From Bacteroidaceae bacterium (GTDB lineage: Bacteria; Bacteroidota; Bacteroidia; Bacteroidales; Barnesiellaceae_A): a stretch of 64,000 nucleotides of DNA. The position numbers and the translations under genes are program-made. This document shows, piece after piece, positions 1 to 64,000 of this stretch (positions are counted from its first letter, which is position 1; every line of letters begins with the position of its first letter). The stretch covers positions 54,603 to 118,602 of the forward strand of contig JAFUOV010000009.1 in assembly GCA_017481745.1 (NCBI GenBank), in the 5' to 3' direction. The notes beneath the pieces were generated by a model, which had not been told where the DNA came from, made no database searches, and saw only the letters and a program-made list of their open reading frames with translations.

Positions 1-3000
1 CACGCGCATTGGTCATGGTCTGTAGCGAGAAGTTGAGCGACTTGGTCAAGTTCCATTGTATCGAGAATTGACGATCCCACAAGAAGTTCTTGCTTACTGC
101 CACCGGCAGTTCTATGCCTTTTATACCCGATACGATGGCATTGAGGTCGCGCACTTGTTGCTCGTAGTAGTAGCGCGAAATATTGGTGCTGAAAGAGATG
201 TTGGTGGGTACATAGTTCAGCTCCCACTCTTTCAGGAATTTGGCGTTTTTAGACTTGCTATTTATCTTCTCAAACGGCTTGAAGGGCTTGACGTACGGTG
301 TGTAGCTGTATGTCAGGCTGCCTCGGTGGTCGTATGTATTCTCGTAGTCGGTAGTGGGGTCTTCGTTGCTTTGGCGGTTATACGAGTAGTTGAGTGTAAA
401 GTTGGCAGGGTCGTAGGGCATCGGGTTTTTGCTCTTGATGTTTACCTTCACACCACTCACACTCAAGCTCTCGACCTTGCGACGTTCTACGGCAAGCGAG
501 TTGATAGAATCTTTCTCGGCTTTGGTCTCGGCTGCATCCAAGGCATCAGCCAACTTCACGTCTTCGTCGATAGGATTGTACTTGGGCGAGGTTATTTGTT
601 CGGAGTACGAGTAGTATACAGGAACCGATACCTGCGCCTTCTCGGGCAGGAAGCGACCCAAGTCTATCTGTGTGGCAACGTTGTATTGGTAGTAATCGTC
701 CATGCGACGTTGTGTGAGGCTCTGGTCTATCGAGCCGAAACCCGATGTCTCAAGGTTACCGCCCACATTGATGGTGGCAATATCCGATATGCTCAGGTTG
801 ACATTTGCCTTGGCAGCCCAACCGCCATCTTGGTCGAAGTCGGTGAGGCGCAACTCATTGACCCAAACAGTACCATTCTTGGTGCTACCCGAGTTGTTGC
901 GCACACCAATGAGCATGGTGCGAATGTTTGACAATGACGGGTTACCCACCACAGTCATGCGGTTGCGTTCGTTGGCGGGGTCGTATATCGAGTAGGGCTC
1001 GGCAAACGAGGCATTGGAGCTATTGGCACGCTTGTCGTTGTTGCGTTGTGTCTTCAATTGAGGCAGACGATCCAGCTCTATGTCAAACATATTCTCTACG
1101 GGCCATACGGTATATTGGTCGCTCGAATTGTAGGTGCTGTATATGCCCTCGGGGGTGAGGGTAAGAGGTATCTCATACTCATAGTAGTTTGAGCGGCTGT
1201 CGCTACCCATACGTATGAAGATAGAGAGGTCGCCATTCTTCAAGTCGGTATAGTCGTCTATCAGTTGCTCGGCGTGAACAAACATCTGTAAGCGCTTATA
1301 GTGGCGCAAGTCCATATTGATGTTTTTGTATACGGCACGTGCATCGCCCGATTGCAGGTCGGTGATTTTGAGCGAGAGAGCCTGCTCATTGAGCTGTGTG
1401 GCTTGTGTCTGGCTGGGGTCGACAATACGTGTTACACCGGGAGGCAACACATAGTTGACGGGGCGTTGTCCGGCATTCTCCTCAATATTCACTACACCCA
1501 TGTCTATGTCGCCTTGTGCGGGTGCCTCGCCTCGATTGTTGAGCGAATATTTATATTTGCGCCACTCGCCGCGTACCAGCTCGAATGTGGCAAAACGCAA
1601 GTGGGTGGGTTTCTTAAATCCTGTCATGAACATACGCATGAAACGTATGGTCTTGAAGTCGTTGATTGAGCCCACGCGGCTTTCAAACTCCGATACGGGT
1701 ATCTTGAACTGATACCATACGGCACGACCCTTCTGACCGTTACGCAGGGTTACTTCGGTAGAGGTCGAGTCGGTAATAAAATTGCGACCCACCTTCAAGT
1801 CCTCGGGGCGTATAGATATGCGGTATTGGAAGTATCGCTCATATTCGTTGAGGGTGTTATCTTGGTTTACATCCTCTACGTCGGGCACACTACGTGCCGA
1901 TTGGTAGTAGATATCGTCAACATCCTCGCTCGATGCCGAGTTGCCCTCTACACCGTTGTATCGTTTGTATCGCTCGAGTACCGACAGCTGTTGGTTGTCG
2001 TAGTCGACACCGCGATAGAAGTGGTATTTGTCGCCGGCAGGGTCGTTGTAGGGCGAGAATTGGTCTTCGCGCATGCGCGCTTGTGCTGTCGCCGACAACT
2101 TGTTGTTGAGCTGCTCTATAAAGTTGCGATAAGTGTCAAACGAGTACTCCTCTTCGTTGGTAAGACCATCGATACCTACGTCTTGTTTTTTGCGCGAGCC
2201 GGCAGTATTGTCAAAGGCATAGGTGAGCGATTGGTTGCGCGACACCTTACCCCAATTGGTTGTTACTACGTGTGTAGTATCCTCGTCGATGGGCAATCCG
2301 TTCTCAAACGATTTCATACCATCCTTCAGTACATCTTCCGATATTTCACCCAAGTTGATATAGAAATCACCACCCTCATAGTTGTCGTTCTCGGGGTCGA
2401 GGAAGGGGTCCATCATCCAGAATCGTATTGTTTCGATGTTACCTGTCTCAAAGTCGGTATTGTCCATCTTGCGCATAATACCACCCCAGCGCTGTTCGGG
2501 ATTTAACAAGTTGCCCTCGCTGTCAATTTGCTCGGCATCAACGTTGTACGGACCACGTTCCTCGGGATAGAACGACAGGTTGAGTGTCTGTATGGTCGTG
2601 CTCTCGCCGTATGTAAGCTCTTTGTTGGGGAACATCTCATGGATGCTCACTTCGCGAACATAAGGGTTGGAGAGTTGGTCTAAGTCGTTCTGTATATAAG
2701 TAGGTGCAAGCGAGGTGTGCTTGTCGGTAAACATGCGGTCGATGTAGTACCATGACAACAAAGCACGATTTTTGCCATATTCGGGGTCGTTATTGAGTTG
2801 CGACTCGGCAAACATTGAAGGGGTAGATGCCAAGTTCCATGCATAGGGCGAGCGCAAGTCTACACCGGTCTGGGTCGACTCGAAGTCGTCGAGATACGAC
2901 ATGCCCTCTTGGCTGCCCTGCTTGGCTTTGTGGGTTACAAGGTTGGCAAACTCGCCGTTGATTGAGAGGGTCGACGGCGCGGTTGCATTGACCGTAGGTA

Positions 3001-5343
3001 TGGCGTTGAGCCAGTTTGTAAGCCAGTTGAACTGCGTATTGTACGAGAAATTCATACCCCACAATGTATTGTTGAGCAACTCATCGCCGGTATTTACTTT
3101 ATTCGTAATAGGCTTTTCCGACAGGTGCAGGATAGTACCTCCCACCTTAAAATCTTTGCTGAATGCGTATGTAAGGTCAAGACCCAACATCGTCTTGCGT
3201 TGCATGTTGAAGAGCGATTGGTTCTCGAGCGATACATTAATAGGTGTTCCGGCATCAATAATACTCTGATTGAGTATTCGCACCGTACCCATTGTATAGT
3301 CTACGGTATAGTCGCTGTTCTCTACAAGTGTTACACCTCCGGCTGTTACCACAACCGAGCCTCGGGGAACATTCATTGCACCCAGACTTATCTCCGAGCC
3401 CGACGAGGCTTGATATTCGCCCATGATGACAAACTTGTTTCTGTCCGAAACCTGTTGCGCTACGGTGAGGGTCGAGTCGTACAGCTCTTGGAATATATAT
3501 TTCTTGGCTATCTCTTCATCGCCGATAGCTTGGGCAAGATGGCTGCCAAAAGGTTCTACAACAGGGAAGATAATACGTCCGTTGCTCGATTGTACGGTGT
3601 AGCCCTCGATATAGTCGAAGATACCGTCGGGATTGCTCTCTTGGTTGGCATCAAGGCGGTCGAGGTTCATCGCTTGCAGCAATGTCTTGTTTGAGATATT
3701 GCCGGCAGGAATGTAGTTGAGCAACACACCTGTGGTGTCGCTCAAGTACTTGATATCGAGACGGAAGTGGTCTTTCTTCAGTTGATAGGCATTGAGTGAA
3801 TAGACGTTTTTCATCATCAAGTCCCAGATGGGCAGTTGAGGCGAAACGGTTACACCTTTCAGCAGTTTCAAGTAGAGACTTTGATCTATCGAGGTGATGT
3901 CCGATGCAAACTCACCTACTTGATACACTTGTCCGGCGTAGGTATATTCGTAGGCAACAGCCACCATTTCGTCGCTATTGAGCGCTACCTTCAGCGAGAT
4001 GTAACCCAATGCGCTGTTGAGGGTGTATTCGTTGGAGTTGAGCTTGCGGGCGCTCTCAATCTTCACGTAGTCTTGTCCGCCCTCGATGCCATATGCAGCA
4101 AGTCCCTCGAGCGCTTTTGAAACATTGTTGATGTTACGAGCGTCGGGGTACTGTGTTTTTATCTCATTCATCAAGGTGTTGGCATTGTTGGCGGGTAGGG
4201 GATTGCCCGAGCCTTTCCAGTGGCTGTTTTGGATGTGTTGGCTCTCTGCCAAGTCCATGAAGCCCACAATGTTACGCGCTTGGTCGTAATTGCCTTGCTT
4301 GTTGGTTACCCATACCTCAATGCGGTTGATGGTGATACCCGATTGTACGTAGGGCAGTTTCGAGGCAAATTGGTCGTAGTTGTCGCGGAAGTAGTGCGCC
4401 AGGAAGAAGTGGCGGTTCTCGTCGTAGGCATCGGCGTTAAGCTCAAAGGGGGTTGTCTGTACGCCACCACTTGTACTTACACTCTTGCTCTCCGATTGTT
4501 GTTGCGATACAAGGGCTGTTGCCGTCAACTTGCCATATTGCAGGGTCGTCTTGAAACCAAACAACGATGTGCTACCTCGTATAAGCGACGAACCGGTAGT
4601 CATCGACACATTACCCGCCTCAATATTCTTGATGATATCGTCTTCTTCGCCTTGAAATTGCAACTTCAAATTTTGCGAGTCAAAGGCAAATGTCGCATCG
4701 GTGTTGTAGTTCATATTGAACCCCAATTTGTTACCCACCTTGGCATTGATAGTGGCTTGTATCTTGGTGTCGAAGTCGAAGTAGGTCTTTGAACGCGCCT
4801 CGACCGATAGGGCTGGGTTGTCTATCTTGTTGTATTTCACACCCATGTTCAGCTCTACGCTACCTTGGGTTTTCAGTTGCACACCACCGGGACCGAATAC
4901 CTTCTCGAGAGGACCCAAACTGAAGTTCATATCGAGAAAGTCAAATTTGTTTTTCTCGGCAGCCTTGGGGTCGAAGGCATTTTTCTCGCGGTAGAATGCC
5001 TCCATCGACTTGCGGAACGAGTAGTCTTTATACTCGTCGGCTGTCATCATATAGGGGGTAGAAACCTCGGTCTCGCCCACGCGCGTACGCAAAATGTAGC
5101 TATTGGTCGATGGGTCATACTCGATGTCCGACTTGATGTTGTCGGGCGTATGCAAGTCTACCGCACCTTTTTCGCCTATCTCTTCATAGTTTGCGGGTAC
5201 GGTCTTGGTTACAGGAAAGCGCACAGTGCTATCCGACACAGCTTTCTGCGACGAAGCCGAGCCTTGAGCATGGGTAGGAAGCAATGCACTTGCCAAACCC
5301 ACTGTGAGAATAAGAATGATTAGAAATCTCTCTATTTTTTTCA
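1..5343 (-). CDS. sprA: Cell-surface protein SprA (T9SS translocon/gliding motility). The N-terminal ~1780 aa are present and the C-terminus runs off the left edge of the window
   Basis: This gene is missing from the ORF track because its stop lies outside the window. My manual reverse-complement translation from the ATG at 5343 was taken through roughly the first 1 kb. It gives MKKIERFLIILILTVGLASALLPTHAQG... (signal peptide), then ...FDFLDMNFSLGPLEKVFGPGGVQLKTQGSVELNMGVKYNKIDNPAL...NIEAGNVSMTTGSSLIRGSTSLFGFKTTLQYGKLTATALVSQQQSESK, which is typical of SprA. Extension to position 1 is inferred: no other credible gene is present, only short V/G/R-rich plus-strand ORFs. Adjacency to ruvA is common in Bacteroidota. 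Confidence 0.85.
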
Positions 5344-5380
5344 TCTATGCGTGCGCCTTAACTTTATACCAAGTCGAGCG

Positions 5381-5965
5381 TCATAACATCTTCAATGCCT
5401 GTTTTATGACATCCTCGACCCGTATACCCGGCGTATCTTGCAATAGCTTTTGAACAACCTTTTGCGATGCTTGGGGCGGAAATCCCAGCATTGATAAGGC
5501 GGCTACAGCCTCCTCGTAAGTTGCCGATACTTGGGGCATACTACTTACTAACGGAGAACCTACCGCTTTTATTTTATCTTTGAGGTCAACAATTATTCTT
5601 TGTGCTGTTTTGGCACCTATTCCTTTTACCGATTTTAGCAACCCAACATTCTCTGTGGCAATTACTTGCTCAAACTCTTCGGGCGATAATCCCGATAAAA
5701 TCATACGTGCAGTATTGGGACCTACACCCGACACCGATAGCAGTAGCTGAAACAATTCGCGCTCTTTGCGACTCTTGAAACCATACAGGATGTAGGCATC
5801 TTCGCGGATTGCCTCGTGTACCAACAATCGTGTTGCCTCTCCTTGTTTCAACCCCGAGAATGTATTGAGTGTTATATGAAGCAGATAACCTACTCCGCCT
5901 CTGGTCTCTATTACTGCCGATGCAGGGGTGAGTTCTACCACTTCACCTGTTATATATTCTATCAT
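5381..5965 (-). CDS. ruvA: Holliday junction branch migration complex subunit RuvA
   Basis: 194 aa. MIEYITGEVVELTP...GGVGYLLHITLNTF, HhH motifs (VSGVGPNTARMILS, VKGIGAKTAQRIIVDLK) and a C-terminal domain III. Confidence 0.95.
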   Translation of the reverse strand: MIEYITGEVVELTPASAVIETRGGVGYLLHITLNTFSGLKQGEATRLLVHEAIREDAYILYGFKSRKERELFQLLLSVSGVGPNTARMILSGLSPEEFEQVIATENVGLLKSVKGIGAKTAQRIIVDLKDKIKAVGSPLVSSMPQVSATYEEAVAALSMLGFPPQASQKVVQKLLQDTPGIRVEDVIKQALKML

Positions 5966-6033
5966 GATTGTTCTTGTTTCTTATCTTTTATATAAGCAAA
6001 GGTAATACAAAGATTTGTATTAACAAAGTCCTC

Positions 6034-6429
6034 CTATTTAAAGTAGCTTTTTACCCAATATCTTCCTGCCAATATACCCACAATAGCACCGGCTGCATTG
6101 GCGATGAAGTCGAGGTAATCGCTGTGGCGACCTATGCCCATGTAGTCTTGTATCAACTCTATTGCTCCACCCATGGCGGTGGCAATGAGGGCTGCCACAA
6201 CAAGTGCTATGCCTTCCTTTGAGCAGTTGCCACGACGGTAGTAGTCGAAGCAGAATGTACCGGTGAGCCCGCCATACATAATGAAGTGTATCACCTTATC
6301 GGCTCCGGGGAATAGTAGCAGTGGTATTTCATCGGGCATAGGGTCGGGGGCTAACGATATGTATAATATCGCTATAATAACCAATGCTGTGGGCAGATAG
6401 GGTGGTATGTTGCGTATCAATCGGAGCAT
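6034..6429 (-). CDS. VanZ family membrane protein
   Basis: 131 aa with 4 predicted TM segments and the VanZ-like core DKVIHFIMYGGLT...ELIQ...GR..D..D..AN..G. Confidence 0.75.
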   Translation of the reverse strand: MLRLIRNIPPYLPTALVIIAILYISLAPDPMPDEIPLLLFPGADKVIHFIMYGGLTGTFCFDYYRRGNCSKEGIALVVAALIATAMGGAIELIQDYMGIGRHSDYLDFIANAAGAIVGILAGRYWVKSYFK

Positions 6430-6537
6430 GCAGTCTGTTTTAAAAATACCTAAAAACCAAAATTTTTTATTTTAACGCAAAAGTATTAAATTTGCCGATA
6501 ATAGCATAAAACTATTGTCGAAAATAATGCAACAGCC

Positions 6538-6915
6538 ATGAACAAAAACAATATGCTCGATATGTGGATGACGATACCTCGCGGACAACGTCGGGTATTG
6601 ATATTGTTGGTGTGCATCATCGTTATATTGTCGGTTGTGCAAGCGGTTGTGTCGCTGCAACGCAATAGCAGCGAAGAGCCTGCTGCCGACTACTCGCTCT
6701 TGGAACAAGAAATTGCCGACTTTCGTTCACAACTCGATACCATTCCGCTCGACGAGCGCCGTCCGGTGTATGTACGTCGCACCAATGTCGAGCCCGATAC
6801 GGCTGTCAATGCGCAACAAACAAGACGAAAATACAAGCGTAACACCTCAAATAAACAACAACACACGCCTCGCGCAATAGAATCCATGCAGCGCGTTGGC
6901 GATGCCGAAAAATAG
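6538..6915 (+). CDS. Hypothetical membrane-anchored protein with a basic low-complexity tail
   Basis: 125 aa ORF with a single N-terminal TM segment (RRVLILLVCIIVILSVVQAVVSL). It fills the gap between vanZ and folP. I recognise no family. Confidence 0.4.
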   Translation: MNKNNMLDMWMTIPRGQRRVLILLVCIIVILSVVQAVVSLQRNSSEEPAADYSLLEQEIADFRSQLDTIPLDERRPVYVRRTNVEPDTAVNAQQTRRKYKRNTSNKQQHTPRAIESMQRVGDAEK

Positions 6916-7009
6916 CCGCTCGATTTCTATAAAAAATAAATGCCGTTTCGTTGTGGCTGTTTCGTATAAATGTTGTAACTTCGCTTGTTCTAATGCTTGA
7001 TATGGGTAT

Positions 7010-7870
7010 ATGCTTATAGATAATTGCAATAAGAAACTCTCTCTCAATGTAGGAGGTCGCTTGCTCGACTTGTCGCGCCCGCAGGTGATGGGTATACTCA
7101 ATGTTACCCCCGATTCGTTCTACGACGGCAGCCGCTGTCCCAATGACGATGCGGTAGCTGCTCGGGTACAGGCTATTCTTGCCGAAGGTGCCGATATGAT
7201 AGATATAGGAGGCTATTCGTCGCGCTCGGGTTGTGCCGATGTGAGTGTCGATGAGGAGAAGCGCCGTTTGGCAATAGGACTTGAGGCAATACGTCGTCAG
7301 TCGCCCGAGGCTGTCGTTTCGGTCGATACGTTCCGTGCCGAGGTAGCTCGCTGGTGTGTCGAGCAATATGGTGTGCAGATTATCAATGATATATCGGCAG
7401 GCGAGTTGGACGATGCCATGTTCGATACAGTAGCACAACTGCAAGTGCCATACATCATGATGCACATGCGAGGTACGCCCACGTCGATGATGCAGAGTCA
7501 ATATCTGCATTACGATGATGTTGTGGCAGATGTCTTGCAATACTTTGCAGCCAAGATAGACCGCCTTACTTACATGGGTGTGAACGATATAATACTCGAC
7601 CCCGGTTTCGGCTTTAGCAAGACTGTCGACGACAACTATCGCTTGATGTATCATCTCGACGAATTTGCCCGCATAGGCTTGCCTCTATTGGTGGGAATAT
7701 CGCGCAAATCAATGATTTACAAACTACTCGATATCACTCCTGCCGAGAGCCTCAATGGCACAACAGCCCTCAATGTGTTGGCATTGTTGGGTGGTGCCAA
7801 TATCCTGCGTGTGCATGATGTAAAACAAGCTGTTGAGGCAGTGAAAATTGTTGGTAAAACTATTCAATAA
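7010..7870 (+). CDS. folP: Dihydropteroate synthase
   Basis: 286 aa. Motifs: RPQVMGILNVTPDSFYDGS, DIGGYSSRSG, INDISAG, MHMRGTP, DPGFGFSKT, GISRKSMI. Confidence 0.93.
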   Translation: MLIDNCNKKLSLNVGGRLLDLSRPQVMGILNVTPDSFYDGSRCPNDDAVAARVQAILAEGADMIDIGGYSSRSGCADVSVDEEKRRLAIGLEAIRRQSPEAVVSVDTFRAEVARWCVEQYGVQIINDISAGELDDAMFDTVAQLQVPYIMMHMRGTPTSMMQSQYLHYDDVVADVLQYFAAKIDRLTYMGVNDIILDPGFGFSKTVDDNYRLMYHLDEFARIGLPLLVGISRKSMIYKLLDITPAESLNGTTALNVLALLGGANILRVHDVKQAVEAVKIVGKTIQ

Positions 7871-7895
7871 TACTCAATTCAATACCTGAAGTTTT

Positions 7896-8651
7896 ATGAT
7901 AGAATTTGGAATAAAAGATGCCATAGATATTCTTATAGTAGCCCTCTTGCTATATTATCTTTTCAAACTGATGAAGGAGTCGGGTGCTATTAAGATTTTC
8001 AGCGGATTGATAGCCTTTGTCATCGTATGGGTGGTATGTCGTCTTATCCTCGATATGCGCTTATTGGGCGCTATTATGGATACTTTTATGAACATTGGTA
8101 TCTTGATTATTGTTATACTATTTCAGGAAGAGATACGACGGTTTCTCATCGAGCTCGGTTCGCGCAATCGTTGGAAGTTTCTGTTGAGTATTTTCCAGAA
8201 GAATGATAAAGAGCAGGTCAAGCCCTATGTAATGCCCATTGTCTATGCCTGCATGAGCATGGCAAAGACCAAGACCGGAGCTCTTATTGTATTGGAACGT
8301 ACCACTCCGCTCGACAAGTATGCCCGCAGTGGCGAGCCTATCAATGCCGATGTGAACGCCCGCCTTATTGAGAATATATTCTTCAAAAACAGCCCATTGC
8401 ACGATGGCGCGATGATTATATCGGACAATCGTATTGAAGCTGCATCGTGCATATTGCCGGTATCGCACAATACCGATATACCCAAGTCGCTCGGTTTGCG
8501 ACATCGCTCGGCTTTGGGTATCAGTCAAGAAACCGATGCCATAGCTATTATTGTCAGCGAAGAGACCGGCAATATATCGGTGGCGCATAATGGTAAATTC
8601 CAGCTGGCTCTCTCTGCCAAAGACTTGGAAGACCTGCTTGCCAAAAGCTGA
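7896..8651 (+). CDS. cdaA: Diadenylate cyclase CdaA (c-di-AMP synthase)
   Basis: 251 aa. Three N-terminal TM helices followed by a DisA_N/DAC domain (GALIVLER..., SPLHDGAMII, GLRHRSALGISQETDAIAIIVSEETG). Confidence 0.9.
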   Translation: MIEFGIKDAIDILIVALLLYYLFKLMKESGAIKIFSGLIAFVIVWVVCRLILDMRLLGAIMDTFMNIGILIIVILFQEEIRRFLIELGSRNRWKFLLSIFQKNDKEQVKPYVMPIVYACMSMAKTKTGALIVLERTTPLDKYARSGEPINADVNARLIENIFFKNSPLHDGAMIISDNRIEAASCILPVSHNTDIPKSLGLRHRSALGISQETDAIAIIVSEETGNISVAHNGKFQLALSAKDLEDLLAKS

Positions 8652-8708
8652 TGCCTAATCTGCCTTTTTTATAAATGATTGTGTATAAATAAATTTTTTA
8701 CACATTCA

Positions 8709-8739
8709 CTTGTAATTTCAATATTTATTTTTACCTTTG
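8709..8739 (+). promoter_or_regulatory. Candidate Bacteroidota sigma-A promoter (cTTG-N19-TAccTTTG) upstream of the Sel1-like gene
   Basis: TACCTTTG at 8732-8739 matches the -7 consensus TAnnTTTG. A partial -33 element (CTTG) lies at 8709-8712. The ATG is at 8764. Confidence 0.4.
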
Positions 8740-8763
8740 ACACGACCTTAATATCTTAATCTT

Positions 8764-9090
8764 ATGAGAATACACAGTTTATCACCCGAAGAGTTGGCTG
8801 CTTTGGAACAATTGGCAGCCGGTGGAAATCGCGATGCACAACTCGATCTTGCCGACTGTCTGTTGGTGGGTCATGGTTATGAGAAATGTCCCGAGCGAGC
8901 ATTCGAAATTTACAACACGATATATTATAACGGCGTGTCGGCATCGACCGAGAACAACCATTACGACCGCGTGATGGATGGTCTTATATACTGCTATAAT
9001 AATGGTGTAGGTGTAGACCGCGACGAAGACAAAGCAAGCCGTTTGAGTGCCGAACGACACAATTCGTGGGATGCCCTCGACGAAAAGTGA
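8764..9090 (+). CDS. Small Sel1-like repeat (TPR-family) protein
   Basis: 108 aa. LAAGGNRDAQLDLADCLLVGHGYEKCPERAFEIY and YCYNNGVGVDRDEDKASRL resemble Sel1 repeats. Confidence 0.5.
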   Translation: MRIHSLSPEELAALEQLAAGGNRDAQLDLADCLLVGHGYEKCPERAFEIYNTIYYNGVSASTENNHYDRVMDGLIYCYNNGVGVDRDEDKASRLSAERHNSWDALDEK

Positions 9091-9111
9091 TTGAAATAAT
9101 TGATGTTGAAT

Positions 9112-9155
9112 AAACGAGGCGGTGTCAAGAAGTTTCTTGACACCGCCTCGTTTTT
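9112..9155. terminator. Bidirectional intrinsic terminator between convergent genes
   Basis: Near-perfect inverted repeat AAACGAGGCGGTGTCAAGAA / TTCTTGACACCGCCTCGTTT. It has an A-run on the left and a T-run on the right. Confidence 0.7.
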
Positions 9156-9171
9156 GGTATGCTCACATTTA

Positions 9172-11592
9172 TCAGAATGTAAATACTGCATTAGCACCAA
9201 ATGTGATGGGGCGACCTTGTTGTGCAAAGGCGTTGGGTTGTGCAGGATTTACGGCATTGGTTGTCTCAAAATAGAAGGTGTTGTATTGTGTGCAAGTGAG
9301 GTTCTTGCCCCACAAGCCTACCTCCAACCAGCGCCACTTGTATGTGAGTGTGGCATCGAGTAGGGCGTAGAACGGTTGCTTGACACTGTTGTCTTCGGTC
9401 CAATATATATCGCCGTGTCCCGAGCCGAGTACAGCCAATGTCAAGGCGTGTTCTCGGGCAAACTCCCATGTGTATGCTCCGCTCACCGACAACGAGTGCA
9501 TGGGTGCAAAGGGTACATATTTGCCGGCATAGTTGATATATCCGAGTTTGCCCTCTTCGCCCAGTTCATACTCTTTGAATGTGGCATGGGTGTAGCCATA
9601 GGCTGCTGTAAATCGCAGATTGTCGATAGGTGTGATACCTATCGAGGCTTCCAAACCGTAGCTTTCGGTGCGACCCGAGTTGCGTGTTACACGACCGTAA
9701 CCGCTCACTGCCGAGAGTTGTTGGTCGCGGCAATCAATATAGAACAAGGTGAGTTCGGTGTTGATGCGTTTATTCCACATATTGCCACGCACACCTACCT
9801 CGTAGTTCCAGCTATATTCGGGCTTGTACGCAATGGCATCCTCAACATTTATATCGCTGTTATTGCCTGCCAAACCGCCAAATATCTTGTCGATTTGGGC
9901 AATGATACCTTGTGTCATGGGGCTGTCGCCCATCATATTGCGTATGGTCTCGGCTGCGTTGTCGCCTACCGAGTTTATCATGCCTCCTCGCATCTGTGCT
10001 TGAATGAGGTTGGAGAAGGCTTGATAGTTGTAGCCTCCCGAGCGATAACCGCGTGCCACCGAGGCGTATGCCATAAAGTCTTTGTTCAGTACATATTTAA
10101 GTTCCAATTTGGGCAGGAACTCAACACTCTCTTGTTGCAGATTTCCGTCAAGACCCAAGTCGCACGAGTAGGGGATGGGCATGGGGTTGGGTCCCATGGC
10201 AATATTGGCAACTCCTGTAAGGGGCTCGGCGGTGTAGGTGTTGTGCATAAGTTGCATGTTTTCATACTCTACGCGAGCACCGAGCGTTGCCGAGAAGTTC
10301 GAGCCAAAGATGCGTTTGGCTTCAACCTGTCCAAATGCTGCCAATGAGTATGACGGGGTATAATATTTGCCTTCTATGTTCAATGTGTTGTTGTGCACAT
10401 CTATAGTTATGTCGGGCATCTTGGGATTTTGTGCCTTGGCGGCTGCCATAGCGGCATTGGTAGTGCCTTCTATAAGATAGGTGATACCGTCTTCAAGAAA
10501 ACTTACCGGTGCATCGACGTGAAGGTCTTGGTATGAACCAAAAACACCGGCTGTCCAACCCCAGTGTTCGTTGCCATATCCGCGCAATGCAACCTCTTGA
10601 GTTATAGTGTGTAGACGTTGTTTCTGTCCGAGGGTAAAGACACTCATCGCAGTGAAGTCTTGGTCCATGCGCATCTCGTCGTCGAGGTGTTGATAGCCTG
10701 TGGACGAGGTCAAGTAGAACTTGTCGTGGCGATACTCCATTTGCAAGCCTACGTTGAGCAGATTGCGCAAGTAGCTCGACGGTGAGTTATATGCGATCTC
10801 GCCTGTTGTATATGAGGCGTAGGGGTAGCCGTCTTGATAGCTATGCTCAAAGCTGGTGGTAAGACTCCACTTCACGCGGCTCGACGAGCGCCAGTCTATT
10901 TGCAGGCGACCATTGGCTGTATATCGGTCGCCACTTGTCTTGCCGGTGTATGTGTTCTTGTAGAAGCCGTCATACTCCTCATATTTGGCACCTACCGATA
11001 TTGCCAAGTCGTCGGTGATTTTCTGGCTTGTCAGAGCCGAAACATTCCACGATGCATAGTTGCCGCCACCAAGTTGTATGCGAGTACCTTGCTTGTGTAG
11101 GGGCGAGTGGGTGTATATGTTGATAAGACCTGCCATGGTATTACGACCATAAAGCGTGCCTTGCGGACCACGCAGCACCTCAATGCGAGCCACATCAAGA
11201 AAGTCCATATCGTAGGCACTCTTGTCCAAGTAGGGCATGTTATTGACGTTGACACCTACTGCCGGCGAGTTGATGCGTGAACCTATACCGCGAATGTATG
11301 CCGAAGTGATGAGGTTCGACCCATAGTCGGGGATATACACGTTGCCTGCTACTGCCGGTATATCTTTTACCGATGTTATATTGTATTGTTGCATGGCTTG
11401 TTCGCCGAGCAATGTAACAGATGCCGGCATTTCAAAAAGTTCCGACTCGATTTTTGGATTACAAACAATAGTGATTTCATCGAGCGTGTATGAACGAATT
11501 GATGTTGTATCTTGTTCTATAACGTTGCTCCATACATTCAAAGCAAAAAATGATGCTACGATAGTTAATAGAGTGTGTCGTGTGTTGAGCAT
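9172..11592 (-). CDS. TonB-dependent receptor (siderophore/cobalamin-type, no SusD partner)
   Basis: 806 aa. Signal peptide, then a plug domain (ITIV..., SVTLLGEQ, IRGIG..., ARIEVLRGPQGTLYGRNTMAGLINIYT), a long beta-barrel and a C-terminal aromatic residue (...AVFTF). Confidence 0.9.
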   Translation of the reverse strand: MLNTRHTLLTIVASFFALNVWSNVIEQDTTSIRSYTLDEITIVCNPKIESELFEMPASVTLLGEQAMQQYNITSVKDIPAVAGNVYIPDYGSNLITSAYIRGIGSRINSPAVGVNVNNMPYLDKSAYDMDFLDVARIEVLRGPQGTLYGRNTMAGLINIYTHSPLHKQGTRIQLGGGNYASWNVSALTSQKITDDLAISVGAKYEEYDGFYKNTYTGKTSGDRYTANGRLQIDWRSSSRVKWSLTTSFEHSYQDGYPYASYTTGEIAYNSPSSYLRNLLNVGLQMEYRHDKFYLTSSTGYQHLDDEMRMDQDFTAMSVFTLGQKQRLHTITQEVALRGYGNEHWGWTAGVFGSYQDLHVDAPVSFLEDGITYLIEGTTNAAMAAAKAQNPKMPDITIDVHNNTLNIEGKYYTPSYSLAAFGQVEAKRIFGSNFSATLGARVEYENMQLMHNTYTAEPLTGVANIAMGPNPMPIPYSCDLGLDGNLQQESVEFLPKLELKYVLNKDFMAYASVARGYRSGGYNYQAFSNLIQAQMRGGMINSVGDNAAETIRNMMGDSPMTQGIIAQIDKIFGGLAGNNSDINVEDAIAYKPEYSWNYEVGVRGNMWNKRINTELTLFYIDCRDQQLSAVSGYGRVTRNSGRTESYGLEASIGITPIDNLRFTAAYGYTHATFKEYELGEEGKLGYINYAGKYVPFAPMHSLSVSGAYTWEFAREHALTLAVLGSGHGDIYWTEDNSVKQPFYALLDATLTYKWRWLEVGLWGKNLTCTQYNTFYFETTNAVNPAQPNAFAQQGRPITFGANAVFTF

Positions 11593-11919
11593 ATTTATAA
11601 TATTATTAAAAATTTTTGCTGCAAAGTAATATCTTTTTTCAAATTTCTACAATCACTATTTGTTGTGATATTTTTAAGAAATATTGAAAGATTGCATTTA
11701 TTGACAAGCTATAAATATGACCGAATATTGCGGTCGTTAATAATATTTTTAGTATCTTTACACCGTCTTAGTGTGAGTTTTCACATGGGAATATTTTTGT
11801 TTATAAAATATTTTAAACGTATTGACTTGAAATTGAGTGTGTTACACTGATTTTGAGGAGCCAAAAGTATGCTCTCCACTCCCCGGGCGGGTTTCGAAGC
11901 TAATACGATAATACATAAT

Positions 11920-12486
11920 ATGGTAGATGTTGACAAAGATACAATTCCGATGTGGTATGCCTTGAGTGCTCCGTATCGTAAAGAATTGGAGGCTCAACGA
12001 CTGCTCGAAAAAAATGAGGTGCGCAACTATCTCCCTATGCATTATCGCATCTTTACCATGAAAAGTGGTAAAAAGGTGAGAAAGCTTGTGCCGGTGATCA
12101 GCAATCTGCTTTTTGCATATACCTCTAAAACTCATCTGCAAGAGATAAAACAAGGCGTTCCGTTTCTGCAATATCGCACACGTCCCGAGGGGGGCAGAAA
12201 TGTCCCTATTATCGTGCCGGACAACCAGATGCAGCAGTTTATGGCTGTATGCGAAACTCATAACGAGCGCTTGATATATCTGCAACCCGATGAAATAAAT
12301 CTTGCCAAAGGTACACGTGTGCGTGTTATAGGCGGTCCTTTCGATGGCGTAGAGGGCATATTTGTCAAGGTGAAAGGTGCGCGTAGCAAGCGTGTGGTTG
12401 TCCTTATCAATGGTATTACAGCTGTTGCAACTGCCGAGATAGAACCCGAGTATATCGAGGTTGTGAACGAAGATAGTGATATTTGA
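11920..12486 (+). CDS. upxY: UpxY-family NusG-like transcription antiterminator; first gene of the polysaccharide locus
   Basis: Typical UpxY N-terminus (...MWYALSAPYRKELEAQRLLEK...VPVISNLLFAY) and C-terminal KOW (GTRVRVIGGPFDGVEGIFVKVKG). The ORF is open from 11869. ATG 11920 or 11950 is the more likely start. Confidence 0.85.
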   Translation: MVDVDKDTIPMWYALSAPYRKELEAQRLLEKNEVRNYLPMHYRIFTMKSGKKVRKLVPVISNLLFAYTSKTHLQEIKQGVPFLQYRTRPEGGRNVPIIVPDNQMQQFMAVCETHNERLIYLQPDEINLAKGTRVRVIGGPFDGVEGIFVKVKGARSKRVVVLINGITAVATAEIEPEYIEVVNEDSDI

Positions 12487-12516
12487 AAGTGATTTAATTA
12501 TAAAGTTTTTGACATT

Positions 12517-13833
12517 ATGAAAATAGCCGTAGCAGGAACAGGTTATGTAGGCTTGTCGATAGCCACATTGCTTGCCCAACACAACGAAGTGGTTGCGGTG
12601 GATATCGTTCCCGAAAAGGTCGATTTGATAAACAATCGCAAGTCGCCCATTCAAGACGAATACATTGAAAAGTATCTGGCAGAAAAGGAGTTACACCTGT
12701 GCGCGACTTTAGATGCCCGTGCAGCTTATGCCGATGCCGACTTGGTTGTGATTGCTGCCCCCACCAATTACGATAGTCAGAAGAACTTTTTTGACACATC
12801 GGCGGTAGAGAAGGTGATAGACCTTGTCATTGAGGTCAATCCCGATGCTATAATGGTCATTAAGAGTACTATCCCCGTAGGATATTGTCGCTCGTTGTAT
12901 GCCAAGTATGCCTTGCGTTTCCTCGCCGAGCCGGCTCTTAAAGGTAAAAAATTCAACCTGCTCTTTTCACCCGAGTTTTTGCGTGAGAGCAAGGCGTTGT
13001 ACGACAACTTATATCCAAGCCGCATCATAGTGGGTGTGCCCAAGCTCATTGAGAATTTTCAAGAGGAAAATCGAGCCATCGAGGCTATTGCCGACATCGA
13101 GCGCCTTACTCAAGCGGCTCAAACCTTTGCGCGACTATTGTGCCAAGGTGCTTTGAAAGAAGACATTGATGTGCTCTTTATGGGCTTGAAAGAGGCAGAA
13201 GCTGTAAAGCTCTTTGCCAATACATATCTCGCGCTGCGTGTTAGTTATTTCAATGAGTTGGATACTTACGCCGAGATGAAAGGTCTTGATACACAGGCTA
13301 TCATTACCGGTATTGGGTTAGACCCTCGTATCGGCACACACTACAACAATCCCTCCTTTGGTTACGGTGGCTATTGCCTGCCCAAAGATACCAAGCAGTT
13401 GCTTGCCAACTACAACGACGTGCCACAAAATATGATGACTGCCATTGTCGAGAGCAACCGCACGCGCAAGGACTTCATTGCCGATCAGGTGTTGGCAAAA
13501 GCCGGCTACTACACCGCCTCGAGCGCGTGGAATGCTGCACGTGAGCAAGAGGTAACGATAGGTGTCTATCGCCTTACAATGAAGTCAAACTCCGACAACT
13601 TCCGCCAAAGTGCCATACAAGGTGTAATGAAACGCATCAAAGCAAAGGGCGCAAAGGTTATTGTTTACGAGCCTACACTCGAGGACGGAGCTCTGTTCTT
13701 TGGTAGTGAGGTGGTAAATGATTTAGCTACATTCAAGTCTCGCTCGCAAGCCATCATAGCCAACCGCTACGATGCTTGTCTTGATGATGTGTGCGAGAAA
13801 GTATATACACGCGATATTTTCAAACGCGATTAA
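12517..13833 (+). CDS. ugd: UDP-glucose 6-dehydrogenase
   Basis: 438 aa. [14 protein letters not shown] Rossmann motif, catalytic GGYCLPKD, and FSPEFLRE. Confidence 0.93.
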
Positions 13834-13848
13834 TGCATAATTGACGTT

Positions 13849-15003
13849 ATGGCAGATAGTTACAAATACCATATCTTTTCGCCCTATCGTGTGTGCCCAT
13901 TGGGTGCGCACGTCGACCATCAACATGGATTGGTAACGGGCTTTGCATTTGACAAGGGTGTCGACTTCTGGTTCAACCCCACCGACGATGGTATGGTGCG
14001 CTTGCGCAGCCTCTCTTTCAGTGGTGCAGTAGAGTTCCCTATATCCGATACGGTGCGTATCAAGCAAGGACATTGGGGCGACTATGCACGTGGTGCCAAG
14101 TATGCGTTGTCAAAACGCTTCAAGTTGCATCGTGGTGTAGAGGGCGAAATAAAAGGCTCGTTGCCCGTTGGAGGCTTGTCGTCGAGTGCTGCCGTATTGG
14201 TTGCTTATGTAATGGCTTTTGCCAAGGCGAATGATATAGAACTCACCAAGATGGAGGTGATACGCATTGCCTCGGAGGCTGAGCGCGAATATATCGGACT
14301 GAACAACGGTATCCTCGACCAATCGTGCATCGTGTTGAGTGAGAAAGATTCGTTGTTATTTCTCGATACAGCTACGCAAGAATACCGGGTTATCGAGAAA
14401 AATCGGAATATGCCCGATTTCCACCTCGGAATATTTTTCTCGGGCTTGACACGTTCACTCGTTTCGAGCGACTATAACTTGCGCGTGAGCGAGTGCAAAA
14501 CCGCTGCGTGGAACATGTTGGCGTTCAACAATCAACCGCTCAAAACATTAGATAAGACCTTCTTGCGCGATATACCCAAAGAGCTATATGAGCAGACACG
14601 CGACCGTATGCCGGCTCGTTTTGCTCGTCGTGCCGAGCACTTCTATTCCGAGTATAAGCGTGTACGTAAGGGCGTTACGGCTTGGGAGACTGGTAACTTG
14701 AAACTGTTTGGTGAGCTTAGTTGCCAGAGTTGCGACAGCTCGATACACAACTATGAGTGTGGCTCGCCCGAGTTGATAGCTATTTACGACATTATGCGCA
14801 ACCTCGATGGTGTGTGGGGTGGTCGCTTCAGTGGTGCCGGTTTCAAGGGTGCTTGTATCGCTCTTGTCGACCCTGCCAAAGAGGATGCCATCAGAGAAAA
14901 ACTTACAGCCGAGTATCTGCGACAATTCCCCGAGTACGAAACAACATTTGAGGTGCACTTCTGCATGACCGACGATGGCGCACGATTTATAACAGAAAAT
15001 TGA
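13849..15003 (+). CDS. GHMP-family sugar-1-kinase, galacturonokinase (GalAK)-like
   Basis: 384 aa. GHMP motif II is present (GSLPVGGLSSSAAVLVAYVMAF). The N-terminal SPYRVCPLGAHVDHQHG and central NGILDQS match my memory of plant GalA-1-kinase. They do not match the GalK motif (GRVNLIGEHTDY). Confidence 0.75.
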   Translation: MADSYKYHIFSPYRVCPLGAHVDHQHGLVTGFAFDKGVDFWFNPTDDGMVRLRSLSFSGAVEFPISDTVRIKQGHWGDYARGAKYALSKRFKLHRGVEGEIKGSLPVGGLSSSAAVLVAYVMAFAKANDIELTKMEVIRIASEAEREYIGLNNGILDQSCIVLSEKDSLLFLDTATQEYRVIEKNRNMPDFHLGIFFSGLTRSLVSSDYNLRVSECKTAAWNMLAFNNQPLKTLDKTFLRDIPKELYEQTRDRMPARFARRAEHFYSEYKRVRKGVTAWETGNLKLFGELSCQSCDSSIHNYECGSPELIAIYDIMRNLDGVWGGRFSGAGFKGACIALVDPAKEDAIREKLTAEYLRQFPEYETTFEVHFCMTDDGARFITEN

Positions 15004-15007
15004 TAGT

Positions 15008-15745
15008 ATGATTAATATAGTAATAGCTGCCGGCTATGCAACACGTTTGGGCGAGTTGACTCGCAATTTTCCCAAACCTTTGCTCAAAATAGGAGACAAT
15101 ACCATACTCGGGCGCATGCTCGATGATATTGATACAATCCCCGAAATTACCGAGCATATCATTATTACCAACCACAAGTTTGCCCCCATTTTCCGAGAGT
15201 GGGTCGAGGGGTTACATTATACCAAGCCCATCACAATCGTCGATGATGGCACTTCGACCAACGAAACTCGATTGGGAGCTGTGTGCGACCTGTTGTATGC
15301 CATCAAAGAGCGTAACATCAACGACGACTTGTTGGTCGTCGCTGCCGATAATATCCTGTTTTTCAGCTTTAAAGAGTTTGTCGATTTTGCCCTTTCAAAA
15401 CAGACAAGCTGCATTATGTGCCACGAACAACCTTCAATCGAGAAACTGCAACGCACCGGTGTGATTGTCGTTGACGATAATTGGAAGGTGCTCAACATGG
15501 AAGAGAAACCCATCCAGCCCAAGAGCCATTGGGCTGTGCCTCCCTTCTACATCTATCTGAAAAAGGATATTGACTTGGTGCTTACTTCTATTGACAACGG
15601 TTGTGGCAAAGATGCGCCCGGCAATTTGGCACATTATATGGTCGAAAAAACCGATATGCACGCATGGAAAATGAGTGCCGGTCGTTTTGACATCGGTTCG
15701 CTTGATACATATCACGAGGCTTGCCAACGGTTTGGCTCAAAATAA
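15008..15745 (+). CDS. Sugar-1-phosphate nucleotidyltransferase
   Basis: 245 aa. The N-terminal AAGYATRLG...PKPLL signature (GxGxRL) marks the NTP_transferase fold. There is a 4-nt gap after the kinase. Confidence 0.85.
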   Translation: MINIVIAAGYATRLGELTRNFPKPLLKIGDNTILGRMLDDIDTIPEITEHIIITNHKFAPIFREWVEGLHYTKPITIVDDGTSTNETRLGAVCDLLYAIKERNINDDLLVVAADNILFFSFKEFVDFALSKQTSCIMCHEQPSIEKLQRTGVIVVDDNWKVLNMEEKPIQPKSHWAVPPFYIYLKKDIDLVLTSIDNGCGKDAPGNLAHYMVEKTDMHAWKMSAGRFDIGSLDTYHEACQRFGSK

Positions 15746-15771
15746 TTTGTAAGATAATTAAGAAATATATA

Positions 15772-16830
15772 ATGAAAGTTCTTGTAACAGGTGCTGCCGG
15801 CTTTATCGGCTCAAATCTTGTGGAACGATTGCTCAACACCGAGCCGGGTGTTGAAATTGTCAACCTCGATAGCGTTAACGACTACTACGACGTGAGTATC
15901 AAAGAATATCGCCTACGTCGTCTTGAAGATATTGCCGCACAGCATCCCGAATGCAAATATACATTTGTCAAAGGCAATCTTGCCGATCGTGCTCTCATCG
16001 ACCAACTCTTTGCCGAGCATGATTTTGAGATTGTTGTAAACCTTGCTGCACAAGCCGGTGTAAGATACTCTATCACCAATCCCGATGCGTATATCGAGAG
16101 CAACCTCATCGGTTTCTACAACATATTGGAGGCTTGTCGCCACAGCTACGACAATGGTCGTCGTGGTGTGCAACACCTTGTGTACGCCTCGTCGAGCTCG
16201 GTATATGGTAGCAACAAGAAAGTACCTTATAGTACCGACGACAAGGTCGATAACCCCGTCAGCCTATACGCTGCTACCAAAAAGAGCAATGAATTGTTGG
16301 CTCACTCATATAGTAAGTTGTATAACATACCCTCTACCGGGTTGCGCTTCTTTACCGTATATGGTCCTGCCGGACGTCCCGATATGGCATACTTCGGCTT
16401 CACCAACAAGTTGCGCAAGGGCGAGACTATCGAGATATTCAACTATGGCAACTGCAAGCGCGACTTTACCTTTGTCGATGATATCGTCGAAGGTGTTCAA
16501 CGTGTGATGCACCATGCTCCGCAAAAGCGCACCGGCGAAGATGGCTTGCCCGAGCCTCCCTATGCTGTATATAATATAGGTAATAGCAGCCCCGAAAATC
16601 TGTTGGACTTTGTCGATACATTGCAACAAGAACTTATCAGAGCGGGAGTCCTTCCTGCCGATTATGATTTTGAGGCGCACAAACGCCTTGTTCCCATGCA
16701 GCCGGGCGACGTTCCCGTAACGTATGCCGATACCACTGCATTGGAGCGCGACCTCGGCTTCCGTCCCTGCACACCGCTTCGCACCGGCTTGCGTGCATTT
16801 GCCGAGTGGTACAAAGAGTTCTACGGATAA
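15772..16830 (+). CDS. UDP-glucuronate 4-epimerase (CapI/LpsL-like SDR)
   Basis: MKVLVTGAAGFIGSNL, DYYDVSIKEYRL, SSSSVYG, YAATK, and a length of ~352 aa. I placed the start at ATG 15772 rather than the TTG at 15721. Confidence 0.85.
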   Translation: MKVLVTGAAGFIGSNLVERLLNTEPGVEIVNLDSVNDYYDVSIKEYRLRRLEDIAAQHPECKYTFVKGNLADRALIDQLFAEHDFEIVVNLAAQAGVRYSITNPDAYIESNLIGFYNILEACRHSYDNGRRGVQHLVYASSSSVYGSNKKVPYSTDDKVDNPVSLYAATKKSNELLAHSYSKLYNIPSTGLRFFTVYGPAGRPDMAYFGFTNKLRKGETIEIFNYGNCKRDFTFVDDIVEGVQRVMHHAPQKRTGEDGLPEPPYAVYNIGNSSPENLLDFVDTLQQELIRAGVLPADYDFEAHKRLVPMQPGDVPVTYADTTALERDLGFRPCTPLRTGLRAFAEWYKEFYG

Positions 16831-16853
16831 ACGGCGAATAAAACATTTGCTAC

Positions 16854-18101
16854 ATGAAGATATTGTGGTTGTCCAATTGCATACTCACCCACGAGCATAC
16901 CAGCTCGACCGGTTCGTGGCTACAAGCCATGTCGGCTGCAATATCCGAATGTCCCGATATAGAGTTGTATAACATCACTTTTGGCGCAAAAGGCAAGGTT
17001 GAACAACGCGATTGTGGCAAGATACGTCAATGGCTTGTGCCCAAAGGTCGCCTTGTCAATGGTGTTATCCCTCAAGATATTGCAACGACTATATGTGGCT
17101 TGATAGAGCACGTAAACCCCGATTTGGTACATATATGGGGTGTCGAGCATTATTGGGCGTTATTGTCGGCAAGAGGCTATATCAAGCAAAGAGTGCTCTT
17201 GGAAATTCAAGGTCTTAACTATACTTGTGCCGAGGCTTATTATGGTGGAATGACCCGACCGGATATAAAGTCGTGTGTCAGATTGCGTGATTATATATTG
17301 CCTCGTCGTCGCATCGAGAACATACAACGCTCACACGAAAAATGGGGCGAGTATGAAAAAGAGATGTTGGCAGCACACCGTTATATTTCAACACAATCGC
17401 AATGGGTGCGAGCTTCTATTGCGCCATATTGCAACAAGCAAGCACAGATATACCATACACGCATGGCGGTGCGCGAGGAGTTTATGAATACCGCTCCTTG
17501 GGGCATACCGCAAGAAGATGCCCCCATACAGCTCCTCAGCCTCTCTTCAAGTGCACTGCCATACAAGGGTGTGCACGTTGCTATCAAGGCTTTGGCAATT
17601 CTCAAACAATACTATCCAAACATTTGCCTCAAAATAGCCGGCAATTATCAGAACAATCGCAAAGCTATTAATAAGCATGGCTATGTGCGTTTCTTGGAAA
17701 AACTGATACAACGCCTCGGGCTCGAAAAGAATGTCGAGTTTGTAGGCGCTTTGAATGCAGAGGAGTTAATTGCCTTGATGAAGCAAACCCATGTTATGAT
17801 ACACTCGTCGTTTGTCGAGTCTTATTCTCTTGTTTTGGCAGAGGCTATGGCAGTAGGTGTGCCGAGTGTGGTTTCTTATGCCGGTGCAATGCCCGAGCTG
17901 ACCGAGTATGGAAAGGCGGCTTTGCTTTATACTCCTACCGACTACCGCATGTGTGCACATCAGGTTCGGCAATTACTTGAGGACAGAAATCTGGCAAGCT
18001 CCATTTCCGAGGCTGCTCGCTGTGTAGCTATGGAGCGTAACAATATAAATTCGGTTGTCGAAAGACAACTTGAGATATACAACCAAGTACTTATTAGTTG
18101 A
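16854..18101 (+). CDS. Glycosyltransferase family 4
   Basis: 415 aa. C-terminal GT-B motif SFVESYSLVLAEAMAVGVPSVVS (EX7E). Confidence 0.85.
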   Translation: MKILWLSNCILTHEHTSSTGSWLQAMSAAISECPDIELYNITFGAKGKVEQRDCGKIRQWLVPKGRLVNGVIPQDIATTICGLIEHVNPDLVHIWGVEHYWALLSARGYIKQRVLLEIQGLNYTCAEAYYGGMTRPDIKSCVRLRDYILPRRRIENIQRSHEKWGEYEKEMLAAHRYISTQSQWVRASIAPYCNKQAQIYHTRMAVREEFMNTAPWGIPQEDAPIQLLSLSSSALPYKGVHVAIKALAILKQYYPNICLKIAGNYQNNRKAINKHGYVRFLEKLIQRLGLEKNVEFVGALNAEELIALMKQTHVMIHSSFVESYSLVLAEAMAVGVPSVVSYAGAMPELTEYGKAALLYTPTDYRMCAHQVRQLLEDRNLASSISEAARCVAMERNNINSVVERQLEIYNQVLIS

Positions 18102-18104
18102 TAT

Positions 18105-19091
18105 ATGCGCACGATAGGTTTGGTCGTTAGTCATAAGTCGGGTGAAAAAAGAAGAGCAGTATTGCCCGATGATATAAAGAGGAACGTAAAACATCCCGGT
18201 CAACTCTATTTTGAAAAAGGGTATGGCGAGGCTATTGGTATTTCTGACGATTGTTATACAGCCTTGGGATGCCACATCGTGTCGCGCGATGAGGCTTTGT
18301 CGTGCGACGTTATTGTCGACGTGAAATTGGGCGATGCCGATTATTTGGAGCAGCTAACACCCGGAAAGATATTGTTTGGTTGGGCTCATGCAGTACAAAA
18401 TGTCGATTTTACAAGCAAGATGCTACATGCCAACCACACCGTTATAGCGTGGGAAAACATCTTTGAACAAGGACGATACATTTTCTACCGCAACAGAGAG
18501 GTTGCCGGCGAGGCTGCCATCATGCATGCCTATCGTTATTGTGGAAAGATGCCCTACGACACCAAAGTGGCTATATTGGGTAATGGTCAGACTGCCAAGG
18601 GTGCACTGCGCATATTGCATGGTTTGGGTGCCGAGGTCGATGTATATAACCGTCGTTTGGAGAAGTTGTTCCGTGAGAGAATGTATGAGTATGATGTGTT
18701 GGTAAATTGCATCTTATGGGATACCACACGTCAAGACCGCATCATCTATCGTGAGGACTTGTCAAAGATGAAACCCGGAACACTCATTATCGACATCAGT
18801 TGCGACCCTTATCTCGAGATAGAAACTTCGCATCCTACAACAATAGACGACCCGGTGTATGTGGTGGATGGTGTGATACATTATGCCGTTGATAACACAC
18901 CGGCAATGTACCCAATCACCGTTTCAAGAGTATTGAGCGAGGGCATTTCGCGTTATCTCGACATCGTTGCCGGCGAAGATTTGAAAAACTATCCTCCATC
19001 GCTGGGTAATGCTGTAGCAATCGAGGCAGGACATATTTGCGACGAACAGATACGTATTTTCAGAGAGAATAGAAACCTCTTCTGTAAGTAG
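18105..19091 (+). CDS. AlaDH/PNT-fold NAD(P)-dependent dehydrogenase; N5-(carboxyethyl)ornithine synthase-like (opine-type synthase)
   Basis: 328 aa. N-terminal GEKRRAVLPDD, dinucleotide fold VAILGNGQTAKGALRILHGLGAEVDVYNRR, and GTLIIDISCD. The size and layout recall CEOS/saccharopine-dehydrogenase-like enzymes. Confidence 0.6.
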   Translation: MRTIGLVVSHKSGEKRRAVLPDDIKRNVKHPGQLYFEKGYGEAIGISDDCYTALGCHIVSRDEALSCDVIVDVKLGDADYLEQLTPGKILFGWAHAVQNVDFTSKMLHANHTVIAWENIFEQGRYIFYRNREVAGEAAIMHAYRYCGKMPYDTKVAILGNGQTAKGALRILHGLGAEVDVYNRRLEKLFRERMYEYDVLVNCILWDTTRQDRIIYREDLSKMKPGTLIIDISCDPYLEIETSHPTTIDDPVYVVDGVIHYAVDNTPAMYPITVSRVLSEGISRYLDIVAGEDLKNYPPSLGNAVAIEAGHICDEQIRIFRENRNLFCK

Positions 19092-19124
19092 GCTGCTTTG
19101 TAAAAAGGAAGAAGGTAGGTCGAT

Positions 19125-20291
19125 ATGAAAAAGTTGAGCAAGAAAATCAAACTCTTTATTTCGCATTTTCGCAGCATCTTCTCGTTGTATTCGACACTGC
19201 CTATCAGAAAACGTTTCGCAATTCTATCTGACTACCGCAAGTTATATAAAAACAAAGGACTGAATGTCGATGAGTATTACGAGTATGGCTTTGAAACACA
19301 AAGCAATCATTTCAAGAAAACATTCTTGGGCGTAAACGAGCAACGTTTTTATCTCGACTTTCTCAATCCTATTAAATATTACATCTTATCACGCAATAAA
19401 TATTTTACCCACAAAATATTAGAAAACACAGGTATACGCAAGACAACGTTGTATTGCTACTACCGACCCGAGGGTGTGGTAGAGCACAGCAACGAGGTGG
19501 CAACAAACATCGCCGATGTAGTGCGTATCTTGCAACAACGCAATGTTGCCTCTTGTGTCATCAAAGACACCGAAAACTCGCATGGCGAAGGGGTGGTGGT
19601 TGTTAAACAAATAACCTACTTCGATAACGATTGTTTGCTACATCTCTACAATGGCGAGAGGGCGCATCTGTCGAGTATGCTGGGCAAGCATCCGCTTATA
19701 TTTGAGAGCCTTATAAAGCAAACACAGCAGTTGGAGGCTTTTAATAAATCGTCGGTCAACACCATACGGTTTATGACAACGCTCTATCCCGATGGTGAGG
19801 CTCGTTTGGTGGCAACTTTCATAAAGATTGGTCGCAAAGGCAGTTGTGTTGACAATGCCGGTAGTGGCGGAAATGTAGATGCTTGTATTGACACAGAGAG
19901 TGGTGCATTGAAGTATGTGATTAGATACGACGGCATGCGCGATGTTACCGATATCACTCGCCATCCCGATACCGACGTACAGCTATCGGGTGTCGTGATT
20001 GAGAATTGGGACAAGATAAAGGCTCAAGTACTTCAATATCAAAAGGCTTACCCCTATGCCAAGGCTGCCGGTTGGGACATCGCCATAACCGACGAGGGGG
20101 CTGTGGTGATTGAAGTAAACGATATGTGGGACCGCACAGGACAGCTTTTTATACGCACCGGATGGCGCAACGAAATAAGAGATTGCTACAATGCTTGGCA
20201 ACAGACCGGCGCAAAATATATCCTCTACCGTCAGCAGAACGAATTGACATTAAAGCATCTGTTGAAAATATCGAAACAAGAGTGCGATTGA
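19125..20291 (+). CDS. ATP-grasp protein, sugar-transfer-associated type (ATPgrasp_ST-like)
   Basis: 388 aa. SVNTIRFMT, GSCVDNAGSGGNVDACID and GWDIAITDEGAVVIEVND. It is a paralog of 41483-42559. Confidence 0.7.
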   Translation: MKKLSKKIKLFISHFRSIFSLYSTLPIRKRFAILSDYRKLYKNKGLNVDEYYEYGFETQSNHFKKTFLGVNEQRFYLDFLNPIKYYILSRNKYFTHKILENTGIRKTTLYCYYRPEGVVEHSNEVATNIADVVRILQQRNVASCVIKDTENSHGEGVVVVKQITYFDNDCLLHLYNGERAHLSSMLGKHPLIFESLIKQTQQLEAFNKSSVNTIRFMTTLYPDGEARLVATFIKIGRKGSCVDNAGSGGNVDACIDTESGALKYVIRYDGMRDVTDITRHPDTDVQLSGVVIENWDKIKAQVLQYQKAYPYAKAAGWDIAITDEGAVVIEVNDMWDRTGQLFIRTGWRNEIRDCYNAWQQTGAKYILYRQQNELTLKHLLKISKQECD

Positions 20292-20404
20292 GATGCTAAT
20301 ATATTCTGCACTGCCCGGTGAAATGAGGATTATGCAAGCCCCACAGAGCGAAGGCGTTCATAAATTAATTATGAAAAGTTTGTAATTAATTATTCAGGAC
20401 AATA

Positions 20405-21547
20405 ATGGAGGTTAAAATATTCTTTGCCGGCGACTTTTGTTCAAAGCCTTCGACCCGTAATATCTCGGTTGATGACAGCCTGAAGAATATAATTACGGAT
20501 AGCGATATAAGTGTTGTCAATTTTGAAGTACCTCTCAAGCCTCATTGTTCCAATCTGCCCGAGGTAGAATATGAGCGTTTCTTTCAGAACGATGATACTA
20601 TCGAGTTCTTGCGCAACTTGGGTTTCAATCTCTTTTCTATTGCCAACAATCACATTTTCGATTGGGGCGTAGAGGGCTACAAACACACAGCCGATGCACT
20701 GGGCGATGCTGCCTTTGGTGCAGGACAATATGATGAGGCTTATAGCGTAAAAGTCGTCGAGTGCAATGGCATCCGCATAGGGTTTTTGGCTCTCTGTTAT
20801 GCTGCTCGTCATGGCGTATTTAACGATGTAGCCGACCATAGCGGTTATGGTTGTGCTTATCTGAACGATCTGAAGGTAAACCACATAATACATGCCGAGA
20901 AGAAAAACGTCGATTATCTCTTTGTTTTGCCTCATGCCGGTCTTGAGTATAAAGATGCTCCCATACCCGAGTTGGTGGCACGATACAGAGACTTTATAGA
21001 TTGGGGTTGCGATGGCGTTATTGCTTCACATCCGCATTGTCCGCAAGGGTGGGAGGTATACAACGAGAAACCTATCTTCTACAGCTTGGGTAACCTTTTC
21101 TTCAATAGCAAAGATACGGTCGACTATGTTGCCGACAAGCCGCATTGGTATGAAGGAATGTGCGTGCAGTTGGTTCTATGCGATAAGAAGATAAAATTTG
21201 AAGTAATCAATACGCTGAATATTCGCAACCGACAACTTGTTGTCGACACATCGCTCGAGCGCGACAATCATAACAACTATCTCTGCCGGTTGCTGTATGA
21301 TGCCGACCTCTATAAACAATATCTACAATCGTTGCTGGTCGATGCCGAGGACGAATATCTGCCTCTCTTATATCGTGCCTTCGTGCCCACGACAGGTAAG
21401 AAAATATTGAAGAATGCTATCCGCATGGCTCGCATGGCGCACAAAGGAAGGTTGTTGTCGCTACGCCTTCCGGCTCGTCCCATCATCATCGACGATGCCA
21501 AAAATGCCATGTTGGTGCGGTTGTTCAACACGAAGTATAATAAATAA
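20405..21547 (+). CDS. CapA/PgsA-family (PGA_cap, metallophosphatase-fold) protein
   Basis: 380 aa. FFAGDF, ISVVNFEVPL, FSIANNHIFDWG, VLPHAGLEY, GVIASHPHCPQG and YSLGNLFFN match the poly-gamma-glutamate capsule CapA family pattern. Confidence 0.8.
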   Translation: MEVKIFFAGDFCSKPSTRNISVDDSLKNIITDSDISVVNFEVPLKPHCSNLPEVEYERFFQNDDTIEFLRNLGFNLFSIANNHIFDWGVEGYKHTADALGDAAFGAGQYDEAYSVKVVECNGIRIGFLALCYAARHGVFNDVADHSGYGCAYLNDLKVNHIIHAEKKNVDYLFVLPHAGLEYKDAPIPELVARYRDFIDWGCDGVIASHPHCPQGWEVYNEKPIFYSLGNLFFNSKDTVDYVADKPHWYEGMCVQLVLCDKKIKFEVINTLNIRNRQLVVDTSLERDNHNNYLCRLLYDADLYKQYLQSLLVDAEDEYLPLLYRAFVPTTGKKILKNAIRMARMAHKGRLLSLRLPARPIIIDDAKNAMLVRLFNTKYNK

Positions 21548-21568
21548 CAGCACTGCCTATTATCTGTT

Positions 21569-22459
21569 ATGGCTCGTTTTTTTAAGCAAATAAAGGAGTA
21601 TATCCGTACAAATATTACCCACTTGTCGCCCACACTCAATACTCGCATAAGGTATTGGCGTGCATTTCGCAAGCCTATCGACTTGAAGAACCCTCGCACC
21701 TTGGACGAGAAGATACAATGGCTCAAGCTCAATACCTACTATAAAAACCCTTTGGTAACGCAGTGTGCCGACAAATATGCAGTGCGCGACTATGTTAAGG
21801 ATTGTGGTTGTGGCGAAATACTCAATCCCCTATATTTTGCGTGGGATAGTGTCGACCAGATTAATTGGGACGAGCTACCCAATAGTTTTGTGATAAAATG
21901 GAACTTTGGCTGTGGCTACAATCTGATATGCCGCGACAAGTCGCAACTCGATATAGAGCAAGCCAAGGCTAAACTTTGCGAGTGGCGTAAAGGTCATAAA
22001 ACATATTACCTGACATACTCCGAGATGCAGTATAAGGATATAAAACCCAAACTCATCTGCGAGAAACTTATCGAAACAGCCGATGGAAGCCTGCCACAAG
22101 ACTATAAACTATATTGTTTCAACGGTCGAGCCGAGTATATTCTCGTATGCTCGGGGCGCGACGATGCAGGTCAAGGTGCCAAATACTACTTCTTCGACTC
22201 GCAATGGCAGCTGCAACGCCTCAATCGTGCCGGTAAGGCTGCTCCGCAAGACTTTACATTGCCCAAACCTCAAGGTATTGAACAATTGTTTCACTATGCC
22301 GATGCGCTATCTAAGCCCTTCCCATTTGTTCGTGCCGATTTCTATCTCGAAGAGGGTAGGGTGATATTTGGCGAACTTACCTTTACGCCTTGTGGCGGAT
22401 TGGACAATAATCGTCTGCCCGAAACACAACTGCTCTTTGGCGACAAGGTGAAACTTTAA
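21569..22459 (+). CDS. ATP-grasp fold amidoligase, TupA-like (1 of 4)
   Basis: 296 aa. LKNPRTLDEKIQWLKL, DKYAVRDYV, FVIKWNFGCGYNLIC, DYKLYCFNG and FGELTFTPCGG. Confidence 0.85.
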   Translation: MARFFKQIKEYIRTNITHLSPTLNTRIRYWRAFRKPIDLKNPRTLDEKIQWLKLNTYYKNPLVTQCADKYAVRDYVKDCGCGEILNPLYFAWDSVDQINWDELPNSFVIKWNFGCGYNLICRDKSQLDIEQAKAKLCEWRKGHKTYYLTYSEMQYKDIKPKLICEKLIETADGSLPQDYKLYCFNGRAEYILVCSGRDDAGQGAKYYFFDSQWQLQRLNRAGKAAPQDFTLPKPQGIEQLFHYADALSKPFPFVRADFYLEEGRVIFGELTFTPCGGLDNNRLPETQLLFGDKVKL

Positions 22460-22473
22460 AACTACACAGCACC

Positions 22474-23643
22474 ATGTGCAATCCCAATATAGCAATAGTA
22501 GTTGTAGGTTACAATCGGGTCGATTCGATTGCTCGATTGCTCGATACGCTCGATAAGGCATACTATCCGCAAGTCTCAGTACCCCTTATCATCAGCATAG
22601 ACAAGAGCGATACCGATGCCGTAGAGCGCTATGCCGACGGCTTCGATTGGCAGCATGGCAGAAAGCAAGTGGTCAAGCACGAGCAACGAATGGGGTTGCG
22701 CAACCATATACTCAGTCTGGGACAGCACTTCGACCATTACGATGCCCTCATTGTGCTCGAAGACGACCTCTCGGTGTCGCCCAACTTCTATCTCTATGCC
22801 ATGCAGGCAGTAGAGAAATATCACGACGACGACCGCATAGCCGGCATCAGCCTCTTCAGCTTTGCCATAAACTACCAGACGGGGCACTTCTTCCAACCCA
22901 TCAAAGACCACAACGACGTCTACTTCATGAACTGCGCCCAATCGTGGGGACAAGTGTGGATGAAACGTCAATGGCTCCGTTTCTACGAGTGGTACAACGA
23001 CCATACCCACTTCCCCCAACAGTCGCCCCTGTTGCCACCATATATATGCACATGGCCTGCGACGTCGTGGCTCAAGTATCACACACGCTATTGTGCCGAG
23101 GAAAATCTCTATTTCGTGTATCCCTATGTAGCATATACCACCAACAATGGCGATACAGGCACACACAACGGCGGCTCATATATCAACCTCAACCAAGAGC
23201 GATTGCAACGAGGTCGCATCACAACCCTGCGATTGCCCCATTTCGACGAAGAAGAAACAGTGTGCTACGATGTCTTTTTCGAGAACAAAAAGCTCGCTCA
23301 AGTGTTAAACCTCGACGACGACCAATGTTGCGTAGACCTCAATGGCGAGCGAGGCAACAGAGAAAACAAGCGATATTGGCTCACAACCAAGCAGTGCAAC
23401 TACAAGATTTGCCGGCAGTTTGGTGTGCGCTATCGCCCCATAGACGAGAACATTTATGCTGCAACACCCGGATGCGAAATATATCTCTACGACACAACAC
23501 AAGTCGTCGAGAATACATTCAAACGCACATTCTCGCACCTGCTATACGACATACGCATCGACACCATATCGCGCGTAATACGCACCTATGGCAAGAAAAG
23601 AGCCATTCGCGAAGCCATCAAACGCCTTTTCCGCCGAAAATAA
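22474..23643 (+). CDS. Glycosyltransferase, GT-A fold (GT2-like)
   Basis: 389 aa. N-terminal IAIVVVGYNRVDSIARLLDTL...ISIDKSD...LEDDLSVSP (DxD-like). Confidence 0.7.
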   Translation: MCNPNIAIVVVGYNRVDSIARLLDTLDKAYYPQVSVPLIISIDKSDTDAVERYADGFDWQHGRKQVVKHEQRMGLRNHILSLGQHFDHYDALIVLEDDLSVSPNFYLYAMQAVEKYHDDDRIAGISLFSFAINYQTGHFFQPIKDHNDVYFMNCAQSWGQVWMKRQWLRFYEWYNDHTHFPQQSPLLPPYICTWPATSWLKYHTRYCAEENLYFVYPYVAYTTNNGDTGTHNGGSYINLNQERLQRGRITTLRLPHFDEEETVCYDVFFENKKLAQVLNLDDDQCCVDLNGERGNRENKRYWLTTKQCNYKICRQFGVRYRPIDENIYAATPGCEIYLYDTTQVVENTFKRTFSHLLYDIRIDTISRVIRTYGKKRAIREAIKRLFRRK

Positions 23644-23654
23644 CGCTATAAATT

Positions 23655-24323
23655 ATGCCTTCAATCATCAAATACATACGTCGCAAAGTTGAACTCGCAC
23701 GGCTCAAAAAACGCCATGTCATCATACACAAGCACGCCGATTTCAACCGCAACACACAATGCGAAGGCTATAACATCGTACACCCCGGCTCGTCGGTAAA
23801 AGACACCACACTCGGCTATGCCACATACATAGGGCTCGATAGCAAGCTCGAAAGATGCCGTATAGGACGATTTTGCTCCATCGGCGGCAACGTATCGGTA
23901 ATAGACTCGCGCCACCCCACCGACACATTCGTGTCGACACACCCCATATTCTTCAGCCCAAACAAACAATGCGGCAGAACATTCACCGACCAATTGCTGT
24001 ACCCCGAAATACTCAGCGTAGACGGCTATGCAGCCATTATAGGTAACGACGTGTGGATAGGCAACGACGTGAGAATAATGGGCGGATGCACCATTGGCGA
24101 TGGCGCCATAGTAGCAGCAGGAGCAGTAGTAACCCGCGATGTACCACCATACGCCATCGTAGCAGGCGTACCCGCCAAGGTAATACGCTACCGTTTCAGC
24201 CCCGAGCAAATAGAAACACTCCTCAACACACAATGGTGGAATTGGTCAGTCGACAAGATACAGCAACACCACAGCCAATTCCTCAACATCGACCAGTTCA
24301 TAGCCGGCAACCCAGCCACATAA
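23655..24323 (+). CDS. Hexapeptide-repeat O-acetyltransferase (CatB/Vat-like)
   Basis: 222 aa. Left-handed beta-helix repeats ([53 protein letters not shown]). Confidence 0.85.
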
Positions 24324-24326
24324 CAC

Positions 24327-25181
24327 ATGAAAGAAAAAATATACAACATAGTCATCAAAATATTAGTAACCCTGTTTGGACGTCGATTTGTTTACGCCAT
24401 ACGATACTACAGGCTGCGCAAGCGTTGGCCCAATTTCGACCAACCGCAAGACCTCAGCGAGTATCTCATAAACAAAATAACAACCAACCAGACCCACACA
24501 TACGCACCCCTCGCCGACAAAATAGAAGTACGACAATACGTCGCCTCAAAAGGACTATCGTCGATACTACTGCCACACTACGGCTATTGGAGCAATGCAC
24601 ACGACATCAACTTCGATACACTCCCACCGAAGTTCGTACTCAAAACCAACAACGGCGTAGACTCGCAAAACGTATACATCTGTCGCGACAAATCCACATT
24701 CGACATCCCGTCAGTCTGCAAGAAACTCAACAAAGCACTCAAGGAAAAGTCAGTCTACGAGTACCACTACAACCTTATCGAACCCAAAATACTCTGCGAA
24801 CAACTCCTGGAGACCCAACAAGGAACACAACCCACCGACTACAAGTTCCTCTGCATCAACGGAAAAGTAGTAGACATAATAGCCACGATGGACCGTTTTG
24901 AGCACAAGCGATCAATAATAATGACCCCCGATTGGCAATACGTCGACCGTATGTATCACCAATACATCCCCGATACATTACCACCACGACCCAACCAATT
25001 ACAACAAATGATAAACATAGCACAAACCCTCTCGGCAGACTTTGACGTAGTACGAGTCGACCTATACAACCCCGGCGAAAAAATATACTTCGGCGAACTC
25101 ACATTCACCCCCTCAGCCGGACTCCTCGACGCCCGCACAACCCAAGCCATAACCCACTACGCCACCCTGCTAAGGGGATAA
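24327..25181 (+). CDS. ATP-grasp fold amidoligase, TupA-like (2 of 4)
   Basis: 284 aa. DKIEVRQYV, FVLKTNNGVDSQNVYICRDK, DYKFLCINGK and YFGELTFTPSAG. Confidence 0.85.
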   Translation: MKEKIYNIVIKILVTLFGRRFVYAIRYYRLRKRWPNFDQPQDLSEYLINKITTNQTHTYAPLADKIEVRQYVASKGLSSILLPHYGYWSNAHDINFDTLPPKFVLKTNNGVDSQNVYICRDKSTFDIPSVCKKLNKALKEKSVYEYHYNLIEPKILCEQLLETQQGTQPTDYKFLCINGKVVDIIATMDRFEHKRSIIMTPDWQYVDRMYHQYIPDTLPPRPNQLQQMINIAQTLSADFDVVRVDLYNPGEKIYFGELTFTPSAGLLDARTTQAITHYATLLRG

Positions 25182-25207
25182 AATAGTTTACTAAATAAAA
25201 AATAAAT

Positions 25208-26146
25208 ATGAAAAACAGAATCGCAATTATAGCAGTATATTTTGGTCCGTTACCTAATTATTTACCCCTATGGTTAAAATCTTGTGAGTATAATGATTTG
25301 ATCGATTTTTATTTAATAACAGACCAAAATGTAGCACAACATCCATCTAATGTCATAGTAAAACCTATGACATTAGGAGAGATGAAAAATCGTGCTCAAT
25401 CAATCTTACAATTTGATGTTAGTTTGGAAAGACCTTATAAATGTTGTGATTTTAAAGTAATATATGGATTGATTTTTCAAGATTATGTAAAGGATTATGA
25501 TTATTGGGGACATTGTGATCTTGATTTAATATGGGGAGATTTGTCATATTTTTTCCAAAAGTACAATTTGTATAATTATGACAAATTCCTCGTTCTAGGG
25601 CATCTATCTTTATATAGAAATACAGATGATGTTAATAATGCCTTTAGAAAAGACGGTTGTTCAAAAGATTTTCATACAATTTTTTCTAATGATAAATCTT
25701 ATGGTTTCGATGAGAAAAATGGAATTTATAGAATAATGCTTCATAATAATTATAAGGTCTTTGATAGAGATATTTATATAGACATTACTACATTGTATAA
25801 GCGTTATAGATGTAATGCAGAATGTTATAATTATCAAACATATTATTGGAAAGAAGGAAAAATATATTATATATATTATGATGAAAAAGTTTTGAATACC
25901 AAAGAATATATGTATATCCATTTCCAAAAAAGACCTAATTATGAACTGACGTTTGATTGTAAAGATGTAAAAGAATTTTATATTACAAATAGTGGCTTTT
26001 ACATCAAAGATAAAGAACCCTCTATACCCGAAATAAATAAGTTAAACCCTTATAGAGGAAAGTTGTATGAAATGATAGAAAAGACCTATAATGTATATAA
26101 GAAGCGTATAATGTTAAAATTAAAATCGTGGAAAATACTACACTAA
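25208..26146 (+). CDS. Conserved polysaccharide-locus protein, putative glycosyltransferase (DUF6625-like)
   Basis: 312 aa. IAIIAVYFGPLPNYLPLWLKSCEYNDLIDFYLITDQ and YWGHCDLDLIWGDL resemble a family recurrent in Bacteroidales CPS loci. The function is unproven. Confidence 0.5.
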   Translation: MKNRIAIIAVYFGPLPNYLPLWLKSCEYNDLIDFYLITDQNVAQHPSNVIVKPMTLGEMKNRAQSILQFDVSLERPYKCCDFKVIYGLIFQDYVKDYDYWGHCDLDLIWGDLSYFFQKYNLYNYDKFLVLGHLSLYRNTDDVNNAFRKDGCSKDFHTIFSNDKSYGFDEKNGIYRIMLHNNYKVFDRDIYIDITTLYKRYRCNAECYNYQTYYWKEGKIYYIYYDEKVLNTKEYMYIHFQKRPNYELTFDCKDVKEFYITNSGFYIKDKEPSIPEINKLNPYRGKLYEMIEKTYNVYKKRIMLKLKSWKILH

Positions 26147-27606
26147 AGTCTTTGACGGCTCAAGCAACAAAATGGTCTTCTGTGACAGAGATTGCAAGCC
26201 GTCTAGTTTTACCATTTATTAATATGGTGTTAGCAAGATTGTTAACACCAGAAGCTTTTGGTGTAATAGCAACAGTCAACATGATTGTTAGTTTTGCAGA
26301 GATATTTACAGATGCTGGCTTTCAAAAATATCTTGTGCAACATGATTTTGAAGATGAAGAAGAACTTGACAATAATACGAATGTAGCATTTTGGACAAAT
26401 CTCTTAATATCCGTTGTTTTATGGCTATTGATATTTTTTTTCTCAGAGCAACTTGCTATATTAGTAGGGAATCCGGGTTTAGGAAATGTTATAGTTATTG
26501 CATCTTTAGTTTTGCCGGTTAATGCTTTCAGTAGTATTCAGATGGCTCGCTATAAAAGAGATTGGAATTTTAAGTCATTGTTTTATGTGCGTTTAGTGTC
26601 TATATGTGTTCCTTTATTTGTAACATTGCCATTAGCATATATAACAAAAAGTTTCTGGGCGTTAGTTATTGGAACATTATCAGGAGCTGTTGTAAATGCT
26701 GTCATTTTAACTTGCAGGTCTCGATGGAAACCTAAGTTGTTTTTTTCAATAAAGAAATTGAAAGAAATGTTTTCATACAGTTGGTGGATAATGATGGAGT
26801 CTATATCAACGTGGATGACCTCCTATTTCGATACTTTTATTGTTGGTATATTTTTATCTACTTTTTATGTCGGTATATATAAGACATCAATGATAACAGT
26901 AAACCAAATTATATCTTTAATAACATCGGCAACATCGATGCCATTATTTGTGGCACTTTCACGCTTAAAAAATGATAGGGATGCGTTAATAGATATGTAT
27001 AATAATTATATGCAAGCAGTTGCATTCTTCGTTTTCCCATTAAGTATTGGAATTTGGATTTATAGAGATTTTATAACATTTATTCTTCTTGGTTCACAAT
27101 GGAAAGAAGCTGCTGATTTTATTGGCTTATGGGGTTTATTGTCATCTATTAGCATTGTTCTAGGAACTTATGCAAATGGTTTGTATAATGCTATTGGAAA
27201 AACTTATATCTCATTCTTAGTAGCATTAATAAATATTTTATATATGATACCTATTTTATTTTGGTCCGCGCCGTTAGGTTTTGAGACCTTGTATATATCA
27301 CGTTCCAGTGTGAGGATTTTGTTTGTTATTATACAATTATTAATGATGAGTATTTATATAAAATATCCTATCTTTAGTTTAATAAAAAAACTTTTACCAA
27401 TAATTCCTTCCACAGTATTAATGGCAATTGTTGCGCTATTGTTAAATATGATTAGTCAAGCTTATTTGTGGAATTTTGTATGTATATTTATATGTATATT
27501 TGTATATTTTACATCAATGTTTATAATAAATAAAAAATTACTTAATAATTCATTACAGACACTAGGTGTAAATATTAAGATGTTAAAAAAGAGTAATCAT
27601 AGCTAA
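26128..27606 (+). CDS. wzx: Wzx-type oligosaccharide flippase (MOP superfamily)
   Basis: 492 aa with about 12-14 TM segments and an N-terminal ...LARLLTPEAFGVIA motif. The GTG start overlaps the upstream gene by 19 nt. Confidence 0.85.
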   Translation: MENTTLKSLTAQATKWSSVTEIASRLVLPFINMVLARLLTPEAFGVIATVNMIVSFAEIFTDAGFQKYLVQHDFEDEEELDNNTNVAFWTNLLISVVLWLLIFFFSEQLAILVGNPGLGNVIVIASLVLPVNAFSSIQMARYKRDWNFKSLFYVRLVSICVPLFVTLPLAYITKSFWALVIGTLSGAVVNAVILTCRSRWKPKLFFSIKKLKEMFSYSWWIMMESISTWMTSYFDTFIVGIFLSTFYVGIYKTSMITVNQIISLITSATSMPLFVALSRLKNDRDALIDMYNNYMQAVAFFVFPLSIGIWIYRDFITFILLGSQWKEAADFIGLWGLLSSISIVLGTYANGLYNAIGKTYISFLVALINILYMIPILFWSAPLGFETLYISRSSVRILFVIIQLLMMSIYIKYPIFSLIKKLLPIIPSTVLMAIVALLLNMISQAYLWNFVCIFICIFVYFTSMFIINKKLLNNSLQTLGVNIKMLKKSNHS

Positions 27607-27804
27607 TATAGAATTGTTTGTTTTAACCATAAAATTAAATTCTATATATTATTTTTATAAAACCATTAGCAATTTCTTTTGGGATTATATCAATGACCAT
27701 AATGCTTATAATTAAATAATTATTTGAATTAAACCGTTTTAATAGCTATGTGCATAACCTATAATGTAATAGCAATATCAATATAAACTATATTTATAAT
27801 AAAG

Positions 27805-28779
27805 ATGTTAATAAATAAATTGAAAAAGTTTTCTTACTATTTGATACACGACATTAATAAGATTAAATTGTATTTATTATATAAATTCAATTGGATTTTT
27901 AGTAATGATGAGATATATATCAAATATATTTATAAGCTTCGTATGAAACAAGAATTGAATCTTTGTAAACCTAGAACATTCGGAGAGAAACTTCAATGGT
28001 TAAAACTCTATAATCGGAATCCCGAATATACACGGATGGTTGATAAATATGAAGTTAAAAAATACGTAGCTGATATAATTGGAGAAGAATATGTTATACC
28101 AACATTAGGTGTATGGGATAAGGTTGAAGATATTGATTATGATGCTTTACCCAATCAGTTTGTGTTGAAATCTACTCATGATAGTGGAGGGATAGTAATA
28201 TGTAAAAACAAGAGTTTGTTAGATCGTGTTTATGTAAAGAAGAAAATTGGCAAATCTTTGAAACGAAATTATTATAATGAAAAAAGAGAATGGCCTTATA
28301 AGTATGTAAAACGGAGAATAATTGCAGAACAGTTTTTGTCTGACAGTGTACATCAAGATCTTATAGATTATAAATTCTTTTGTTTTAATGGTCAACCTCG
28401 ATATTGTCAAGTAATTAGAGATAGAAGTACTAACGAAACAATTGATTTTTATGATATGCAGTGGAATCATATGCCATTTGTTGGTCTTAATCCTATTGCT
28501 CCAAATGAATATAATCCGATTGTTAAAAATGGTCTTAATCCAGTTACAAGACCAAGTTGTCTAGATAATATGATTGAAATATGTGAAAAATTGGCTAAAA
28601 ATATTCCTTTTGTGAGAATTGATTTGTATATAATAAATAATAAAATATATTTTGGAGAAATAACATTTTTCCCTGCTAGTGGTTTCGGCGTTTTTACACC
28701 AGATAATTGGAATTTGGTTTTGGGAGATATGATAAGTTTGCCCAATATAAAAAATACTGAGGTAGAGTTTATAAAATAA
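27805..28779 (+). CDS. ATP-grasp fold amidoligase, TupA-like (3 of 4)
   Basis: 324 aa. LNLCKPRTFGEKLQWLKLYNRNPEYT, FVLKSTHDSGGIVICK, DYKFFCFNG and YFGEITFFPASG. Confidence 0.85.
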   Translation: MLINKLKKFSYYLIHDINKIKLYLLYKFNWIFSNDEIYIKYIYKLRMKQELNLCKPRTFGEKLQWLKLYNRNPEYTRMVDKYEVKKYVADIIGEEYVIPTLGVWDKVEDIDYDALPNQFVLKSTHDSGGIVICKNKSLLDRVYVKKKIGKSLKRNYYNEKREWPYKYVKRRIIAEQFLSDSVHQDLIDYKFFCFNGQPRYCQVIRDRSTNETIDFYDMQWNHMPFVGLNPIAPNEYNPIVKNGLNPVTRPSCLDNMIEICEKLAKNIPFVRIDLYIINNKIYFGEITFFPASGFGVFTPDNWNLVLGDMISLPNIKNTEVEFIK

Positions 28780-28900
28780 AAACGAAATAATGTATTATTA
28801 GATTCTTATTGTATTACTTTCGTTATAAGTAGTAATCCAATAAAGATAAATAATAATAGATTTGTATAATTACCTTTAATAATATTGTTATTAGTAATAT

Positions 28901-29815
28901 ATGGAAAGTTTTAAAAAATTTTTGTTTTATTTTAAATTTCATCCCAAGCAAATACTTATATCATTGTTATGTAAAATATCATTTTTATTTTCTGACGTGA
29001 TATACCTAAAGTTATTATATTTTTTTTCAATAGGAAAATCTTTAAATCTCAATAACCCTCAAACTTTTGCTGAAAAGTTACAATGGCTTAAGTTATATAA
29101 TCGCCGACCAGAATATACAAAGATGGTAGACAAATATGAGGCAAAGAGATATGTCGCAGATTTGATAGGTGTTAAATATATTATACCGACTTTAGGAGTA
29201 TGGGATAAAGTTGAAGATATTGATTTTGATACATTGCCAAATCAATTTGTCTTAAAATGCACGCACGATAGCGGTGGCGTTATAATATGTAAAAATAAGG
29301 CAGAATTAGATATAGTTGCTGCTAAAAAAAAATTGCGCAAAGCTCTTAAGCGAAGATATTATCTTCAGAATAGAGAATATCCATATAAAAATGTCGTACC
29401 TCGTATTATTGCAGAACAATATATGGTGGATGAGAGTGGCTATGAACTGAAAGACTATAAAGTTTTTTGTTTTAATGGTGTTGCTAAGTATTGTCAGGTT
29501 GTTGAAGGTAGAAATAGCATAATGACTGCCGATTTTTATGATAGAGAGTGGCTACATCTTCCTTTACATCAACCACAAAGATATCCTTTTGCAGAAGTGC
29601 TTCATAAAGAGCCATCTTGCGTTAATGATTTATGGAAGTGTGCTGAGAAATTAGCAGTAAATATTCCTTTTGTTAGAGTAGATTTTTATATTGTAAATAA
29701 TAAGATATACTTTGGAGAACTTACCTTTTTCCCTGCTAGTGGCATTGGAGGTATTAAACCCAGAGAGTGGGATAATATTTGGGGGAGTTATATAGTGTTG
29801 CCGGATAAAGTATAA
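28901..29815 (+). CDS. ATP-grasp fold amidoligase, TupA-like (4 of 4); tandem paralog of 27805-28779
   Basis: 304 aa. LNLNNPQTFAEKLQWLKLYNRRPEYT, FVLKCTHDSGGVIICK, DYKVFCFNG and YFGELTFFPASG. Confidence 0.85.
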   Translation: MESFKKFLFYFKFHPKQILISLLCKISFLFSDVIYLKLLYFFSIGKSLNLNNPQTFAEKLQWLKLYNRRPEYTKMVDKYEAKRYVADLIGVKYIIPTLGVWDKVEDIDFDTLPNQFVLKCTHDSGGVIICKNKAELDIVAAKKKLRKALKRRYYLQNREYPYKNVVPRIIAEQYMVDESGYELKDYKVFCFNGVAKYCQVVEGRNSIMTADFYDREWLHLPLHQPQRYPFAEVLHKEPSCVNDLWKCAEKLAVNIPFVRVDFYIVNNKIYFGELTFFPASGIGGIKPREWDNIWGSYIVLPDKV

Positions 29816-29829
29816 ATAAAGATTATGCT

Positions 29830-31014
29830 ATGAAACAATATTTGAATGCAAGCGTATTCTATATTTTATTATGGTCTTTGTATTACTTACAAGGAACCTT
29901 GTATGCAGAAGGAAGTATAATTTCACAACTAATATTGGCTATATTATTAGTCTATTCTTTCTTTTGTTTCTGTAAAGTTGTAATCTCCTATAAGATGCCA
30001 GTGCTTTTAAAAAGTCTTAGTTTCTTTTTGGTAATTATGACTATATATGGAGTTTATTTTATGTTATCACCTCATCAAATTTATGATGAAAATAATTTGT
30101 CTAGTGCTGTTTCAAAGACTCTTTATTTAAAAAATCTGTATGTTTCCATTCTTCCTATATATGTAATGTATTATTTTGCAAAGAAAGATTTGTTGTCAGA
30201 GGAAGTTGTAAAAATTATTTTCATTATATTATTGATTACTTATATTATACTGTTTCAAAGGGTTGAGCAAACGGAAAAACTTAAATTATTAGCCAATGAT
30301 TTAAATGATGATAATGTGGTTAATAATATATCGTATCATTTTCTTAAGTTATTTCCCTTATTGTTCTTTTGGAATAGTAAACCAATATTACAATTTCTAA
30401 TAGCTGCCATATTATTGTTTTTCGTTCTTTCTGGTTTTAAGAGAGGGGCCATTGTGATTAGCGTGGTGTGTTTTATGTGGTTTTTTTATAAAATTTTCAA
30501 AGACATTCGCGGACGTCAACGTTTTTATATTGTTTTGTTGACCATTTTGTTTATGGTTATTGGAGGGACATATGTATATATGTTATATGATTCTAATCAA
30601 TTCTTTCAATATAGAATGGAGCAAACGATTCAAGGTGATTATAGTGCTAGAGATGTAATATATTTAACTCTATGGAATAACTTTCAACAAGAGCTCTCTT
30701 TATTAAAAGTGTTGTTTGGTAATGGCGTTTATCATACTATTAGTTTAACAGGAACGTTTGCACATAATGATTGGTTAGAGTTACTTACTAATCAAGGATT
30801 GATTGGAGTTCTTGCCTATTTATTATTTTTCGTTTATTTCGTGCGTACAATATATTTGAATAGAAGAAATAATTTGTTTGTAGCTGTTATGGGTATGTGT
30901 TTTATTATTATATTTTTATCATCATTTTACTCAATGTCGTATGAAATGATTGGATTAGCTCCGGCATTAGGTATTGGATATTGTATGTGTCAAATTTCAA
31001 ATAAAAAGATATGA
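29830..31014 (+). CDS. wzy: O-antigen/capsule repeat-unit polymerase (Wzy, O-antigen ligase-like domain)
   Basis: 394 aa with about 10 TM segments. FAHNDWLELLTNQGLIGVLAYLLFF is typical of the Wzy_C domain. Confidence 0.75.
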   Translation: MKQYLNASVFYILLWSLYYLQGTLYAEGSIISQLILAILLVYSFFCFCKVVISYKMPVLLKSLSFFLVIMTIYGVYFMLSPHQIYDENNLSSAVSKTLYLKNLYVSILPIYVMYYFAKKDLLSEEVVKIIFIILLITYIILFQRVEQTEKLKLLANDLNDDNVVNNISYHFLKLFPLLFFWNSKPILQFLIAAILLFFVLSGFKRGAIVISVVCFMWFFYKIFKDIRGRQRFYIVLLTILFMVIGGTYVYMLYDSNQFFQYRMEQTIQGDYSARDVIYLTLWNNFQQELSLLKVLFGNGVYHTISLTGTFAHNDWLELLTNQGLIGVLAYLLFFVYFVRTIYLNRRNNLFVAVMGMCFIIIFLSSFYSMSYEMIGLAPALGIGYCMCQISNKKI

Positions 31015-32093
31015 GAAATAAAAGAATAGCTTGTTTTACTGATTCTTTGAGTAGTGGTGGTGCTCAACGGCAATTAGTTGGATTGTCTTGTTTACTGAAG
31101 AAAAAAGGTTATGATGTAGATGTTATTTTATATAAAGAAGTTCCATTCTATAAAAATATTTTAGATAAAGAGCATATTAAAAGTATTGTCGTTGGTGATA
31201 ATTTAAATCTTTTAAAACGGTTATATAGTTTATATCTTTATTTCCGTAATAATCAATATGATGTTGTTATTGCATATCAAAGAATTCCTACAATTATCTC
31301 GTGTATATTGAATCTTATTTTTAAATGGAGAAAATTGATTGTATCAGAACGGTGTACAACGCAAAAAATAACAAAAAGTGATAGTTTAAGGTTCTTTTTG
31401 TGGAGATATGCTCAATGTATAGTTCCTAATTCATATTCTCAAGCTGAGTTTATTAAAAATAATGTCCCTCATCAATATCATAAAGTAGCAACAATAACTA
31501 ATTTCTTAGATACAGAATACTTTAAGCCTCTAGAGTATAAAAAAACAACTGATACGATCCATATTTTGTCGGTAGGACGGATTTCTCCACAAAAAAATAT
31601 TCTAAATTATTTAAGAGCTATCAAAAAAGTAGTAGATTTAGGATACCATATAAAGGTCGATTGGTATGGTAATACTGATAATATCGACTATCAACTTAAT
31701 TGTTTTTCTTTGCTAAAAGAACTCGATTTACAAAATATAGTTACTTTTAATGGCGCTGATAACGAAATTATTAAACAATACCAAACAGCAGATGTTTTTT
31801 GTTTGCCATCTTTATATGAGGGGTATCCCAATGTACTGTGTGAGGCAATGAGCTGTGGTTTACCTGTATTATGCAGTGATGTTTGTGATAATGGACTAAT
31901 TGCAGAAGATGGGCGTAATGGTTTTCTTTTTGATCCAACTAATTATATTGATATTGCAGAAAAAATTATAAAATACATTAATAGTGATGCAATTTCTAAA
32001 AAGCAAATGGGAGATAGAAGTCGGCAAATTGCATTAGAAAAGTTTTCAGCAGAAGAATTCGTTAGAAAATATATAGATTTAATAAATTCTTAA
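31011..32093 (+). CDS. Glycosyltransferase family 4
   Basis: 360 aa. SLSSGGAQRQ and the EX7E motif LYEGYPNVLCEAMSCGLPVLCSD. It overlaps wzy by 4 nt. Confidence 0.85.
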   Translation: MRNKRIACFTDSLSSGGAQRQLVGLSCLLKKKGYDVDVILYKEVPFYKNILDKEHIKSIVVGDNLNLLKRLYSLYLYFRNNQYDVVIAYQRIPTIISCILNLIFKWRKLIVSERCTTQKITKSDSLRFFLWRYAQCIVPNSYSQAEFIKNNVPHQYHKVATITNFLDTEYFKPLEYKKTTDTIHILSVGRISPQKNILNYLRAIKKVVDLGYHIKVDWYGNTDNIDYQLNCFSLLKELDLQNIVTFNGADNEIIKQYQTADVFCLPSLYEGYPNVLCEAMSCGLPVLCSDVCDNGLIAEDGRNGFLFDPTNYIDIAEKIIKYINSDAISKKQMGDRSRQIALEKFSAEEFVRKYIDLINS

Positions 32094-32094
32094 T

Positions 32095-33207
32095 ATGAAT
32101 AAAGTTATACTTGTATCTCCTGGTTATGGTAATGGAGGTATTAGATCTTGGACAAAGAAAATACTAAATTCATTTAGTAATGAAGATTATTCTATAACGC
32201 ACATCAGTTCTTCTCGTAGAACTGCACTTAATCCAAACACCAAGGGAGCTATGCGTATCATTGATGGATTAAGAGATTTGTGCGAAACATTTATAAATGT
32301 GAGAAGAACCATAAAGAGTGATAAATATGCAATTATGCATACAACTACAAGTGGTGGATTAGGAACTCTACGCGACTATGTATTAGCTAAATATTGTAAA
32401 ATAAAAGGTCTAAAAACCATCATGCATTGTAGATATGGATGTATTCCTGAAGATTATGCAAAGCGAAATGCTTTGGGTAGGCTTTTAAGAAAGACAATGA
32501 AGTTGTATGATCAAGTATGGGTTTTAGATTCTCGCTCTGAGAAAGCATTAAAGTCTGATCCCGACTTGAAAAATAAAGTATTCCTTACTCCAAATTCTAT
32601 TCAAGTACCTGATAGTTGTAATTTCAAGCCTAAAACATACAAAAATATTGCTTTTATTGGAAATTTAATACCTTCAAAAGGTTTATATGAACTTGTTGAA
32701 GCTGTTGTAAAAAGTGCAGATGATACGGTGTTGACTATTATTGGTCCTGGAAATGAAAGTGTCGTGCAGCATATAAAGGAAATTGCCGCTGATAAGTTAG
32801 ATAGCAATGTTAAAATATTGGGAAGTTTGCCTAACGAAGAAGCGGTAGAGCGAATGAAAGAAATGGATATAGTTGCATTGCCTACATATTATCAATCCGA
32901 AGCGTTTCCAATTTCTATTTTAGAATCGATGAGTTTAGGCAAGCTTGTTATATCAACACCCCGTGCTGCCATAAAAGATATGTTGACTTCTTTAGACGGT
33001 TCTTCATGTGGTATATTGGTAAGAGAAAAGTCTGTAGATGATATTGTTAAAGCAATAACTTGGTGTCAAGAAAATACTACAGAAGCTGATACATTGTGTA
33101 AGAAAGCCTATGAAAAAGTTTATACTGCTTATAGAACAGATGTAGTGTATAATCTTTATCGGTCATTATATACAAAAGTTTTATTAGAAAATAACCCCAC
33201 AACATAA
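32095..33207 (+). CDS. Glycosyltransferase family 4
   Basis: 370 aa. YYQSEAFPISILESMSLGKLVISTP (EX7E). Confidence 0.85.
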   Translation: MNKVILVSPGYGNGGIRSWTKKILNSFSNEDYSITHISSSRRTALNPNTKGAMRIIDGLRDLCETFINVRRTIKSDKYAIMHTTTSGGLGTLRDYVLAKYCKIKGLKTIMHCRYGCIPEDYAKRNALGRLLRKTMKLYDQVWVLDSRSEKALKSDPDLKNKVFLTPNSIQVPDSCNFKPKTYKNIAFIGNLIPSKGLYELVEAVVKSADDTVLTIIGPGNESVVQHIKEIAADKLDSNVKILGSLPNEEAVERMKEMDIVALPTYYQSEAFPISILESMSLGKLVISTPRAAIKDMLTSLDGSSCGILVREKSVDDIVKAITWCQENTTEADTLCKKAYEKVYTAYRTDVVYNLYRSLYTKVLLENNPTT

Positions 33208-33208
33208 T

Positions 33209-34255
33209 ATGTCAATCTTCAAAGACAAAGTCCTGTTGATTACAGGCGGTACGGGCAGTTTTGGTAACGCCGTGCTCAATCGCTTCTTGCGTACTGATAT
33301 TAAGGAAATTCGTGTGTTCTCGCGCGACGAGAAGAAACAAGACGATATGCGCCACGACTTTCAGGCGCGTATGCCCGAGGTGGCTCATAAAATAAAATTC
33401 TTCATTGGCGACGTGCGCGACTTGCAGTCTTGTCGCAATGCCATGCCGGGTGTCGATTACATCTTCCACGCTGCTGCGCTCAAGCAAGTGCCGTCGTGCG
33501 AGTTCTTCCCGATGGAAGCTGTGAAAACCAACGTGATAGGTACCGACAACATCCTCACTGCCGCTATCGAGCATAAGGTGAAGTCGGTCATCTGCCTCTC
33601 TACCGACAAGGCCGCTTATCCCATCAATGCCATGGGTATAACAAAGGCTATCGAGGAGAAAATTGCTGTGGCAAAGTCGCGCTACTCGGGCGAAACAAAG
33701 ATATGCTGTACTCGTTATGGCAACGTTATGTGTTCGCGCGGTTCGGTTATTCCTTTGTGGATCGACCAGATACGCAACGGCAACCCCATTACGCTCACCG
33801 AGCCTTCGATGACTCGCTTCATTATGTCGCTCGAAGAGGCTGTCGACCTCGTGTTATTTGCCTTCGAGCACGGTCAGAATGGCGATATCCTTGTACAAAA
33901 GGCTCCTGCCTGCACCATTCAAACACAAGCCGAGGCTGTGTGCGAACTGTTTGGTGGCAAGAAAGAGGATATCAAGGTGATAGGTATTCGCCATGGTGAG
34001 AAGATGTACGAAACACTGCTTACCAACGAAGAGTGTGCCAAGGCGGAGGATATGGGCGACTTCTATCGCGTGCCTGCCGACAATCGTGGCTTGAATTACG
34101 ACAAATTCTTCAAAGAGGGTGAGGCTGAGCGCAACTTGCTCACCGAGTTCAACTCGAACAACACTCGTATGCTCACCGTTGAGGAGACCAAAGCCAAGAT
34201 TGCTGCTTTGACTTATATTCAGAACGAACTCTCGGGCGTAGGAAATTTGGTGTAG
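33209..34255 (+). CDS. fnlA: UDP-N-acetylglucosamine 4,6-dehydratase/5-epimerase (FnlA/CapE)
   Basis: 348 aa. It is near-colinear with S. aureus CapE as I remember it: KVLLITGGTGSFGNAV...IRVFSRDEKKQDDM...AAALKQVPSCEFFP.EAVKTN..GT...STDKAAYPINAMG..K...E...RYGNVM.SRGSVIPL. Confidence 0.93.
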   Translation: MSIFKDKVLLITGGTGSFGNAVLNRFLRTDIKEIRVFSRDEKKQDDMRHDFQARMPEVAHKIKFFIGDVRDLQSCRNAMPGVDYIFHAAALKQVPSCEFFPMEAVKTNVIGTDNILTAAIEHKVKSVICLSTDKAAYPINAMGITKAIEEKIAVAKSRYSGETKICCTRYGNVMCSRGSVIPLWIDQIRNGNPITLTEPSMTRFIMSLEEAVDLVLFAFEHGQNGDILVQKAPACTIQTQAEAVCELFGGKKEDIKVIGIRHGEKMYETLLTNEECAKAEDMGDFYRVPADNRGLNYDKFFKEGEAERNLLTEFNSNNTRMLTVEETKAKIAALTYIQNELSGVGNLV

Positions 34256-34261
34256 ATAAAA

Positions 34262-34290
34262 GTTTAGGGATTAGAGTTTAAAGTTTAGAG
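34262..34290. repeat. TTTAGAG-type heptad array; left arm of the inverted repeat flanking the four-helix-bundle gene
   Basis: GTTTAGGGATTAGAGTTTAAAGTTTAGAG. Its 3' 21 nt match the reverse complement of 34711-34746 at 20 of 21 positions. Confidence 0.8.
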
Positions 34291-34322
34291 TCTTCTCTGC
34301 GATTAATTCTCAAGAAAATATT

Positions 34323-34688
34323 ATGAGTGATTTCTCGTTCCGTAAACTGAATGCTTATATTATTAGTAAGGAGTTGGTCAAGTCCGTTTATCGTTTAGCT
34401 TCAACATTCCCATCTAATGAGCAATATGCATTGACAACGCAATTACGCAGGGCTGTTATTTCTATTCCCTCTAATCTCGCAGAAGGGATGGGACGAATAT
34501 CCTGTAAAGAGCAGATCCATTTTTTAGAAATAGCCTATGGCTCATTAATGGAGGTACTATGCCAATTGGAAATCGCACTCGAACTTCAATATATTAATAA
34601 AAGTCAATTCACAGATGTAGAATTAAAGATTATCGAAGTTGCACGATTATTATCAGGATTACGTGCATCAATAACAAAAAAACTCTAA
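34323..34688 (+). CDS. Four-helix-bundle protein (formerly the 23S rRNA intervening-sequence protein family)
   Basis: 121 aa. FRKLNAY...EL.K.VYRL...FP..EQYALT.QLRRA..SIPSNLAEG.GR....E...FL.IA.GSL.E...Q is the family signature. Confidence 0.85.
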   Translation: MSDFSFRKLNAYIISKELVKSVYRLASTFPSNEQYALTTQLRRAVISIPSNLAEGMGRISCKEQIHFLEIAYGSLMEVLCQLEIALELQYINKSQFTDVELKIIEVARLLSGLRASITKKL

Positions 34689-34710
34689 TCCTCTTAACGC
34701 TTATACGATT

Positions 34711-34746
34711 CTCTAAATCTCTAAACTCTAAACTCTAAACTCTAAT
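34711..34746. repeat. CTCTAAA heptad array; right arm of the inverted repeat flanking the four-helix-bundle gene
   Basis: CTCTAAATCTCTAAACTCTAAACTCTAAACTCTAAT, about five heptads. It is the reverse-complement orientation of the 34262-34290 array. Confidence 0.8.
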
Positions 34747-34755
34747 CTTTCAGTT

Positions 34756-35958
34756 ATGTATATACTAATTACCGGTGCCAAAGGCTTTGTTGGGCGCAAT
34801 CTTGTGGCACAACTCAACAATATCAAGGACGGCAAGGCAAAGTTCTATGGCGATGTTGTGGTCGATGAAGTGTTCGAGTACGACATCGACTCTACTCCCG
34901 ACGAGCTCGACCGCTATTGCCGCGAAGCCGACTTTGTGTTCAACCTTGCAGGGGTCAATCGCCCTCAAAATCCCGACGAGTTTATGCAAGGCAATTTCGG
35001 CTTTGCATCCACACTGCTCGACACCTTGCGCAAGCACAACAATACCTGCCCCGTAATGCTCAGCTCGTCTATCCAAGCCACCCTCGCCGGACGTTTCGGT
35101 ACGAGCGAATATGGCAAGAGCAAGAAGGCAGGCGAGGAGTTGTTCTTCGACTATGCTGCCACCACCGGTGCGCGAGTGTTGGTATATCGTTTTCCCAATC
35201 TCTTTGGCAAATGGTGCCGTCCCAACTACAACTCGGCAGTGGCTACCTTCTGCAATAACATTGCCAACGACTTGCCCATTACCGTCAACGACCGTTCAAC
35301 CGAGCTCGAGTTGCTCTACATCGACGACCTCGTTGACGAAATGATAGCCGCCATACGGGGCGACGAGCATCATTGCGAGTTTGAGGGTGTCGATACCATC
35401 CTTACCCCCCAAGGTCGTTACTGTGCAGTACCCGTAACGCACAAAATCACTTTAGGCGAGATTGTCGACCTGCTTGACGAGTTCCACGCCCAGCCGCAAT
35501 CGCTCACCATCCCCGACATTCCCGAAGGCTCGTTTGCCAAGAAACTCTACTCGACATACCTTTCGTATCTGCCCAAGGAGAAAGTGGCTTTCCCCTTGAA
35601 GATGAACATCGACGCTCGCGGCAGCTTCACCGAGCTATTGCGCACACGCAATAACGGGCAAGTAAGCATCAACATATCCAAGCCCGGCATCACCAAGGGA
35701 CAACATTGGCACAACACCAAGTGGGAGTTCTTCATGGTCGTAGCAGGTCGCGCACTCATTCAGCAACGCCGCATCGACAGCGACGAAGTGCTCAACTTTG
35801 AGGTCAGTGGCGACAACATTCAAGCCGTACACATGTTACCCGGCTATACGCACAACATTATCAACCTCTCCGACACCGACGACCTCGTTACCGTAATGTG
35901 GTGCAACGAATGTTTCGACCCCAATCGCCCCGATACATACTTCCTGCCGGTAGAGTAA
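34756..35958 (+). CDS. fnlB: FnlB/CapF bifunctional reductase/epimerase (SDR domain plus C-terminal cupin)
   Basis: 400 aa. ITGAKGFVGRNL, HLAGVNRP-like LAGVNRPQ, LSSSIQAT, PNLFGKWCRPNYNSAVATFC, GSFTELL, ISKPGITKGQHWHNTK and MWCNECFDPNRPDTYF. Confidence 0.9.
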   Translation: MYILITGAKGFVGRNLVAQLNNIKDGKAKFYGDVVVDEVFEYDIDSTPDELDRYCREADFVFNLAGVNRPQNPDEFMQGNFGFASTLLDTLRKHNNTCPVMLSSSIQATLAGRFGTSEYGKSKKAGEELFFDYAATTGARVLVYRFPNLFGKWCRPNYNSAVATFCNNIANDLPITVNDRSTELELLYIDDLVDEMIAAIRGDEHHCEFEGVDTILTPQGRYCAVPVTHKITLGEIVDLLDEFHAQPQSLTIPDIPEGSFAKKLYSTYLSYLPKEKVAFPLKMNIDARGSFTELLRTRNNGQVSINISKPGITKGQHWHNTKWEFFMVVAGRALIQQRRIDSDEVLNFEVSGDNIQAVHMLPGYTHNIINLSDTDDLVTVMWCNECFDPNRPDTYFLPVE

Positions 35959-36008
35959 TACTATATAAAATAAGAGTGATTATGGTTTATTGTTGAGCAA
36001 AGATACTT

Positions 36009-36060
36009 CTCTAAATACTAAACTCTCTCAACCCGAACCCCTAAACTCTAAACTCTAAAC
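36009..36060. repeat. Solo CTCTAAA-type heptad arrays in the fnlB-fnlC spacer
   Basis: CTCTAAATACTAAACTCTC ... CCTAAACTCTAAACTCTAAAC. Same orientation as the 34711-34746 array, with no ORF enclosed. Confidence 0.7.
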
Positions 36061-36069
36061 ATTCACAAC

Positions 36070-37254
36070 ATGAACATTAAACTCGACTATTCGACTGTAA
36101 GTTTCAAGAACGACGGTCGCCTCAAACTGCTCATCATCGTAGGAACTCGCCCCGAGATTATACGCCTCGCAGCAGTCATTAACAAATGTCGCAAATACTT
36201 CGACACCATATTGGCACACACAGGTCAGAACTACGACTACAACCTCAACGGCGTATTTTTCAGAGATCTCAAACTCGCCGACCCCGAGGTATACATGGAT
36301 GCCGTAGGCGACGACCTTGGCGCAACCATGGGCAACATCATCAACGCATCGTACAAACTGATGGTGCAAGTCAAGCCCGATGCCGTACTCGTACTTGGCG
36401 ACACCAACAGCTGCCTGTCGGTAATCGGCGCCAAACGCCTACACATACCCATCTTCCACATGGAAGCCGGTAACCGCTGCTTCGACGAATGTCTGCCCGA
36501 AGAGACCAACCGTCGCATCGTCGACATCATCTCCGACGTCAACCTCTGCTACTCCGAGCACGCACGTCGTTACCTCAACGCATCGGGCGTAGCCAAAGAA
36601 CGCACCTACGTAACCGGTTCGCCCATGGCAGAAGTCTTGCACGAAAACCTCGCCGACATCGAGGCAAGCGACATACACGCACGACTCGGTCTCGAAAAAG
36701 GTCGATACATACTCCTCTCGGCACACCGCGAAGAAAATATCGACACCGAGCGCAACTTCACAAGCCTCTTCACAGCCATCAACCGCATGGCAGAGAAGTA
36801 CGATATGCCCATACTCTATTCGTGCCACCCACGCAGTCGCAACCGATTGGCAGCAAGTGGGTTTAAACTCGATCCACGCGTCATCCAACACGAGCCTCTC
36901 GGCTTCCACGACTACAACTGCTTGCAGATGAATGCCTTTGCAGTAGTAAGCGATAGCGGAACACTCCCCGAAGAAAGCTCATTCTTCACATCCGTAGGAC
37001 ACTCATTCCCCGCAGTGTGCATACGCACCAGCACCGAGCGCCCCGAGGCCCTCGACAAAGGCTGCTTCATCCTCGCCGGCATCGACGAGCACTCACTGCT
37101 CCAAGCCGTCGACACAGCCGTAGAGATGGTACGCAACTACGACAACGGTATACCCGTACCCAACTACACCGACGAAAACGTATCAACCAAAGTCGTAAAA
37201 CTCATACAATCCTACACCGGCGTTGTCAACAAAATGGTGTGGAGAAAATTCTAA
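36070..37254 (+). CDS. fnlC: UDP-N-acetylglucosamine/UDP-L-TalNAc 2-epimerase, non-hydrolysing (FnlC/CapG)
   Basis: 394 aa. LKLLIIVGTRPEIIRLA, HTGQNYDYNL, GDTNS, HMEAGNRCFD and PEE.NRRIVD. Confidence 0.9.
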   Translation: MNIKLDYSTVSFKNDGRLKLLIIVGTRPEIIRLAAVINKCRKYFDTILAHTGQNYDYNLNGVFFRDLKLADPEVYMDAVGDDLGATMGNIINASYKLMVQVKPDAVLVLGDTNSCLSVIGAKRLHIPIFHMEAGNRCFDECLPEETNRRIVDIISDVNLCYSEHARRYLNASGVAKERTYVTGSPMAEVLHENLADIEASDIHARLGLEKGRYILLSAHREENIDTERNFTSLFTAINRMAEKYDMPILYSCHPRSRNRLAASGFKLDPRVIQHEPLGFHDYNCLQMNAFAVVSDSGTLPEESSFFTSVGHSFPAVCIRTSTERPEALDKGCFILAGIDEHSLLQAVDTAVEMVRNYDNGIPVPNYTDENVSTKVVKLIQSYTGVVNKMVWRKF

Positions 37255-37265
37255 AAATATATAAG

Positions 37266-38477
37266 ATGAATAACAAACTTCGTAACGTTCCATTCTCGCC
37301 GCCCGATATGAGTGAATGCGAGATTGCTGAAGTAAGTGAAGCACTACGCTCTGGATGGATTACCACCGGACCACGTACCAAAGAGTTTGAGAAACAAATC
37401 TCTGATTATTGTCACACCGATAAAGCGGTGTGCCTAAACTCGGCAACAGCTTGTATGGAGCTTATATTGCGAGTTCTTGGTGTTGGTCCCGGCGATGAAG
37501 TCATAACATCGGCATATACATATACAGCAACAGCAAGTGTTACTTGTCACGTTGGTGCCAAAGTAGTGATGGTCGATACTGCTCCTAACTCCTTTGAAAT
37601 GGATTATGACAAACTTGCCGATGCTATAACCGAACGTACGAAAGTTATTCTGCCGGTCGATTTAGGTGGAGTAGTGTGCGATTACGATAAGATATATGCT
37701 GCAGTAGAGAGTCGTAAACATCTGTTCCGTCCGTCAAACGATATACAACGCGCATACGGTAGGGTAGTAGTGTTGGCCGATGCAGCACACGCCTTCGGAG
37801 CGCAATGGCACGGCAAGATGTGTGGAGAAATAGCCGATTTTACCTCATTCTCGTTCCACGCAGTGAAGAATCTTACTACTGCCGAAGGTGGTGCGCTTAC
37901 TTGGCGTACTCACGAAGGGGTTGATAATGAATGGTTGTATAAGCAGTTCCAACTCTTTTCGTTGCACGGACAAAATAAGGATGCACTTGCCAAAACAAAA
38001 TTGGGTGCGTGGGAGTATGATATTGTTGCCCCCAACTACAAGTGCAATATGACCGATATTATGGCCGCCATAGGCTTGGCTCAATTCAAGCGTTATCCCG
38101 ATATGCTCCGTCGTCGCCACGATATTATTCGCAAATATAATGATGCGTTGAAAGGTCATAATGTGCAGACATTGACACATGTTGGCGACAACCACACATC
38201 GAGTGGACACCTCTACTTGGTACGTTTGTTGGATTGTGATGTGGAAGAACGAAATCGCATCATTGAGCAAATGGCAGAGCGTGGCATTGCCTGCAATGTA
38301 CACTATAAGCCACTGCCTATGATGACGGCATATAAAGCATTAGGTTTCGACATAGCCAACTATCCCAATGCATATAACCAATATCGCAATGAAGTAACCC
38401 TGCCGTTACACACTCGCCTCACCGATGAGGATGTTGAGTATGTCATCAGCAATTTTGTAGAAGTAATAAGTCAATAA
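37266..38477 (+). CDS. DegT/DnrJ/EryC1-family PLP-dependent sugar 4-aminotransferase (PglE/WcfR-like)
   Basis: 403 aa from ATG 37266. FSPPDMSECEIAEVSEALRSGWITTGPRTKEFE, and SFHAVKNLTTAEGG carries the PLP lysine. The longer track ORF from 37017 is an out-of-context extension overlapping fnlC. Confidence 0.9.
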   Translation: MNNKLRNVPFSPPDMSECEIAEVSEALRSGWITTGPRTKEFEKQISDYCHTDKAVCLNSATACMELILRVLGVGPGDEVITSAYTYTATASVTCHVGAKVVMVDTAPNSFEMDYDKLADAITERTKVILPVDLGGVVCDYDKIYAAVESRKHLFRPSNDIQRAYGRVVVLADAAHAFGAQWHGKMCGEIADFTSFSFHAVKNLTTAEGGALTWRTHEGVDNEWLYKQFQLFSLHGQNKDALAKTKLGAWEYDIVAPNYKCNMTDIMAAIGLAQFKRYPDMLRRRHDIIRKYNDALKGHNVQTLTHVGDNHTSSGHLYLVRLLDCDVEERNRIIEQMAERGIACNVHYKPLPMMTAYKALGFDIANYPNAYNQYRNEVTLPLHTRLTDEDVEYVISNFVEVISQ

Positions 38478-38492
38478 ATTTTTATCGAGGCG

Positions 38493-39689
38493 ATGAAAAC
38501 AAAAAAAATATTGATGCTGGGTGGTGGTTTCCTGCAATGTTTTGTTATTAAAAAAGCAAAACAATTGGGCTACGAAGTTCACGTTCTCGATGCTAATCCA
38601 CAAGCCGAAGGTTTCAAGTATGCCGATGCTTATGCCGTTATCAATATTGTTGATGAAGAGGCTTGCTTGGCGTACGCTCGTAGTGAGAATGTTGATGGTG
38701 TGCTTACTGCTGCTACCGACTATAGCGTGCTTGCTATGAGTCGTATCGCTTCTGAGTTGCATCTGCCGGGTATCAATTACTCATCGGCAAAACTCATAAA
38801 AAACAAAGCCGAAGTGCGCAGATGTCTTTTCGATGCTCAAGCAGATGATACAGGATATTCTTATGAAATATCCTCATCGCAAGAGGCTCTATCAGTTCTA
38901 CCGGAAGTAAAATTCCCCGTAATGGTCAAGCCTTGTGACGGATCGGGTAGTAGAGGTGCATCGCGTGTCGATAATCCCGATGAGTTTGTTACTGCGTGTG
39001 AGTATGCTATGCAAGGATCTATAACACATCGTGCAGTAGCCGAGCCTTTTGTGGTTGGTCGAGAGTATGGTGTTGAATCTTTTGTAAACCAAGGCGAAAT
39101 ACATATCTTGGCAGTAATGCAAAAAGATATGACTATGCCACCCTACTATGCCGAACTGGGGCACGCTATTCCTTCGGGCTTATCGGTCGAAATGGAGGCA
39201 AAAGTAAAAGAGTGTGTACGTCGTGCCTTGATAGCACTTGGGGTCAATCACGGCTCGGTCAATATGGACTTGCTTATTGATAGCGACGGTGGTGTACACA
39301 TAGTTGATATAGGTGCGCGTATGGGTGGTAATCTCATAGGTTCGCATATAATACCTTTGGGAACAGGTATAGATTATATGGCCAATATGATAAAGGCTGC
39401 AATGAGTGATGAGGTCGATTTTACTCCTCAAACAGAGTCGGCACCCGTAGCCACCAAACTATTGGCCTTGACTCCGGGAGTTGTAGCATCCTTACCCAAT
39501 TTCGATAATATTGCTACGACCTACAAAGTGACAATAGAACACCACTTGCACCAAGGCGATACAATTACCCCATATCGTACCAACCTCGATGGTTGTGGAT
39601 ATGTGGTTGCTACAGGTCGTGATGTTTATGAGGCGATTGATACAGCAAGAATGGTTCGTGAAATTATTGACTGCACTATTATACGATAA
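38493..39689 (+). CDS. ATP-grasp carboxylate-amine ligase (classical pre-ATP-grasp plus ATP-grasp architecture)
   Basis: 398 aa. KKILMLGGGFLQ...KQLGYEVHVLD, FPVMVKPCDGSGSRGASRV and HIVDIGARMGGN. Confidence 0.8.
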   Translation: MKTKKILMLGGGFLQCFVIKKAKQLGYEVHVLDANPQAEGFKYADAYAVINIVDEEACLAYARSENVDGVLTAATDYSVLAMSRIASELHLPGINYSSAKLIKNKAEVRRCLFDAQADDTGYSYEISSSQEALSVLPEVKFPVMVKPCDGSGSRGASRVDNPDEFVTACEYAMQGSITHRAVAEPFVVGREYGVESFVNQGEIHILAVMQKDMTMPPYYAELGHAIPSGLSVEMEAKVKECVRRALIALGVNHGSVNMDLLIDSDGGVHIVDIGARMGGNLIGSHIIPLGTGIDYMANMIKAAMSDEVDFTPQTESAPVATKLLALTPGVVASLPNFDNIATTYKVTIEHHLHQGDTITPYRTNLDGCGYVVATGRDVYEAIDTARMVREIIDCTIIR

Positions 39690-39691
39690 CT

Positions 39692-40882
39692 ATGAAGAAA
39701 ATTTTGATTATCGGTGCCGGTGATTATCAAGTACCGGCTATTAAGCGGGTGCGACAAATGGGCTATGCTGCATACTGTGTCGATTATAAAGAGGGACAGC
39801 CGGGCTTTGAATATGCCGATGGATACAAAATTATAGATGTAAAAGACAAAGAGGCCTGCTTGGCGTTTGCTCAAGAACTATCCATTGATGGTGTACTTAC
39901 TTGGGGGGCAACTCTTACGTTACCTACGGTAAGTTACATTGGTGAGAGAATGAATCTCCCTTGTATGCCTATGGCAACATCGGAAATCTCTATGAGTAAG
40001 TATCAAATAAGAAAGGCATTAGATGATTTTGGCCTAAATAGTGCAGGACGCACATTTGAGTTAAATAGTCAAGAAGAGGCTAAAAATCGAGAATACTCAT
40101 TGCCGTTTGTGGTTAAGCCTACCGATGGATCGGGAAGCAAAGGCGTATGTATAGTAAAAGAATCGAGCGAAATAGAAAATGCTATACAATATGCATTTGA
40201 AGGCGCACGCAATAATCAGATATATGTTGAGCCGTATATCGATGGTGAAGAATTTACGGTAGAAGCCTATGTTTGCAATGGTAAATGTTACATATACTCT
40301 ATTGTGAAAACAGAGTTCTATTGGACAGAAAACTATCCTATATACAAGCAAACAACATATTTGGGTATAACTCCCGAAGTAGAGCAGGCAATAACTCTTG
40401 AAGTTGAAAAAGCCGTAAAGGCATTAAATGTTACTTGGGGACCTATAAACTTCGATTTGATAGTATCTGCCGACAATAACAAGCCGTATATTATCGATAT
40501 TGGTATCCGTAATGGACAAAATCTTATTGCATCGCACATAGTACCCTATTCGCGTGGTGTTGATGAGTTAGACAATAGTATCAATCTCTGCTTGGGCATC
40601 GAAACCGATGCTATTCCTAAAAAGAAGAAATACATATCTTCTCGACTGCTTATTTATAATCCCGGAGTAATAAAGCAGATAAAGGATGTTAATCAAGTAA
40701 TTGGTACAAATAACATCGTTGACGTAATTATGCGTAAGAAAGAGGGAGATATACTCCCACCATATCAAACAAAGTCGGATATATGTGGCTGGGTGCTTAC
40801 TGAAGGTGATACTCCCGATGCTGCAAGCCAATATGCCGATGCTGCTTGGGAAACTCTGCAAAACTATATTATCATTGAATAA
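39692..40882 (+). CDS. ATP-grasp carboxylate-amine ligase; tandem paralog of 38493-39689
   Basis: 396 aa. KKILIIGAGDYQ...RQMGYAAYCVD, LPFVVKPTDGSGSKGVCIV and YIIDIGIRNGQN. Confidence 0.8.
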   Translation: MKKILIIGAGDYQVPAIKRVRQMGYAAYCVDYKEGQPGFEYADGYKIIDVKDKEACLAFAQELSIDGVLTWGATLTLPTVSYIGERMNLPCMPMATSEISMSKYQIRKALDDFGLNSAGRTFELNSQEEAKNREYSLPFVVKPTDGSGSKGVCIVKESSEIENAIQYAFEGARNNQIYVEPYIDGEEFTVEAYVCNGKCYIYSIVKTEFYWTENYPIYKQTTYLGITPEVEQAITLEVEKAVKALNVTWGPINFDLIVSADNNKPYIIDIGIRNGQNLIASHIVPYSRGVDELDNSINLCLGIETDAIPKKKKYISSRLLIYNPGVIKQIKDVNQVIGTNNIVDVIMRKKEGDILPPYQTKSDICGWVLTEGDTPDAASQYADAAWETLQNYIIIE

Positions 40883-40893
40883 ATAGCAATATT

Positions 40894-41481
40894 ATGTATC
40901 AAAATTTTATCAAACCCATCTGTGATTGGATAATTGCTTTAATTGCATTTCCCTTCTTTTGTATCATTTGGATATGTGTTGCAATAGCCATTAAATTGGA
41001 AGATGGTGGTCCTGTATTTTATATGGCCGAGCGTATAGGAAAAAACAGTAAGAAACTGATGATGTTTAAGTTTCGCTCTATGAAAGTGAATGCCGAAAAC
41101 ATAACAAACCCCGATGGCAGTTCGTTTAATGCAAAAGATGATCCTCGTGTGACCAAGGTGGGTAAATTCTTGCGCGAAACAAGCCTCGATGAAACAGCCC
41201 AAGTATTGAATATGCTTAAAGGCGAAATGAGCCTTGTCGGCCCTCGTGCAAGTGGATGGTCGGCATTGGAAAATTATCAACCCGATGAAGTTGATAAGAT
41301 GAAAGTTCGCCCCGGTATTACAGGTTATACTCAAGCATATTATCGCAACAGTATAGGTGTACGAGATAAACGTCTTAAAGATGCTTGGTATGCCAATAAC
41401 ATATCATTTATGCTCGATGTTAAAATTTTCTTTAAAACAATACAAACAGTATTGAAACACAATAATATTTATACGAATTAA
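40894..41481 (+). CDS. Small (PglC/WcfS-like) undecaprenyl-phosphate sugar-phosphate transferase; initiating enzyme
   Basis: 195 aa. One re-entrant N-terminal helix, then GGPVFY...R.G.....F...KFRSM, DPRVTKVG.FLR..SLDE..Q..N.LKGEMSLVGPR. Confidence 0.9.
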   Translation: MYQNFIKPICDWIIALIAFPFFCIIWICVAIAIKLEDGGPVFYMAERIGKNSKKLMMFKFRSMKVNAENITNPDGSSFNAKDDPRVTKVGKFLRETSLDETAQVLNMLKGEMSLVGPRASGWSALENYQPDEVDKMKVRPGITGYTQAYYRNSIGVRDKRLKDAWYANNISFMLDVKIFFKTIQTVLKHNNIYTN

Positions 41482-41482
41482 T

Positions 41483-42559
41483 ATGGCTACAAGTAAAAAA
41501 TTACGCGCAATATATGATGGTTTCTTTGAAGGATTGGAAACTTCTTGTGCAAATCTAATATCAAATATAACTGAATATTCAAGGTTAAAAAAATATTGCA
41601 AAACAAAACCGACAAAGGAATATAAGAAGAAGGTTGGCGATTTTTGGAAGAAATATAAGTCAATTTCGCCTTTATGGGGGTGGTATTATGCTTCTCAAAA
41701 TGGAATAGAAGATCCTCGTTATATTCCTAATACAATGTACTATGCAAAAATAGATCAGCATTTCAACAATAGAAAACTCGGTTGTGGATTTAATGATAAG
41801 AATTATTATTCTCGTATTTTCTATGGTATTAATCAGCCCAAAACGTTGGTGAGAAATGTTAATGGAATCTTGTTAGATGAGAATTATAAACTAATAACAA
41901 CTCAACAGGCTCTTGATATAGTTTTACAAGAAAAAGAGGTGGTTTGCAAGCCCTCTTTAGAAACAGGATCAGGAAGGAATGTTTGTTTTTGGAAAACTAA
42001 TTCGCAAGAAGAAATAATAAAATCTTTTATTAAAGGTGAGGAGAAAAATTATATTATTCAAGGTGTAATAGAGCAGCATCCTAAATTAAAGGAGATACAT
42101 AAAGATTCAATTAATACATTGCGTATTGTATCTTTATTGATGAAAGATGGTGTGTATATTTTATCTTCTAATCTGCGTATGGGTACTGGTAGTAGTCGTG
42201 TTGATAATGTAACAGGTGGAGGTATCAGTTGTGGCGTAAATTCAGATGGCTCTTTAAAAGATTATGCAACAGATTATTATACGGGAGAGAAATTCTATCA
42301 ACATCCCCAAGGCACTATTTTTAAAAATTTAACTGTGCCATCATATAACAAAGCGATAGAACTTGTTATTCAAGCCCACTCTATTATACCCCATTTCCGT
42401 TTGGTTTCTTGGGATATTGCTATTGATATTGACGGAGAACCTTTGTTGATAGAAGCTAATATGCGTAAAGGTGGCATAAATTTAAATCAGTTTAATAATG
42501 GCCCTCTTTTTGGAGATATGACCGAATGTGTTTTGGACGAGGTTTTTGGTAAAAAATAG
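41483..42559 (+). CDS. ATP-grasp protein, sugar-transfer-associated type (ATPgrasp_ST-like)
   Basis: 358 aa. VVCKPSLETGSGRNV, SINTLRIVS, SSRVDNVTGGGISCGVNSDG and SWDIAIDIDGEPLLIEANMRKGG. It starts 2 nt after the initiating transferase. Confidence 0.7.
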   Translation: MATSKKLRAIYDGFFEGLETSCANLISNITEYSRLKKYCKTKPTKEYKKKVGDFWKKYKSISPLWGWYYASQNGIEDPRYIPNTMYYAKIDQHFNNRKLGCGFNDKNYYSRIFYGINQPKTLVRNVNGILLDENYKLITTQQALDIVLQEKEVVCKPSLETGSGRNVCFWKTNSQEEIIKSFIKGEEKNYIIQGVIEQHPKLKEIHKDSINTLRIVSLLMKDGVYILSSNLRMGTGSSRVDNVTGGGISCGVNSDGSLKDYATDYYTGEKFYQHPQGTIFKNLTVPSYNKAIELVIQAHSIIPHFRLVSWDIAIDIDGEPLLIEANMRKGGINLNQFNNGPLFGDMTECVLDEVFGKK

Positions 42560-42562
42560 TCT

Positions 42563-43807
42563 ATGAAGATTTTATATTTAAAACCTTATCATTATCCTGA
42601 GGAACTATCAAGTCCGTACTTGGGGATACAAACTCAAGAAGCCTTTGCTCGTGAGGGGTATAAGATGGAACTCTTTACTCCTACACCATCGCGTGGGTTG
42701 GATAAAGAAACTGTTAAGAAATATCGTAAAATTCGTGTAGAAGAGAAACTGAATGGACTGTTGACAATACGTCGTTTCCCTTTGTATGCCGAGGGTAAAA
42801 ATCCGATATTGCGTGCTTTGCGATATTTTATTCAGTGTGTTGAACTCTTCTTTATTGGTGTTTTCAATAAGCACGCTAAAGATGCTGATGTGATAATGGT
42901 TTCAAGTACTCCTCCCATTATAGGACCTACGGCTGCTCTGATAAAGAAGGTGCGTCATATTCCCATTGTTTATAACTTGCAAGACATTTTCCCTGACTCG
43001 TTGGTAGGTGCCGGTATGACACGCAAAGGCTCTCTGCTGTGGAAGATTGGGCGTGCTATTGAGGACTTTACCTATCGCAATTGCGATAAAATTATTGTTA
43101 TTTCAGAAGACTTCAAGCGCAACATTATGGCAAAAGGTGTGCCTGAGGAGAAGATTGAAGTAATATATAATTGGGTTGATGAAAATGCCGTTGTACCTAT
43201 AGCCAAAGATGACAATATATTGTATGATGAATTTTCCTTGCCTAAGGATAAGTTTTATGTAGTATATGCCGGTAATTTTGGCAATGCTCAAAACATTGAT
43301 GTGATAATTCGTGCAGCAGAACAACTCAAAGAACATCAAGATATTCAATTTCTGCTGTTTGGTACGGGGGGACTTATTGATGACTTTAAGAAACTTGTTT
43401 CAGACCTAAATCTCGACAATGTACGATTCTTCCCATTGCAACCTTATAATCGCGTATCTTATGTTTATAGTTTGGGTAGTGTGGGTATAGTATCGTGCAA
43501 GAAAGGTATTGGCAAGGGGGCTATGCCGAGCAAGACGTGGAGTATTATGTCGGCAGGAACTCCGGTAGTTGCCAATTATGATACCGATACCGATTTGCAG
43601 CGTATTATAACATCTCATAATCTTGGCGTATTTTCCGAGGCGGACAATGTACAAGAGCTAACAGATGCTATTCTTTATATGTATAATAATCCTTCTCTCT
43701 GCGAGGAGTATGGTCGTAATGCGCGTCGATATGTAGAGGAAAACCTTACTAAAGACGTAGGTACAAGCAAATATATTGAGGTTGTAAAATCTGTCGTTAA
43801 CAAGTAA
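42563..43807 (+). CDS. wbuB: Glycosyltransferase family 4, WbuB-like (putative L-FucNAc transferase)
   Basis: 414 aa. MKILYL.PYH.PE..S, LRALRYF and the GT-B C-terminal half. It co-occurs with fnlABC and wbuC, as in known L-FucNAc loci. Confidence 0.75.
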   Translation: MKILYLKPYHYPEELSSPYLGIQTQEAFAREGYKMELFTPTPSRGLDKETVKKYRKIRVEEKLNGLLTIRRFPLYAEGKNPILRALRYFIQCVELFFIGVFNKHAKDADVIMVSSTPPIIGPTAALIKKVRHIPIVYNLQDIFPDSLVGAGMTRKGSLLWKIGRAIEDFTYRNCDKIIVISEDFKRNIMAKGVPEEKIEVIYNWVDENAVVPIAKDDNILYDEFSLPKDKFYVVYAGNFGNAQNIDVIIRAAEQLKEHQDIQFLLFGTGGLIDDFKKLVSDLNLDNVRFFPLQPYNRVSYVYSLGSVGIVSCKKGIGKGAMPSKTWSIMSAGTPVVANYDTDTDLQRIITSHNLGVFSEADNVQELTDAILYMYNNPSLCEEYGRNARRYVEENLTKDVGTSKYIEVVKSVVNK

Positions 43808-43813
43808 CCCCCT

Positions 43814-44200
43814 ATGCTCATTGACAATAATTTGCTAAATATGGTTACTGCGCAGGCGCGGGAGTCGGCGCGGTTGCGGATGAATTACAATCTGCACCAT
43901 TCGCTCGATGCCAAGGCGCAGCGTTTGCTCAATGCGCTTGAGCCGGGTACGGTGTTGCCCATACATCGTCATCGACACACTGCCGAGACGTATGTGTTGT
44001 TGCGAGGTCGCATTGATGTTATGTTCTATAACGATTGCCGCGAGGAGGTATGCCGTTATGCTCTCGACCCCTTGCAGGGCAATTATGGCGTGCACATTCC
44101 CGCGGGGCAGTGGCACACGCTCGAGGTAAAAGAGTCTGCTGTCATTCTTGAGGTGAAAGACGGTCCTTATGCACCTCTTGCTCCCGAAGATATGTTGTAA
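43814..44200 (+). CDS. wbuC: WbuC-family cupin-fold metalloprotein
   Basis: 128 aa. ARLRMNYNLH, LNALEPGTVLPIHRHRHTAETYVLLRG and GQWHTLEV. Confidence 0.8.
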   Translation: MLIDNNLLNMVTAQARESARLRMNYNLHHSLDAKAQRLLNALEPGTVLPIHRHRHTAETYVLLRGRIDVMFYNDCREEVCRYALDPLQGNYGVHIPAGQWHTLEVKESAVILEVKDGPYAPLAPEDML

Positions 44201-44228
44201 GCGACAATCGGTTTTCCCGATAGTTCTC

Positions 44229-44268
44229 AAGGCAAGTATCCGACAACAAGGATGCTTGCCTTTTTTAT
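44229..44268 (+). terminator. Intrinsic terminator closing the polysaccharide operon
   Basis: AAGGCAAGTATC ... GATGCTTGCCTT stem with one mismatch, followed by TTTTTTATTT. Confidence 0.65.
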
Positions 44269-44329
44269 TTATGTCGGGTAGGGGTTGTCGGTCGTTGATA
44301 CCTCATCCTCACACTACGCGCGCCTAACA

Positions 44330-44818
44330 CTATTCCAACAATTTCCTCAATTGCACCTTTATGCGGTGCAAGGCGCTCTTGACGGTTCCTTCTTTCATAT
44401 CCAAGCATAGGGCTATCTCGGCGTACGAGTAGCCTTGCAGGCGCATGGTTATTATTTTGTTATCGCGCTTGGATAGCATGCTTATGGCTCTATACAATTC
44501 GCCTATCGAGTATCTTTCGTCGGGGCACATATCCTCGTCGACGACCTCCAATCTGTCGGTGTCGGAGGCATAGCGGTGTGCCGAACGGTTTACGTCGTTA
44601 AGGTAGATATTGCGCATGATAGTTCTCAACCATGCATCTGTTGTACCTCGTTCATGGTATGTATTGGCACTGTGCAGACTGCGATACACCATCTCTTGAA
44701 AAAGGTCGTCGGCATCATCAGTGCTGTAGTGTGTCAGCATGTTGGCGTAGTGCAACAGTTCCGAACGATGTTCGATAATGTACGTTGCTATATGCGAAAA
44801 TTCTCTATCGTGTGTCAT
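44330..44818 (-). CDS. ECF-type RNA polymerase sigma-70 family factor
   Basis: 163 aa from ATG 44818. Region 2 (DDADDLFQEMVYRSL...WLRTIMRNIYLN) and region 4 HTH (YSYAEIALCLDMKEGTVKSALHRIK). The track ORF extends upstream to 44998, which is probably not translated. Confidence 0.8.
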   Translation of the reverse strand: MTHDREFSHIATYIIEHRSELLHYANMLTHYSTDDADDLFQEMVYRSLHSANTYHERGTTDAWLRTIMRNIYLNDVNRSAHRYASDTDRLEVVDEDMCPDERYSIGELYRAISMLSKRDNKIITMRLQGYSYAEIALCLDMKEGTVKSALHRIKVQLRKLLE

Positions 44819-45142
44819 TATTTTGCGACCTATATAATTAGTCCTGTTTGTAAATTGAAACATTAATTTACAAAATATTACCGAATGTGGCAAGTCATCT
44901 CTCTTTTTGAATTGCGGTTCGGCAGTTGACAATCTGAATAATCGCGCGACGACATATTTATATGGCACTTCACACGAAAGAAAAAAATATACTATCAAAT
45001 TGCAAAATCTTATGACACTTCAGTCTGTTTTTTTTACACCACAATCTACGAGCCTAATTAAATAAGACCGTCGCGAACTGCCGTTTCTGCAGCCCGCGAT
45101 ATAATTTGTTGCGACCGAAAATTGTCCGATTGTCTACGATTC

Positions 45143-47176
45143 TCAAAATCTTACCCTGGCATCCACAAAGACGTTGCGTGGGGCATCAATAAAGTATAGC
45201 GGTTGTGTAGCGCCCAACATGCCGTTCGAGTAGCTGCGCTCGTCAAATATATTGTTGAGGTATACACCTACCGATATGTTTCGATAAGTATAGCCGAGCG
45301 ACAGGTTCAGCCGTAACGATGGGTCAATCCTATATTGATTGGCAAGGTCGAAGTACATCTCGCTGCGATATCGCATCGCAATAGCTACGTCAAATCCCGC
45401 TATCGTATAGCCTACCTCTTGGTTGACAATCCATGTAGGGCTGAGCACATGAGTGAGAGTCGATTGTTCGTAGCGAACATGATTGACCGAGTAGCTGCTG
45501 TTGTTGACGAGGCGCAGACCCTTGATGGGGTAGTATTGTGCCGACAACTCTACGCCGGCACGATAACTATTGGCTGCATTGGTGTGTATGGGTTGTCCGT
45601 TGCTACCTATCGCTCCGCTCAATATCAACTCGTTGCTGAAGTCCATGTAGTACAAGTTGACATTGGCAATAAAGTTGCTCAATGCAATGTTGTAGCCCAG
45701 TTCATAGTCTATTACGCTCTCGGCTTGCGTGGTGTATAAGGAGGCAAAGTTCTCCTCTCCGCCAAACATATCGCTACGTGTAGGCTCTCGATGTGTGCGT
45801 GTGGCACTCGCGTATATCGAGTGTTGTTGTGTAAACTGCCAGCGCGCGTTGACCGACCAGTTGAGGAAGTCCCAATCGACCGGCTCAAACGCCTTGTCGC
45901 CTCGATAGGTAAAGTCGGCATGACGATACTGTATGTTGGCACCTACGTTGAGCCAACGATAGTTGTAAGTACCTTTTACAAAGAGGCTCACATCATTCTT
46001 GTATCCTGTATTATCCCACAAAATCTCCTCCTGCAAGTTGTTGCTACCCATGTGCCGGCGATTGAATGTCGAGGCATTAATGCCGGTTGTTACAACAAAA
46101 CTATTCAGATAGAACTTCGCGGCAGCATTACCACCTATGTAGTGAAATCGTTGGTCGTAGCGCACTATCTCGTCGGTCGTCAGCCACGACAGGTCATACA
46201 CGCGGCGCATGTAGTTGTCGGTGTCAAACGTGTAGTAACCGTCGGCATAGTTGTAGTATAGCGATGCCGTCAGCGCGGTTTTCTCACCCACAAACCCCTG
46301 ATATTGCAGCTTGTTGATGTTCTGTATATAGTGGTCGGTCTCGGCTTCGGTGCATCCGTTGGTGCGAGGGTTGGCAGCTATCTCATCGGCAGTAGCGCCC
46401 ACCCAAGCCATGCCATTGCGCGATTGCCCCACAAAACTCAACAAGTCTATCTTGTGATAGTCGTTGATATAGTACCCCAACTTGACAAACACCGATTGCG
46501 AGTTGTTGTAGGCATGCTCTCGATAGCCATCGCTCTGCTGGTGTGTAACCTTAAAGTGCCCTGCAAACTTGCCCAATCGACCGGTATTATACTCGGCACC
46601 CACCTTCAGCGTGTTGAAGCTGCCATAGCCCGCATACGCACTCGATGTCGTGTCGCGCAAGAGGTCTACCGACTCAAAGTTTACGCTACCCGCATAACCC
46701 GCAGCGCCATTATTATCTATATTAGCACCATTCTCTACCTTTATCGAGTGCATGCTCGATAGCAAGTCGGGGAAGTTGGAGAAATACACACCCATATCCT
46801 CGCCGTCATTCAGTGGCATACCATCCAGCGTGATGTTGATGCGGCTCTGGTCAATACCCCGCATCCTGAAGTATGAGTACCCATACTCGTTGCCCGTATC
46901 GCTGTATGCAAATACCGACGGCATACGCGCTATGATAAACGAAGGCTCCTGACCCTTGTTCTGCATCGTAATGTCGTTGCGCGATAGGGTAGTACCCGTA
47001 TTGCGCAAGTTGGTGCGATAGAAACTCACCACCGACACCTCATCAAGCAGATGCGCCGTCGTGTCGTTCTCAGCTACCGATGCAGCATGAGTTGCCATAC
47101 ACACAAGTAAGGCAACCAACATTGTCAGCAATCGGCATTTCGATGTCATTCTCTCAAGCATTTTCATCATAGCCAT
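45143..47176 (-). CDS. TonB-dependent receptor
   Basis: 677 aa. Signal peptide, plug (LDEVSVVSF..., FRMRGIDQSRINITLDGMPLND), beta-barrel and terminal ...VDARVRF. Confidence 0.88.
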   Translation of the reverse strand: MAMMKMLERMTSKCRLLTMLVALLVCMATHAASVAENDTTAHLLDEVSVVSFYRTNLRNTGTTLSRNDITMQNKGQEPSFIIARMPSVFAYSDTGNEYGYSYFRMRGIDQSRINITLDGMPLNDGEDMGVYFSNFPDLLSSMHSIKVENGANIDNNGAAGYAGSVNFESVDLLRDTTSSAYAGYGSFNTLKVGAEYNTGRLGKFAGHFKVTHQQSDGYREHAYNNSQSVFVKLGYYINDYHKIDLLSFVGQSRNGMAWVGATADEIAANPRTNGCTEAETDHYIQNINKLQYQGFVGEKTALTASLYYNYADGYYTFDTDNYMRRVYDLSWLTTDEIVRYDQRFHYIGGNAAAKFYLNSFVVTTGINASTFNRRHMGSNNLQEEILWDNTGYKNDVSLFVKGTYNYRWLNVGANIQYRHADFTYRGDKAFEPVDWDFLNWSVNARWQFTQQHSIYASATRTHREPTRSDMFGGEENFASLYTTQAESVIDYELGYNIALSNFIANVNLYYMDFSNELILSGAIGSNGQPIHTNAANSYRAGVELSAQYYPIKGLRLVNNSSYSVNHVRYEQSTLTHVLSPTWIVNQEVGYTIAGFDVAIAMRYRSEMYFDLANQYRIDPSLRLNLSLGYTYRNISVGVYLNNIFDERSYSNGMLGATQPLYFIDAPRNVFVDARVRF

Positions 47177-47250
47177 AATCCGATGGCAAACTTACTGAAA
47201 AAATCTGAATTCAGCCCCTGCAACATTATATATTTATATGTGTGTATTAA

Positions 47251-47297
47251 ATCAAAAGCGAGCGATGCTACACTCAAGGTAGGGTAGCATCGCTCGC
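47251..47297 (-). terminator. Intrinsic terminator downstream of fabG
   Basis: 14-bp perfect stem GCGAGCGATGCTAC / GTAGCATCGCTCGC. On the minus strand it is followed by TTTTGAT. Confidence 0.7.
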
Positions 47298-47319
47298 AAT
47301 GTTTCTATTGATCTATTTA

Positions 47320-48072
47320 TTACATATTCATACCACCGCAGCAGTGGATAACCTGTCCGGTAACATACGAAGAAAGGTCCGATGCCAAGAAAGTAGCAAC
47401 ATTGGCAACATCCTCGGGAGTACCGCCACGACGCAAAGGAATTTGTTTAGCCCATGCCTCGCGCACCTCCTCGCTCAATTGTGCAGTCATATCGGTAACG
47501 ATAAAGCCCGGAGCAATAGCATTGGCACGTACACCACGTGAGCCAAGCTCCTTGGCGATAGACTTGGCAAGACCTATCATACCGGCTTTAGATGCCGAGT
47601 AGTTGGCTTGTCCGGCATTACCCGACACACCCACAACCGATGCCATGTTGATGATGCTGCCACCCTTTTGGCGCATCATGATAGGAGTAACTGCATGGAT
47701 AAAGTTGAACGCCGATTTCAAGTTCACTGTGATAACAGCATCCCATTGCTTCTCGTCCATACGCATCATCAATCCGTCGCGAGTGATACCTGCATTGTTC
47801 ACAAGAATATCTATACGACCAAAGTCTTTCATTATCTCGGCAACAACATTGTGAGTGTCGTCGTAGTTGGCAGCATTCGATGCATAACCCTTGGCACGCA
47901 CACCCAGAGCCGCAATTTCAGCCTCAGTAGCTTTAGCATTTTCGTCAATAACGAGGTCGGTAAATGCAACATCGGCACCTTCCGAAGCAAATTTCAGAGC
48001 AATGGCTTTGCCAATGCCACGAGCTGCGCCGGTAACGACAGCAACTTTTCCTTCAAGTAATTTCATATTCAA
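47320..48072 (-). CDS. fabG: 3-oxoacyl-[acyl-carrier-protein] reductase
   Basis: 250 aa. LEGKVAVVTGAARGIGKAIA, NNAGITRD, YSASKAG and GQVIHCCGGMNM. Confidence 0.93.
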   Translation of the reverse strand: MNMKLLEGKVAVVTGAARGIGKAIALKFASEGADVAFTDLVIDENAKATEAEIAALGVRAKGYASNAANYDDTHNVVAEIMKDFGRIDILVNNAGITRDGLMMRMDEKQWDAVITVNLKSAFNFIHAVTPIMMRQKGGSIINMASVVGVSGNAGQANYSASKAGMIGLAKSIAKELGSRGVRANAIAPGFIVTDMTAQLSEEVREAWAKQIPLRRGGTPEDVANVATFLASDLSSYVTGQVIHCCGGMNM

Positions 48073-48129
48073 TATTTTTTATATCCCACAGCCCTCATAC
48101 AAGAGCCGCAAGAGAGTTAGTAATGTCCA

Positions 48130-48711
48130 TTATCGCATAATACCATACAACATAAAGTCGGTAATGAGGCAACGTATACGGTTGCGCTCGACACCCACCT
48201 CGCTGAAATGGTTGTTGATATAAGGCACTTCAAGCCCTTTAAAAGCACAGTGCAATATAGTAGCCGTAGCAAGCGAGTTGTGAACAATAAACTTGCCCTT
48301 GGCAACACCCTCGTCAAGAATACGGCGCAACAAGTCTATCTCGCCCGACGACACCTTCTTACGCGCACGCTCCACCTCGGTAATATCGCGGAAAAACTCG
48401 GCACGCAACGAGCCATTGCGCAATACAATCTCACGAATACCCTCAAGGCGTGCATCAATATAAGCCTCCAACTTCTCGTTGGGCGATAAGTCTTTGTTCA
48501 CAACAGCCTCCAACTTGTCGTGTAAGCGATTCATCTCAGACGTAATAACCGCCCAATATATATCATGCTTATTATTAAAATAGGTATATATTGTGCGACG
48601 ACCCTTATGAGCCGCTTGCGCAATATCGTTCATAGTAGTGTTGGTCAACCCCTTGCGAGCAAAGAGTTGACGAGCTTCTTCTACAATAAGTTGATACGTG
48701 GCGTCCGACAT
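48130..48711 (-). CDS. TetR/AcrR-family transcriptional regulator
   Basis: 193 aa. N-terminal HTH ARQLFARKGLTNTTMNDIAQAAHKGRRTIYTYF. Confidence 0.88.
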   Translation of the reverse strand: MSDATYQLIVEEARQLFARKGLTNTTMNDIAQAAHKGRRTIYTYFNNKHDIYWAVITSEMNRLHDKLEAVVNKDLSPNEKLEAYIDARLEGIREIVLRNGSLRAEFFRDITEVERARKKVSSGEIDLLRRILDEGVAKGKFIVHNSLATATILHCAFKGLEVPYINNHFSEVGVERNRIRCLITDFMLYGIMR

Positions 48712-48883
48712 ACCATATTAGCTATTGAATTGCACAAAAAAATTAAAACCGTGCAAAGGTACACAATTAATTGCAAAATGCAAGTATTTTTGCCCACAAA
48801 GTTTTTTCTCTATTCGTAAGGCTCTGTTTATGAGTTGTATATAGATATTTCGCAAAATTTTAACAAAAATTCTTGCCAAAATA

Positions 48884-48915
48884 TTTGCACCGAGTGGCAA
48901 AAAGCCTTACCTTTG
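48884..48915 (+). promoter_or_regulatory. Bacteroidota sigma-A promoter for tRNA-fMet (TTTG-N20-TAccTTTG)
   Basis: TTTG at 48884-48887 and TACCTTTG at 48908-48915. The tRNA starts at 48929. Confidence 0.55.
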
Positions 48916-48928
48916 CACTCGTAAACAT

Positions 48929-49000
<72 letters not shown>

Positions 49001-49005
49001 CAAGA

Positions 49006-49046
49006 AAAGGCAAGTACTCGATATCAAGTACTTGCCTTTGTTTTTT
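49006..49046 (+). terminator. Intrinsic terminator after tRNA-fMet
   Basis: AAAGGCAAGTACT / AGTACTTGCCTTT 13-bp stem followed by GTTTTTT. Confidence 0.75.
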
Positions 49047-49150
49047 CTCTCCCTATCACATTTGTCCCACCATCTGCCGGCTGTTCAGAGCCCAAACCCG
49101 ACAAAACGAGTGCAAATATTGTCGATAAACACCGATTGGTAGGCAAAAAA

Positions 49151-49182
49151 TTTGTCTGTTAAAAAATAAATTCCTATCTTTG
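49151..49182 (+). promoter_or_regulatory. Bacteroidota sigma-A promoter for rpsF-rpsR-rplI (TTTG-N20-TAtcTTTG)
   Basis: TTTG at 49151-49154 and TATCTTTG at 49175-49182. The rpsF ATG is at 49227. Confidence 0.55.
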
Positions 49183-49226
49183 CCCCGCAATTTTGCAAAT
49201 TAAACCAATTAATAATTAAAAACAGT

Positions 49227-49589
49227 ATGAATCACTACGAAACCGTTTTCATTTTGACTCCCGTTTTGTCTGCCGAGCAGATGAAGGAAGCGGTAGAAAA
49301 ATTCGAGAAGATTCTCACCGACAATGGTGCAGCCATCGTCAACAAAGAAGAGTGGGGATTGCGCAAATTGGCATATCCTATCCAAAAGAAATCTACCGGT
49401 TTCTACACCTTCATCGAGTTTGACGCTGAGCCTACAGTAATCAAAACTCTCGAAGTTAACTTCCGCCGCGATGAGCGTGTAATCCGCTTCTTGACATTCA
49501 AGCAAGACAAATTTGCTGCCGAATATGCTGCAAAAAGAAGAGGTGTAAAATCTAACACAACTACTAACGAAGAAGTAAAGGAGAACTAA
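49227..49589 (+). CDS. rpsF: 30S ribosomal protein S6
   Basis: 120 aa. [15 protein letters not shown]...[11 protein letters not shown]...G.Y. Confidence 0.95.
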
Positions 49590-49592
49590 GTC

Positions 49593-49862
49593 ATGGCACA
49601 AGTACAATCGGAAATCAGATATTTGACTCCCGCGTCGGTAGATATCAAAAAGAAAAAATATTGCCGCTTCAAAAAGAACGGTATTAAGTATATCGACTAC
49701 AAAGACCCCGAATTCTTGAAGAAATTCTTGAATGAGCAAGGTAAAATTCTTCCTCGTCGTATCACTGGTACTTCGTTGAAGTTCCAACGTCGCATAGCTC
49801 AAGCTGTAAAAAGAGCTCGCCACTTGGCATTGCTTCCTTATGTAACCGATTTGATGAAATAA
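49593..49862 (+). CDS. rpsR: 30S ribosomal protein S18
   Basis: 89 aa. [19 protein letters not shown]...L.KF....[15 protein letters not shown]....A.KRAR.LALLPY. Confidence 0.95.
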
Positions 49863-49886
49863 TTTTAACGTTAGGAGGACATTATA

Positions 49887-50342
49887 ATGCAAGTAATATT
49901 GAAAGAAGATATAGCAAACCTCGGCTACAAAGAAGACGTAGTAACAGTAAAAGACGGATACGGTCGTAACTACCTTATCCCCCAAGGTTTGGCAGTAATC
50001 GCTTCGCCCTCGGCGTTGAAAGTTTTGGCTGAGAACAAGAAGCAACGTGCACACAAACTCGCAAAAATCAAAGCCGATGCTGAGGCTGTAGCAGCTGCTG
50101 TTGCAGAGCTTACAGTTGTTATCACTGCTAAAGCTAGCGAGAGTGGTACAATATACGGTGGTATCAACAATGCAAAAGTTGCCGAAGCTTTGGCAGCTCT
50201 CGGTCAAGAAATCGACCGCAAGAAAATCATCGTTAAAGATACTATCAAAGAAGTTGGCTCATACAAGGCTATCATCAAGTTGCACCCCGAAGTTTCGGTT
50301 GAACTCCCCTTCGAGGTTGTAGCTGAAGAAGTTGCAGAATAA
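49887..50342 (+). CDS. rplI: 50S ribosomal protein L9
   Basis: 151 aa. MQVILKEDI.NLG.K.DVV.VKDGYGRNYLIPQGLAV. Confidence 0.95.
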   Translation: MQVILKEDIANLGYKEDVVTVKDGYGRNYLIPQGLAVIASPSALKVLAENKKQRAHKLAKIKADAEAVAAAVAELTVVITAKASESGTIYGGINNAKVAEALAALGQEIDRKKIIVKDTIKEVGSYKAIIKLHPEVSVELPFEVVAEEVAE

Positions 50343-50372
50343 GCCACATAAATAAACTTTTCACAAAACAAC

Positions 50373-50410
50373 CATAGCGCTACCCATCCGGGTAGCGCTA
50401 TGTGTTTATA
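50373..50410 (+). terminator. Intrinsic terminator after rplI
   Basis: CATAGCGCTACCC-ATCC-GGGTAGCGCTATG 13-bp perfect stem. The downstream T-tract is weak (TGTTTAT). Confidence 0.6.
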
Positions 50411-50420
50411 TACCACTGTC

Positions 50421-50653
50421 GTGAGAGTTTAGAGATGAGAGGTAGGGACTTACCGTTGGTACGTGATGAAAGATTAGAGTTGAGAGTTTAGAGATAAGAG
50501 CGTAAGGACGTACCGTTGGCGCGTGGTTAGAGTTTAGAGAGGTAATCTTATGCTCCTCTGCGAGCGTAGTGAGATAGGGGAGCTGTCGCCCTGCGGCTGA
50601 GGGGTTTGTGAGAGTGTTGAGTGATTAGTGTATGGACCTACCATTGGTGCGTG
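50421..50653. repeat. Three copies of a ~45-bp composite repeat: a GAGAGTTTAGAG heptad head plus an imperfect palindrome around ACGTACC-GTT-GGTACGT
   Basis: Copies at 50421-50465, 50479-50525 and 50608-50653 (more diverged), plus a partial head at 50526-50545. Confidence 0.6.
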
Positions 50654-50844
50654 TTGAAAGTTTATATCCTCGATGTCGGGGTGTAACATCGAAGATGTTG
50701 CACAATTGCACGTAGCAGTGTAACGTCATCGACATAGTTTCACGAGTCAAGGGCTTCCAGCGCGAGATTCCAGTAGCCCACAACGAGCGTAGCGAAGTTG
50801 TGGGATGGAGATGATAACCCCTCAACCCTCCACTTTCGTGTCGG

Positions 50845-52737
50845 TTACTTCGATTCTATCTCACTGAGTTCGAGCCAGCGCATTTCTTTCTCGTCGAGTT
50901 GGGCTATAATCTCTTCAATGCGACGTGAGTGCGATAGGAGTTCCTCGGTTGTGAGAGTTCCGCTGCACATTTCTTGTTCGAGTTGCGATTTCTCGGCTTC
51001 GAGTTGGGGCAGCAGGGCATCCAGCTCCTCAAGTTCCTTTCTTTCCTTAAACGTGAGGCGCTTGCGTTCGGTGGGTTGCGTGGACTTGGTTTGCGTGGGG
51101 GCATTAGACGCTTGACGGCGGCGTTGCTCCTCGGCTTGTCGGCGCTCCTCTTGTTGTTGCTGCTCTCGCCACAGACGATAGTCGGTATAGTTGCCCGGGA
51201 AATCTTTTATCTGTGCATTGCCGCGGAACACCAATAGGTGGTCGACAACCTTGTCCATGAAGTAGCGGTCGTGCGACACGACGATAACGCAGCCCTTGAA
51301 GCCGCGCAGATACTCCTCCAGCACACTCAGCGTAGTGATGTCAAGGTCGTTGGTAGGCTCGTCAAGAACGAGGAAGTTGGGGTTGCGCATCAGTACGGTG
51401 CACAGGTGCAGGCGGCGTTTCTCGCCACCGCTCAGTTTCTCGATGTAGTTGTGTTGCTTGTCGGGTGCAAAGAGGAAGTGTTGCAGAAATTGGCTTGCCG
51501 ACAGGCGGCGACCATCGCCCAGCGTGATATATTCGGCAATGTCGCGTACGGCATCAATCACCTTCATCCCTTCGCGAAACTGCAATCCATCCTGGCTGTA
51601 GTAGCCAAATCGCACCGTCTCGCCTATGTCAAACCGTCCGCTGTCGGGCGATACCTCGCCAATGAGCATCTTGACAAACGTCGATTTTCCCGTACCGTTT
51701 TGTCCTATAATACCCATCTTCTCGTAGCGGGCAAAGTTGTAGTAGAAGTTGTCCAATATCTTCAGGTCGTCAAACGATTTGCTCACATATTGCGCCTCAA
51801 AAATCTTCGACCCCACATACGTCGCCTTCACGTCGAGTTTCACAGGACCGCTTTCAATGCGGCGACGAGCCTTGTTCTCCAGCTCGTAGAAGGCATCTAC
51901 TCGGGCGCGGGCTTTCGTGCCACGTGCTTGGGGCTGACGGCGCATCCAGTCGAGCTCGGTGCGCAGCAGGTTGCGGGCGCGTGCGGTCTCGGCATTCTGC
52001 ACATCAAGGCGCTCTTGTCGCTTCTCGAGGTAGTAGCTGAAGTTGCCCTTGTAGCTGTATATCGTTTGGTTGTCAATCTCTATAATCTCGTTGCACACGC
52101 GGTCGAGAAAGTAGCGGTCGTGCGTAACCATAAGCAACGTAGTATTGCCGCGGTTGAGGTACTCCTCGAGCCACTCGGTCATCTCTATATCGAGGTGGTT
52201 GGTAGGCTCGTCGAGGATGAGCAGATTGGGCTCGGTAATGAGCACGTTGGCAAGAGCCAATCGCTTTATCTGTCCGCCCGACAACTCGCCAACGGGTTGG
52301 TCAAATCGGATAATGTTCAGTTTCGACAAGATTTGCTTGGCGCGTTGCTCATAGTCCCAAGCCTTGAGGCGGTCCATTTGCTCGAGAGCCGCTTGTAGCC
52401 GAGTGGTATCGTTGGCAAGAAGTGCCTGCTCATATTCGGCAATGACTTGTACCGTCTCGTTGGGCGAGAAGAAGCACGCTTGCAGTACCGTCAACTCGGG
52501 CGGGTAGGAGGGCGCTTGCTCAAGGTAGCCAACCCTCACGCCGTTGCGCAGCACTACCGTACCGCTATCATAGTCCTCCTTGCCGGCAATAATGTTGAGG
52601 AGTGTAGTCTTTCCGGCGCCATTCTGCGCTACGATACCAATGCGGTCGCCCTCGCCAATGCCCAGCGAAATATCGCCAAACAGCAAGCGGTCGCCATACG
52701 ACTTGGTGAGCCCTTCTATTTGCAAATAACTTATCAT
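50845..52737 (-). CDS. ABC-F family ATPase (Uup/YbiT-like, two ABC domains plus a C-terminal coiled-coil)
   Basis: 630 aa. Two Walker A motifs (AQNGAGKTT, GQNGTGKST), two LSGG signatures (LSGGQIKR, LSGGEKRR), no TM domain, and a charged C-terminal coiled-coil. Confidence 0.9.
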   Translation of the reverse strand: MISYLQIEGLTKSYGDRLLFGDISLGIGEGDRIGIVAQNGAGKTTLLNIIAGKEDYDSGTVVLRNGVRVGYLEQAPSYPPELTVLQACFFSPNETVQVIAEYEQALLANDTTRLQAALEQMDRLKAWDYEQRAKQILSKLNIIRFDQPVGELSGGQIKRLALANVLITEPNLLILDEPTNHLDIEMTEWLEEYLNRGNTTLLMVTHDRYFLDRVCNEIIEIDNQTIYSYKGNFSYYLEKRQERLDVQNAETARARNLLRTELDWMRRQPQARGTKARARVDAFYELENKARRRIESGPVKLDVKATYVGSKIFEAQYVSKSFDDLKILDNFYYNFARYEKMGIIGQNGTGKSTFVKMLIGEVSPDSGRFDIGETVRFGYYSQDGLQFREGMKVIDAVRDIAEYITLGDGRRLSASQFLQHFLFAPDKQHNYIEKLSGGEKRRLHLCTVLMRNPNFLVLDEPTNDLDITTLSVLEEYLRGFKGCVIVVSHDRYFMDKVVDHLLVFRGNAQIKDFPGNYTDYRLWREQQQQEERRQAEEQRRRQASNAPTQTKSTQPTERKRLTFKERKELEELDALLPQLEAEKSQLEQEMCSGTLTTEELLSHSRRIEEIIAQLDEKEMRWLELSEIESK

Positions 52738-52824
52738 CTTCTCGATTTCTCAGTGCCTACAAAGATACAACAAATGAGTCGGAATTTTACCCTCAATACC
52801 AATATTTGTAGTGTCGAGGCACTC

Positions 52825-53787
52825 TTAACGGATAATCCATTGTGCTATCGTGCCGCTGCCGCGCCCGCCGCGTGAGGCATATTGCAGACACAACGGGAAA
52901 AACAATCGCATGGCAAGTGTGGTCTTCTCGTCGTGCATAGCCTCGTCGAAGATGCGACGGCTCAAGGCACGCAACTCGGTGTCGCTCTTGCTGCTTTCAC
53001 GCACTATGCGGGCTGCCAAGAGAGCCTGCCGATATATCACCAACCGCTCAAGGCGCTGTTTGCGAGGATGTTGCGATGCTACGATGTCGCGACGAGTATA
53101 TTGCAAGGCTTGGTAGAACTGCTCATAACCCTTCATGTCGTTGCGACCTGTGATAGAGTGGGGGTGCAGGTAAACGGTAGCTACAGGTGGCGTTTTTAGC
53201 CAATATATCTTGCGAGTGTGCAACATAAGGCGCAAGCCGAGGTTCCAATCGAGCCAACCGTTATACGCCTCTTGCCAGCCACCCACAGCGCGTATCACTT
53301 CGGTGCGTGCTGCCATGCGCTGGGTCGAGAGTATGCCATGAATGATGTGTGCCTCGGGCTCGGTGGTAAACACCGCCTTGGCAATACCGAGCGAACGCTC
53401 GCCGTTGTGAAACTCGATAGTCGATCCTACTATATCGGCATCGGGGTGCGCGGCAAATGCCTGCATATATCGCGAAACAGCATCGGCGTGCAATTCGTCG
53501 TCGCTATCGAAAAACATCATATATTGGCTTTCTACGTGCTCCAGCCCCATATTGCGCGCTGCCGAAGCTCCGGGCTTGGGCTGCTGCAGCAGGTCGATGC
53601 GCAACCCCTCGTCTTGATATTGCTGTTGCAACTCACGACACACAACGAGCGAATGGTCCGACGAATTGTTGTCGACCAATATCAGATGCAACGGGCGATA
53701 ATCTTGCGCAACAATCGACCTTACGGTACGAGGCAATTCGTTGGCACGATTATACACCGGTATCACTATGCTCATTATTTCGCTCAT
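52825..53787 (-). CDS. Glycosyltransferase family 2
   Basis: MSIVIPVYNRANELPRTVRSIVAQDY, LVDNNSSD, ASAARNMGL and FFDSDDEL. The start is at ATG 53787 or 53775. The track ORF extends to 53835. Confidence 0.85.
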   Translation of the reverse strand: MSEIMSIVIPVYNRANELPRTVRSIVAQDYRPLHLILVDNNSSDHSLVVCRELQQQYQDEGLRIDLLQQPKPGASAARNMGLEHVESQYMMFFDSDDELHADAVSRYMQAFAAHPDADIVGSTIEFHNGERSLGIAKAVFTTEPEAHIIHGILSTQRMAARTEVIRAVGGWQEAYNGWLDWNLGLRLMLHTRKIYWLKTPPVATVYLHPHSITGRNDMKGYEQFYQALQYTRRDIVASQHPRKQRLERLVIYRQALLAARIVRESSKSDTELRALSRRIFDEAMHDEKTTLAMRLFFPLCLQYASRGGRGSGTIAQWIIR

Positions 53788-53920
53788 ACGACAAAGGTAA
53801 GAATAAACGAGCGAGAAATATGTAGTTTGCTTCAATATTTTTCACACCGAGTGCAAAATCTCTTCAAGAACACATGACTGCCGCATCGCAACTGCAAGGT
53901 CGATGTGCGAATGGCTGACT

Positions 53921-53994
53921 TTCACCCAAGATAGGCTTCGCCTCGGGATAAAAAATAAGTAAACTTATTTTGTTCTCCGCTCGGCTTGCACTAC
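53921..53994. repeat. Direct repeat copy 1 (~73 bp) in the divergent glycosyltransferase intergenic region
   Basis: TTCACCCAAGATAGGCTTCGCCTCGGGATAAAAAATAAGTAAACTTATTTTGTTCTCCGCTCGGCTTGCACTA. It is identical to copy 2 except for four compensatory positions in the internal hairpin. Confidence 0.85.
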
Positions 53995-54069
53995 TTTGGC
54001 TTGCGCCCATATTGCTCACGCTCGGCATTGCTTGTGCAAGCACTGCTCTCGCTTAATCGCAATAGTAGC

Positions 54070-54143
54070 TTCACCCAAGATAGGCTTCGCCTCGGGATAA
54101 AAAATAAACAAGTTTATTTTGTTCTCCGCTCGGCTTGCACTAT
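54070..54143. repeat. Direct repeat copy 2 (~73 bp); carries the promoter of the downstream GT2 gene
   Basis: TTCACCCAAGATAGGCTTCGCCTCGGGATAAAAAATAAACAAGTTTATTTTGTTCTCCGCTCGGCTTGCACTA. It is offset +149 nt from copy 1. Confidence 0.85.
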
Positions 54144-54148
54144 CTTTG
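54118..54148 (+). promoter_or_regulatory. Bacteroidota sigma-A promoter (TTTG-N19-TAtcTTTG) abutting the ATG at 54153
   Basis: TTTG at 54118-54121 and TATCTTTG at 54141-54148. Only 4 nt separate the -7 box from the start codon. Confidence 0.5.
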
Positions 54149-54152
54149 CAAT

Positions 54153-54986
54153 ATGAGACTCGATGTATTGATATGTACCCTCAATGAGGGTATTGCCGAT
54201 GTGCCACAAATATTTCTTGCGTCGCGCGAGGATGTTACTTATGTCGTATCTATGCAGTATACCGACGAGGCATACTTGGATAGGATACCCGACGAAATAC
54301 GCCATCGCGACGACGTGCGCTTGGTATTGCTCGAAGGCAAAGGGTTGAGCCGTAACCGCAACAATGCACTGAAAGCTGCTACGGGCGATTTGGCACTCAT
54401 CGCCGACGACGACGTGCGTTACTGCAACGAATATTTCGACAATATATTCAAAGTCTTTCGTGAGAATGAAAAAGTCGATATAGCGCAGTTGAGAATTGCC
54501 GCCTCCGACCATCGTGCCGTTTCAGAACGCTATCCGGCATACCCCTGCACCTATCCTCGTGTGGCGCGTGGTCTTTATGTTTCGTCTATCGAGATGGTGC
54601 TGCGTGTGGCGACAGTGAAAAACCGCGTTTGGTTCGACGAGCGCTTTGGCTTGGGCTCACCCCACTATATCTGTGGCGAGGAGAGTGTTTTTGTTCACGA
54701 TGCAGTACAAGCCGGGCTTACGGTTACATACTTCCCTTACGATGTTGTGGAACACAATAGGCGCGGTACAGGTGCCAATGTCTTTACCGACGAGCGTGTC
54801 ATGATGGCAAAAGGCGCTGTACAATATTACATACATGGTTGGAGCGGTTACTTACGCATGCTCAAGTTTGCACTTGTCAGTGCTGCCAAAGGGCAATGCT
54901 CGTTTGGCAAGCTGTTGTGTGGAACGTTTAAAGGTATAAACTATTATAGAAAGGTGGTGCAGTATGAAAATCCTATTGGTAGGTGA
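54153..54986 (+). CDS. Glycosyltransferase, GT-A fold (GT2-like)
   Basis: MRLDVLICTLNEG..., GLSRNRNNAL and LIADDDVRY (DxD). The start is taken at ATG 54153 inside the track ORF that begins at 54135. Confidence 0.8.
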   Translation: MRLDVLICTLNEGIADVPQIFLASREDVTYVVSMQYTDEAYLDRIPDEIRHRDDVRLVLLEGKGLSRNRNNALKAATGDLALIADDDVRYCNEYFDNIFKVFRENEKVDIAQLRIAASDHRAVSERYPAYPCTYPRVARGLYVSSIEMVLRVATVKNRVWFDERFGLGSPHYICGEESVFVHDAVQAGLTVTYFPYDVVEHNRRGTGANVFTDERVMMAKGAVQYYIHGWSGYLRMLKFALVSAAKGQCSFGKLLCGTFKGINYYRKVVQYENPIGR

Positions 54987-56061
54987 TGCAAGCAATTTCC
55001 ATTGGACGCTTGCACAGGGCTTGCGCCAGTTGGGACACGAGGTTACCGTAATATCAAACGGTGGCGGTTGGATGCGTACCAAAACCGACGTGCTCATCCG
55101 TCGCAAAAGCTATGGAGCTGCCGACTCGATGATGTATCTTGCCAAGATTGTGTCGTTGCTGCCTACATGGCGCAACTATGATGTGGTGCAAATATCGGGG
55201 CATGGATTTTTCATGCTTCGTCCCGAGAAGAATTTGGCTATCTTTCGCCAGCTGCGCCGACAAAACAAGCGCATCTTTATGGAGGCTATTGGTACCGACC
55301 ACTACTATGCCAAGGCTTGTTTCGATGGTAAGACCTATCGTTACTCCGACTTTTTCGTAGGCGATAAGCCTCTTAATCGCCCCAACTACAACTCCATACG
55401 CGACACATATCTATATGGTGCCAATCGCGATGCCAACATTGCAATGGCGCAAGAGTGCGACGGTATATCTGCCTGCTTGTGGGAGTATTATGTCGCCTAT
55501 GCACCCGAGTATGCACACAAATTGTCATACATACCCATCCCCATCAACATCGACGAAAATCCTATACGCAACATCCCCGAGAAGATTGAGCAACTGCGTT
55601 TCTTTATCGGTATACAACACGACCGCTCGATACTCAAGGGCACCGATGTAATGTACGATGTCCTGAAACAGTTGGAGCACGATTACAAGCACGAGTGTGC
55701 TGTAACAGCGGTCGAGAGCCTGCCTTACGACGAGTATAATCGTGTGATGTATGCCTCTGATGTCCTCATCGACCAGCTCTACTCATACACCCCTGCAACA
55801 AATGCACTGCTGGCAATGTCGAAGGGTATTTTAGCAGTGAGTGGGGCAGAGCCCGAATATTACGACTTTATTGGCGAACACGCATTGCAACCTATTGTCA
55901 ACGTCTTGCCCGACCCGGCTCACATATATAACACTCTTGAAGAACTTATCCTGCATCGTGAGCGTATTCCGCAGCAATGTCGCGATAGCAGAACCTTTGT
56001 CGAGCGACATCACGACTATCGCAAGGTGGCTCAGCAATTTATTGATTTCTGGAGCAAATAA
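54964..56061 (+). CDS. Glycosyltransferase, GT-B fold (GT4-like)
   Basis: 365 aa. MKILLVGDASNFHWTLAQGLRQLGHEVTVIS resembles the N-terminus of GT-B enzymes. It overlaps the upstream GT by 23 nt. The family assignment is tentative. Confidence 0.65.
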   Translation: MKILLVGDASNFHWTLAQGLRQLGHEVTVISNGGGWMRTKTDVLIRRKSYGAADSMMYLAKIVSLLPTWRNYDVVQISGHGFFMLRPEKNLAIFRQLRRQNKRIFMEAIGTDHYYAKACFDGKTYRYSDFFVGDKPLNRPNYNSIRDTYLYGANRDANIAMAQECDGISACLWEYYVAYAPEYAHKLSYIPIPINIDENPIRNIPEKIEQLRFFIGIQHDRSILKGTDVMYDVLKQLEHDYKHECAVTAVESLPYDEYNRVMYASDVLIDQLYSYTPATNALLAMSKGILAVSGAEPEYYDFIGEHALQPIVNVLPDPAHIYNTLEELILHRERIPQQCRDSRTFVERHHDYRKVAQQFIDFWSK

Positions 56062-56076
56062 CAAGGCAAGCAACCT

Positions 56077-57984
56077 ATGCGCCAAAAGATACACGACATA
56101 TTACACCAATATTGGGGCTACGACACCTTCCGTCCATTGCAAGAGGATATCATCTTGTCGGTGCTGTCGGGGCGCGACACATTGGGCTTGATGGCGACAG
56201 GCGGTGGCAAGTCGCTCACTTTCCAAGTGCCGGCAATGGCTATGGAGGGTGTTTGCATCGTTATTACACCGCTCATCGCGCTCATGAAAGATCAGGTCGA
56301 CAATCTGCGCAATCGTCGTATCAAGGCTGCCATGATAGCACAAGGCATGACACGCCGCGAGCGCAATGTGGTGTTCGAGAATTGCATCAATGGTGCATAC
56401 AAGTTTCTGTACGTATCGCCCGAACGCTTGTCTACCGACATGTTTCAGCACCGCCTGCAAGAGATGCAAGTGTCGCTCATCGTTGTCGACGAGGCTCACT
56501 GTATTTCGCAGTGGGGCTACGACTTCCGCCCCTCATACTTGCGCATAGCTGCCTTGCGTGAGCAGTTGCCCGATGTGCCGGTGTTGGCACTTACGGCATC
56601 GGCTACGCCGGTAGTTGCCAACGATATTTGCGATAAACTGCAAATGCGCAATCCCAATCGCCTACGCCTTACATTTGCCCGACCCAATATATCGTATGTC
56701 GTGCGCCAAGGCGAGAACAAGGTGCAACAACTCATTCACATTGCCGAGCGTGTGCCGGGCTGTGCTATTGTTTATGTGCGCAGTCGCAAGCGCACACAAG
56801 AGATTAGCACCGAGTTGCAACAAGCCGGTTTTACCGCTACGTTCTATCATGCCGGGCTGTCGCCCGAAGAGAAGAACGACCGACAACGACGGTGGAGTGA
56901 AGGCGAGGTGCGTATTATGGTGGCGACCAATGCCTTTGGTATGGGTATCGACAAGCCCGATGTGCGGTTGGTGATACACGTAGATATACCCAATTCGCCC
57001 GAGGAGTATTACCAAGAGGCTGGACGTGCCGGTCGCGATGGCAAGAGGTCTTATGCCGTTTTGCTGTATGGCAAGAGCGACAAGGCTACACTGCGCAAGC
57101 GTGTTACAGAGAGTTTCCCCGACAAAGATTTCATCCGACAAACATACGAGCGAGCATGCAATTTTATTGGGATTGCCGTAGGCGAAGGCGCTGAACAGAT
57201 GCGAGAATTTAGTTTAAATCAGTTCTGTCAAACATTTAATACACAGACTACTCAAACATTGAGCGCATTGGAAATTCTTACACAAGCCGGCGCTCTCGAG
57301 TTTATCGAAGAGAACGACTCGTTGTCGCGTGTGATGATGGAAATGCGGCGCGACGAGCTTTACGATTTGCCCGACCTTGACGACACTACCGACCGCCTGC
57401 TGCAATGTCTGCTGCGCTCCTACACAGGATTGTTTGCCGACTATGTACTCATACACGAGGAGCTGTTGCAATATCGTCTTGGTGTGGATGCACAAACGGT
57501 GTATGAAAGCCTCCTGAAGCTATCTCGCATGCATGTATTGCATTATATCCCTCGCAGGCGCACTCCTTATATCTACATGCCTGTTCGTCGCGTAGAGGGC
57601 AAATATATCGTTATTCCGCACAGCGTCTACGAAGAACGCAAGGAGCGCATGAGTGAGCGTGTCGAGTATATGATTGACTATGCCAATGCGCAATCGTGTC
57701 GAGCCTCGATGCTGTTGCGATATTTTGGAGAAGAACCGGCTGCCGATTGCGACACTTGCGACAACTGTCGTGCCCGCCGTACCTCTCATTCACAGGAGCG
57801 AGAGGATGGGGTAAGGGTGGCTATCGAACGACTGCTTGATAGGCATAAATGCCTTTCGATAGCACAAGTTGTCAGCCTCATTCATTATCCCAAAGAGGAG
57901 GTTACCGATGCACTTCGTCGCATGATTGACGAGGGCATCGTTTCGTTCGATGGTGTGAAGGTTACGAGGTGCGAATATAGTTGA
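56077..57984 (+). CDS. recQ: ATP-dependent DNA helicase RecQ
   Basis: 635 aa. FRPLQEDII, MATGGGKSLTFQVPA, DEAHCISQWGYDFRPSY, TATA.., YHAGL, VATNAFGMGIDKPDVR, Zn-binding C...C..C..C, and a C-terminal HRDC-like domain. Confidence 0.93.
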   Translation: MRQKIHDILHQYWGYDTFRPLQEDIILSVLSGRDTLGLMATGGGKSLTFQVPAMAMEGVCIVITPLIALMKDQVDNLRNRRIKAAMIAQGMTRRERNVVFENCINGAYKFLYVSPERLSTDMFQHRLQEMQVSLIVVDEAHCISQWGYDFRPSYLRIAALREQLPDVPVLALTASATPVVANDICDKLQMRNPNRLRLTFARPNISYVVRQGENKVQQLIHIAERVPGCAIVYVRSRKRTQEISTELQQAGFTATFYHAGLSPEEKNDRQRRWSEGEVRIMVATNAFGMGIDKPDVRLVIHVDIPNSPEEYYQEAGRAGRDGKRSYAVLLYGKSDKATLRKRVTESFPDKDFIRQTYERACNFIGIAVGEGAEQMREFSLNQFCQTFNTQTTQTLSALEILTQAGALEFIEENDSLSRVMMEMRRDELYDLPDLDDTTDRLLQCLLRSYTGLFADYVLIHEELLQYRLGVDAQTVYESLLKLSRMHVLHYIPRRRTPYIYMPVRRVEGKYIVIPHSVYEERKERMSERVEYMIDYANAQSCRASMLLRYFGEEPAADCDTCDNCRARRTSHSQEREDGVRVAIERLLDRHKCLSIAQVVSLIHYPKEEVTDALRRMIDEGIVSFDGVKVTRCEYS

Positions 57985-58060
57985 AAATCAATTTAAATCA
58001 TGTATTCGCATGATTGGTTCTCGTTTATTAAAATAAAGATTGTTAGATAATTATGGTATT

Positions 58061-58405
58061 ATGATTAAAGGAATTTCTATAATTTTACTATTCTACTTTG
58101 TTGGTAACCTTATTAGCCACTTTATTGGTGGTTTTATACCGGGTAGTGTGTGCGGTATGTTGTTGCTTTTTGCTGCATTGTGCGCTCGTCTTGTCAAGCC
58201 CGAGAGTGTACGTGGCGTATCGCTTGCTCTTACGCAAAATATGGCTGTGCTTTTCATCCCGGCGGGGGTGGGAATTATGGCTCATTACAACCTGATAGCG
58301 CAAAATTGGGTTGCCATTGTTACAATTACTTGCGTAACAACCGTCTTGGTAATATGCAGTGTGGGTGGTATCACTCAATATTTAGACAAAAGATTTAAGA
58401 AATAG
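58061..58405 (+). CDS. lrgA: CidA/LrgA-family holin-like protein
   Basis: About 114 aa from ATG 58061, with 4 TM segments. IPGSVCGMLLLF and LFIPAGVGIM. Confidence 0.85.
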   Translation: MIKGISIILLFYFVGNLISHFIGGFIPGSVCGMLLLFAALCARLVKPESVRGVSLALTQNMAVLFIPAGVGIMAHYNLIAQNWVAIVTITCVTTVLVICSVGGITQYLDKRFKK

Positions 58406-58422
58406 ATTATAACTATCAATAA

Positions 58423-59118
58423 ATGAAAGATATACTATCTTCTACGCCGGCTATGCTGCTATTGGTCATAGGCAGCTATTTTATCGGTACATTACTCTAT
58501 CGCCGTCTGCGCTCGGCATGGTTGCATCCCGTAGCCGTTAGCATGGTACTTGTGATTACAACCTTGTTACTGCTCGGTATAGACTACCCGACATTCAAGC
58601 AAGGCACTGACTTTCTCGACTTTCTATTGGGTCCTTCGGTAGTTGCTTTGGGATATTTGTTGTACGAACAAATGGCGCATTTGCGAGGTCGCGAGATTAT
58701 TATATTTGTTGCCACCATAGTTGGTGGAGTGGTAGGTATTGGCGGAGTGTTTCTATTGGGATACCTTTTTCATCTCGACGAGGCACTCGTTGCATCGCTG
58801 CAACCCAAGTCGGCGACAATGCCCATTGCCTTGCCCCTCTCGCACCAATGGGGCGGTATTGAGTCGGTAACTGCCATTGTGGTTTTCTTTACCGGGCTGA
58901 TAGGCAGTCTTATCGGACCATGGATATTAGATAAATGCCACATCACCAATCCTATTGCACGCGGACTTGCTTTGGGCTCGGCATCGCATGGTATAGGCAC
59001 TTCACGTGCCATAGAACTCGGTGCGCTCGAAGGTGCGGTGAGCGGACTTGCCATTGGGCTCACCGGCGTAGCCATTTCGCTGCTCATTCCGCTTTTCGAT
59101 TGGCTGCTCAATTTGTAG
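58423..59118 (+). CDS. lrgB: LrgB-family membrane protein
   Basis: 231 aa, polytopic. PKSATMPIAL and LGSASHGIGTSRA. Confidence 0.88.
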   Translation: MKDILSSTPAMLLLVIGSYFIGTLLYRRLRSAWLHPVAVSMVLVITTLLLLGIDYPTFKQGTDFLDFLLGPSVVALGYLLYEQMAHLRGREIIIFVATIVGGVVGIGGVFLLGYLFHLDEALVASLQPKSATMPIALPLSHQWGGIESVTAIVVFFTGLIGSLIGPWILDKCHITNPIARGLALGSASHGIGTSRAIELGALEGAVSGLAIGLTGVAISLLIPLFDWLLNL

Positions 59119-59186
59119 GATCCAGCCACTTGCAACTATATTTATCGGCAAGGAACGATTGCATTGAAAGTCTTAATTATATCTTT

Positions 59187-59759
59187 ATGCCTCGCTACTC
59201 GATTGAAATATCAACAACTTCTATAGCGCTCGACACCTATATAGCTTCGTTTCGCGATGCCGAGCGTTTCGAGGCTTGTTGTCGTGCTTGCCCTCAATAT
59301 GGACGTAGCTGGGCGTGCCCTCCCTTCGATTTCGACGTTCTGCAACGTCTATCGCAATACTCTTCACTATTCCTTGTTGCTGCAAAGATTGTTCCGCACG
59401 ATAGCAATCTCACGTTTGAGGAGTTTAATACCCTTATTCGTCCCGAGCGCATCAAACTCGAAAGCCGTTTGTTGGCTCTTGAACGCCAATTTGGCGGATT
59501 GGCAGCATCTTATGTAGGTACTTGTCTGCACTGCCCACAAGGCTCTTGCACACGCCCCAATGGCGCACCTTGCCGACATCCCGAGTTGGTGCGACCCTCG
59601 CTCGAAGCCTACGGTTTTGATATTGGGCGAACAACGAGCGAACTCTTCAATATCCGCCTTCAATGGAGCAAGAACAACGCCATGCCTCCATACGTTGTGT
59701 TAGTATCGGGCTTGTTTCACAACTCCGCTCAGGAAGTATCATGGCAAGCAAGTTTATAA
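59187..59759 (+). CDS. DUF2284-like predicted metal-binding protein
   Basis: 190 aa from ATG 59187. Cys-rich motifs CCRACPQYGRSWACPP and CLHCPQGSCTRPNGAPCRHP. The track ORF starts at 58935, but that part overlaps lrgB out of frame. Confidence 0.6.
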   Translation: MPRYSIEISTTSIALDTYIASFRDAERFEACCRACPQYGRSWACPPFDFDVLQRLSQYSSLFLVAAKIVPHDSNLTFEEFNTLIRPERIKLESRLLALERQFGGLAASYVGTCLHCPQGSCTRPNGAPCRHPELVRPSLEAYGFDIGRTTSELFNIRLQWSKNNAMPPYVVLVSGLFHNSAQEVSWQASL

Positions 59760-59786
59760 GTATAACCTTTAAAATCGAACTACAAT

Positions 59787-60347
59787 ATGAGAAAAAATTT
59801 TGGTGTCAAAACGTGGCTATATCCCATGCCCGTATTTATTGTGGCTGCATACGACGAGAATGGCGTGCCTAACGCCATGAATGCCGCTTGGGGTGGCATT
59901 TACACCGACGATATGGTGGGTATATGTCTTGCCGAAGACCACAAAACCACGCAGAATATTCTTGCCACAAAGGCTTTCACAGTGAGTATGGCAACAGCAA
60001 CGACCATTGCTGCTTGCGATTTTCTGGGTATCACTTCGGGCAAAACCATGCCCGATAAGATTGAACGTGCCGGATTGCACACCACAAAGTCGCAGTTTGT
60101 CAACGCACCTATTATCGACGAGCTGCCCATGACTATCGAGTGTCAATTGGTTTCTTACGACGACGATAGCAACTTTATGGTGGGGCGCATTGTCAATCTC
60201 TCTATCGACGATAGCGTGTTGAATGTCGACGGCAAGGTCGACTTGTCTTTGTTACGACCCATTACCTACGATGCCTGCAACCACCACTATCATGTCATTG
60301 GCGAAAAAGTAGGAAACGCATTCTCCGACGGCAAGGCTCTCAAATAA
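59787..60347 (+). CDS. Flavin reductase-like (FMN-binding split-barrel) protein
   Basis: 186 aa. PMPVFIVAAYDENGVPNAMNAAWGG... is typical of the flavin reductase domain family. Confidence 0.78.
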   Translation: MRKNFGVKTWLYPMPVFIVAAYDENGVPNAMNAAWGGIYTDDMVGICLAEDHKTTQNILATKAFTVSMATATTIAACDFLGITSGKTMPDKIERAGLHTTKSQFVNAPIIDELPMTIECQLVSYDDDSNFMVGRIVNLSIDDSVLNVDGKVDLSLLRPITYDACNHHYHVIGEKVGNAFSDGKALK

Positions 60348-60362
60348 GCAACCTTCAACTCC

Positions 60363-61358
60363 TTAACGAAATCCTATCCAACGGCACAAGCGCTTGGGTA
60401 GGATTTTGTTTACTACACCAATAAACACTGCCGACAGCAACAAGGTTACAATCCACTTTACACCCCAATGGATGGTGGCATAGGGTATCATCTTGGCTAC
60501 TCCTATCATGTAGCAATGTATGAGGAAGATACCGAGCGATATACGACCGCAATATTCTATCGGGCGAAATACCGACTTGCTGCAATAAGACCTTTCGCAA
60601 CGTTGGTTGAATAGCACCAAAATAACACCCAATGAATAGAGATACGACGATGGCTTGATACCCAATCCTTCGCCATAATGTTGCATCAGATAGTTGCCTT
60701 CTACACATTCAAGCAGCAACCCTGCACCGGCTGCGACAATCGAGATCCACAATGAATACTTGCGCGAATGTCCTGCCATATATACGCCCAACATATAGAA
60801 TAGCCACCATGTTGTGAAGGGGGCTGCATAGGCAAGCAGTGGCAACTCTACTCCCTCTACTATGCGCACGTGGCATACAATAGCTATCGCTGCCATGCTC
60901 ACAATGCCGGCGATACCGAGCATTGCACCGTTGTTATACTTGACAAGCAATGGTTGCAACAAGTAGTATTGTATGATAAGTGTGATAAAGTAGTATACGC
61001 TCACTCCGCCCACAAGCAGCAGTGCTATTTGCCCGATGATATTATTACCACCACTTTGCATCAGCTGCTCGGCAAAGAGTGGGAGCGACCATATAAGGCA
61101 AGGAATATATACGCGAGGTATCTGCTTCTTCCAAAATGTGTATGCTCCAATTCCTTTCTTGCTAAATTGTATTGTTGCAAAGTAGCCCGATAGTGCCAAG
61201 AATATTGGCACTGCACAATTCAGTACCTCTCTTGCCACGATGCTCACACCTGTCGGTTCCGACAATACAAAGGTGTGTATCCCTACCACCATGATGATGG
61301 CTATCCCTCGCCAAAAGTCGAAATAACCAATGCGCTTGTTTTCTGTTGTATCGCTCAT
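60363..61358 (-). CDS. Acyltransferase family 3 membrane protein (putative glycan O-acetyltransferase)
   Basis: 331 aa with about 10 TM segments. The N-terminal RIGYFDFWRGIAIIMVVGIHT is the Acyl_transf_3 signature. Confidence 0.85.
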   Translation of the reverse strand: MSDTTENKRIGYFDFWRGIAIIMVVGIHTFVLSEPTGVSIVAREVLNCAVPIFLALSGYFATIQFSKKGIGAYTFWKKQIPRVYIPCLIWSLPLFAEQLMQSGGNNIIGQIALLLVGGVSVYYFITLIIQYYLLQPLLVKYNNGAMLGIAGIVSMAAIAIVCHVRIVEGVELPLLAYAAPFTTWWLFYMLGVYMAGHSRKYSLWISIVAAGAGLLLECVEGNYLMQHYGEGLGIKPSSYLYSLGVILVLFNQRCERSYCSKSVFRPIEYCGRISLGIFLIHCYMIGVAKMIPYATIHWGVKWIVTLLLSAVFIGVVNKILPKRLCRWIGFR

Positions 61359-61364
61359 AACGTC

Positions 61365-62165
61365 TTATCTCTTTCTCAACTCCCAGAAAGCCACAGCGGC
61401 AGCGGCTGCCACATTGAGCGAATCTACCTGATGCGACATCGGTATCTTCACAACATAATCGGCTTCGGCTATCGTCTCTTGTGCGAGTCCGTCGCCTTCA
61501 GTGCCCATTACAATGGCGAGGCGAGGTTCTTCTTTCAGGATGGCATCGTCCAGCGAAATCGAGTTGTCGCTCAATGCCATGGCTGCTGTGCGAAATCCCT
61601 CTTGGTGCAGTGTGTGTATGGGTGCTTCGAGCCATGTCCATGGCACAAGAAACACCGAACCCATCGACACACGTATCGAGCGACGATTGAGCGGATCGCA
61701 CGATGTAGGGGTAAGCAATACGGCATCAATACCCAATGCTGCTGCCGAGCGGAATATAGCACCTATGTTGGTCGTGTCTACCACGCCATCTATCACTACT
61801 ATGCGATGTGCATTGTAGCACACATCGGCTACACTGCGAGGGGTAGGGCGGCGCATGGCACACAATACTCCGCGTGTGAGGGTGTATCCGGTGAGCGATG
61901 CAAGCAGTTCGCGCTCGCCTGTATATATGGGTATATCACCGCAACGCGACACGATATCGGCAGCATCACCCGTAATATGTTTGCGCTCGCACAGCAGTGC
62001 CAACGGCTCGTAGCCTGCTTCCAATGCTACCCGTATTACCTTGGGGCTTTCGGCTATAAAGATACCCTTGCCGGGGTCTATGCGGTTGCGTAGTTGAGCC
62101 TCGGTGAGGGTGGCAAACACCTCAACACCCGGCTGTGTCAGTGATGTGATTTCTATAATGGGCAT
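61365..62165 (-). CDS. TrmH/SpoU-family RNA 2'-O-methyltransferase
   Basis: 266 aa. SPOUT motifs NIGAIFRSAAALG, IVMGTEGDGL and IPM...VDSLNVAAAAAVAFWEL. Confidence 0.88.
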   Translation of the reverse strand: MPIIEITSLTQPGVEVFATLTEAQLRNRIDPGKGIFIAESPKVIRVALEAGYEPLALLCERKHITGDAADIVSRCGDIPIYTGERELLASLTGYTLTRGVLCAMRRPTPRSVADVCYNAHRIVVIDGVVDTTNIGAIFRSAAALGIDAVLLTPTSCDPLNRRSIRVSMGSVFLVPWTWLEAPIHTLHQEGFRTAAMALSDNSISLDDAILKEEPRLAIVMGTEGDGLAQETIAEADYVVKIPMSHQVDSLNVAAAAAVAFWELRKR

Positions 62166-62190
62166 ATTATCGCTCTTTTTGTAGTTGCTA

Positions 62191-64000
62191 TCAATAACCG
62201 GGATTTTGCATCAAATTCATATTGGTTTCGAGTTCTTGCTGTGGTATAGGCAACAACAATCGGTAATCTTCTACACCGCACACTTCTTTAGCCAATCCGG
62301 TACGTTTCAAGAATGCAAAGTATGTGCCGCTGTGCAACAAGGTCTGTTCGCGCACCGATTTTATCTCTTGTAGTATATTACCGCCTTCGGTAGTTATGTT
62401 TTTGGCTCTCTTTACTTCCGACAGATAGTTCTCTGCTTCATGCTCTCTACCCAGCATATAGTTACACTCTGCCAACGAAAGCATTACATCGGTCAGTGTC
62501 AGGTAGGGTATCTCTAATGGCTGTTCTATCGTAATATTTGCGCGTGTTCTGGTGCCGCTGTCGCATAGCAGCGCATATATCACTTCGCTGCTCGAGGCTG
62601 GTATCTGGCAGATATCGCCACTCGTTGTGTCAAACTCGTAAAATCCCGCCTCTACCACTTGTCTCAGCAAGTCGTTTGCTTCGTTGTATTTACCTTCGTA
62701 GAGGCAGATGTTAGCCAACAGAACGCGCGCTACATCTTTCGATGCAAAGAACAATCCGTTGAAGTCTTGAGTCGACTCGTTTTTCTTTTCGGGAAGAACC
62801 TCAATAGCATATCTTAAGTTATCCTCCAATTGGGCAAAAATCTCGGTCGCATTGGTTTGAGGAGCACCGCCCCATTCAACCGATTGTTGTATATCGTTAT
62901 ACTCTCTCAAGTAGGGCACGTCTCCCCAGCCATATACAAGGGTCGAGTAGCAGATAGCACTCAGTATATTGCAATAATCACCATATACATTCAGGCTCTT
63001 TTCGTCGGCATTTTTCAGGGTCAGTACCGCATTGCCGGCTGCATACAATTCGTTCCAAGCTTTAGCTATGCAACTTGCCGTAGGCGATACATTTTTATTT
63101 ACCAAGTCGAGCCCTGCGTTGTAGTTGTAGTATTGCTCTATCATGTTATACTCGCACAAGCCTGTCGCCAATCTCATGGCTATATTGGCCACCATAGCCT
63201 TGCCGGTTTCGCCCAAGGCGGGTGTCTCTGTCGGGCTGGGGATATTCTGTCCATTACCTGCCTGATTGATGACTACCCTTGCCACAACATTGCCTACATA
63301 ATCATAGAGCATAATCTCTTTGCTCTTATCTATACTCGATTGCAATGTTGCAACTGCTATATTCAATTGCTTTCCGGCAAGTTCTACCGTACAGCTTATC
63401 TTGTTGTGGTCCGATATATTACTGTCATAGCCCTCATACAATCCATCCATTATGCTCTCGATAACATCTGTTGTAGGTGCATCAATAATGATGTCTTCAT
63501 CCATTTGAGGCTCTAAATATACCGCTATGGGCGATGTTATTGTTACTGTGTACGAGCCGCCTTCGTTGGGTACATTGATAGTCGCAGGGTCTACAACCAC
63601 CAACTCATTCTCTTTCAGCGTTTCATTGCCGGCTTTTCCATCGCCGTCCCAGTCTATATATTGCAATATATTCTTCACCTTTACATCTATTCCGAGGTCT
63701 TTATATCGCTCTATAATATTCTCACGAATGTCAGTCAGACGGTATGCCAACTTGCACTTATCGCTCTCTATTTCGGTCTTTATCTCCTCCGAGAAAACAC
63801 CATTTTTGCCAAAGTCCTCACACAATTTTGCCAAGTACTCAGTCAGTTCCGCCTCACTTCTATCCACCAACAACAGCGACGAGATGGCTATCAATGCAGC
63901 CGCTTCGTCAGTTCCGGCTGTTATAGTAAACAACGAAACCTCCTTGTTGGCAAACTGCTCAAGAGCAAACGCCTTGAACAACTCCCTCTGTGCAGTGTTG
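62191..64000 (-). CDS. SusD/RagB-like outer-membrane lipoprotein domain with a long non-SusD N-terminal extension. The gene is 5'-truncated by the window edge
   Basis: The C-terminal ~330 aa have SusD-like features (AKAWNELYA, WGDVPY, ARVLLANICLY.GKYNEA, terminal LLPIPQQELETNMNLMQNPGY). The reading frame is still open at position 64000. Confidence 0.7.
   Translation of the reverse strand, partial: NTAQRELFKAFALEQFANKEVSLFTITAGTDEAAALIAISSLLLVDRSEAELTEYLAKLCEDFGKNGVFSEEIKTEIESDKCKLAYRLTDIRENIIERYKDLGIDVKVKNILQYIDWDGDGKAGNETLKENELVVVDPATINVPNEGGSYTVTITSPIAVYLEPQMDEDIIIDAPTTDVIESIMDGLYEGYDSNISDHNKISCTVELAGKQLNIAVATLQSSIDKSKEIMLYDYVGNVVARVVINQAGNGQNIPSPTETPALGETGKAMVANIAMRLATGLCEYNMIEQYYNYNAGLDLVNKNVSPTASCIAKAWNELYAAGNAVLTLKNADEKSLNVYGDYCNILSAICYSTLVYGWGDVPYLREYNDIQQSVEWGGAPQTNATEIFAQLEDNLRYAIEVLPEKKNESTQDFNGLFFASKDVARVLLANICLYEGKYNEANDLLRQVVEAGFYEFDTTSGDICQIPASSSEVIYALLCDSGTRTRANITIEQPLEIPYLTLTDVMLSLAECNYMLGREHEAENYLSEVKRAKNITTEGGNILQEIKSVREQTLLHSGTYFAFLKRTGLAKEVCGVEDYRLLLPIPQQELETNMNLMQNPGY

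Follow-up and report, generated by a model that had tools for sequence, protein, structure and literature searches.

A dehydrogenase/ATP-grasp cassette in a Bacteroidales-type capsule locus: a candidate system for amino-acid decoration of uronic acids

Organization of the capsule locus

Why should a capsule locus encode a dehydrogenase with the fold of L-alanine dehydrogenase (AlaDH) beside amide ligases? In the 64,000-nucleotide stretch of Bacteroidaceae DNA analysed here (the window), a sequence-only reading had pointed to three consecutive genes behind a GT4 gene and a UDP-GalA module. The three plus-strand ORFs were present exactly as described, and the domain calls made for them were all right, with Pfam matches far exceeding the gathering scores. 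The first (18105-19091) encodes an AlaDh/PNT-fold NAD(P)-dependent dehydrogenase of 328 aa (AlaDh_PNT_N, 71.3 bits; AlaDh_PNT_C, 88.1 bits), the second (19125-20291) a 388-aa ATP-grasp amide ligase of the ATPgrasp_ST family (PF14397, 133.1 bits; cutoff 31.4), and the third (20405-21547) a 380-aa PGA_cap protein of the CapA family with a calcineurin-like fold (PF09587, 149.2 bits; cutoff 27). Each protein was found identical on 10-12 public contigs and in 90% clusters with n = 20-33; therefore, these are genuine conserved genes, not chance ORFs.

Upstream of the dehydrogenase gene, ugd (12517-13833, plus strand) encodes a UDP-glucose 6-dehydrogenase with the N, central and C domains of Pfam UDPG_MGDP_dh and scores of 514 bits for NCBIfam NF011631 and 301 bits for TIGR03026 (cutoff 190); its predicted product is UDP-GlcA, a carboxylate-bearing sugar. 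Genes for a galactokinase-like GHMP kinase (13849-15003) and an NTP_transferase (15008-15745) precede that of a UDP-glucuronate 4-epimerase-like SDR (15721-16830, plus strand; Pfam Epimerase, 186 bits), which probably starts further downstream than the TTG at 15721. Among solved structures, the SDR was closest to 5u4q (E = 2.7e-110), followed by 6zl6 (E = 3.5e-35), the UDP-GlcA 4-epimerase of B. cereus; it may convert UDP-GlcA to UDP-GalA.

The GT4 glycosyltransferase gene (16854-18101; Glycos_transf_1, 108 bits) opens a conserved cassette that continues, all on the plus strand, through the trio to a TupA-like ATP-grasp amidoligase gene (21569-22459; PF14305, 152 bits), a GT2/GNT-I-like glycosyltransferase gene (22474-23643; weak GNT-I and Glycos_transf_2 matches) and, as its final member, a hexapeptide-repeat acyltransferase gene (23655-24323; Hexapep, 47 bits). 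Successive gaps from the end of GT4 are 3, 33, 113 and 21 nt, the dehydrogenase gene starting 3 nt behind GT4. No terminator-like site was detected on the plus strand between these genes, which makes a single operon likely. The cluster is a Bacteroidales-type capsule locus of a gut bacterium, and the conserved cassette within it combines a dehydrogenase and a CapA-like enzyme with two amide ligases that depend on ATP.

Neighbourhoods of the dehydrogenase across genomes

We compared 64 loci carrying the dehydrogenase gene, drawn from Bacillota, Bacteroidota, Fibrobacterota, Actinomycetota, Chloroflexota and one alphaproteobacterial MAG (at least five phyla). A TupA- or ST-type ATP-grasp gene directly adjoins the dehydrogenase gene in 43 of them, in surface-glycan loci. 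The partnership is widespread, and we found no published description of it. L079 and L080 carry the same cassette in the order GT4, dehydrogenase, ST, PGA_cap and TupA, then the same GT2/GNT-I-like and hexapeptide acyltransferase genes; the same 415-aa GT4 is immediately upstream of the dehydrogenase, which is 82% identical to that of the window. Minimal loci contain just ugd (with or without the epimerase), the dehydrogenase, TupA, a flippase, a polymerase and glycosyltransferases; the hexapeptide acyltransferase also occurs in minimal dehydrogenase-TupA loci (L081-L084). Searches seeded with PGA_cap homologues independently recovered loci with the dehydrogenase, ST, TupA and ugd, and a natural ATP-grasp::AlaDh_PNT fusion protein (P0241) was found. 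The repeated tight pairing, together with the fusion, suggests a dedicated precursor.

About one third of the dehydrogenase genes (20/64) stand alone, without glycan genes and in heterogeneous contexts, and in the dehydrogenase tree they are intermixed with the ligase-linked ones. This interspersion and the 60-78% identity across phyla suggest that the substrate is a free small molecule. Judged by gene neighbourhood, a joint action of the dehydrogenase and ATP-grasp ligases in uronic-acid-containing glycan loci is supported. The co-occurrence looked for was strong for the ligases but not for ugd, which lies within 10 kb of the dehydrogenase in only 14 of the 64 loci; this, and the teichoic-acid-like Oscillospiraceae loci with no obvious uronic acid, count against the uronic-acid decoration proposed below.

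The dehydrogenase belongs to a compact clade of its own

A true AlaDH was ruled out by the score for the AlaDH equivalog TIGR00518 (106 bits; cutoff 391.85), and orthology to N5-(carboxyethyl)ornithine synthase (CEOS) of Lactococcus lactis by an identity of 33%. By profile score, the enzyme is about equidistant from the CEOS clade (204 bits), AlaDH (217 bits) and a gammaproteobacterial O-antigen clade (224 bits). It belongs to a distinct, highly conserved clade of compact proteins (327-328 aa), about 40 residues shorter than AlaDH, with two deletions removing AlaDH-specific insertions, and over the NAD-binding region its alignment with CEOS needed no more than a single one-residue gap. NJ trees, which carry no support values, placed it outside the AlaDH clade and among CEOS-type clades, in a different subclade from L. 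lactis CEOS. At group-discriminating positions it sided with the gammaproteobacterial clade against AlaDH six times, with CEOS against AlaDH once (N130, a column also among those six) and with AlaDH against CEOS or the gammaproteobacterial clade twice. N130 is Asn in the CEOS and gammaproteobacterial clades, where AlaDH has a conserved Met. Based on the compact architecture, N130 and the NJ tree, we grouped the dehydrogenase with CEOS-type clades and not with bona fide AlaDHs. The resemblance to CEOS claimed earlier holds at the level of the superfamily clade, and no closer.

CEOS (EC 1.5.1.24; 310 aa) shares with the window enzyme the AlaDh/PNT fold, compactness and the E/R/K/H/D active-site residues, and homologues 73% identical to the window enzyme are labelled CEOS in JGI's automatic annotation. 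It differs in that its clade scored no higher than AlaDH, in an Arg in the cofactor-binding strand where the window enzyme has Asp179, and in that L. lactis ceo stands alone, its neighbours including neither ligase nor glycan genes. We know of no CEOS structure, and hence of no defined CEOS substrate residues.

Could the dehydrogenase instead be a compact, ammonia-dependent AlaDH variant that makes more L-alanine, or some other simple amino acid, available to the ATP-grasp ligases for amide linkage to the uronic acid? Its nearest solved structures are AlaDHs, whether ranked on sequence or on fold; the AF2 model (pLDDT 94.8) best matched M. tuberculosis AlaDH (Rv2780, PDB 2vhx; TMq 0.83-0.86), and E14, R16, K74, H95 and D234, the residues for keto-acid binding and catalysis, are conserved. 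Since every AlaDH catalytic residue is present, ammonia-dependent activity is conceivable. The AlaDH profile score is as high as that of CEOS, very high cross-phylum conservation and stand-alone copies are what a central-metabolism enzyme would show, and glycans with alanine amide-linked to uronic acids have been described (PMC10609480). Against this stand the score far under the equivalog cutoff, the missing insertions, the separate clade, the Met-to-Asn replacement, and a position in a glycan locus beside ligases, where the pairing and the fusion point to a dedicated precursor. Moreover, enzymes that make abundant proteinogenic amino acids are seldom found in glycan loci. We regard this explanation as unlikely, though worth keeping in view. 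We propose that the dehydrogenase carries out reductive amination of, or condensation with, an alpha-keto acid for amino-acid decoration; an opine-type product is a plausible candidate.

A similar gene pair in Gammaproteobacteria

In Providencia rettgeri, Shewanella, Aeromonas and Vibrio, as well as on an E. coli plasmid, O-antigen/capsule loci pair a CEOS-annotated dehydrogenase with a RimK-like ATP-grasp protein; the pair is known from its genes, and its role in decoration is putative. These dehydrogenases belong to the same superclade, their genes overlap or abut the ATP-grasp gene, and their loci contain ugd, a 4-epimerase-like SDR, a flippase and glycosyltransferases; the sister clade with ATP-grasp, ugd and 4-epimerase was found in the cpxA-linked locus of P. 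rettgeri and in a Shewanella locus. To this clade the window enzyme gave its top profile score, besides the six common residues. The pair differs in its longer dehydrogenase (some 371 aa, including a long insertion; 32% identity), in a ligase of neither TupA nor ST type and in loci without a PGA_cap gene. Carboxyethyl-lysine amides of GalA occur in the Shewanella fidelis glycan as well as in Providencia. In the latter, O-antigens carry N-epsilon-(1-carboxyethyl)-N-alpha-(GalA-oyl)-L-lysine (PMC10609480).

The two ligases and the PGA_cap protein

The sequence-only reading had suggested that the trio could make an opine-type amino acid and link it to GalA. The likeliest ligase for the dehydrogenase is the TupA-like protein encoded beyond the trio. 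In the TupA tree it falls in a clade whose 10 other members all adjoin a dehydrogenase gene; from this placement and its neighbourhood, it is probably the partner of the dehydrogenase. We propose that it amidates the C6 carboxylate of GalA or GlcA, by analogy with Campylobacter jejuni HS:2, in which the C-terminal TupA-like domain of Cj1438 is a proven amidoligase acting at C6 of capsular GlcA (PMC11800379). The window ligase is free-standing, not a domain of a glycosyltransferase. In work from the Raushel laboratory, the C. jejuni amine donor is reportedly made by enzymes encoded nearby; those donors are ethanolamine phosphate or serinol phosphate from PLP enzymes, whereas the neighbour in the window is an AlaDH-fold dehydrogenase.

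In the ST tree, the nearest relatives of the window ATPgrasp_ST ligase were PGA_cap-proximal ligases (L079/L080, L077_5 and L078_0), not the dehydrogenase-adjacent ST clade, and it weakly matched an alpha-L-glutamate-ligase-like family. We propose that it adds an amino-acid residue, working with the PGA_cap protein.

The only solved relative of the PGA_cap protein by sequence was MslH (PDB 8gq9; 15-16% identity), the epimerase of the C-terminal Trp of a lasso peptide. MslH was also the best fold match (E = 5e-18, TMq 0.61-0.64), ahead of YmdB-type phosphoesterases (E = 7e-9). The MslH catalytic residues E44, N87, H88, D91 and H295 align with E41, N82, H83, D86 and H211, which are invariant in 18 homologues; Asp10 matches MslH Asp11 by position only, and no alignment was obtained for MslH H259 and H261. 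The score for the MslH equivalog NF038314 was 42 bits (cutoff 700), and helices at residues 284-378 extend the C-terminus. Like MslH, the protein appears soluble: its N-terminus is a core beta-strand with no membrane anchor. It shares Pfam PGA_cap with CapA/PgsA of the Bacillus poly-gamma-glutamate synthetase complex but lacks the N-terminal anchor, no CapB or CapC partner was found in the window, and its companions are ATP-grasp, not Mur-ligase-type, enzymes. A part in poly-gamma-glutamate machinery is therefore disfavoured. The trimming role once suggested for the protein gave way to another assignment: by fold, residues and the missing anchor, it looks like a soluble MslH-type epimerase. 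The MslH substrate residue bears a free alpha-carboxylate (PMC10406935), as would a uronoyl-amino acid; by analogy, we propose a metal-dependent epimerase acting on a glycan-linked amino acid, not a peptide.

The trio may not form one pathway. The dehydrogenase could pair only with the TupA-like ligase, with ST and PGA_cap separately building a gamma-glutamyl-like or teichuronopeptide-like side chain of a few or many amino acids; PGA_cap would then be a hydrolase or processing enzyme, not an epimerase. In L077 and L078, as many as seven ATPgrasp_ST genes stand in a row, along with two PGA_cap genes, and L076 has repeating flippase-PGA_cap units, but all of these loci carry a dehydrogenase too. 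The grouping of the window ST with PGA_cap-proximal ligases and its glutamate-ligase-like match fit such a unit; the lack of CapB/CapC does not. Calcineurin-like folds are mostly hydrolytic, and the runner-up fold matches were phosphoesterases, but MslH was by far the better match and the equivalents of its His88/Asp91 dyad and His295 are kept. This arrangement is improbable, about as much so as the AlaDH variant.

Proposed mechanism

Our leading reading, held tentatively at a little under an even chance, is an amino-acid decoration cassette for a capsular uronic acid, working in four steps. First, ugd and the 4-epimerase-like SDR would supply UDP-GlcA/UDP-GalA, and GT4 would incorporate the uronic acid into the repeat unit. 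Second, the dehydrogenase would reductively couple an alpha-keto acid, most likely pyruvate, to an amine, yielding a free non-proteinogenic amino acid; the likeliest product would be an opine-type N-(1-carboxyethyl) amino acid, for instance carboxyethyl-lysine or carboxyethyl-ornithine, the class of compound that L. lactis CEOS makes. Third, the TupA-like ligase, whose genes associate with those of the dehydrogenase, would turn the C6 carboxylate into an acyl phosphate and join the alpha-amino group of that product as an amide, if its chemistry follows Cj1438C. Fourth, ATPgrasp_ST and the soluble PGA_cap protein may form a second sub-module, in which the ligase would add or extend an amino-acid residue and the MslH-like metalloenzyme would epimerise, from L to D, the residue with the free alpha-carboxylate. 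We know of no glycan structures from carriers of this dehydrogenase clade.

The order of the second and third steps could be reversed. Lysine, ornithine or a diamino acid would first be joined to the uronic acid by an ATP-grasp ligase, and the dehydrogenase would then reductively carboxyethylate a free amine, either of the side chain or of an amino sugar, while the repeat unit is lipid-linked. The end structure would equal the known carboxyethyl-lysine amides, the dehydrogenase gene lies between glycosyltransferase and ligases, and the dehydrogenase is constant while its ligases vary (TupA, ST, RimK-like). However, a third of the dehydrogenase genes have no glycan genes around them and are scattered through the tree, conservation among phyla whose glycan loci differ widely points to a small invariant substrate, and CEOS, the characterised relative, uses free amino acids. 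We judge this order slightly less probable than the two alternatives above. Lastly, that the dehydrogenase is an unrelated metabolic gene in the locus by chance, as stand-alone homologues in heterogeneous contexts might hint, is very improbable given the adjoining ligases across phyla, the cassette kept at 82% dehydrogenase identity, the fusion protein and the same partnership with another ATP-grasp family in Gammaproteobacteria.

The dehydrogenase gene lies within a capsule-type locus rich in ATP-grasp genes

The capsule-type locus runs on the + strand from an UpxY-like NusG gene (11869-12486, + strand) through a GT4 gene ending at 43807. A Bacteroidales origin is suggested by this NusG gene, by TonB receptor genes and by closest homologues from Alistipes, Paludibacteraceae and Prevotella. 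Behind the NusG gene lies ugd (12517-13833, + strand), upstream of the dehydrogenase gene. A galactokinase-like GHMP kinase gene and then an NTP_transferase gene (13849-15745) separate ugd from a 4-epimerase-like SDR gene. The best solved relatives of the SDR are 5u4q (E 2.7e-110) and Bacillus cereus UDP-GlcA 4-epimerase. Next comes a GT4 gene, whose 3' end lies 3 nt before the start of the dehydrogenase gene (18105-19091, + strand; AlaDh_PNT_N and AlaDh_PNT_C domains). The dehydrogenase gene is followed by genes for an ATPgrasp_ST protein, hereafter the ST ligase (19125-20291, + strand; 388 aa; PF14397, 133.1 bits, gathering threshold 31.4), and for a CapA-like PGA_cap protein (20405-21547, + strand; 380 aa; PGA_cap above the Pfam threshold). 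Directly downstream of the PGA_cap gene is one for a TupA-like ATP-grasp ligase (21569-22459; PF14305, 151.8 bits versus a threshold of 25).

The spacers between these cassette genes are short; no terminator-like sites were found between them on the + strand, and promoter and terminator scans inside the cassette returned nothing meaningful. The sequence-only reading had described the dehydrogenase, ST ligase and PGA_cap genes as a trio; we confirmed these three ORFs and their domains, all well above the Pfam thresholds. Their treatment as a module was partly supported, with limits that proved too narrow: the module reaches at least 22459 and probably as far as 24323.

The GHMP kinase, NTP_transferase, ugd and SDR genes were also found together in L001, a homologous locus of another genome, and the kinase and transferase may constitute a sugar-1-phosphate activation or salvage route. 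The capsule locus encodes eight ATP-grasp enzymes (19125-20291, 21569-22459, 24327-25181, 27805-28779, 28901-29815, 38493-39689, 39692-40882 and 41483-42559), namely two of ATPgrasp_ST type, four TupA-like and two with ATP-grasp_4 plus LAL_C2 (L-amino-acid-ligase type), which suggests unusually heavy amino-acid or peptide decoration. Positions 26000-32000 of the window form a block of 28-29% GC within a locus of 44-50% GC; it holds one flippase, one Wzy-like and one GT4 gene along with two TupA-like genes, and has the look of a mosaic or of an insert gained by horizontal transfer. Further downstream, the ORFs for a UDP-GlcNAc 2-epimerase (36070-37254) and a DegT aminotransferase (37017-38477, GTG start) overlap by 238 nt. 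Because the Pfam match of the aminotransferase begins only at residue 97, its true start is probably at about 37250-37300.

The dehydrogenase represents a subfamily of its own

Scores of 71.3 bits for PF05222 (cutoff 30.4) and 88.1 bits for PF01262 (cutoff 23) identified the dehydrogenase as a member of the AlaDh/PNT superfamily. Its closest solved proteins are L-alanine dehydrogenases (AlaDHs), both by sequence (2eez, E 4e-28) and by fold. The AF2 model (pLDDT 94.8) matched M. tuberculosis AlaDH with a TMq of 0.83-0.86 and also matched PntA dI structures; saccharopine dehydrogenase was absent from its top 50 fold matches. Sequence and model favored neither NAD nor NADP as the cofactor. None of the catalytic residues (Glu, Arg, Lys, His and Asp) is missing. 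R16, K74, H95 and D234 are equivalent to Arg15, Lys75, His96 and Asp270 of AlaDH and are kept across the clade of the dehydrogenase. These residues are common to the whole superfamily and therefore do not discriminate for AlaDH.

Assignment of the protein as an AlaDH was rejected by the equivalog model TIGR00518 (106.2 bits, curated cutoff 391.85), and assignment as a transhydrogenase by a PntA NCBIfam score far under the cutoff. With 328 aa, the dehydrogenase shows two deletions relative to AlaDH (full length about 370 aa), and it fell outside the AlaDH clade in a neighbor-joining tree without support values.

We compared the protein with N5-(carboxyethyl)ornithine synthase (CEOS; Ceo) of Lactococcus lactis, the sequence of which was taken from a plasmid record. 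CEOS-type enzymes condense pyruvate with the side-chain amine of Orn or Lys, using NADPH. The two share 33% identity (E 1e-45), and in the shortened NAD-binding region they align with just a one-residue gap. No CEOS structure was found in the PDB. Strict orthology to CEOS was rejected on the basis of the low identity, a separate neighbor-joining subclade and the score from the CEOS-clade profile, 204 bits as against 469 for Ceo itself.

Homologues 60-82% identical to the dehydrogenase are very numerous. When 1.84 billion cluster representatives were searched, only 62 clusters came up at E<1e-30. A neighbor-joining tree of the full-length members of these clusters split the AlaDH clade from a superclade that comprises the CEOS clade, several clades of 310-330 aa, the clade of the window's dehydrogenase and a gammaproteobacterial clade of about 371 aa carrying the NCBI label 'CEOS'. 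Profiles of the CEOS, AlaDH and gammaproteobacterial groups scored almost equally on the window's dehydrogenase (204, 217 and 224 bits, respectively), whereas these groups scored only 93-121 bits against each other. The clade of the window's protein is thus a slowly evolving, 'central' lineage.

At conserved positions that discriminate the groups, the dehydrogenase sided against AlaDH six times with the gammaproteobacterial clade and once with CEOS, and it sided with AlaDH against CEOS or the gammaproteobacterial clade twice. The single agreement with CEOS, N130, shares its alignment column with one of the six gammaproteobacterial agreements; this Asn is common to the CEOS and gammaproteobacterial clades, and the column holds a conserved Met in AlaDH. 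The earlier label 'CEOS-like' is thus apt for the compact architecture and for Asn130, but not as a statement of orthology.

As judged from these comparisons, the dehydrogenase should be competent in the reductive amination of keto acids, without being an AlaDH or an orthologue of CEOS. Among its conceivable products, an opine-type amino acid would be the most likely. The main rival, still plausible on sequence alone, is that it acts as an ammonia-dependent amino-acid dehydrogenase; on the side of this rival are the solved AlaDH relatives, the full set of catalytic residues and an AlaDH profile score as high as that of CEOS, and on the side of an opine-type product are the positions at which the protein departs from AlaDH together with the gammaproteobacterial or CEOS clade.

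ATP-grasp ligase genes recurrently adjoin the dehydrogenase gene

Scanning species-representative genomes for the dehydrogenase, we obtained 68 loci, 64 of them with a full-length dehydrogenase. The hosts are of Bacillota type (Clostridia/Oscillospiraceae, Christensenellales, Lachnospiraceae and Negativicutes), Bacteroidales (Alistipes, Paludibacteraceae and Muribaculaceae), Fibrobacter, Eggerthella, a Chloroflexota MAG and an alphaproteobacterial MAG. ORFs were called in every locus and scored with profiles made from the loci themselves. A TupA- or ST-family ATP-grasp ligase gene immediately adjoined the dehydrogenase gene in 43 of the 64 loci.

Another 20 dehydrogenase genes stand alone in unrelated contexts, and their neighbors (nitroreductase, ArsC, aldo-keto reductase, AzlCD and EamA genes) showed no common theme. 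In the dehydrogenase tree, the stand-alone proteins are scattered among the ligase-linked ones. This interspersion, together with conservation across phyla, argues that the dehydrogenase makes a free small molecule. Since stand-alone copies exist, action on glycan-bound amines after ligation is the less likely course.

The partnership is also seen in minimal Bacteroidales loci, which hold nothing beyond ugd (with or without an epimerase gene), the dehydrogenase and TupA-like ligase genes, and genes for a flippase, a polymerase, GTs and an acetyltransferase. A relative with 82% dehydrogenase identity has the same gene order as the window (GT4, dehydrogenase, ST ligase, PGA_cap, TupA-like, GT2-like, hexapeptide transferase). 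Starting independently from PGA_cap homologues, we again arrived at loci with AlaDh_PNT and ATPgrasp_ST genes. One of these (L077/L078), whose dehydrogenase is 48% identical to that of the window, also has a TupA-like ligase gene and ugd, and its seven ATPgrasp_ST genes and two PGA_cap genes form a single run. A library representative protein of 784 aa, P0241, has an ATP-grasp_4 domain (residues ~112-290) fused to an AlaDh_PNT dehydrogenase (~437-769); this is a Rosetta-stone fusion that connects the two kinds of enzyme.

Loci of the Oscillospiraceae type (L007-L025, e.g., L014:7755-9986) differ in build. Two divergently oriented genes for proteins of about 743 aa, each with a C-terminal ATPgrasp_ST domain, precede the dehydrogenase gene, and the neighbors encode a TagF-like glycerophosphotransferase, a nucleotidyltransferase and a TagG/H-like ABC transporter. 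This context is teichoic-acid-like, without an obvious uronic acid. In MAG records, contigs of this type (L010, L019 and L022) go under the names Collinsella aerofaciens, Escherichia coli or Phascolarctobacterium, probably through binning errors. In a Prevotella sp. E9-3 locus (L076, CP091786.1), three flippase-PGA_cap units occur in succession, and the gene for a distant AlaDh_PNT protein of 402 aa adjoins YdjC, PGA_cap, ATPgrasp_ST and GNAT genes. This Prevotella is cultivable, as are two other carriers, Eggerthella sinensis DSM 16107 and Providencia rettgeri with locus L086.

The TupA-like ligase is the more likely partner of the dehydrogenase

When 44 TupA-like proteins of the dehydrogenase loci were placed in a tree, the product of 21569-22459 fell within a clade of 11, and the genes for the remaining 10 members all directly adjoin a dehydrogenase gene; the other three TupA-like proteins of the window branch elsewhere. 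The window's ST ligase clustered with products of PGA_cap-proximal ST genes, apart from the clade of dehydrogenase-adjacent ones. On account of these positions, the cassette may be composed of two sub-modules, the dehydrogenase with the TupA-like ligase and, inserted between them, the ST ligase with the PGA_cap protein. This reading is suggestive only, because both are neighbor-joining trees without support values. The sequence-only reading had proposed for the trio the synthesis of an opine-type amino acid and its ligation to the carboxyl of GalA; the recurrent pairing of dehydrogenase and ligase sustains this idea in part, with the partner ligase now more likely to be the TupA-like enzyme.

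In Campylobacter jejuni, capsule GlcA is amidated at its C6 carboxylate by the TupA-like domain of Cj1438 (PMC11800379). The window's ligase belongs to the same PF14305 family as Cj1438C, and C6 amidation of a uronic acid is predicted for it from Cj1438C only. The cassette is a variant of a known theme, the ATP-grasp amidation of capsule uronic acids.

The PGA_cap protein resembles a peptide epimerase

The PGA_cap protein has no membrane anchor, its N-terminus being a core beta-strand of the fold, and none of the capsule-locus genes with an annotation is CapB- or CapC-like. The protein possesses the domain of CapA/PgsA, but for these two reasons a role in the poly-gamma-glutamate synthetase, to which its family had earlier been referred, was rejected.

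MslH is its sole solved relative by sequence, at just 15-16% identity, and also its best fold match (E 5e-18), far ahead of YmdB-type phosphoesterases (E 7e-9). The MslH equivalog NF038314 gave 42.3 bits (cutoff 700), through no more than a local match at residues 182-232. MslH is a Ca-dependent epimerase acting on the C-terminal residue of a peptide, with the dyads His88/Asp91 and His295/Asp11 and the ligands Glu44, Asn87, His259 and His261 (PMC10406935). E41, N82, H83, D86 and H211 of the PGA_cap protein align to MslH E44, N87, H88, D91 and H295 and are invariant in 18 homologues. D10 matches MslH Asp11 by position only; H259 and H261 have no aligned counterpart, H177 being a candidate. An amino acid linked to a uronic acid via its alpha-amine resembles a peptide C-terminus, so that, by analogy with MslH, the PGA_cap protein may reasonably be considered a putative epimerase.

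A proposed route to amino-acid decoration of the glycan

The analysis shows the folds, the conservation of catalytic residues and a gene partnership that recurs; the substrates, the sequence of events and an epimerase function are inferred as follows. The dehydrogenase would combine a keto acid and an amine into a non-proteinogenic amino acid, and the TupA-like ligase would link this product to GalA or GlcA as an amide. A residue would be added by the ST ligase and then epimerized by the PGA_cap enzyme.

Uronic acids amidated with amino acids or opine-type compounds influence how O-antigens and capsules are charged and recognized as antigens; structures of this kind, e.g., that of Providencia rustigianii O14, have been known for decades. 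No paper assigning genes to them was found in the searchable literature. We offer a gene set consisting of a ligase-adjacent dehydrogenase clade in at least five phyla, its probable partner ligase and a soluble CapA-family enzyme, the sole characterized relative of which is an epimerase. Tentatively, and with the odds somewhat against it, the pairs of compact AlaDH-fold dehydrogenases and ATP-grasp ligases could be the long-missing and widespread genes for opine decoration, and the soluble CapA-family proteins a new class of epimerases for glycan-linked amino acids. The decorations could be N-(1-carboxyethyl)-lysine or -ornithine, or alanopine. The genes could be spread among gut anaerobes (Bacteroidales capsules and Oscillospiraceae wall polymers), and a sister form could operate in O-antigen loci of Providencia, Shewanella and Aeromonas. 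If so, glycan decorations would become predictable from genomes, including those of abundant gut Bacteroidales and Oscillospiraceae, and the large 'CapA family' of polysaccharide loci would gain a function unrelated to poly-gamma-glutamate.

Sister loci in gammaproteobacteria

Sister dehydrogenases of the ~371-aa clade were found in Aeromonas, Shewanella, Vibrio cholerae, Providencia rettgeri, Edwardsiella and on an E. coli plasmid. The P. rettgeri locus lies downstream of cpxA and contains, in order, wzi, a RimK-like ATP-grasp gene overlapping the dehydrogenase gene, wzx, two GT genes, an EpsG-type polymerase gene, a 4-epimerase-like SDR gene, ugd and wza; a Shewanella locus has the same build. 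The partner ligase in these bacteria showed no match to the TupA or ST profiles built from the dehydrogenase loci.

Shewanella fidelis produces a carboxyethyl-lysine-type glycan, and plain lysine amides occur in serogroups such as Proteus mirabilis O27. The O-antigen of P. rustigianii O14 contains N-epsilon-[(S)-1-carboxyethyl]-N-alpha-(D-galacturonoyl)-L-lysine, and that of P. alcalifaciens O35 contains alanopine (PMC10609480). The P. rettgeri and Shewanella loci have the genes that a carboxyethyl-lysine amide of GalA would call for, and glycans of this type are known in both genera. Literature searches on CEOS-like genes in glycan loci, on carboxyethyl-lysine genetics and on Proteus/Providencia O-antigen genetics yielded no gene assignment, and a paper on Proteus O-antigen genetics mentions neither lysine nor ATP-grasp genes.

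The E. coli plasmid (NZ_AP027746.1, IncFIB/IncY) carries a complete O-antigen-like cluster (L074, 166133-177188) with genes for a WecA-like protein, an ATP-grasp protein, a CEOS-annotated dehydrogenase, a flippase, GTs and an EpsG polymerase. Its dehydrogenase is 99% identical to that of Aeromonas hydrophila, which suggests that this plasmid-borne glycan locus has moved horizontally.

Follow-up and report, generated by a model that had tools for sequence, protein, structure and literature searches.

Amide-linked groups are known on the uronic acids of glycans: alanine, lysine, serine, threonine, glycine, glutamate, and ornithine occur on glucuronate (GlcA) or galacturonate (GalA), N-epsilon-(1-carboxyethyl)lysine occurs on GalA, and aminoacylated 4-amino sugars such as Qui4N have also been described (PMC10609480). 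In Campylobacter jejuni, Cj1438C, which carries a TupA-like domain, has been proven to be an amidoligase that acts on glucuronate already built into the chain, at its C6 carboxylate (PMC11800397), and it amidates the terminal GlcA once that GlcA is in the chain (PMC11800397; PMC11800379). The only TupA-like domain characterized biochemically uses serinol phosphate or ethanolamine phosphate, and a phosphatase is then needed (PMC11800397). In a Vibrio capsule locus, deletion of a TupA-type amidoligase alters the phage receptor (PMC11382117). The literature that we searched yielded no characterized Bacteroidota system of the kind described below, in agreement with an earlier note on this DNA, and no characterized member of the sugar-transfer-associated (ST) ATP-grasp family.

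Here, we analyzed a 64,000-nucleotide stretch of DNA (the window) from an uncultured gut Bacteroidales bacterium (Bacteroidota). It contains a Wzx/Wzy-dependent capsular polysaccharide operon, a single unit of 31 consecutive co-oriented genes with a UpxY-like gene first, covering 32 kb of the + strand (11869-44262; Table 1). Gaps between genes are at most 198 bp, and the closing hairpin is the sole strong + strand terminator in the 11 to 46 kb scanned, bearing out the claim that the ligases lie co-oriented in one Wzx/Wzy locus. The eight ATP-grasp ORFs of three families reported by the earlier note are all present on the + strand, and their Pfam hmm matches divide them into four TupA-like (PF14305), two ST (PF14397; cut-off, 31 bits), and two L-amino-acid-ligase-like (LAL) enzymes. 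Eight such genes within 31 co-oriented genes exclude a chance arrangement. The operon further encodes Wzx and Wzy, a phosphoglycosyl transferase, and between six and seven glycosyltransferases (four GT4 genes among them). It also carries modules for UDP-GlcA/GalA and L-FucNAc, a sugar aminotransferase, a dehydrogenase resembling carboxyethyl-ornithine synthase, and a PGA_cap protein. The neighbors that the note had named (glycosyltransferases, Wzx, Wzy, and initiating transferase) are real by Pfam and NCBIfam, the Wzy_C match being weak; the Wzy-like protein shares 33-43% identity with ORFs of L096-L098 placed where Wzy_C genes were called.

Table 1. Features of the capsule operon, with positions in the window
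Feature	Position	Strand	Evidence or remark
UpxY-like NusG-family antiterminator	11869-12486	+	PF02357 NusG, E 1.5e-8; operon gene 1
UDP-glucose 6-dehydrogenase Ugd, makes UDP-GlcA	12517-13833	+	three UDPG_MGDP_dh Pfam domains
Galactokinase-like GHMP sugar-1-kinase	13849-15003	+	Pfam; closest PDB entries are galactokinases
Sugar-1-phosphate nucleotidyltransferase	15008-15745	+	Pfam
SDR epimerase, UDP-glucuronate 4-epimerase-like (would make UDP-GalA)	15772-16830	+	best PDB 5u4q, E 3e-110
GT4 glycosyltransferase GT4a	16854-18101	+	PF00534, E 5e-31
AlaDH/PNT-family dehydrogenase, N5-(carboxyethyl)ornithine-synthase-like (opine-forming)	18105-19091	+	AlaDh_PNT_N and _C domains
ST1, sugar-transfer-associated ATP-grasp ligase	19125-20291	+	PF14397, E 1.4e-38, score 133
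PGA_cap (CapA/PgsA-like, calcineurin-fold), candidate epimerase or phosphoesterase	20405-21547	+	PF09587, E 2e-43
TupA1, ATP-grasp amidoligase	21569-22459	+	PF14305, E 3e-44
GT2/GNT-I-like glycosyltransferase	22474-23643	+	Pfam, NCBIfam
Hexapeptide-repeat acetyltransferase	23655-24323	+	Pfam, NCBIfam
TupA2, ATP-grasp amidoligase, divergent N-terminus	24327-25181	+	PF14305, E 4e-40
DUF6625 protein, start of low-GC block	25208-26146	+	PF20330, E 3e-84
Wzx flippase	26182-27606	+	Polysacc_synt_3, E 1e-81
TupA3, ATP-grasp amidoligase	27805-28779	+	PF14305, E 4e-75; GC 0.28
TupA4, ATP-grasp amidoligase	28901-29815	+	PF14305, E 3e-80; GC 0.31
Wzy-like polymerase	29830-31014	+	weak Wzy_C, 23.5 bits vs 31.7 cut-off
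Two GT4 glycosyltransferases	31011-32093, 32095-33207	+	PF00534
L-FucNAc module: FnlA, FnlB/WbcJ, FnlC	33209-34255, 34756-35958, 36070-37254	+	NCBIfam
23S-rRNA-IVP-family gene, interrupts L-FucNAc module	34323-34688	+	PF05635, E 6.5e-34
DegT/PseC-like sugar 4-aminotransferase	37266-38477	+	PF01041, E 4e-94
LAL1, L-amino-acid-ligase-like ATP-grasp	38493-39689	+	ATP-grasp_4 and LAL_C2, above cut-offs
LAL2, L-amino-acid-ligase-like ATP-grasp	39692-40882	+	ATP-grasp_4 and LAL_C2, E 8e-13, above cut-offs
Small monotopic phosphoglycosyl transferase (initiating transferase)	40894-41481	+	PF02397 (Bac_transf), E 1.5e-56
ST2, sugar-transfer-associated ATP-grasp ligase	41483-42559	+	PF14397, E 7e-42, score 144; GC 0.32
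GT4 glycosyltransferase	42563-43807	+	Pfam
DUF6016 cupin-like protein, last operon gene	43814-44200	+	Pfam
Intrinsic-terminator-like hairpin, closes operon	44229-44262	+	13-bp stem, 6 GC pairs, then TTTTATTTAT

All eight ligase genes are full length. A check of active-site residues found the positions conserved at ≥85% per family kept in every one, save a C-terminal G-to-A change in TupA2. The TupA paralogs are 32-36% identical to one another, except TupA3 and TupA4 (57%); LAL1 and LAL2 share 33% identity and ST1 and ST2 25%. Because these identities are low, the eight are, judged by sequence, distinct enzymes, and recent duplication is ruled out. Since one operon holds eight intact ATP-dependent amide-forming ligases, amino-acid decoration of its capsule sugars is probably heavy. 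The earlier note had suggested several amide-linked amino acids or a short peptide chain; the families, the residues, and the Cj1438C precedent make amide-linked decoration of the capsule the best reading of the eight. We consider it fairly likely that these enzymes attach amino acids or amines through amides to the capsule glycan of this one operon.

The locus is a compositional mosaic (gene GC, 0.26-0.53, in classes of 0.26-0.33, 0.37-0.39, and 0.44-0.53), with sharp steps: GC is 0.26-0.33 across 25208-33207 (0.26-0.30 in the DUF6625 and Wzx genes), low again in ST2, and mostly 0.44-0.53 elsewhere. Such a patchwork, the similarity of the neighbors TupA3 and TupA4, and broken genes in related loci (the ST gene of L013 is frameshifted, L096 has a TupA remnant, and the GT2 gene is split in the variant contig L003) are what one would expect if some ligases were redundant, silent, or substrate-less and the true amide count well below eight. 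We judge this rather unlikely, given full-length genes with family-conserved catalytic positions, six ligases too divergent (25-36%) to be redundant copies, and a gene order that recurs unchanged on ~20 metagenome contigs from many sequencing runs.

Under the amide-decoration reading, a repeat unit of probably six or seven sugars would be assembled on undecaprenyl phosphate, at the membrane's cytoplasmic face, and the ligases would most likely consume ATP to make acyl-phosphates, from which amide bonds follow, placing amino acids or amino-acid-derived amines on the glycan. TupA1 has, in its AF2 model (pLDDT, 81.6), an ATP-grasp fold: Foldseek ranks LysX, PsnB, Ddl, and VanA highest, with probability 1.0, and the protein retains the conserved K, E, DYK, R.D, and FGE residues. 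The N-terminal motif NP.T..EK.QWLKL, described previously as common to the four TupA proteins, holds for TupA1, TupA3 (as KP), and TupA4 but not for TupA2, which lacks EK..K and reads QPQDLSEYLINKIT in that region while keeping every conserved position of the ATP-grasp core.

The uronic-acid module expected by the earlier note is present as Ugd (NCBIfam TIGR03026, 301 bits, above cut-off) and the epimerase, whose start codon was taken from metagenome contig calls (352 amino acids) and whose PDB matches after 5u4q are 6zl6 and MoeE5, which we take to be UDP-GlcA 4-epimerases. The GHMP kinase falls under the cut-offs of the NCBIfam galactokinase models; with the nucleotidyltransferase it possibly forms a salvage route to an NDP-sugar, and the pair recurs with Ugd and epimerase genes in L096 (81-87% identity) and L043 (45-47%). 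TupA1 to TupA4 may, like Cj1438C, amidate the C6 carboxylates of GlcA or GalA once these sugars, which Ugd and the 4-epimerase would supply, have joined the lipid-linked glycan. As the four TupA enzymes have a single uronic-acid pathway between them, this reading presupposes either that each repeat holds several uronates or that non-uronate carboxylates are used.

Klebsiella CfmP is assigned to the TupA-like family, has been tied to a protein rather than to a glycan, and exerts its effect independently of surface polysaccharides (PMC13419641), so some TupA-like enzymes here could modify a protein, as proposed for CfmP and FimA. We find this very improbable: all eight genes lie within a capsule operon that offers no candidate protein substrate, TupA genes are accompanied by Ugd, epimerase, phosphoglycosyl transferase, and Wzx genes across 80 loci, and the chemistry proposed for CfmP is itself tentative.

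The dehydrogenase was rejected as a true AlaDH (106 bits against the 392-bit equivalog cut-off). Homologs 73% identical to it bear the JGI name N5-(carboxyethyl)ornithine synthase, and the opine-synthase-like enzyme of the earlier note is in this respect supported, a label that we presume from one database's homolog name and the usual character of the family. Homologs occur in 13 loci and in 12 of these adjoin a TupA or ST gene; a TupA or ST neighbor is likewise seen in L095-L098, and the usual neighbors elsewhere are TupA3/4-like genes. The enzyme may make or finish an N-(1-carboxyethyl) amino acid (opine) together with a neighboring ligase.

ST1 keeps 12 of 12 positions conserved at ≥85% in its family, and ST2 likewise keeps the family positions; the VDN..GGG motif once ascribed to both fails in ST1, which has VDNAGSGG. 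ST1 orthologs (50-61% identity) lie within an ST-PGA_cap-ST-TupA cassette in L010, L029, and L015-L017, the TupA1-type form occurring in L010 and L029 and a shorter one in L009. ST1, PGA_cap, and TupA1 may act as a cassette here. The only PDB relatives of the PGA_cap protein are the 8gq9/8gqa/8itg group, deposited as poly-gamma-glutamate synthesis protein, which we take, from NCBIfam NF038314, to be the epimerase MslH. The NNH..D and PH positions aligned to MslH are kept; these residues are general metallophosphoesterase motifs. The CapA gene announced earlier is real, but its reading as poly-gamma-glutamate synthesis was set aside, since no CapB-type or CapC-type partner has a Pfam match among the 31 operon genes. 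PGA_cap could instead epimerize an amino acid with a free carboxyl, as MslH does, or dephosphorylate a phosphorylated amine, the role of Cj1435 in C. jejuni.

The second role would suit ligated groups that were, in place of amino acids, small phosphorylated amines of the ethanolamine phosphate or serinol phosphate type, as in C. jejuni HS:2, with PGA_cap, which has a metallophosphoesterase fold and its metal and His motifs, as the phosphatase; the sole characterized TupA-like domain uses just such substrates. We hold this quite unlikely. Unlike HS:2, the 31 genes include, by Pfam, nothing resembling the Cj1436-type decarboxylase or Cj1437-type DHAP transaminase, nor a HAD phosphatase; the opine-synthase-like neighbor suggests amino-acid substrates, and amino-acid uronamides are far commoner in known glycans (PMC10609480).

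The amino-sugar module claimed for the locus is borne out by FnlA/B/C and DegT. In NCBIfam, the FnlA match (499 bits) and the WbcJ match (347 bits) each fall under their equivalog cut-off, the wecB match (223 bits) lies above its own, and the PseC match of DegT (306 bits) falls under. LAL1 is closest to PDB entries 4dim and 3vot, the latter an L-amino acid ligase. Its orthologs (~70% identity) are common in human-gut contigs, in a LAL1-(LAL2)-phosphoglycosyl transferase-GT4-DegT cassette found on >20 of them; LAL2 orthologs (66-67%) adjoin LAL1 orthologs in L121, L126, and L127, and distant LAL homologs sit beside PseB/FnlA-like dehydratase and DegT genes. LAL1 and LAL2 may aminoacylate the 4-amino group of an initiating 4-amino-6-deoxy sugar or assemble a dipeptide on it; the dehydratase and DegT would supply this sugar. 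ST2, whose gene starts one base past that of the phosphoglycosyl transferase, would work on the lipid-linked first sugar.

Several ligases might instead act in series at one site, each extending the chain from the free carboxylate or amine that its predecessor leaves; the repeat unit would then carry an oligopeptide or opine-peptide side chain made independently of an NRPS, much as Mur ligases assemble the stem peptide of peptidoglycan. Eight ligases stand against one uronic-acid pathway and one aminotransferase, TupA3/TupA4 and LAL1/LAL2 are tandem pairs, the ST-PGA_cap-(ST)-TupA cassettes are kept as units, the family of the LAL-type enzymes (LAL_C2; 3vot) marks them as dipeptide ligases, and MslH-type enzymes work on the C-terminal residue of a peptide (PMC10406935). 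A peptide chain is nonetheless doubtful, if possible: the six or seven glycosyltransferases leave room in the repeat for several uronates and amino sugars, each singly substituted, the chemically known examples that we found all bear single amino acids or one opine (PMC10609480), and the mosaic origin favors independent add-on modules over a co-evolved assembly line.

To gauge whether eight ligases make the locus an outlier, we compared 62 loci, each ±10 kb around a TupA homolog. At least two ATP-grasp genes occur in 58% of them and five in 8%; gut Bacteroidales and Clostridia commonly have loci with two to five in 21 kb. Because the studied locus counts five in that frame and eight in all, it belongs to the upper tail of a continuous range and is no separate category: it stands at the top of the range, as suspected, but is not a qualitative outlier. 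The recurring cassettes are TupA with the dehydrogenase; ST with PGA_cap and TupA; and LAL with the phosphoglycosyl transferase and aminotransferase, and the high count probably arose here through the joining of cassettes that differ in GC content and came from different donors.

The locus is an extreme case of a common but chemically unstudied locus type, and known glycans offer models for its parts. For the opine predicted from the AlaDH/PNT-family enzyme, the model is the GalA-carboxyethyl-lysine amides of Providencia and Proteus. For the amidoligases it is the C. jejuni capsule, in which a TupA-like domain makes uronamides; here, four TupA-like genes share an operon with a uronic-acid module.

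The eight ATP-grasp ligases lie within a run of 31 co-oriented genes (11869-44200) separated by gaps of at most 198 bp and followed by a single strong terminator-like hairpin. With UpxY first, a Wzx flippase gene, an initiating phosphoglycosyl transferase (PGT), and co-oriented glycosyltransferases, the run has the makeup of a Bacteroidales UpxY-regulated Wzx/Wzy capsule locus. The Wzy-like gene scored 23.5 bits with Wzy_C, below the 31.7-bit cut-off, and its product is 33 to 43% identical to open reading frames (ORFs) of three homologous loci from other genomes or metagenome contigs (L096 to L098), at the positions of called Wzy_C genes. Wzx, Wzy, UpxY, and the initiating transferase are each present once, so that this is a single locus; together with the one terminator, these counts rule out two fused capsule loci. 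No gene lies in the 30-bp gap between UpxY and Ugd, where we looked for a UpxZ partner, and a check for an invertible promoter upstream of UpxY found only weak, AT-rich, imperfect inverted repeats.

The flanks carry Bacteroidota markers, namely an ECF sigma factor, TonB/Plug receptors, and SprA of type IX secretion (T9SS). The first 5 kb of the window are poor in ORFs, and Rfam found no rRNA in them; they are the 3' part of a 2,464-amino-acid (aa) SprA gene that runs off the window edge; genes for RuvA, a pterin-binding protein, and a CdaA-like diadenylate cyclase come after it. A single tRNA-Met (CAT) lies downstream of the capsule locus, and no other Rfam family reached its gathering score over the whole window.

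Features of the capsule locus and its flanks (window positions; a single number is a gene start)
Feature	Position	Strand	Evidence
SprA, 3' part	1-5344	-	
RuvA	5381-5965	-	
Pterin-binding protein	7010-7870	+	
CdaA-like diadenylate cyclase	7896-8651	+	
UpxY-like NusG protein	11869	+	Pfam
Ugd	12517	+	Pfam, NCBIfam
Galactokinase-like GHMP kinase	13849	+	Pfam, NCBIfam, PDB relatives
Nucleotidyltransferase	15008	+	Pfam, NCBIfam
SDR	15772	+	Best solved relatives 5u4q (E 3e-110), 6zl6, MoeE5
GT4	16854	+	Pfam
AlaDH/PNT-family dehydrogenase	18105	+	Pfam, NCBIfam
ST1	19125-20291	+	PF14397 ATPgrasp_ST, E 1e-38, 133 bits
PGA_cap	20405-21547	+	Pfam
TupA1	21569-22459	+	PF14305 ATPgrasp_TupA, E 3e-44 to 3e-80 over TupA1-4
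GT2-like	22474-23643	+	Pfam
Hexapeptide acetyltransferase	23655	+	Pfam, NCBIfam
TupA2	24327-25181	+	PF14305 (as TupA1)
DUF6625	25208	+	Pfam
Wzx	26182	+	Pfam
TupA3	27805-28779	+	PF14305 (as TupA1)
TupA4	28901-29815	+	PF14305 (as TupA1)
Wzy-like	29830	+	Pfam, weak
Two GT4	31011, 32095	+	Pfam
FnlA, 23S-IVP-family gene, FnlB/WbcJ, FnlC	33209-37254 (23S-IVP 34323-34688)	+	Pfam, NCBIfam
PseC-like DegT aminotransferase	37266	+	Pfam, NCBIfam
LAL1	38493-39689	+	Pfam ATP-grasp_4 + LAL_C2
LAL2	39692-40882	+	Pfam ATP-grasp_4 + LAL_C2
Small phosphoglycosyl transferase (PGT)	40894	+	Pfam
ST2	41483-42559	+	PF14397 ATPgrasp_ST, E 7e-42, 144 bits
GT4	42563	+	Pfam
DUF6016 cupin	43814-44200	+	Pfam
Terminator-like hairpin	44229-44262		
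tRNA-Met (CAT)	48929-49001		Rfam

The earlier note, made from the window sequence alone, had placed eight co-oriented ORFs in three ATP-grasp families. All eight are present at the positions given, on the plus strand, and Pfam upholds the families: four TupA-like ligases, two sugar-transfer-associated ligases (ST1 and ST2), and two L-amino-acid-ligase-like proteins (LAL1 and LAL2). All four TupA proteins scored 138 to 270 bits against the 25-bit PF14305 cut-off, with the TupA2 match covering profile positions 9-224 of 241. Both ST scores exceed the 31.4-bit cut-off of PF14397, and LAL1 and LAL2 exceed those of ATP-grasp_4 (58 to 63 bits) and LAL_C2 (34 to 49 bits); the nearest solved relatives of the LAL pair include PDB 3vot (BL00235; E 4e-27). 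NCBIfam held no specific model for any of the eight, and PDB sequence searches returned no relative of the TupA or ST families. TupA pairs share 32 to 36% identity (TupA3/TupA4, 57%), LAL1/LAL2 33%, and ST1/ST2 25%; to judge from their sequences, these are old paralogs.

In family alignments with homologs from other genomes (107 TupA, 47 ST, and 8 LAL), every position conserved at ≥85% is present in the window proteins, with the sole exception of TupA2, which has no N-terminal EK..K motif and is missing one C-terminal glycine. The motifs listed in the earlier note were likewise right except at the TupA2 N terminus and at one ST1 residue. The ATP/Mg and catalytic residues of the TupA family (the FV.K lysine, E, DYK, R.D, and FGE) are invariant in TupA1-4 and conserved at ≥85% in the 107 homologs. 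We take the FGE glutamate, E269 of TupA1, to be the counterpart of E269 of Klebsiella CfmP, an equivalence assumed without alignment. Mutation of the CfmP residue abolishes function (PMC13419641). Pseudogenization of the ligases was ruled out, since none of the eight is truncated and the conserved residues are in place. The expected ATP-binding fold was recovered in an AlphaFold2 model of TupA1 (pLDDT 81.6, pTM 0.82), for which Foldseek returned 303 PDB matches at E ≤ 1e-3, headed by LysX, PsnB, D-Ala-D-Ala ligases (Ddl), and VanA at probability 1.0; the TupA-like family, with TupA1 as the member modeled, is thus predicted to have the ATP-grasp fold. An ST2 model built from a two-sequence alignment was unusable (pLDDT 33.6). 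ST2 starts one base past the PGT stop (41481/41483), which is the Bac_transf adjacency that defines the ST family; ST1 has no neighboring sugar transferase and sits in a cassette of ST, PGA_cap (a CapA/PgsA-like calcineurin-fold protein), and TupA.

When the TupA alignment was scanned against one genome per GTDB species, relatives were found to be encoded in at least 586 stretches from Bacteroidota, Clostridia, Bacilli, Pantoea, and other groups. For the best 80 of these loci we counted ATP-grasp genes within ±10 kb using iterated HMMs built from the window proteins, so that the counts are lower bounds in which generic ATP-grasps are missed and frames are short (21 kb). Among the 62 loci longer than 15 kb, 26 had one ATP-grasp gene, 16 had two, 13 had three, two had four, and five had five; among the Bacteroidota loci (n = 23), eight had one, seven had two, seven had three, and one had five. 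The five-gene class includes a Muribaculaceae locus with four TupA genes and one ST gene (L050) and three loci from Clostridia (L027, L028, and L030) with four ST genes and one TupA gene inside 11 kb. In the latter, which come from metagenome-assembled genomes (MAGs), the ST genes form two tandem pairs around TupA at about 3.2 to 14 kb of each locus, and such ST-rich loci outside Bacteroidota could serve as a comparison system. The window locus has five ATP-grasp genes within ±10 kb of TupA1, seven in its best 21-kb frame, and eight overall; a LAL-centered metagenome sample gave one to three per locus, versus four or five here in the same frame. ATP-grasp-rich loci are common, and eight is the highest count among the loci sampled; the locus stands at the top of a continuous range and is less singular than the earlier note had thought.

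The ligases recur in cassettes that are widespread but unstudied. Close homologs of the dehydrogenase number more than 1,600. Many of them are 70 to 80% identical, and some (73% identical) bear the JGI name N5-(carboxyethyl)ornithine synthase; it is on this name that the candidate assignment of the window protein draws. Both AlaDh_PNT domains (N and C) exceed their Pfam cut-offs, and the alaDH equivalog score is 106 bits versus 392, so the protein is not an alanine dehydrogenase equivalog; a literature search on the carboxyethyl-ornithine synthase family returned alanine-dehydrogenase papers only. Its gene adjoins a TupA gene in 12 of the 13 TupA-centered loci that have it and lies beside a TupA or ST gene in three further contexts. 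A simple locus from Bacteroidales, L096, has the gene order UpxY, WbpM-like, Ugd, epimerase, GHMP kinase, nucleotidyltransferase, Wzx, dehydrogenase, TupA, Wzy, glycosyltransferases, FnlABC; it matches the left half of the window locus but has one ligase. In another homologous locus, a 747-aa protein (L095:1961-4204) with an ATPgrasp_ST domain at residues 519-718 only, and no Pfam match over its ~500 N-terminal residues, is encoded directly upstream of a 70%-identical dehydrogenase homolog whose 90% cluster has 1,513 members.

TupA1 orthologs are preceded by ST genes, and two homologous loci (L010 and L029) have the order ST1-like, PGA_cap, ST2-like, TupA1-like. Orthologs of LAL1 (about 70% identical) are common in human-gut contigs, where the 3' cassette reads LAL1, (LAL2), PGT, GT4, DegT, (DUF6016); more distant LAL homologs adjoin genes for a PseB/FnlA-like dehydratase and DegT. 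The DUF6016 cupin-like protein is last in the operon and recurs at 34 to 41% identity closing human-gut LAL-PGT-GT4-DegT cassettes (L106, L107, L126, and L127); it may serve the amino-sugar pathway as an isomerase or epimerase of sugars. Across the 80 TupA loci, ST co-occurred in 26, epimerase in 20, PGT in 20, Ugd in 16, the dehydrogenase in 13, and PGA_cap in 9. The GHMP kinase and nucleotidyltransferase (13849-15745) travel with Ugd and a UDP-GlcA-4-epimerase-like gene in distant taxa, at 81 to 87% identity in a Bacteroidales locus (L096:6065-7975) and 45 to 47% in an Oscillospiraceae locus (L043). The pair may salvage a sugar for conversion to a UDP-uronic acid or a similar product. In the window, this epimerase position is filled by the SDR, whose relatives 6zl6 and MoeE5 we take to be UDP-GlcA 4-epimerases.

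Gene composition changes sharply along the operon. The genes between 25208 and 33207 (DUF6625, Wzx, TupA3, TupA4, Wzy, and two GT4) have a GC content of 0.26 to 0.33 and a GC3 of 0.17 to 0.25, with segments at 0.45 to 0.53 on either side; ST2 is at 0.32, the 23S-IVP-family gene at 0.36, and LAL2, PGT, and the last GT4 at 0.37 to 0.39, versus 0.44 to 0.53 for the remaining genes. The locus was therefore built from parts with different histories and is a recombinational mosaic. The 121-aa 23S-rRNA-intervening-sequence-family gene (PF05635, bAvd-like) lies between FnlA and FnlB and splits an otherwise standard L-FucNAc cassette whose genes are at 0.50 to 0.53. Mosaic assembly might have left some of the ligases redundant; we regard this as unlikely, however, given that the genes are intact, divergent, and stable in their occurrence. 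Identical ligase copies in the same gene order were found on about 20 contigs from two metagenome run series (SRR125293xx and SRR292674xx), presumably of ruminant gut to judge from sample names. Among GTDB species representatives, the closest TupA1 relatives (55 to 65%, best 65%) are from Bacteroidales MAGs, mostly of rumen, horse, and deer. On one metagenome contig with a variant of the locus (L003:10906-12075, corresponding to the window GT2-like gene) the GT2-like gene is split into ORFs of 183 and 175 aa and TupA2 is 282 aa long; either the glycosyltransferase gene is broken in this strain or the contig was misassembled. To look for other capsule alleles at this site of the chromosome, the flanking TonB receptor was looked up by exact sequence, which returned the same locus only.

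ATP-grasp enzymes join a carboxylate to an amine by way of an acyl-phosphate. From gene content and from analogy with known glycans, we propose that TupA1-4 would amidate uronate carboxylates on the lipid-linked repeat and that the dehydrogenase would provide or finish an amino acid of the carboxyethyl (opine) type. TupA1 may form a functional unit with ST1 and PGA_cap, and ST2 would act beside the initiating transferase. The cassette of LAL1 and LAL2 with a sugar aminotransferase (DegT) and an initiating transferase suggests a sugar amine as acceptor; the LAL enzymes may aminoacylate the 4-amino group that DegT makes on the initiating sugar, or assemble a dipeptide on it. Reading the "CapA" protein as part of poly-gamma-glutamate synthesis (CapBCA/PgsBCA) was ruled out, as Pfam found no CapB-type or CapC-type family in any of the 31 genes and the PGA_cap domain stands alone. 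In the PDB, the protein has relatives only in the 8gq9 group, which we take to be MslH, a CapA-homologous peptide epimerase; the aligned NNH..D and PH catalytic positions are kept, and the similarity spans only about 115 aligned residues at a low score. PGA_cap could be an MslH-like epimerase of a free-carboxylate residue (cf. PMC10406935) or, instead, a phosphoesterase.

The ligases might build one serial peptide chain in place of separate decorations, a tentative alternative that deserves some weight. As a bolder version, which we consider rather unlikely, the operon would be an NRPS- and ribosome-independent line building a short peptide or opine-peptide on the lipid-linked repeat. ATP-grasp ligases would act one after another (TupA, then ST, then LAL types), the AlaDH/PNT-family enzyme would carry out a reductive carboxyethylation, and the CapA/MslH-type calcineurin-fold enzyme would epimerize the terminal residue from L to D in situ. 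If true, this would yield a true glycopeptide capsule in gut Bacteroidales, and the cassettes would be portable "peptide-decoration modules" common to Bacteroidota and Clostridia.

In gut Bacteroidales, the diversity of capsules governs how strains compete, how susceptible they are to phages, and how the immune system recognizes them; to our knowledge, few of these capsule structures have been solved. From the locus and its recurring cassettes, which join TupA to the carboxyethyl-synthase-like dehydrogenase, ST to PGA_cap and TupA, and LAL to the initiating transferase and aminotransferase, we predict that gut and rumen anaerobes harbor a large, so far hidden class of capsules decorated with amino acids, opines, or peptides. 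Eight divergent enzymes offer material for deriving the substrate rules of three poorly characterized ATP-grasp families, and the parts in glycan decoration that we propose for the dehydrogenase and the CapA-like protein would be new to biochemistry. The locus is a good entry point to this unexplored capsule chemistry.

Iyer, Abhiman, Burroughs, and Aravind reportedly defined the TupA-like and sugar-transfer-associated families in 2009 and predicted surface-glycan ATP-grasp amidoligases by comparative genomics; six of the eight window ligases are clear members of these families (PF14305 and PF14397). In the literature we found no biochemistry for the ST family, no report of a gut Bacteroidales capsule with amide-linked amino acids, and, in agreement with the earlier note, no characterized Bacteroidota system with such glycan amidoligases. 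That note had also allowed that equally rich loci might prove common and already characterized: rich loci are common, but none is characterized.

The closest studied enzyme is Cj1438 of the Campylobacter jejuni HS:2/HS:19 capsule, whose C-terminal TupA-like domain forms an amide on the C6 carboxylate of a chain-incorporated uronate, after which the phosphatase Cj1435 trims the product (PMC11800397, PMC11800379). Cj1438 shares its Pfam family with TupA1-4, and its capsule locus also makes UDP-GlcA; however, its single ligase domain is fused to a GT2 and belongs to a capsule system of the ABC-transporter (Kps) type, with serinol-P or ethanolamine-P as the amine, whereas the window has four stand-alone TupA proteins, accompanied in their Wzx/Wzy locus by four further ATP-grasps. 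Decoration with phospho-amines, as in C. jejuni, seems quite improbable here, the locus having an opine-synthase-like gene instead of genes for making those amines. Modification of a protein in place of a glycan, as proposed for CfmP (PMC13419641), is very improbable.

Enterobacterial O-antigens offer the chemistry predicted here, in which an amino acid or a carboxyethyl-lysine opine is amide-linked to the carboxylate of GalA or GlcA: uronamides occur in Proteus mirabilis O27/O28 and Escherichia coli O91/O110, and Providencia rustigianii O14 has N-epsilon-(1-carboxyethyl)-lysine on GalA (PMC10609480, PMC11989651). Unlike the window locus, these are known chemically, with mostly uncharacterized ligases, one or two substituents per repeat, and a different phylum; the predicted amidoligase WemR is cited as TupA-like (PMC13419641), and we liken it to the window enzymes by that citation and its predicted chemistry. 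More widely, GlcA and GalA of known glycans form amides with Ala, Lys, Ser, Thr, allo-Thr, Gly, Glu, or Orn; besides the carboxyethyl-lysine of GalA, such glycans also contain 4-amino sugars that are aminoacylated and Qui4N that bears alanopine (PMC10609480, PMC7685785). In Vibrio alginolyticus, deletion of a TupA-type amidoligase in the capsule locus gives resistance to phage HH109, for which the capsule is the receptor (PMC11382117). The L-amino acid ligases of the BacD/YwfE, BL00235, and RizA type have the same ATP-grasp_4 and LAL_C2 architecture as LAL1 and LAL2, but they make free dipeptides in secondary metabolism, whereas LAL1 and LAL2 are fixed in a capsule cassette. Surface-glycan ATP-grasp amidoligases are a known kind, predicted by comparative genomics and proven for one enzyme; the window locus differs in how many and how diverse the ligases of its one operon are, in having them together with a CapA/MslH-like protein and an opine-synthase-like dehydrogenase, and in the phylum, Bacteroidota. 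Multi-ligase loci are common, and this one is therefore an extreme example rather than a new principle.

Follow-up and report, generated by a model that had tools for sequence, protein, structure and literature searches.

The locus examined here raises the question of what two ATP-grasp ligases do between a sugar aminotransferase and a phosphoglycosyl transferase (PGT) in the capsule locus of a gut Bacteroidaceae bacterium (assembly GCA_017481745.1), and whether they stand in for an acetyltransferase, as an initial annotation of the 64,000-nucleotide window had proposed. The gene order given there was reproduced to the base by gene calls and Pfam searches. On the plus strand, a DegT-family aminotransferase (403 aa, 37266..38477) is followed by GrA, a ligase with ATP-grasp_4 and LAL_C2 domains (398 aa, 38493..39689), its paralogue GrB (396 aa, 39692..40882; 33% identical to GrA), a small monotopic PGT (195 aa, 40894..41481) in which Pfam Bac_transf alone covers the full length, and ST2, an ATPgrasp_ST ligase (358 aa, 41483..42559; PF14397, 144 bits), with intergenic spacings of 15, 2, 11 and 1 nt. 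A gene for a WbuB-like GT4 glycosyltransferase (42563..43807; Pfam GT4/GT1; WcaI-family, 182 bits) comes next on the same strand.

Third-position GC content (GC3) is 0.24-0.42 in these genes, against 0.59-0.67 in the fnl and wbuC genes that flank them on the same strand. The latter comprise an FnlA/CapE-like UDP-GlcNAc 4,6-dehydratase gene (348 aa, 33209..34255; PF02719 and PF08485), the FnlB-like (34756..35958; Pfam Epimerase and Polysacc_synt_C) and FnlC-like (36070..37254; Pfam Epimerase_2) genes with GC3 of 0.66-0.67, and a WbuC-family cupin gene (43814..44200; TIGR04366, 145.6 bits where the cut-off is 42) with GC3 of 0.589. Clostridial loci, such as L181, have a gene order identical to that at 37266-43807. 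The contrast in GC3 and the order common to clostridial loci are best explained if the six genes at 37266-43807 (aminotransferase, GrA, GrB, PGT, ST2 and WbuB-like GT4) form a cassette that moves by horizontal transfer, and the FnlB and FnlC genes of the UDP-L-FucNAc pathway together with WbuC appear to be the high-GC frame into which this low-GC cassette was inserted.

The aminotransferase aligns with PDB 6EWJ at 549.8 bits, with no gaps across 394 residues and about 64% identity as counted from the printed alignment, whereas PglE-type and PseC-type structures reach merely 88-131 bits. The 6EWJ structure is S. pneumoniae Spr1654, a predicted AATGal / UDP-FucNAc4N synthase (PMC5936713). Judged by its sequence, the enzyme is a clear Spr1654 orthologue, a sugar 4-aminotransferase of the WcfR type, and would convert a keto-sugar to UDP-2-acetamido-4-amino-2,4,6-trideoxygalactose (UDP-FucNAc4N, AATGal). 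As in the WcfR/WcfS system of B. fragilis and Spr1654/Spr1655 of S. pneumoniae, this orthologous aminotransferase has a small PGT for a partner and lacks an acetyltransferase of the PglD type. None of the PglD/NeuD type was found in the locus, its sole hexapeptide acetyltransferase (23655-24323) being Vat/CatB/WbbJ-like and reaching 54.6 bits with the NeuD/PglB/VioB model, whose cut-off is 160.8 bits. The absence noted initially is thus borne out, but in an AATGal-type module such an enzyme would not be expected. The two known systems differ from the present one in that their 4-amine is left free and that aminotransferase and PGT have no ligases in between; such a free-amine AATGal occurs in B. 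fragilis PSA and pneumococcal teichoic acid.

Among known structures, GrA matches PDB 4DIM (106 bits) and BL00235 (PDB 3VOT, 98.6 bits), and GrB matches BL00235 at 90.1 bits. Both keep the invariant ATP-grasp motifs, GrB forms a clade apart from GrA in the tree (support 1.0), and a tandem GrA-GrB pair is also present in B. thetaiotaomicron CP072224.1. The two are old paralogues of the L-amino-acid-ligase (LAL) type and share with BL00235, YwfE/BacD and RizA, at low similarity, the ATP-grasp_4 core and the LAL_C2 C-terminal domain. LALs link free amino acids in pairs, whereas GrA and GrB lie in a nucleotide-sugar/PGT context and their proposed amine substrate is a sugar. It is probable, in our judgement, that GrA acylates the 4-NH2 of UDP-FucNAc4N and that GrB adds a second residue. 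GrA would convert its carboxylic acid, which is most likely an amino acid, to an acyl phosphate and join it to the sugar, GrB would act on the free amine of the first residue, and the small PGT, which scores 112-124 bits against both PglC and WbaP structures and is predicted to start the repeat unit, would transfer the acylated sugar phosphate to undecaprenyl phosphate. The cassette would in this way make and install the sugar with which the capsule repeat unit starts. We infer all of the chemistry that follows the aminotransferase, including the identity of the acid and whether the UDP-sugar or the lipid-linked sugar is the substrate of ligation. The LAL-type architecture and the similarity to BL00235 would also suit ligases whose product is a free small molecule (e.g. 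a dipeptide) with no part in the glycan, their place in the locus being coincidental; a near-obligate synteny with aminotransferase and PGT across phyla, the operon-tight gene spacing and the absence of exporter and resistance genes from the block make this highly improbable.

This synteny was examined in 63 species-level representative loci with GrA orthologues of at least 50% identity (range 50-72%), which come from Bacteroidales and from Clostridia and Bacilli (many Clostridia, Tetragenococcus, Planococcus, Catenibacillus, Acetobacterium). An aminotransferase orthologue (at least 50% identity) is present in 54 of 56 GrA loci, in 47 of them immediately upstream, and a small PGT lies 3' of GrA/GrB in 56 of 58, GrA usually being placed between the two; this synteny is strict and crosses phyla. 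Later glycosyltransferases and second-sugar genes differ among the loci. The initiating amino sugar is the only constant element, and the one nucleophile that it would usually offer to an ATP-grasp ligase is its 4-NH2. ATP-grasps adjoining aminotransferase/PGT pairs in 370 sampled Bacillales genomes are merely 28-31% identical to GrA.

The same survey bears on the possibility that the first sugar is simple AATGal whose 4-amine stays free and that GrA, GrB and ST2 amidate carboxyls elsewhere (GalA/GlcA, ManNAcA) with amino acids. Genes for Ugd and for a UDP-GlcA 4-epimerase (SSS motif; 5U4Q matched at 372 bits) are present in the locus, together with eight ATP-grasp genes (GrA, GrB, four TupA-like, ST1 and ST2), the six other than GrA and GrB pointing to heavy amide decoration. 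Uronic-acid amidation therefore certainly also occurs, and GrA and GrB might take part in it; moreover, an aminotransferase-PGT pair lacking an acylating enzyme is the known AATGal arrangement (PMC11626204; PMC5936713). The partners that GrA keeps over the 63 loci are, however, the aminotransferase and the PGT, between which it usually sits, and not uronic-acid genes; Ugd-like genes occur in just about a dozen GrA loci (counted from the locus table), and the second sugar varies. A uronic-acid amidase would also poorly explain the gene fusions and the alternation of partners described below, and this alternative appears unlikely.

The slot adjoining GrA was classified in the 57 loci with sufficient sequence on either side. 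A 158-aa GNAT occupies it in 27 loci and GrB in 13, 2 loci have both, and 15 have neither; in the loci of the last class that were examined, the position is taken by a double GNAT, by a formyltransferase or by a protein of DegT fold. GrB, wherever found (15/57 loci), is immediately 3' of GrA. The partners are all amine-modifying, which fits the creation of a new free amine by GrA; in the relatives this amine would be capped by a GNAT, double GNAT or formyltransferase instead of receiving a residue from GrB. A metagenome search seeded with the GNAT gave 52 loci, GrA following the GNAT in 38 of the 41 with room for it, and no aminotransferase-GNAT-PGT set without GrA was seen among the 52. In addition, two in-frame GNAT-GrA fusion proteins with different GNAT types were identified (L037, 556 aa; L039, 603 aa). 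The GNAT and formyltransferase partners could, on the other hand, cap the sugar 4-NH2 directly, in the manner of WecD, leaving GrA without its proposed nucleophile in those loci. The suggestion that the ligases take an acetyltransferase's place needs correcting: GrB occupies the GNAT slot, but GrA does not, having a GNAT beside it in 29 of the 57 relatives.

The initially proposed acylation of the 4-amino group of the initiating sugar by the ligase pair is the best-supported reading, resting on the synteny of GrA with a Spr1654/WcfR-type aminotransferase and small PGT across phyla, on the amine-capping partner or GrB beside it in most loci, on the GNAT-GrA fusions and on a published precedent, Pyl of B. 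cereus (PMC11626204, PMC8987622). According to these two sources, the UDP-yelosamine pathway of B. cereus ATCC 14579 consists of Pdeg, Pat and Pyl (Hwang et al., J Biol Chem 2014), Pyl being an ATP-grasp enzyme that joins 2-oxoglutarate to the 4-NH2 of UDP-4-amino-FucNAc. The pathway logic of dehydratase, 4-aminotransferase and an ATP-grasp acylating the 4-NH2 is the same, and those genes also adjoin a small monotopic PGT. B. cereus, however, has one ligase in place of two LAL-type paralogues and an ATPgrasp_ST protein, and its acid is 2-oxoglutarate, whereas the amine-capping partners in the GrA relatives point to amino-acid residues; the acyl groups joined by the predicted GrA and GrB ligases are likely to be amino acids.

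In Neisseria PglB2, the priming PGT is joined to an ATP-grasp domain where an acetyltransferase domain would otherwise be; in the GATDH of this pilin glycosylation pathway, the 4-amino group of a 2-acetamido-4-amino-2,4,6-trideoxyhexose reportedly carries a glyceroyl group. An ATP-grasp in place of the acetyltransferase of a trideoxyhexose pathway is thus already known from Pyl and PglB2, and the idea is not new; the GrA/GrB family is widespread yet unstudied, and its chemistry has known precedents. The present locus resembles PglB2 in having an ATP-grasp beside the priming PGT and, as proposed, a non-acetyl acyl group on the 4-amine. It differs in having separate genes instead of a PGT-ATP-grasp fusion, three ligases, no HAD phosphatase, and a galacto-type, Spr1654-like aminotransferase where that of Neisseria is PglC/PglE-like.

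ST2, whose ATG lies one base past the PGT stop codon in a PglB2-like arrangement, could itself be the ligase acting on the 4-amine, with GrA and GrB, which are most similar to BL00235 and other ligases of free L-amino acids, building the acyl donor (e.g. a dipeptide or N-acyl amino acid) from free metabolites beforehand or acting as extenders afterwards. The name of the Pfam family of ST2 refers to an association with sugar transferases, and PGT plus ATP-grasp is the PglB2 architecture. Yet ST2 orthologues (at least 44% identity) occur in merely 18 of 58 GrA loci, so GrA modules work without ST2, while the other ST2 contexts sampled all fall within GrA modules (4/4), which suggests that ST2 needs GrA rather than GrA needing ST2. 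No PGT-ST2 fusion was found among the 120 best ST2 homologues, and the locus has no HAD phosphatase partner. Acylation by ST2 is accordingly improbable; from its distribution, ST2 appears to be an optional third ligase of the GrA module, which may add or amidate a further group.

Counting against acylation by GrA, the retaining dehydratase needed to supply the keto-sugar was not found in this genome assembly. The WcfR/WcfS and Spr1654/Spr1655 systems rely on a PglF/UngD/Spr0092-type dehydratase; a PglF-like long dehydratase lies upstream of the aminotransferase in 16 GrA loci, and a PglF-type enzyme would carry out this step in most related loci. In the present locus and its 90.9%-complete assembly, a PF02719 profile search gave one true match, the FnlA-like gene, and tblastn with 17 PglF-like proteins from related loci matched that gene alone; for the locus, the initial annotation had already noted the lack of a PglF-type enzyme. 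Its description of the FnlA-like enzyme as inverting is a reading from homology: with the FnlA equivalog model TIGR04130 the gene reaches 498.7 bits, below the cut-off of 730, and the protein carries a TDK...MxxxK motif. The FnlA-like enzyme, the only candidate visible here, is a possible supplier of the 4-keto sugar. A parallel to this FnlA-only situation is offered by Pdeg, a short soluble PseB/CapE-like dehydratase whose product is nevertheless the retaining D-xylo keto-sugar (PMC4514872).

The WbuB-like GT4, present in 32 of 58 related loci, probably adds the second sugar, which would probably be L-FucNAc from FnlABC; its gene (GC3 0.345) is the final one of the low-GC cassette.

A capsule-type locus of 32 kb, with all its genes on one strand and a NusG/UpxY-like gene in first position, occupies positions 11869-44200 of the window and encodes Ugd, a UDP-GlcA 4-epimerase, Wzx, Wzy and several glycosyltransferases, together with eight ATP-grasp proteins (four TupA-like, two ATPgrasp_ST and two of the L-amino-acid-ligase (LAL) type). 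The block at its 3' end (37266-42559) comprises a DegT-family PLP aminotransferase (37266-38477), the LAL-type ATP-grasp protein GrA (38493-39689), its paralogue GrB (39692-40882; 33% identical to GrA), a 195-aa phosphoglycosyl transferase (PGT; 40894-41481) with Bac_transf as its only domain and the ATPgrasp_ST ligase ST2 (41483-42559), separated by intergenic gaps of 15, 2, 11 and 1 nt. A WbuB-like GT4 gene (42563-43807) and then a WbuC cupin gene follow ST2. Coordinates and domains agree with the gene order given in the initial annotation, namely an aminotransferase, two ATP-grasp genes, a PGT and a further ATP-grasp gene. The reported lack of a PglD-type acetyltransferase in the block was also upheld, as Pfam searches of 37266-42559 identified no left-handed beta-helix acetyltransferase of the NeuD/PglB/VioB family, and the sole hexapeptide enzyme of the locus (at 23655) is distant and Vat/CatB-like, scoring 54.6 bits against a NeuD/PglB/VioB cut-off of 160.8 bits.

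GC3 is 0.24-0.42 in the aminotransferase gene, the WbuB-like GT4 gene and the four genes between them, compared with 0.59-0.67 for the flanking fnlA, fnlB, fnlC and wbuC genes. The canonical arrangement is fnlABC-wbuB-wbuC, and the contrast in GC3 therefore marks 37266-43807 as a foreign cassette inserted into it. The order aminotransferase-GrA-GrB-PGT-ST2-GT4 is also found in clostridial loci, for example L181, L016 and L050. A low-GC (0.36) gene encoding a 121-aa four-helix-bundle protein (TIGR02436) is located between fnlA and fnlB, at 34323-34688.

The aminotransferase aligns with PDB 6EWJ with 549.8 bits over 394 residues without gaps, at an identity of approximately 64% (counted by hand from the alignment), and retains the SFHAVKN lysine motif; its Bacteroides thetaiotaomicron homologue is 76% identical. 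6EWJ is Spr1654 of Streptococcus pneumoniae, the predicted AATGal-making enzyme (PMC5936713). The window thus encodes a DegT-family PLP aminotransferase orthologous to Spr1654 together with a small monotopic PGT, as in AATGal initiation modules of the WcfR/WcfS and Spr1654/Spr1655 type. WbpE, 2FN6 and 1O61, the latter two of which we take to be PseC and PglE respectively, score just 88-131 bits. On these scores, the product is expected to be the galacto-configured UDP-FucNAc4N (the AATGal sugar nucleotide) and not bacillosamine or an L-altro sugar. The PGT consists of the catalytic core only (Bac_transf, residues 7-188) and scores 112-124 bits against the PglC and WbaP cores; as WbaP is equally distant, orthology with PglC was ruled out. 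In three related loci (L059:2973-5096, L061:7501-9525 and L068:7800-9977), the Spr1654-type aminotransferase carries a fused N-terminal membrane region (about 290 aa), which by eye resembles the N-terminus of PglF/CapD dehydratases and to which Pfam assigns no domain, and these fusions suggest a membrane-tethered dehydratase-aminotransferase-PGT complex. Another locus (L013:15043-17643) encodes an 866-aa protein in which the Spr1654-type aminotransferase is followed by a second DegT-type domain.

In both GrA and GrB, PF13535 and PF18603 exceed their cut-offs, and both proteins carry the ATP-grasp core (ATP-grasp_4), LAL_C2 and conserved ATP/Mg motifs, with K146, the DGSGS loop, E184, D272, R276 and N280 invariant in alignment A1. 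The closest structures by sequence are the L-amino-acid ligase BL00235 and 4DIM, which is annotated as a phosphoribosylglycinamide synthetase and for which no functional study is known to us. In the tree, GrA and GrB fall into separate clades (support of 1.0 for GrB), and the tandem pair is therefore old and conserved and not a local duplication. The pair also occurs with the PGT, GT4 and aminotransferase in the complete B. thetaiotaomicron genome CP072224.1; the assembly collection indexes the GrB homologue of this genome (P0163) in 337 blocks.

The initial annotation had called for a comparison of gene order with other Bacteroidales loci. Species-representative genomes were scanned for GrA orthologues (50-72% identity) and the loci annotated against the proteins of the window, yielding 63 loci from Bacteroidales, many Clostridia, Tetragenococcus, Planococcus, Catenibacillus, Acetobacterium and others; the association of aminotransferase, GrA and PGT holds among the Bacteroidales and also beyond them. 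A Spr1654-type aminotransferase (at least 50% identity) is present in 54 of the 56 loci with room for it, directly upstream of GrA in 47, and a small PGT lies downstream of GrA in 56 of 58. ST2 orthologues (18/58), the WbuB-like GT4 (32/58) and a long PglF-like dehydratase upstream of the aminotransferase (16/46) are less frequent, and the genes farther downstream are variable. What stays constant around GrA is thus only the initiating 4-amino sugar with its transferase. As for Pyl, the ATP-grasp ligase of the Bacillus cereus UDP-yelosamine pathway, an ATP-grasp ligase is encoded in the window beside a 4-aminotransferase and a priming PGT, here with gaps of 2-15 nt. Such a gene neighbourhood speaks for GrA and GrB acting on a sugar-linked amine rather than on two free L-amino acids, and synthesis of a free dipeptide by the pair is the least likely of the readings considered. 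Seven Bacillales genomes (L096-L102) carry an aminotransferase (55-68% identical to that of the window), a PGT, a LAL-type ATP-grasp protein and a GT4; their ligases, only 28-31% identical to GrA, make up another ligase clade associated with this pairing of aminotransferase and PGT.

The slot beside GrA could be assessed in 57 loci with enough flank on both sides, and is occupied by a 158-aa GNAT in 27, by GrB in 13, by both in two and by neither in 15. GNAT and GrB are not strictly exclusive of each other, since two loci (L036 and L042) have both. In the loci with neither that were examined, the gene in this position encodes a double GNAT of 306-317 aa, a DegT-fold protein or, in Planococcus, a formyltransferase. 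The DegT-fold protein is conserved, has 361-371 aa and a weak DegT-fold match, is encoded between GrA and the PGT (L021:5626-6723, L066:11197-12312 and L023:6564-7649), and may modify the attached acid. A reciprocal search of metagenome contigs, seeded with a nine-sequence alignment of the GNAT, recovered 52 loci, with GrA 3' of the GNAT in 38 of the 41 with room and no aminotransferase-GNAT-PGT set devoid of GrA. A GNAT search in 401 genomes of one clostridial order returned the query genome only, indicating either that the module is sparse or that the first-look filter misses it. In-frame GNAT-GrA fusions involving two GNAT types were identified in Congzhengia and Faecousia MAGs (L037:9515-11185, 556 aa; L039:5024-6835, 603 aa).

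The gene contexts fit a pathway in which GrA would join an acid to the 4-amino group of UDP-FucNAc4N, giving a product with a new free amine, which would then be acetylated or formylated in relatives and extended by GrB in the window. Because the product bears this new amine, an amino acid is the probable substrate joined by GrA. Amidation of uronic acids by GrA and GrB is a possible alternative in a locus so rich in acids, but it leaves the cross-phylum synteny and the fusions unexplained, whereas acylation by GrA followed by capping of the amine accounts for all the variants seen and for the fusions. The principle of N-acylation by ATP-grasp enzymes is not categorically new, being already known from Pyl and from Neisseria PglB2, the second precedent for such acylation of a trideoxyhexose. 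In PglB2 the acetyltransferase domain reportedly gives way to an ATP-grasp domain, and a glyceramido-acetamido-trideoxyhexose results.

PglB2 combines PGT and ATP-grasp in one polypeptide, unlike the window, where the PGT and ST2 are separate genes (the PGT ends in a TAA stop, and a single base precedes the ATG of ST2); the best 120 ST2 homologues include no PGT-ST2 fusion, and no HAD-family match was found among the ORFs of the locus scanned with Pfam. A split PglB2, in which ST2 would carry out the N-acylation, is a reading suggested by this neighbourhood and weakened by the dispensability of ST2. In the contexts sampled, ST2 orthologues are confined to GrA modules and most GrA modules lack them; ST2 is therefore read from gene context as an optional further modifier and not the primary N-acylating enzyme.

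The source of the keto-sugar was sought in the whole 2.15-Mb assembly (91% complete), as the initial annotation had proposed, and no retaining dehydratase of the PglF/UngD/Spr0092 type was found; the sole Polysacc_synt_2 dehydratase is the FnlA-like gene at 33209-34255, so that the earlier statement on the lack of a PglF-type gene in the locus is also correct. The PglF-type long form is an accessory gene in the genus, present in six of 13 genomes and absent in seven, one of which, 99% complete, has no Polysacc_synt_2 gene at all, and six other module-carrying Bacteroidales genomes each have at least one long form elsewhere in the genome. A PglF-type gene missed by the assembly is one of two possible explanations. 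The other, supply by the FnlA-like enzyme, is plausible by analogy, because Pdeg of B. cereus, which is short and soluble and shares 46-47% identity with PseB/FlaA1 and 41% with CapE, still forms the retaining product, the D-xylo-4-hexulose from which Pat and Pyl are supplied (PMC4514872). The window enzyme scores below the FnlA equivalog cut-off, and the aminotransferase directly adjoins fnlA in several Bacteroidales loci; the TDK...MxxxK motif is common to FnlA-like and PglF-like proteins and does not separate inverting from retaining enzymes.

Two candidate dehydratases were rejected. The ORF at 15721-16830 has an SSS motif in place of TDE/TDK and, with 372 bits to 5U4Q, is a UDP-GlcA 4-epimerase, and the two SDR genes 3' of the B. 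thetaiotaomicron aminotransferase are gmd and fcl. A 4880-bp contig of a same-genus genome (L012; G010, identical with G001) carries fnlB-fnlC-aminotransferase-GrA-GrB with proteins 95-99% identical to those of the window. That genome has a PglF-type gene on a 47-kb contig that shares no nucleotide similarity with the window genome (G000), and was discarded as a same-species guide to the missing gene; the short contig reflects either recent transfer or mis-binning.

Taken as a whole, it is a tentative and rather unlikely proposal that a mobile and combinatorial 'peptidyl-AATGal' pathway is common to Bacteroidales and Clostridia of the gut. In such a pathway, up to three ATP-grasp ligases (GrA, GrB and ST2) would assemble a short chain of amino acids non-ribosomally on the 4-amine of the sugar at the reducing end of the capsule, exchangeable caps (acetyl, formyl or none) would determine whether the capsule retains a free amine and remains zwitterionic, and the FnlA-like dehydratase would here feed both the L-FucNAc and the 4-amino-sugar branches. 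The literature searched contained no description of the GrA/GrB family, of its tandem two-ligase form, of its swappable capping partners or of its spread through gut Bacteroidales and Clostridia. The free amine of AATGal makes Bacteroides fragilis PSA zwitterionic and immunomodulatory. If the widespread cassette extends or caps this amine, it would be a major and so far unrecognised origin of chemical diversity in the capsules of gut commensals, with a bearing on phage receptors, immune recognition and serotyping, and would enlarge the very small set of ATP-grasp enzymes that act on nucleotide sugars. It provides a candidate new class of UDP-sugar substrates for studies of monotopic PGTs, and the alternation of GNAT, formyltransferase and second ligase offers a natural combinatorial series for enzymology. 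The cassette occurs in cultured B. thetaiotaomicron, where it is readily testable.

Apart from this cassette, the gene content of the locus suggests that uronic acids are heavily decorated with amides. TupA-like genes are located at 21569, 24327, 27805 and 28901 and ATPgrasp_ST genes at 19125 (ST1) and 41483 (ST2), and the region 12517-31014 also includes an AlaDH/PNT-fold gene (18105), a PGA_cap gene (20405) and the genes for Ugd and the UDP-GlcA 4-epimerase. A PGA_cap (CapA-like) gene is often present 3' of ST2 in related loci (L183/L184, L016, L019, L035 and L061), a pairing that echoes that of ST1 and PGA_cap at 19125-21547 of the window.
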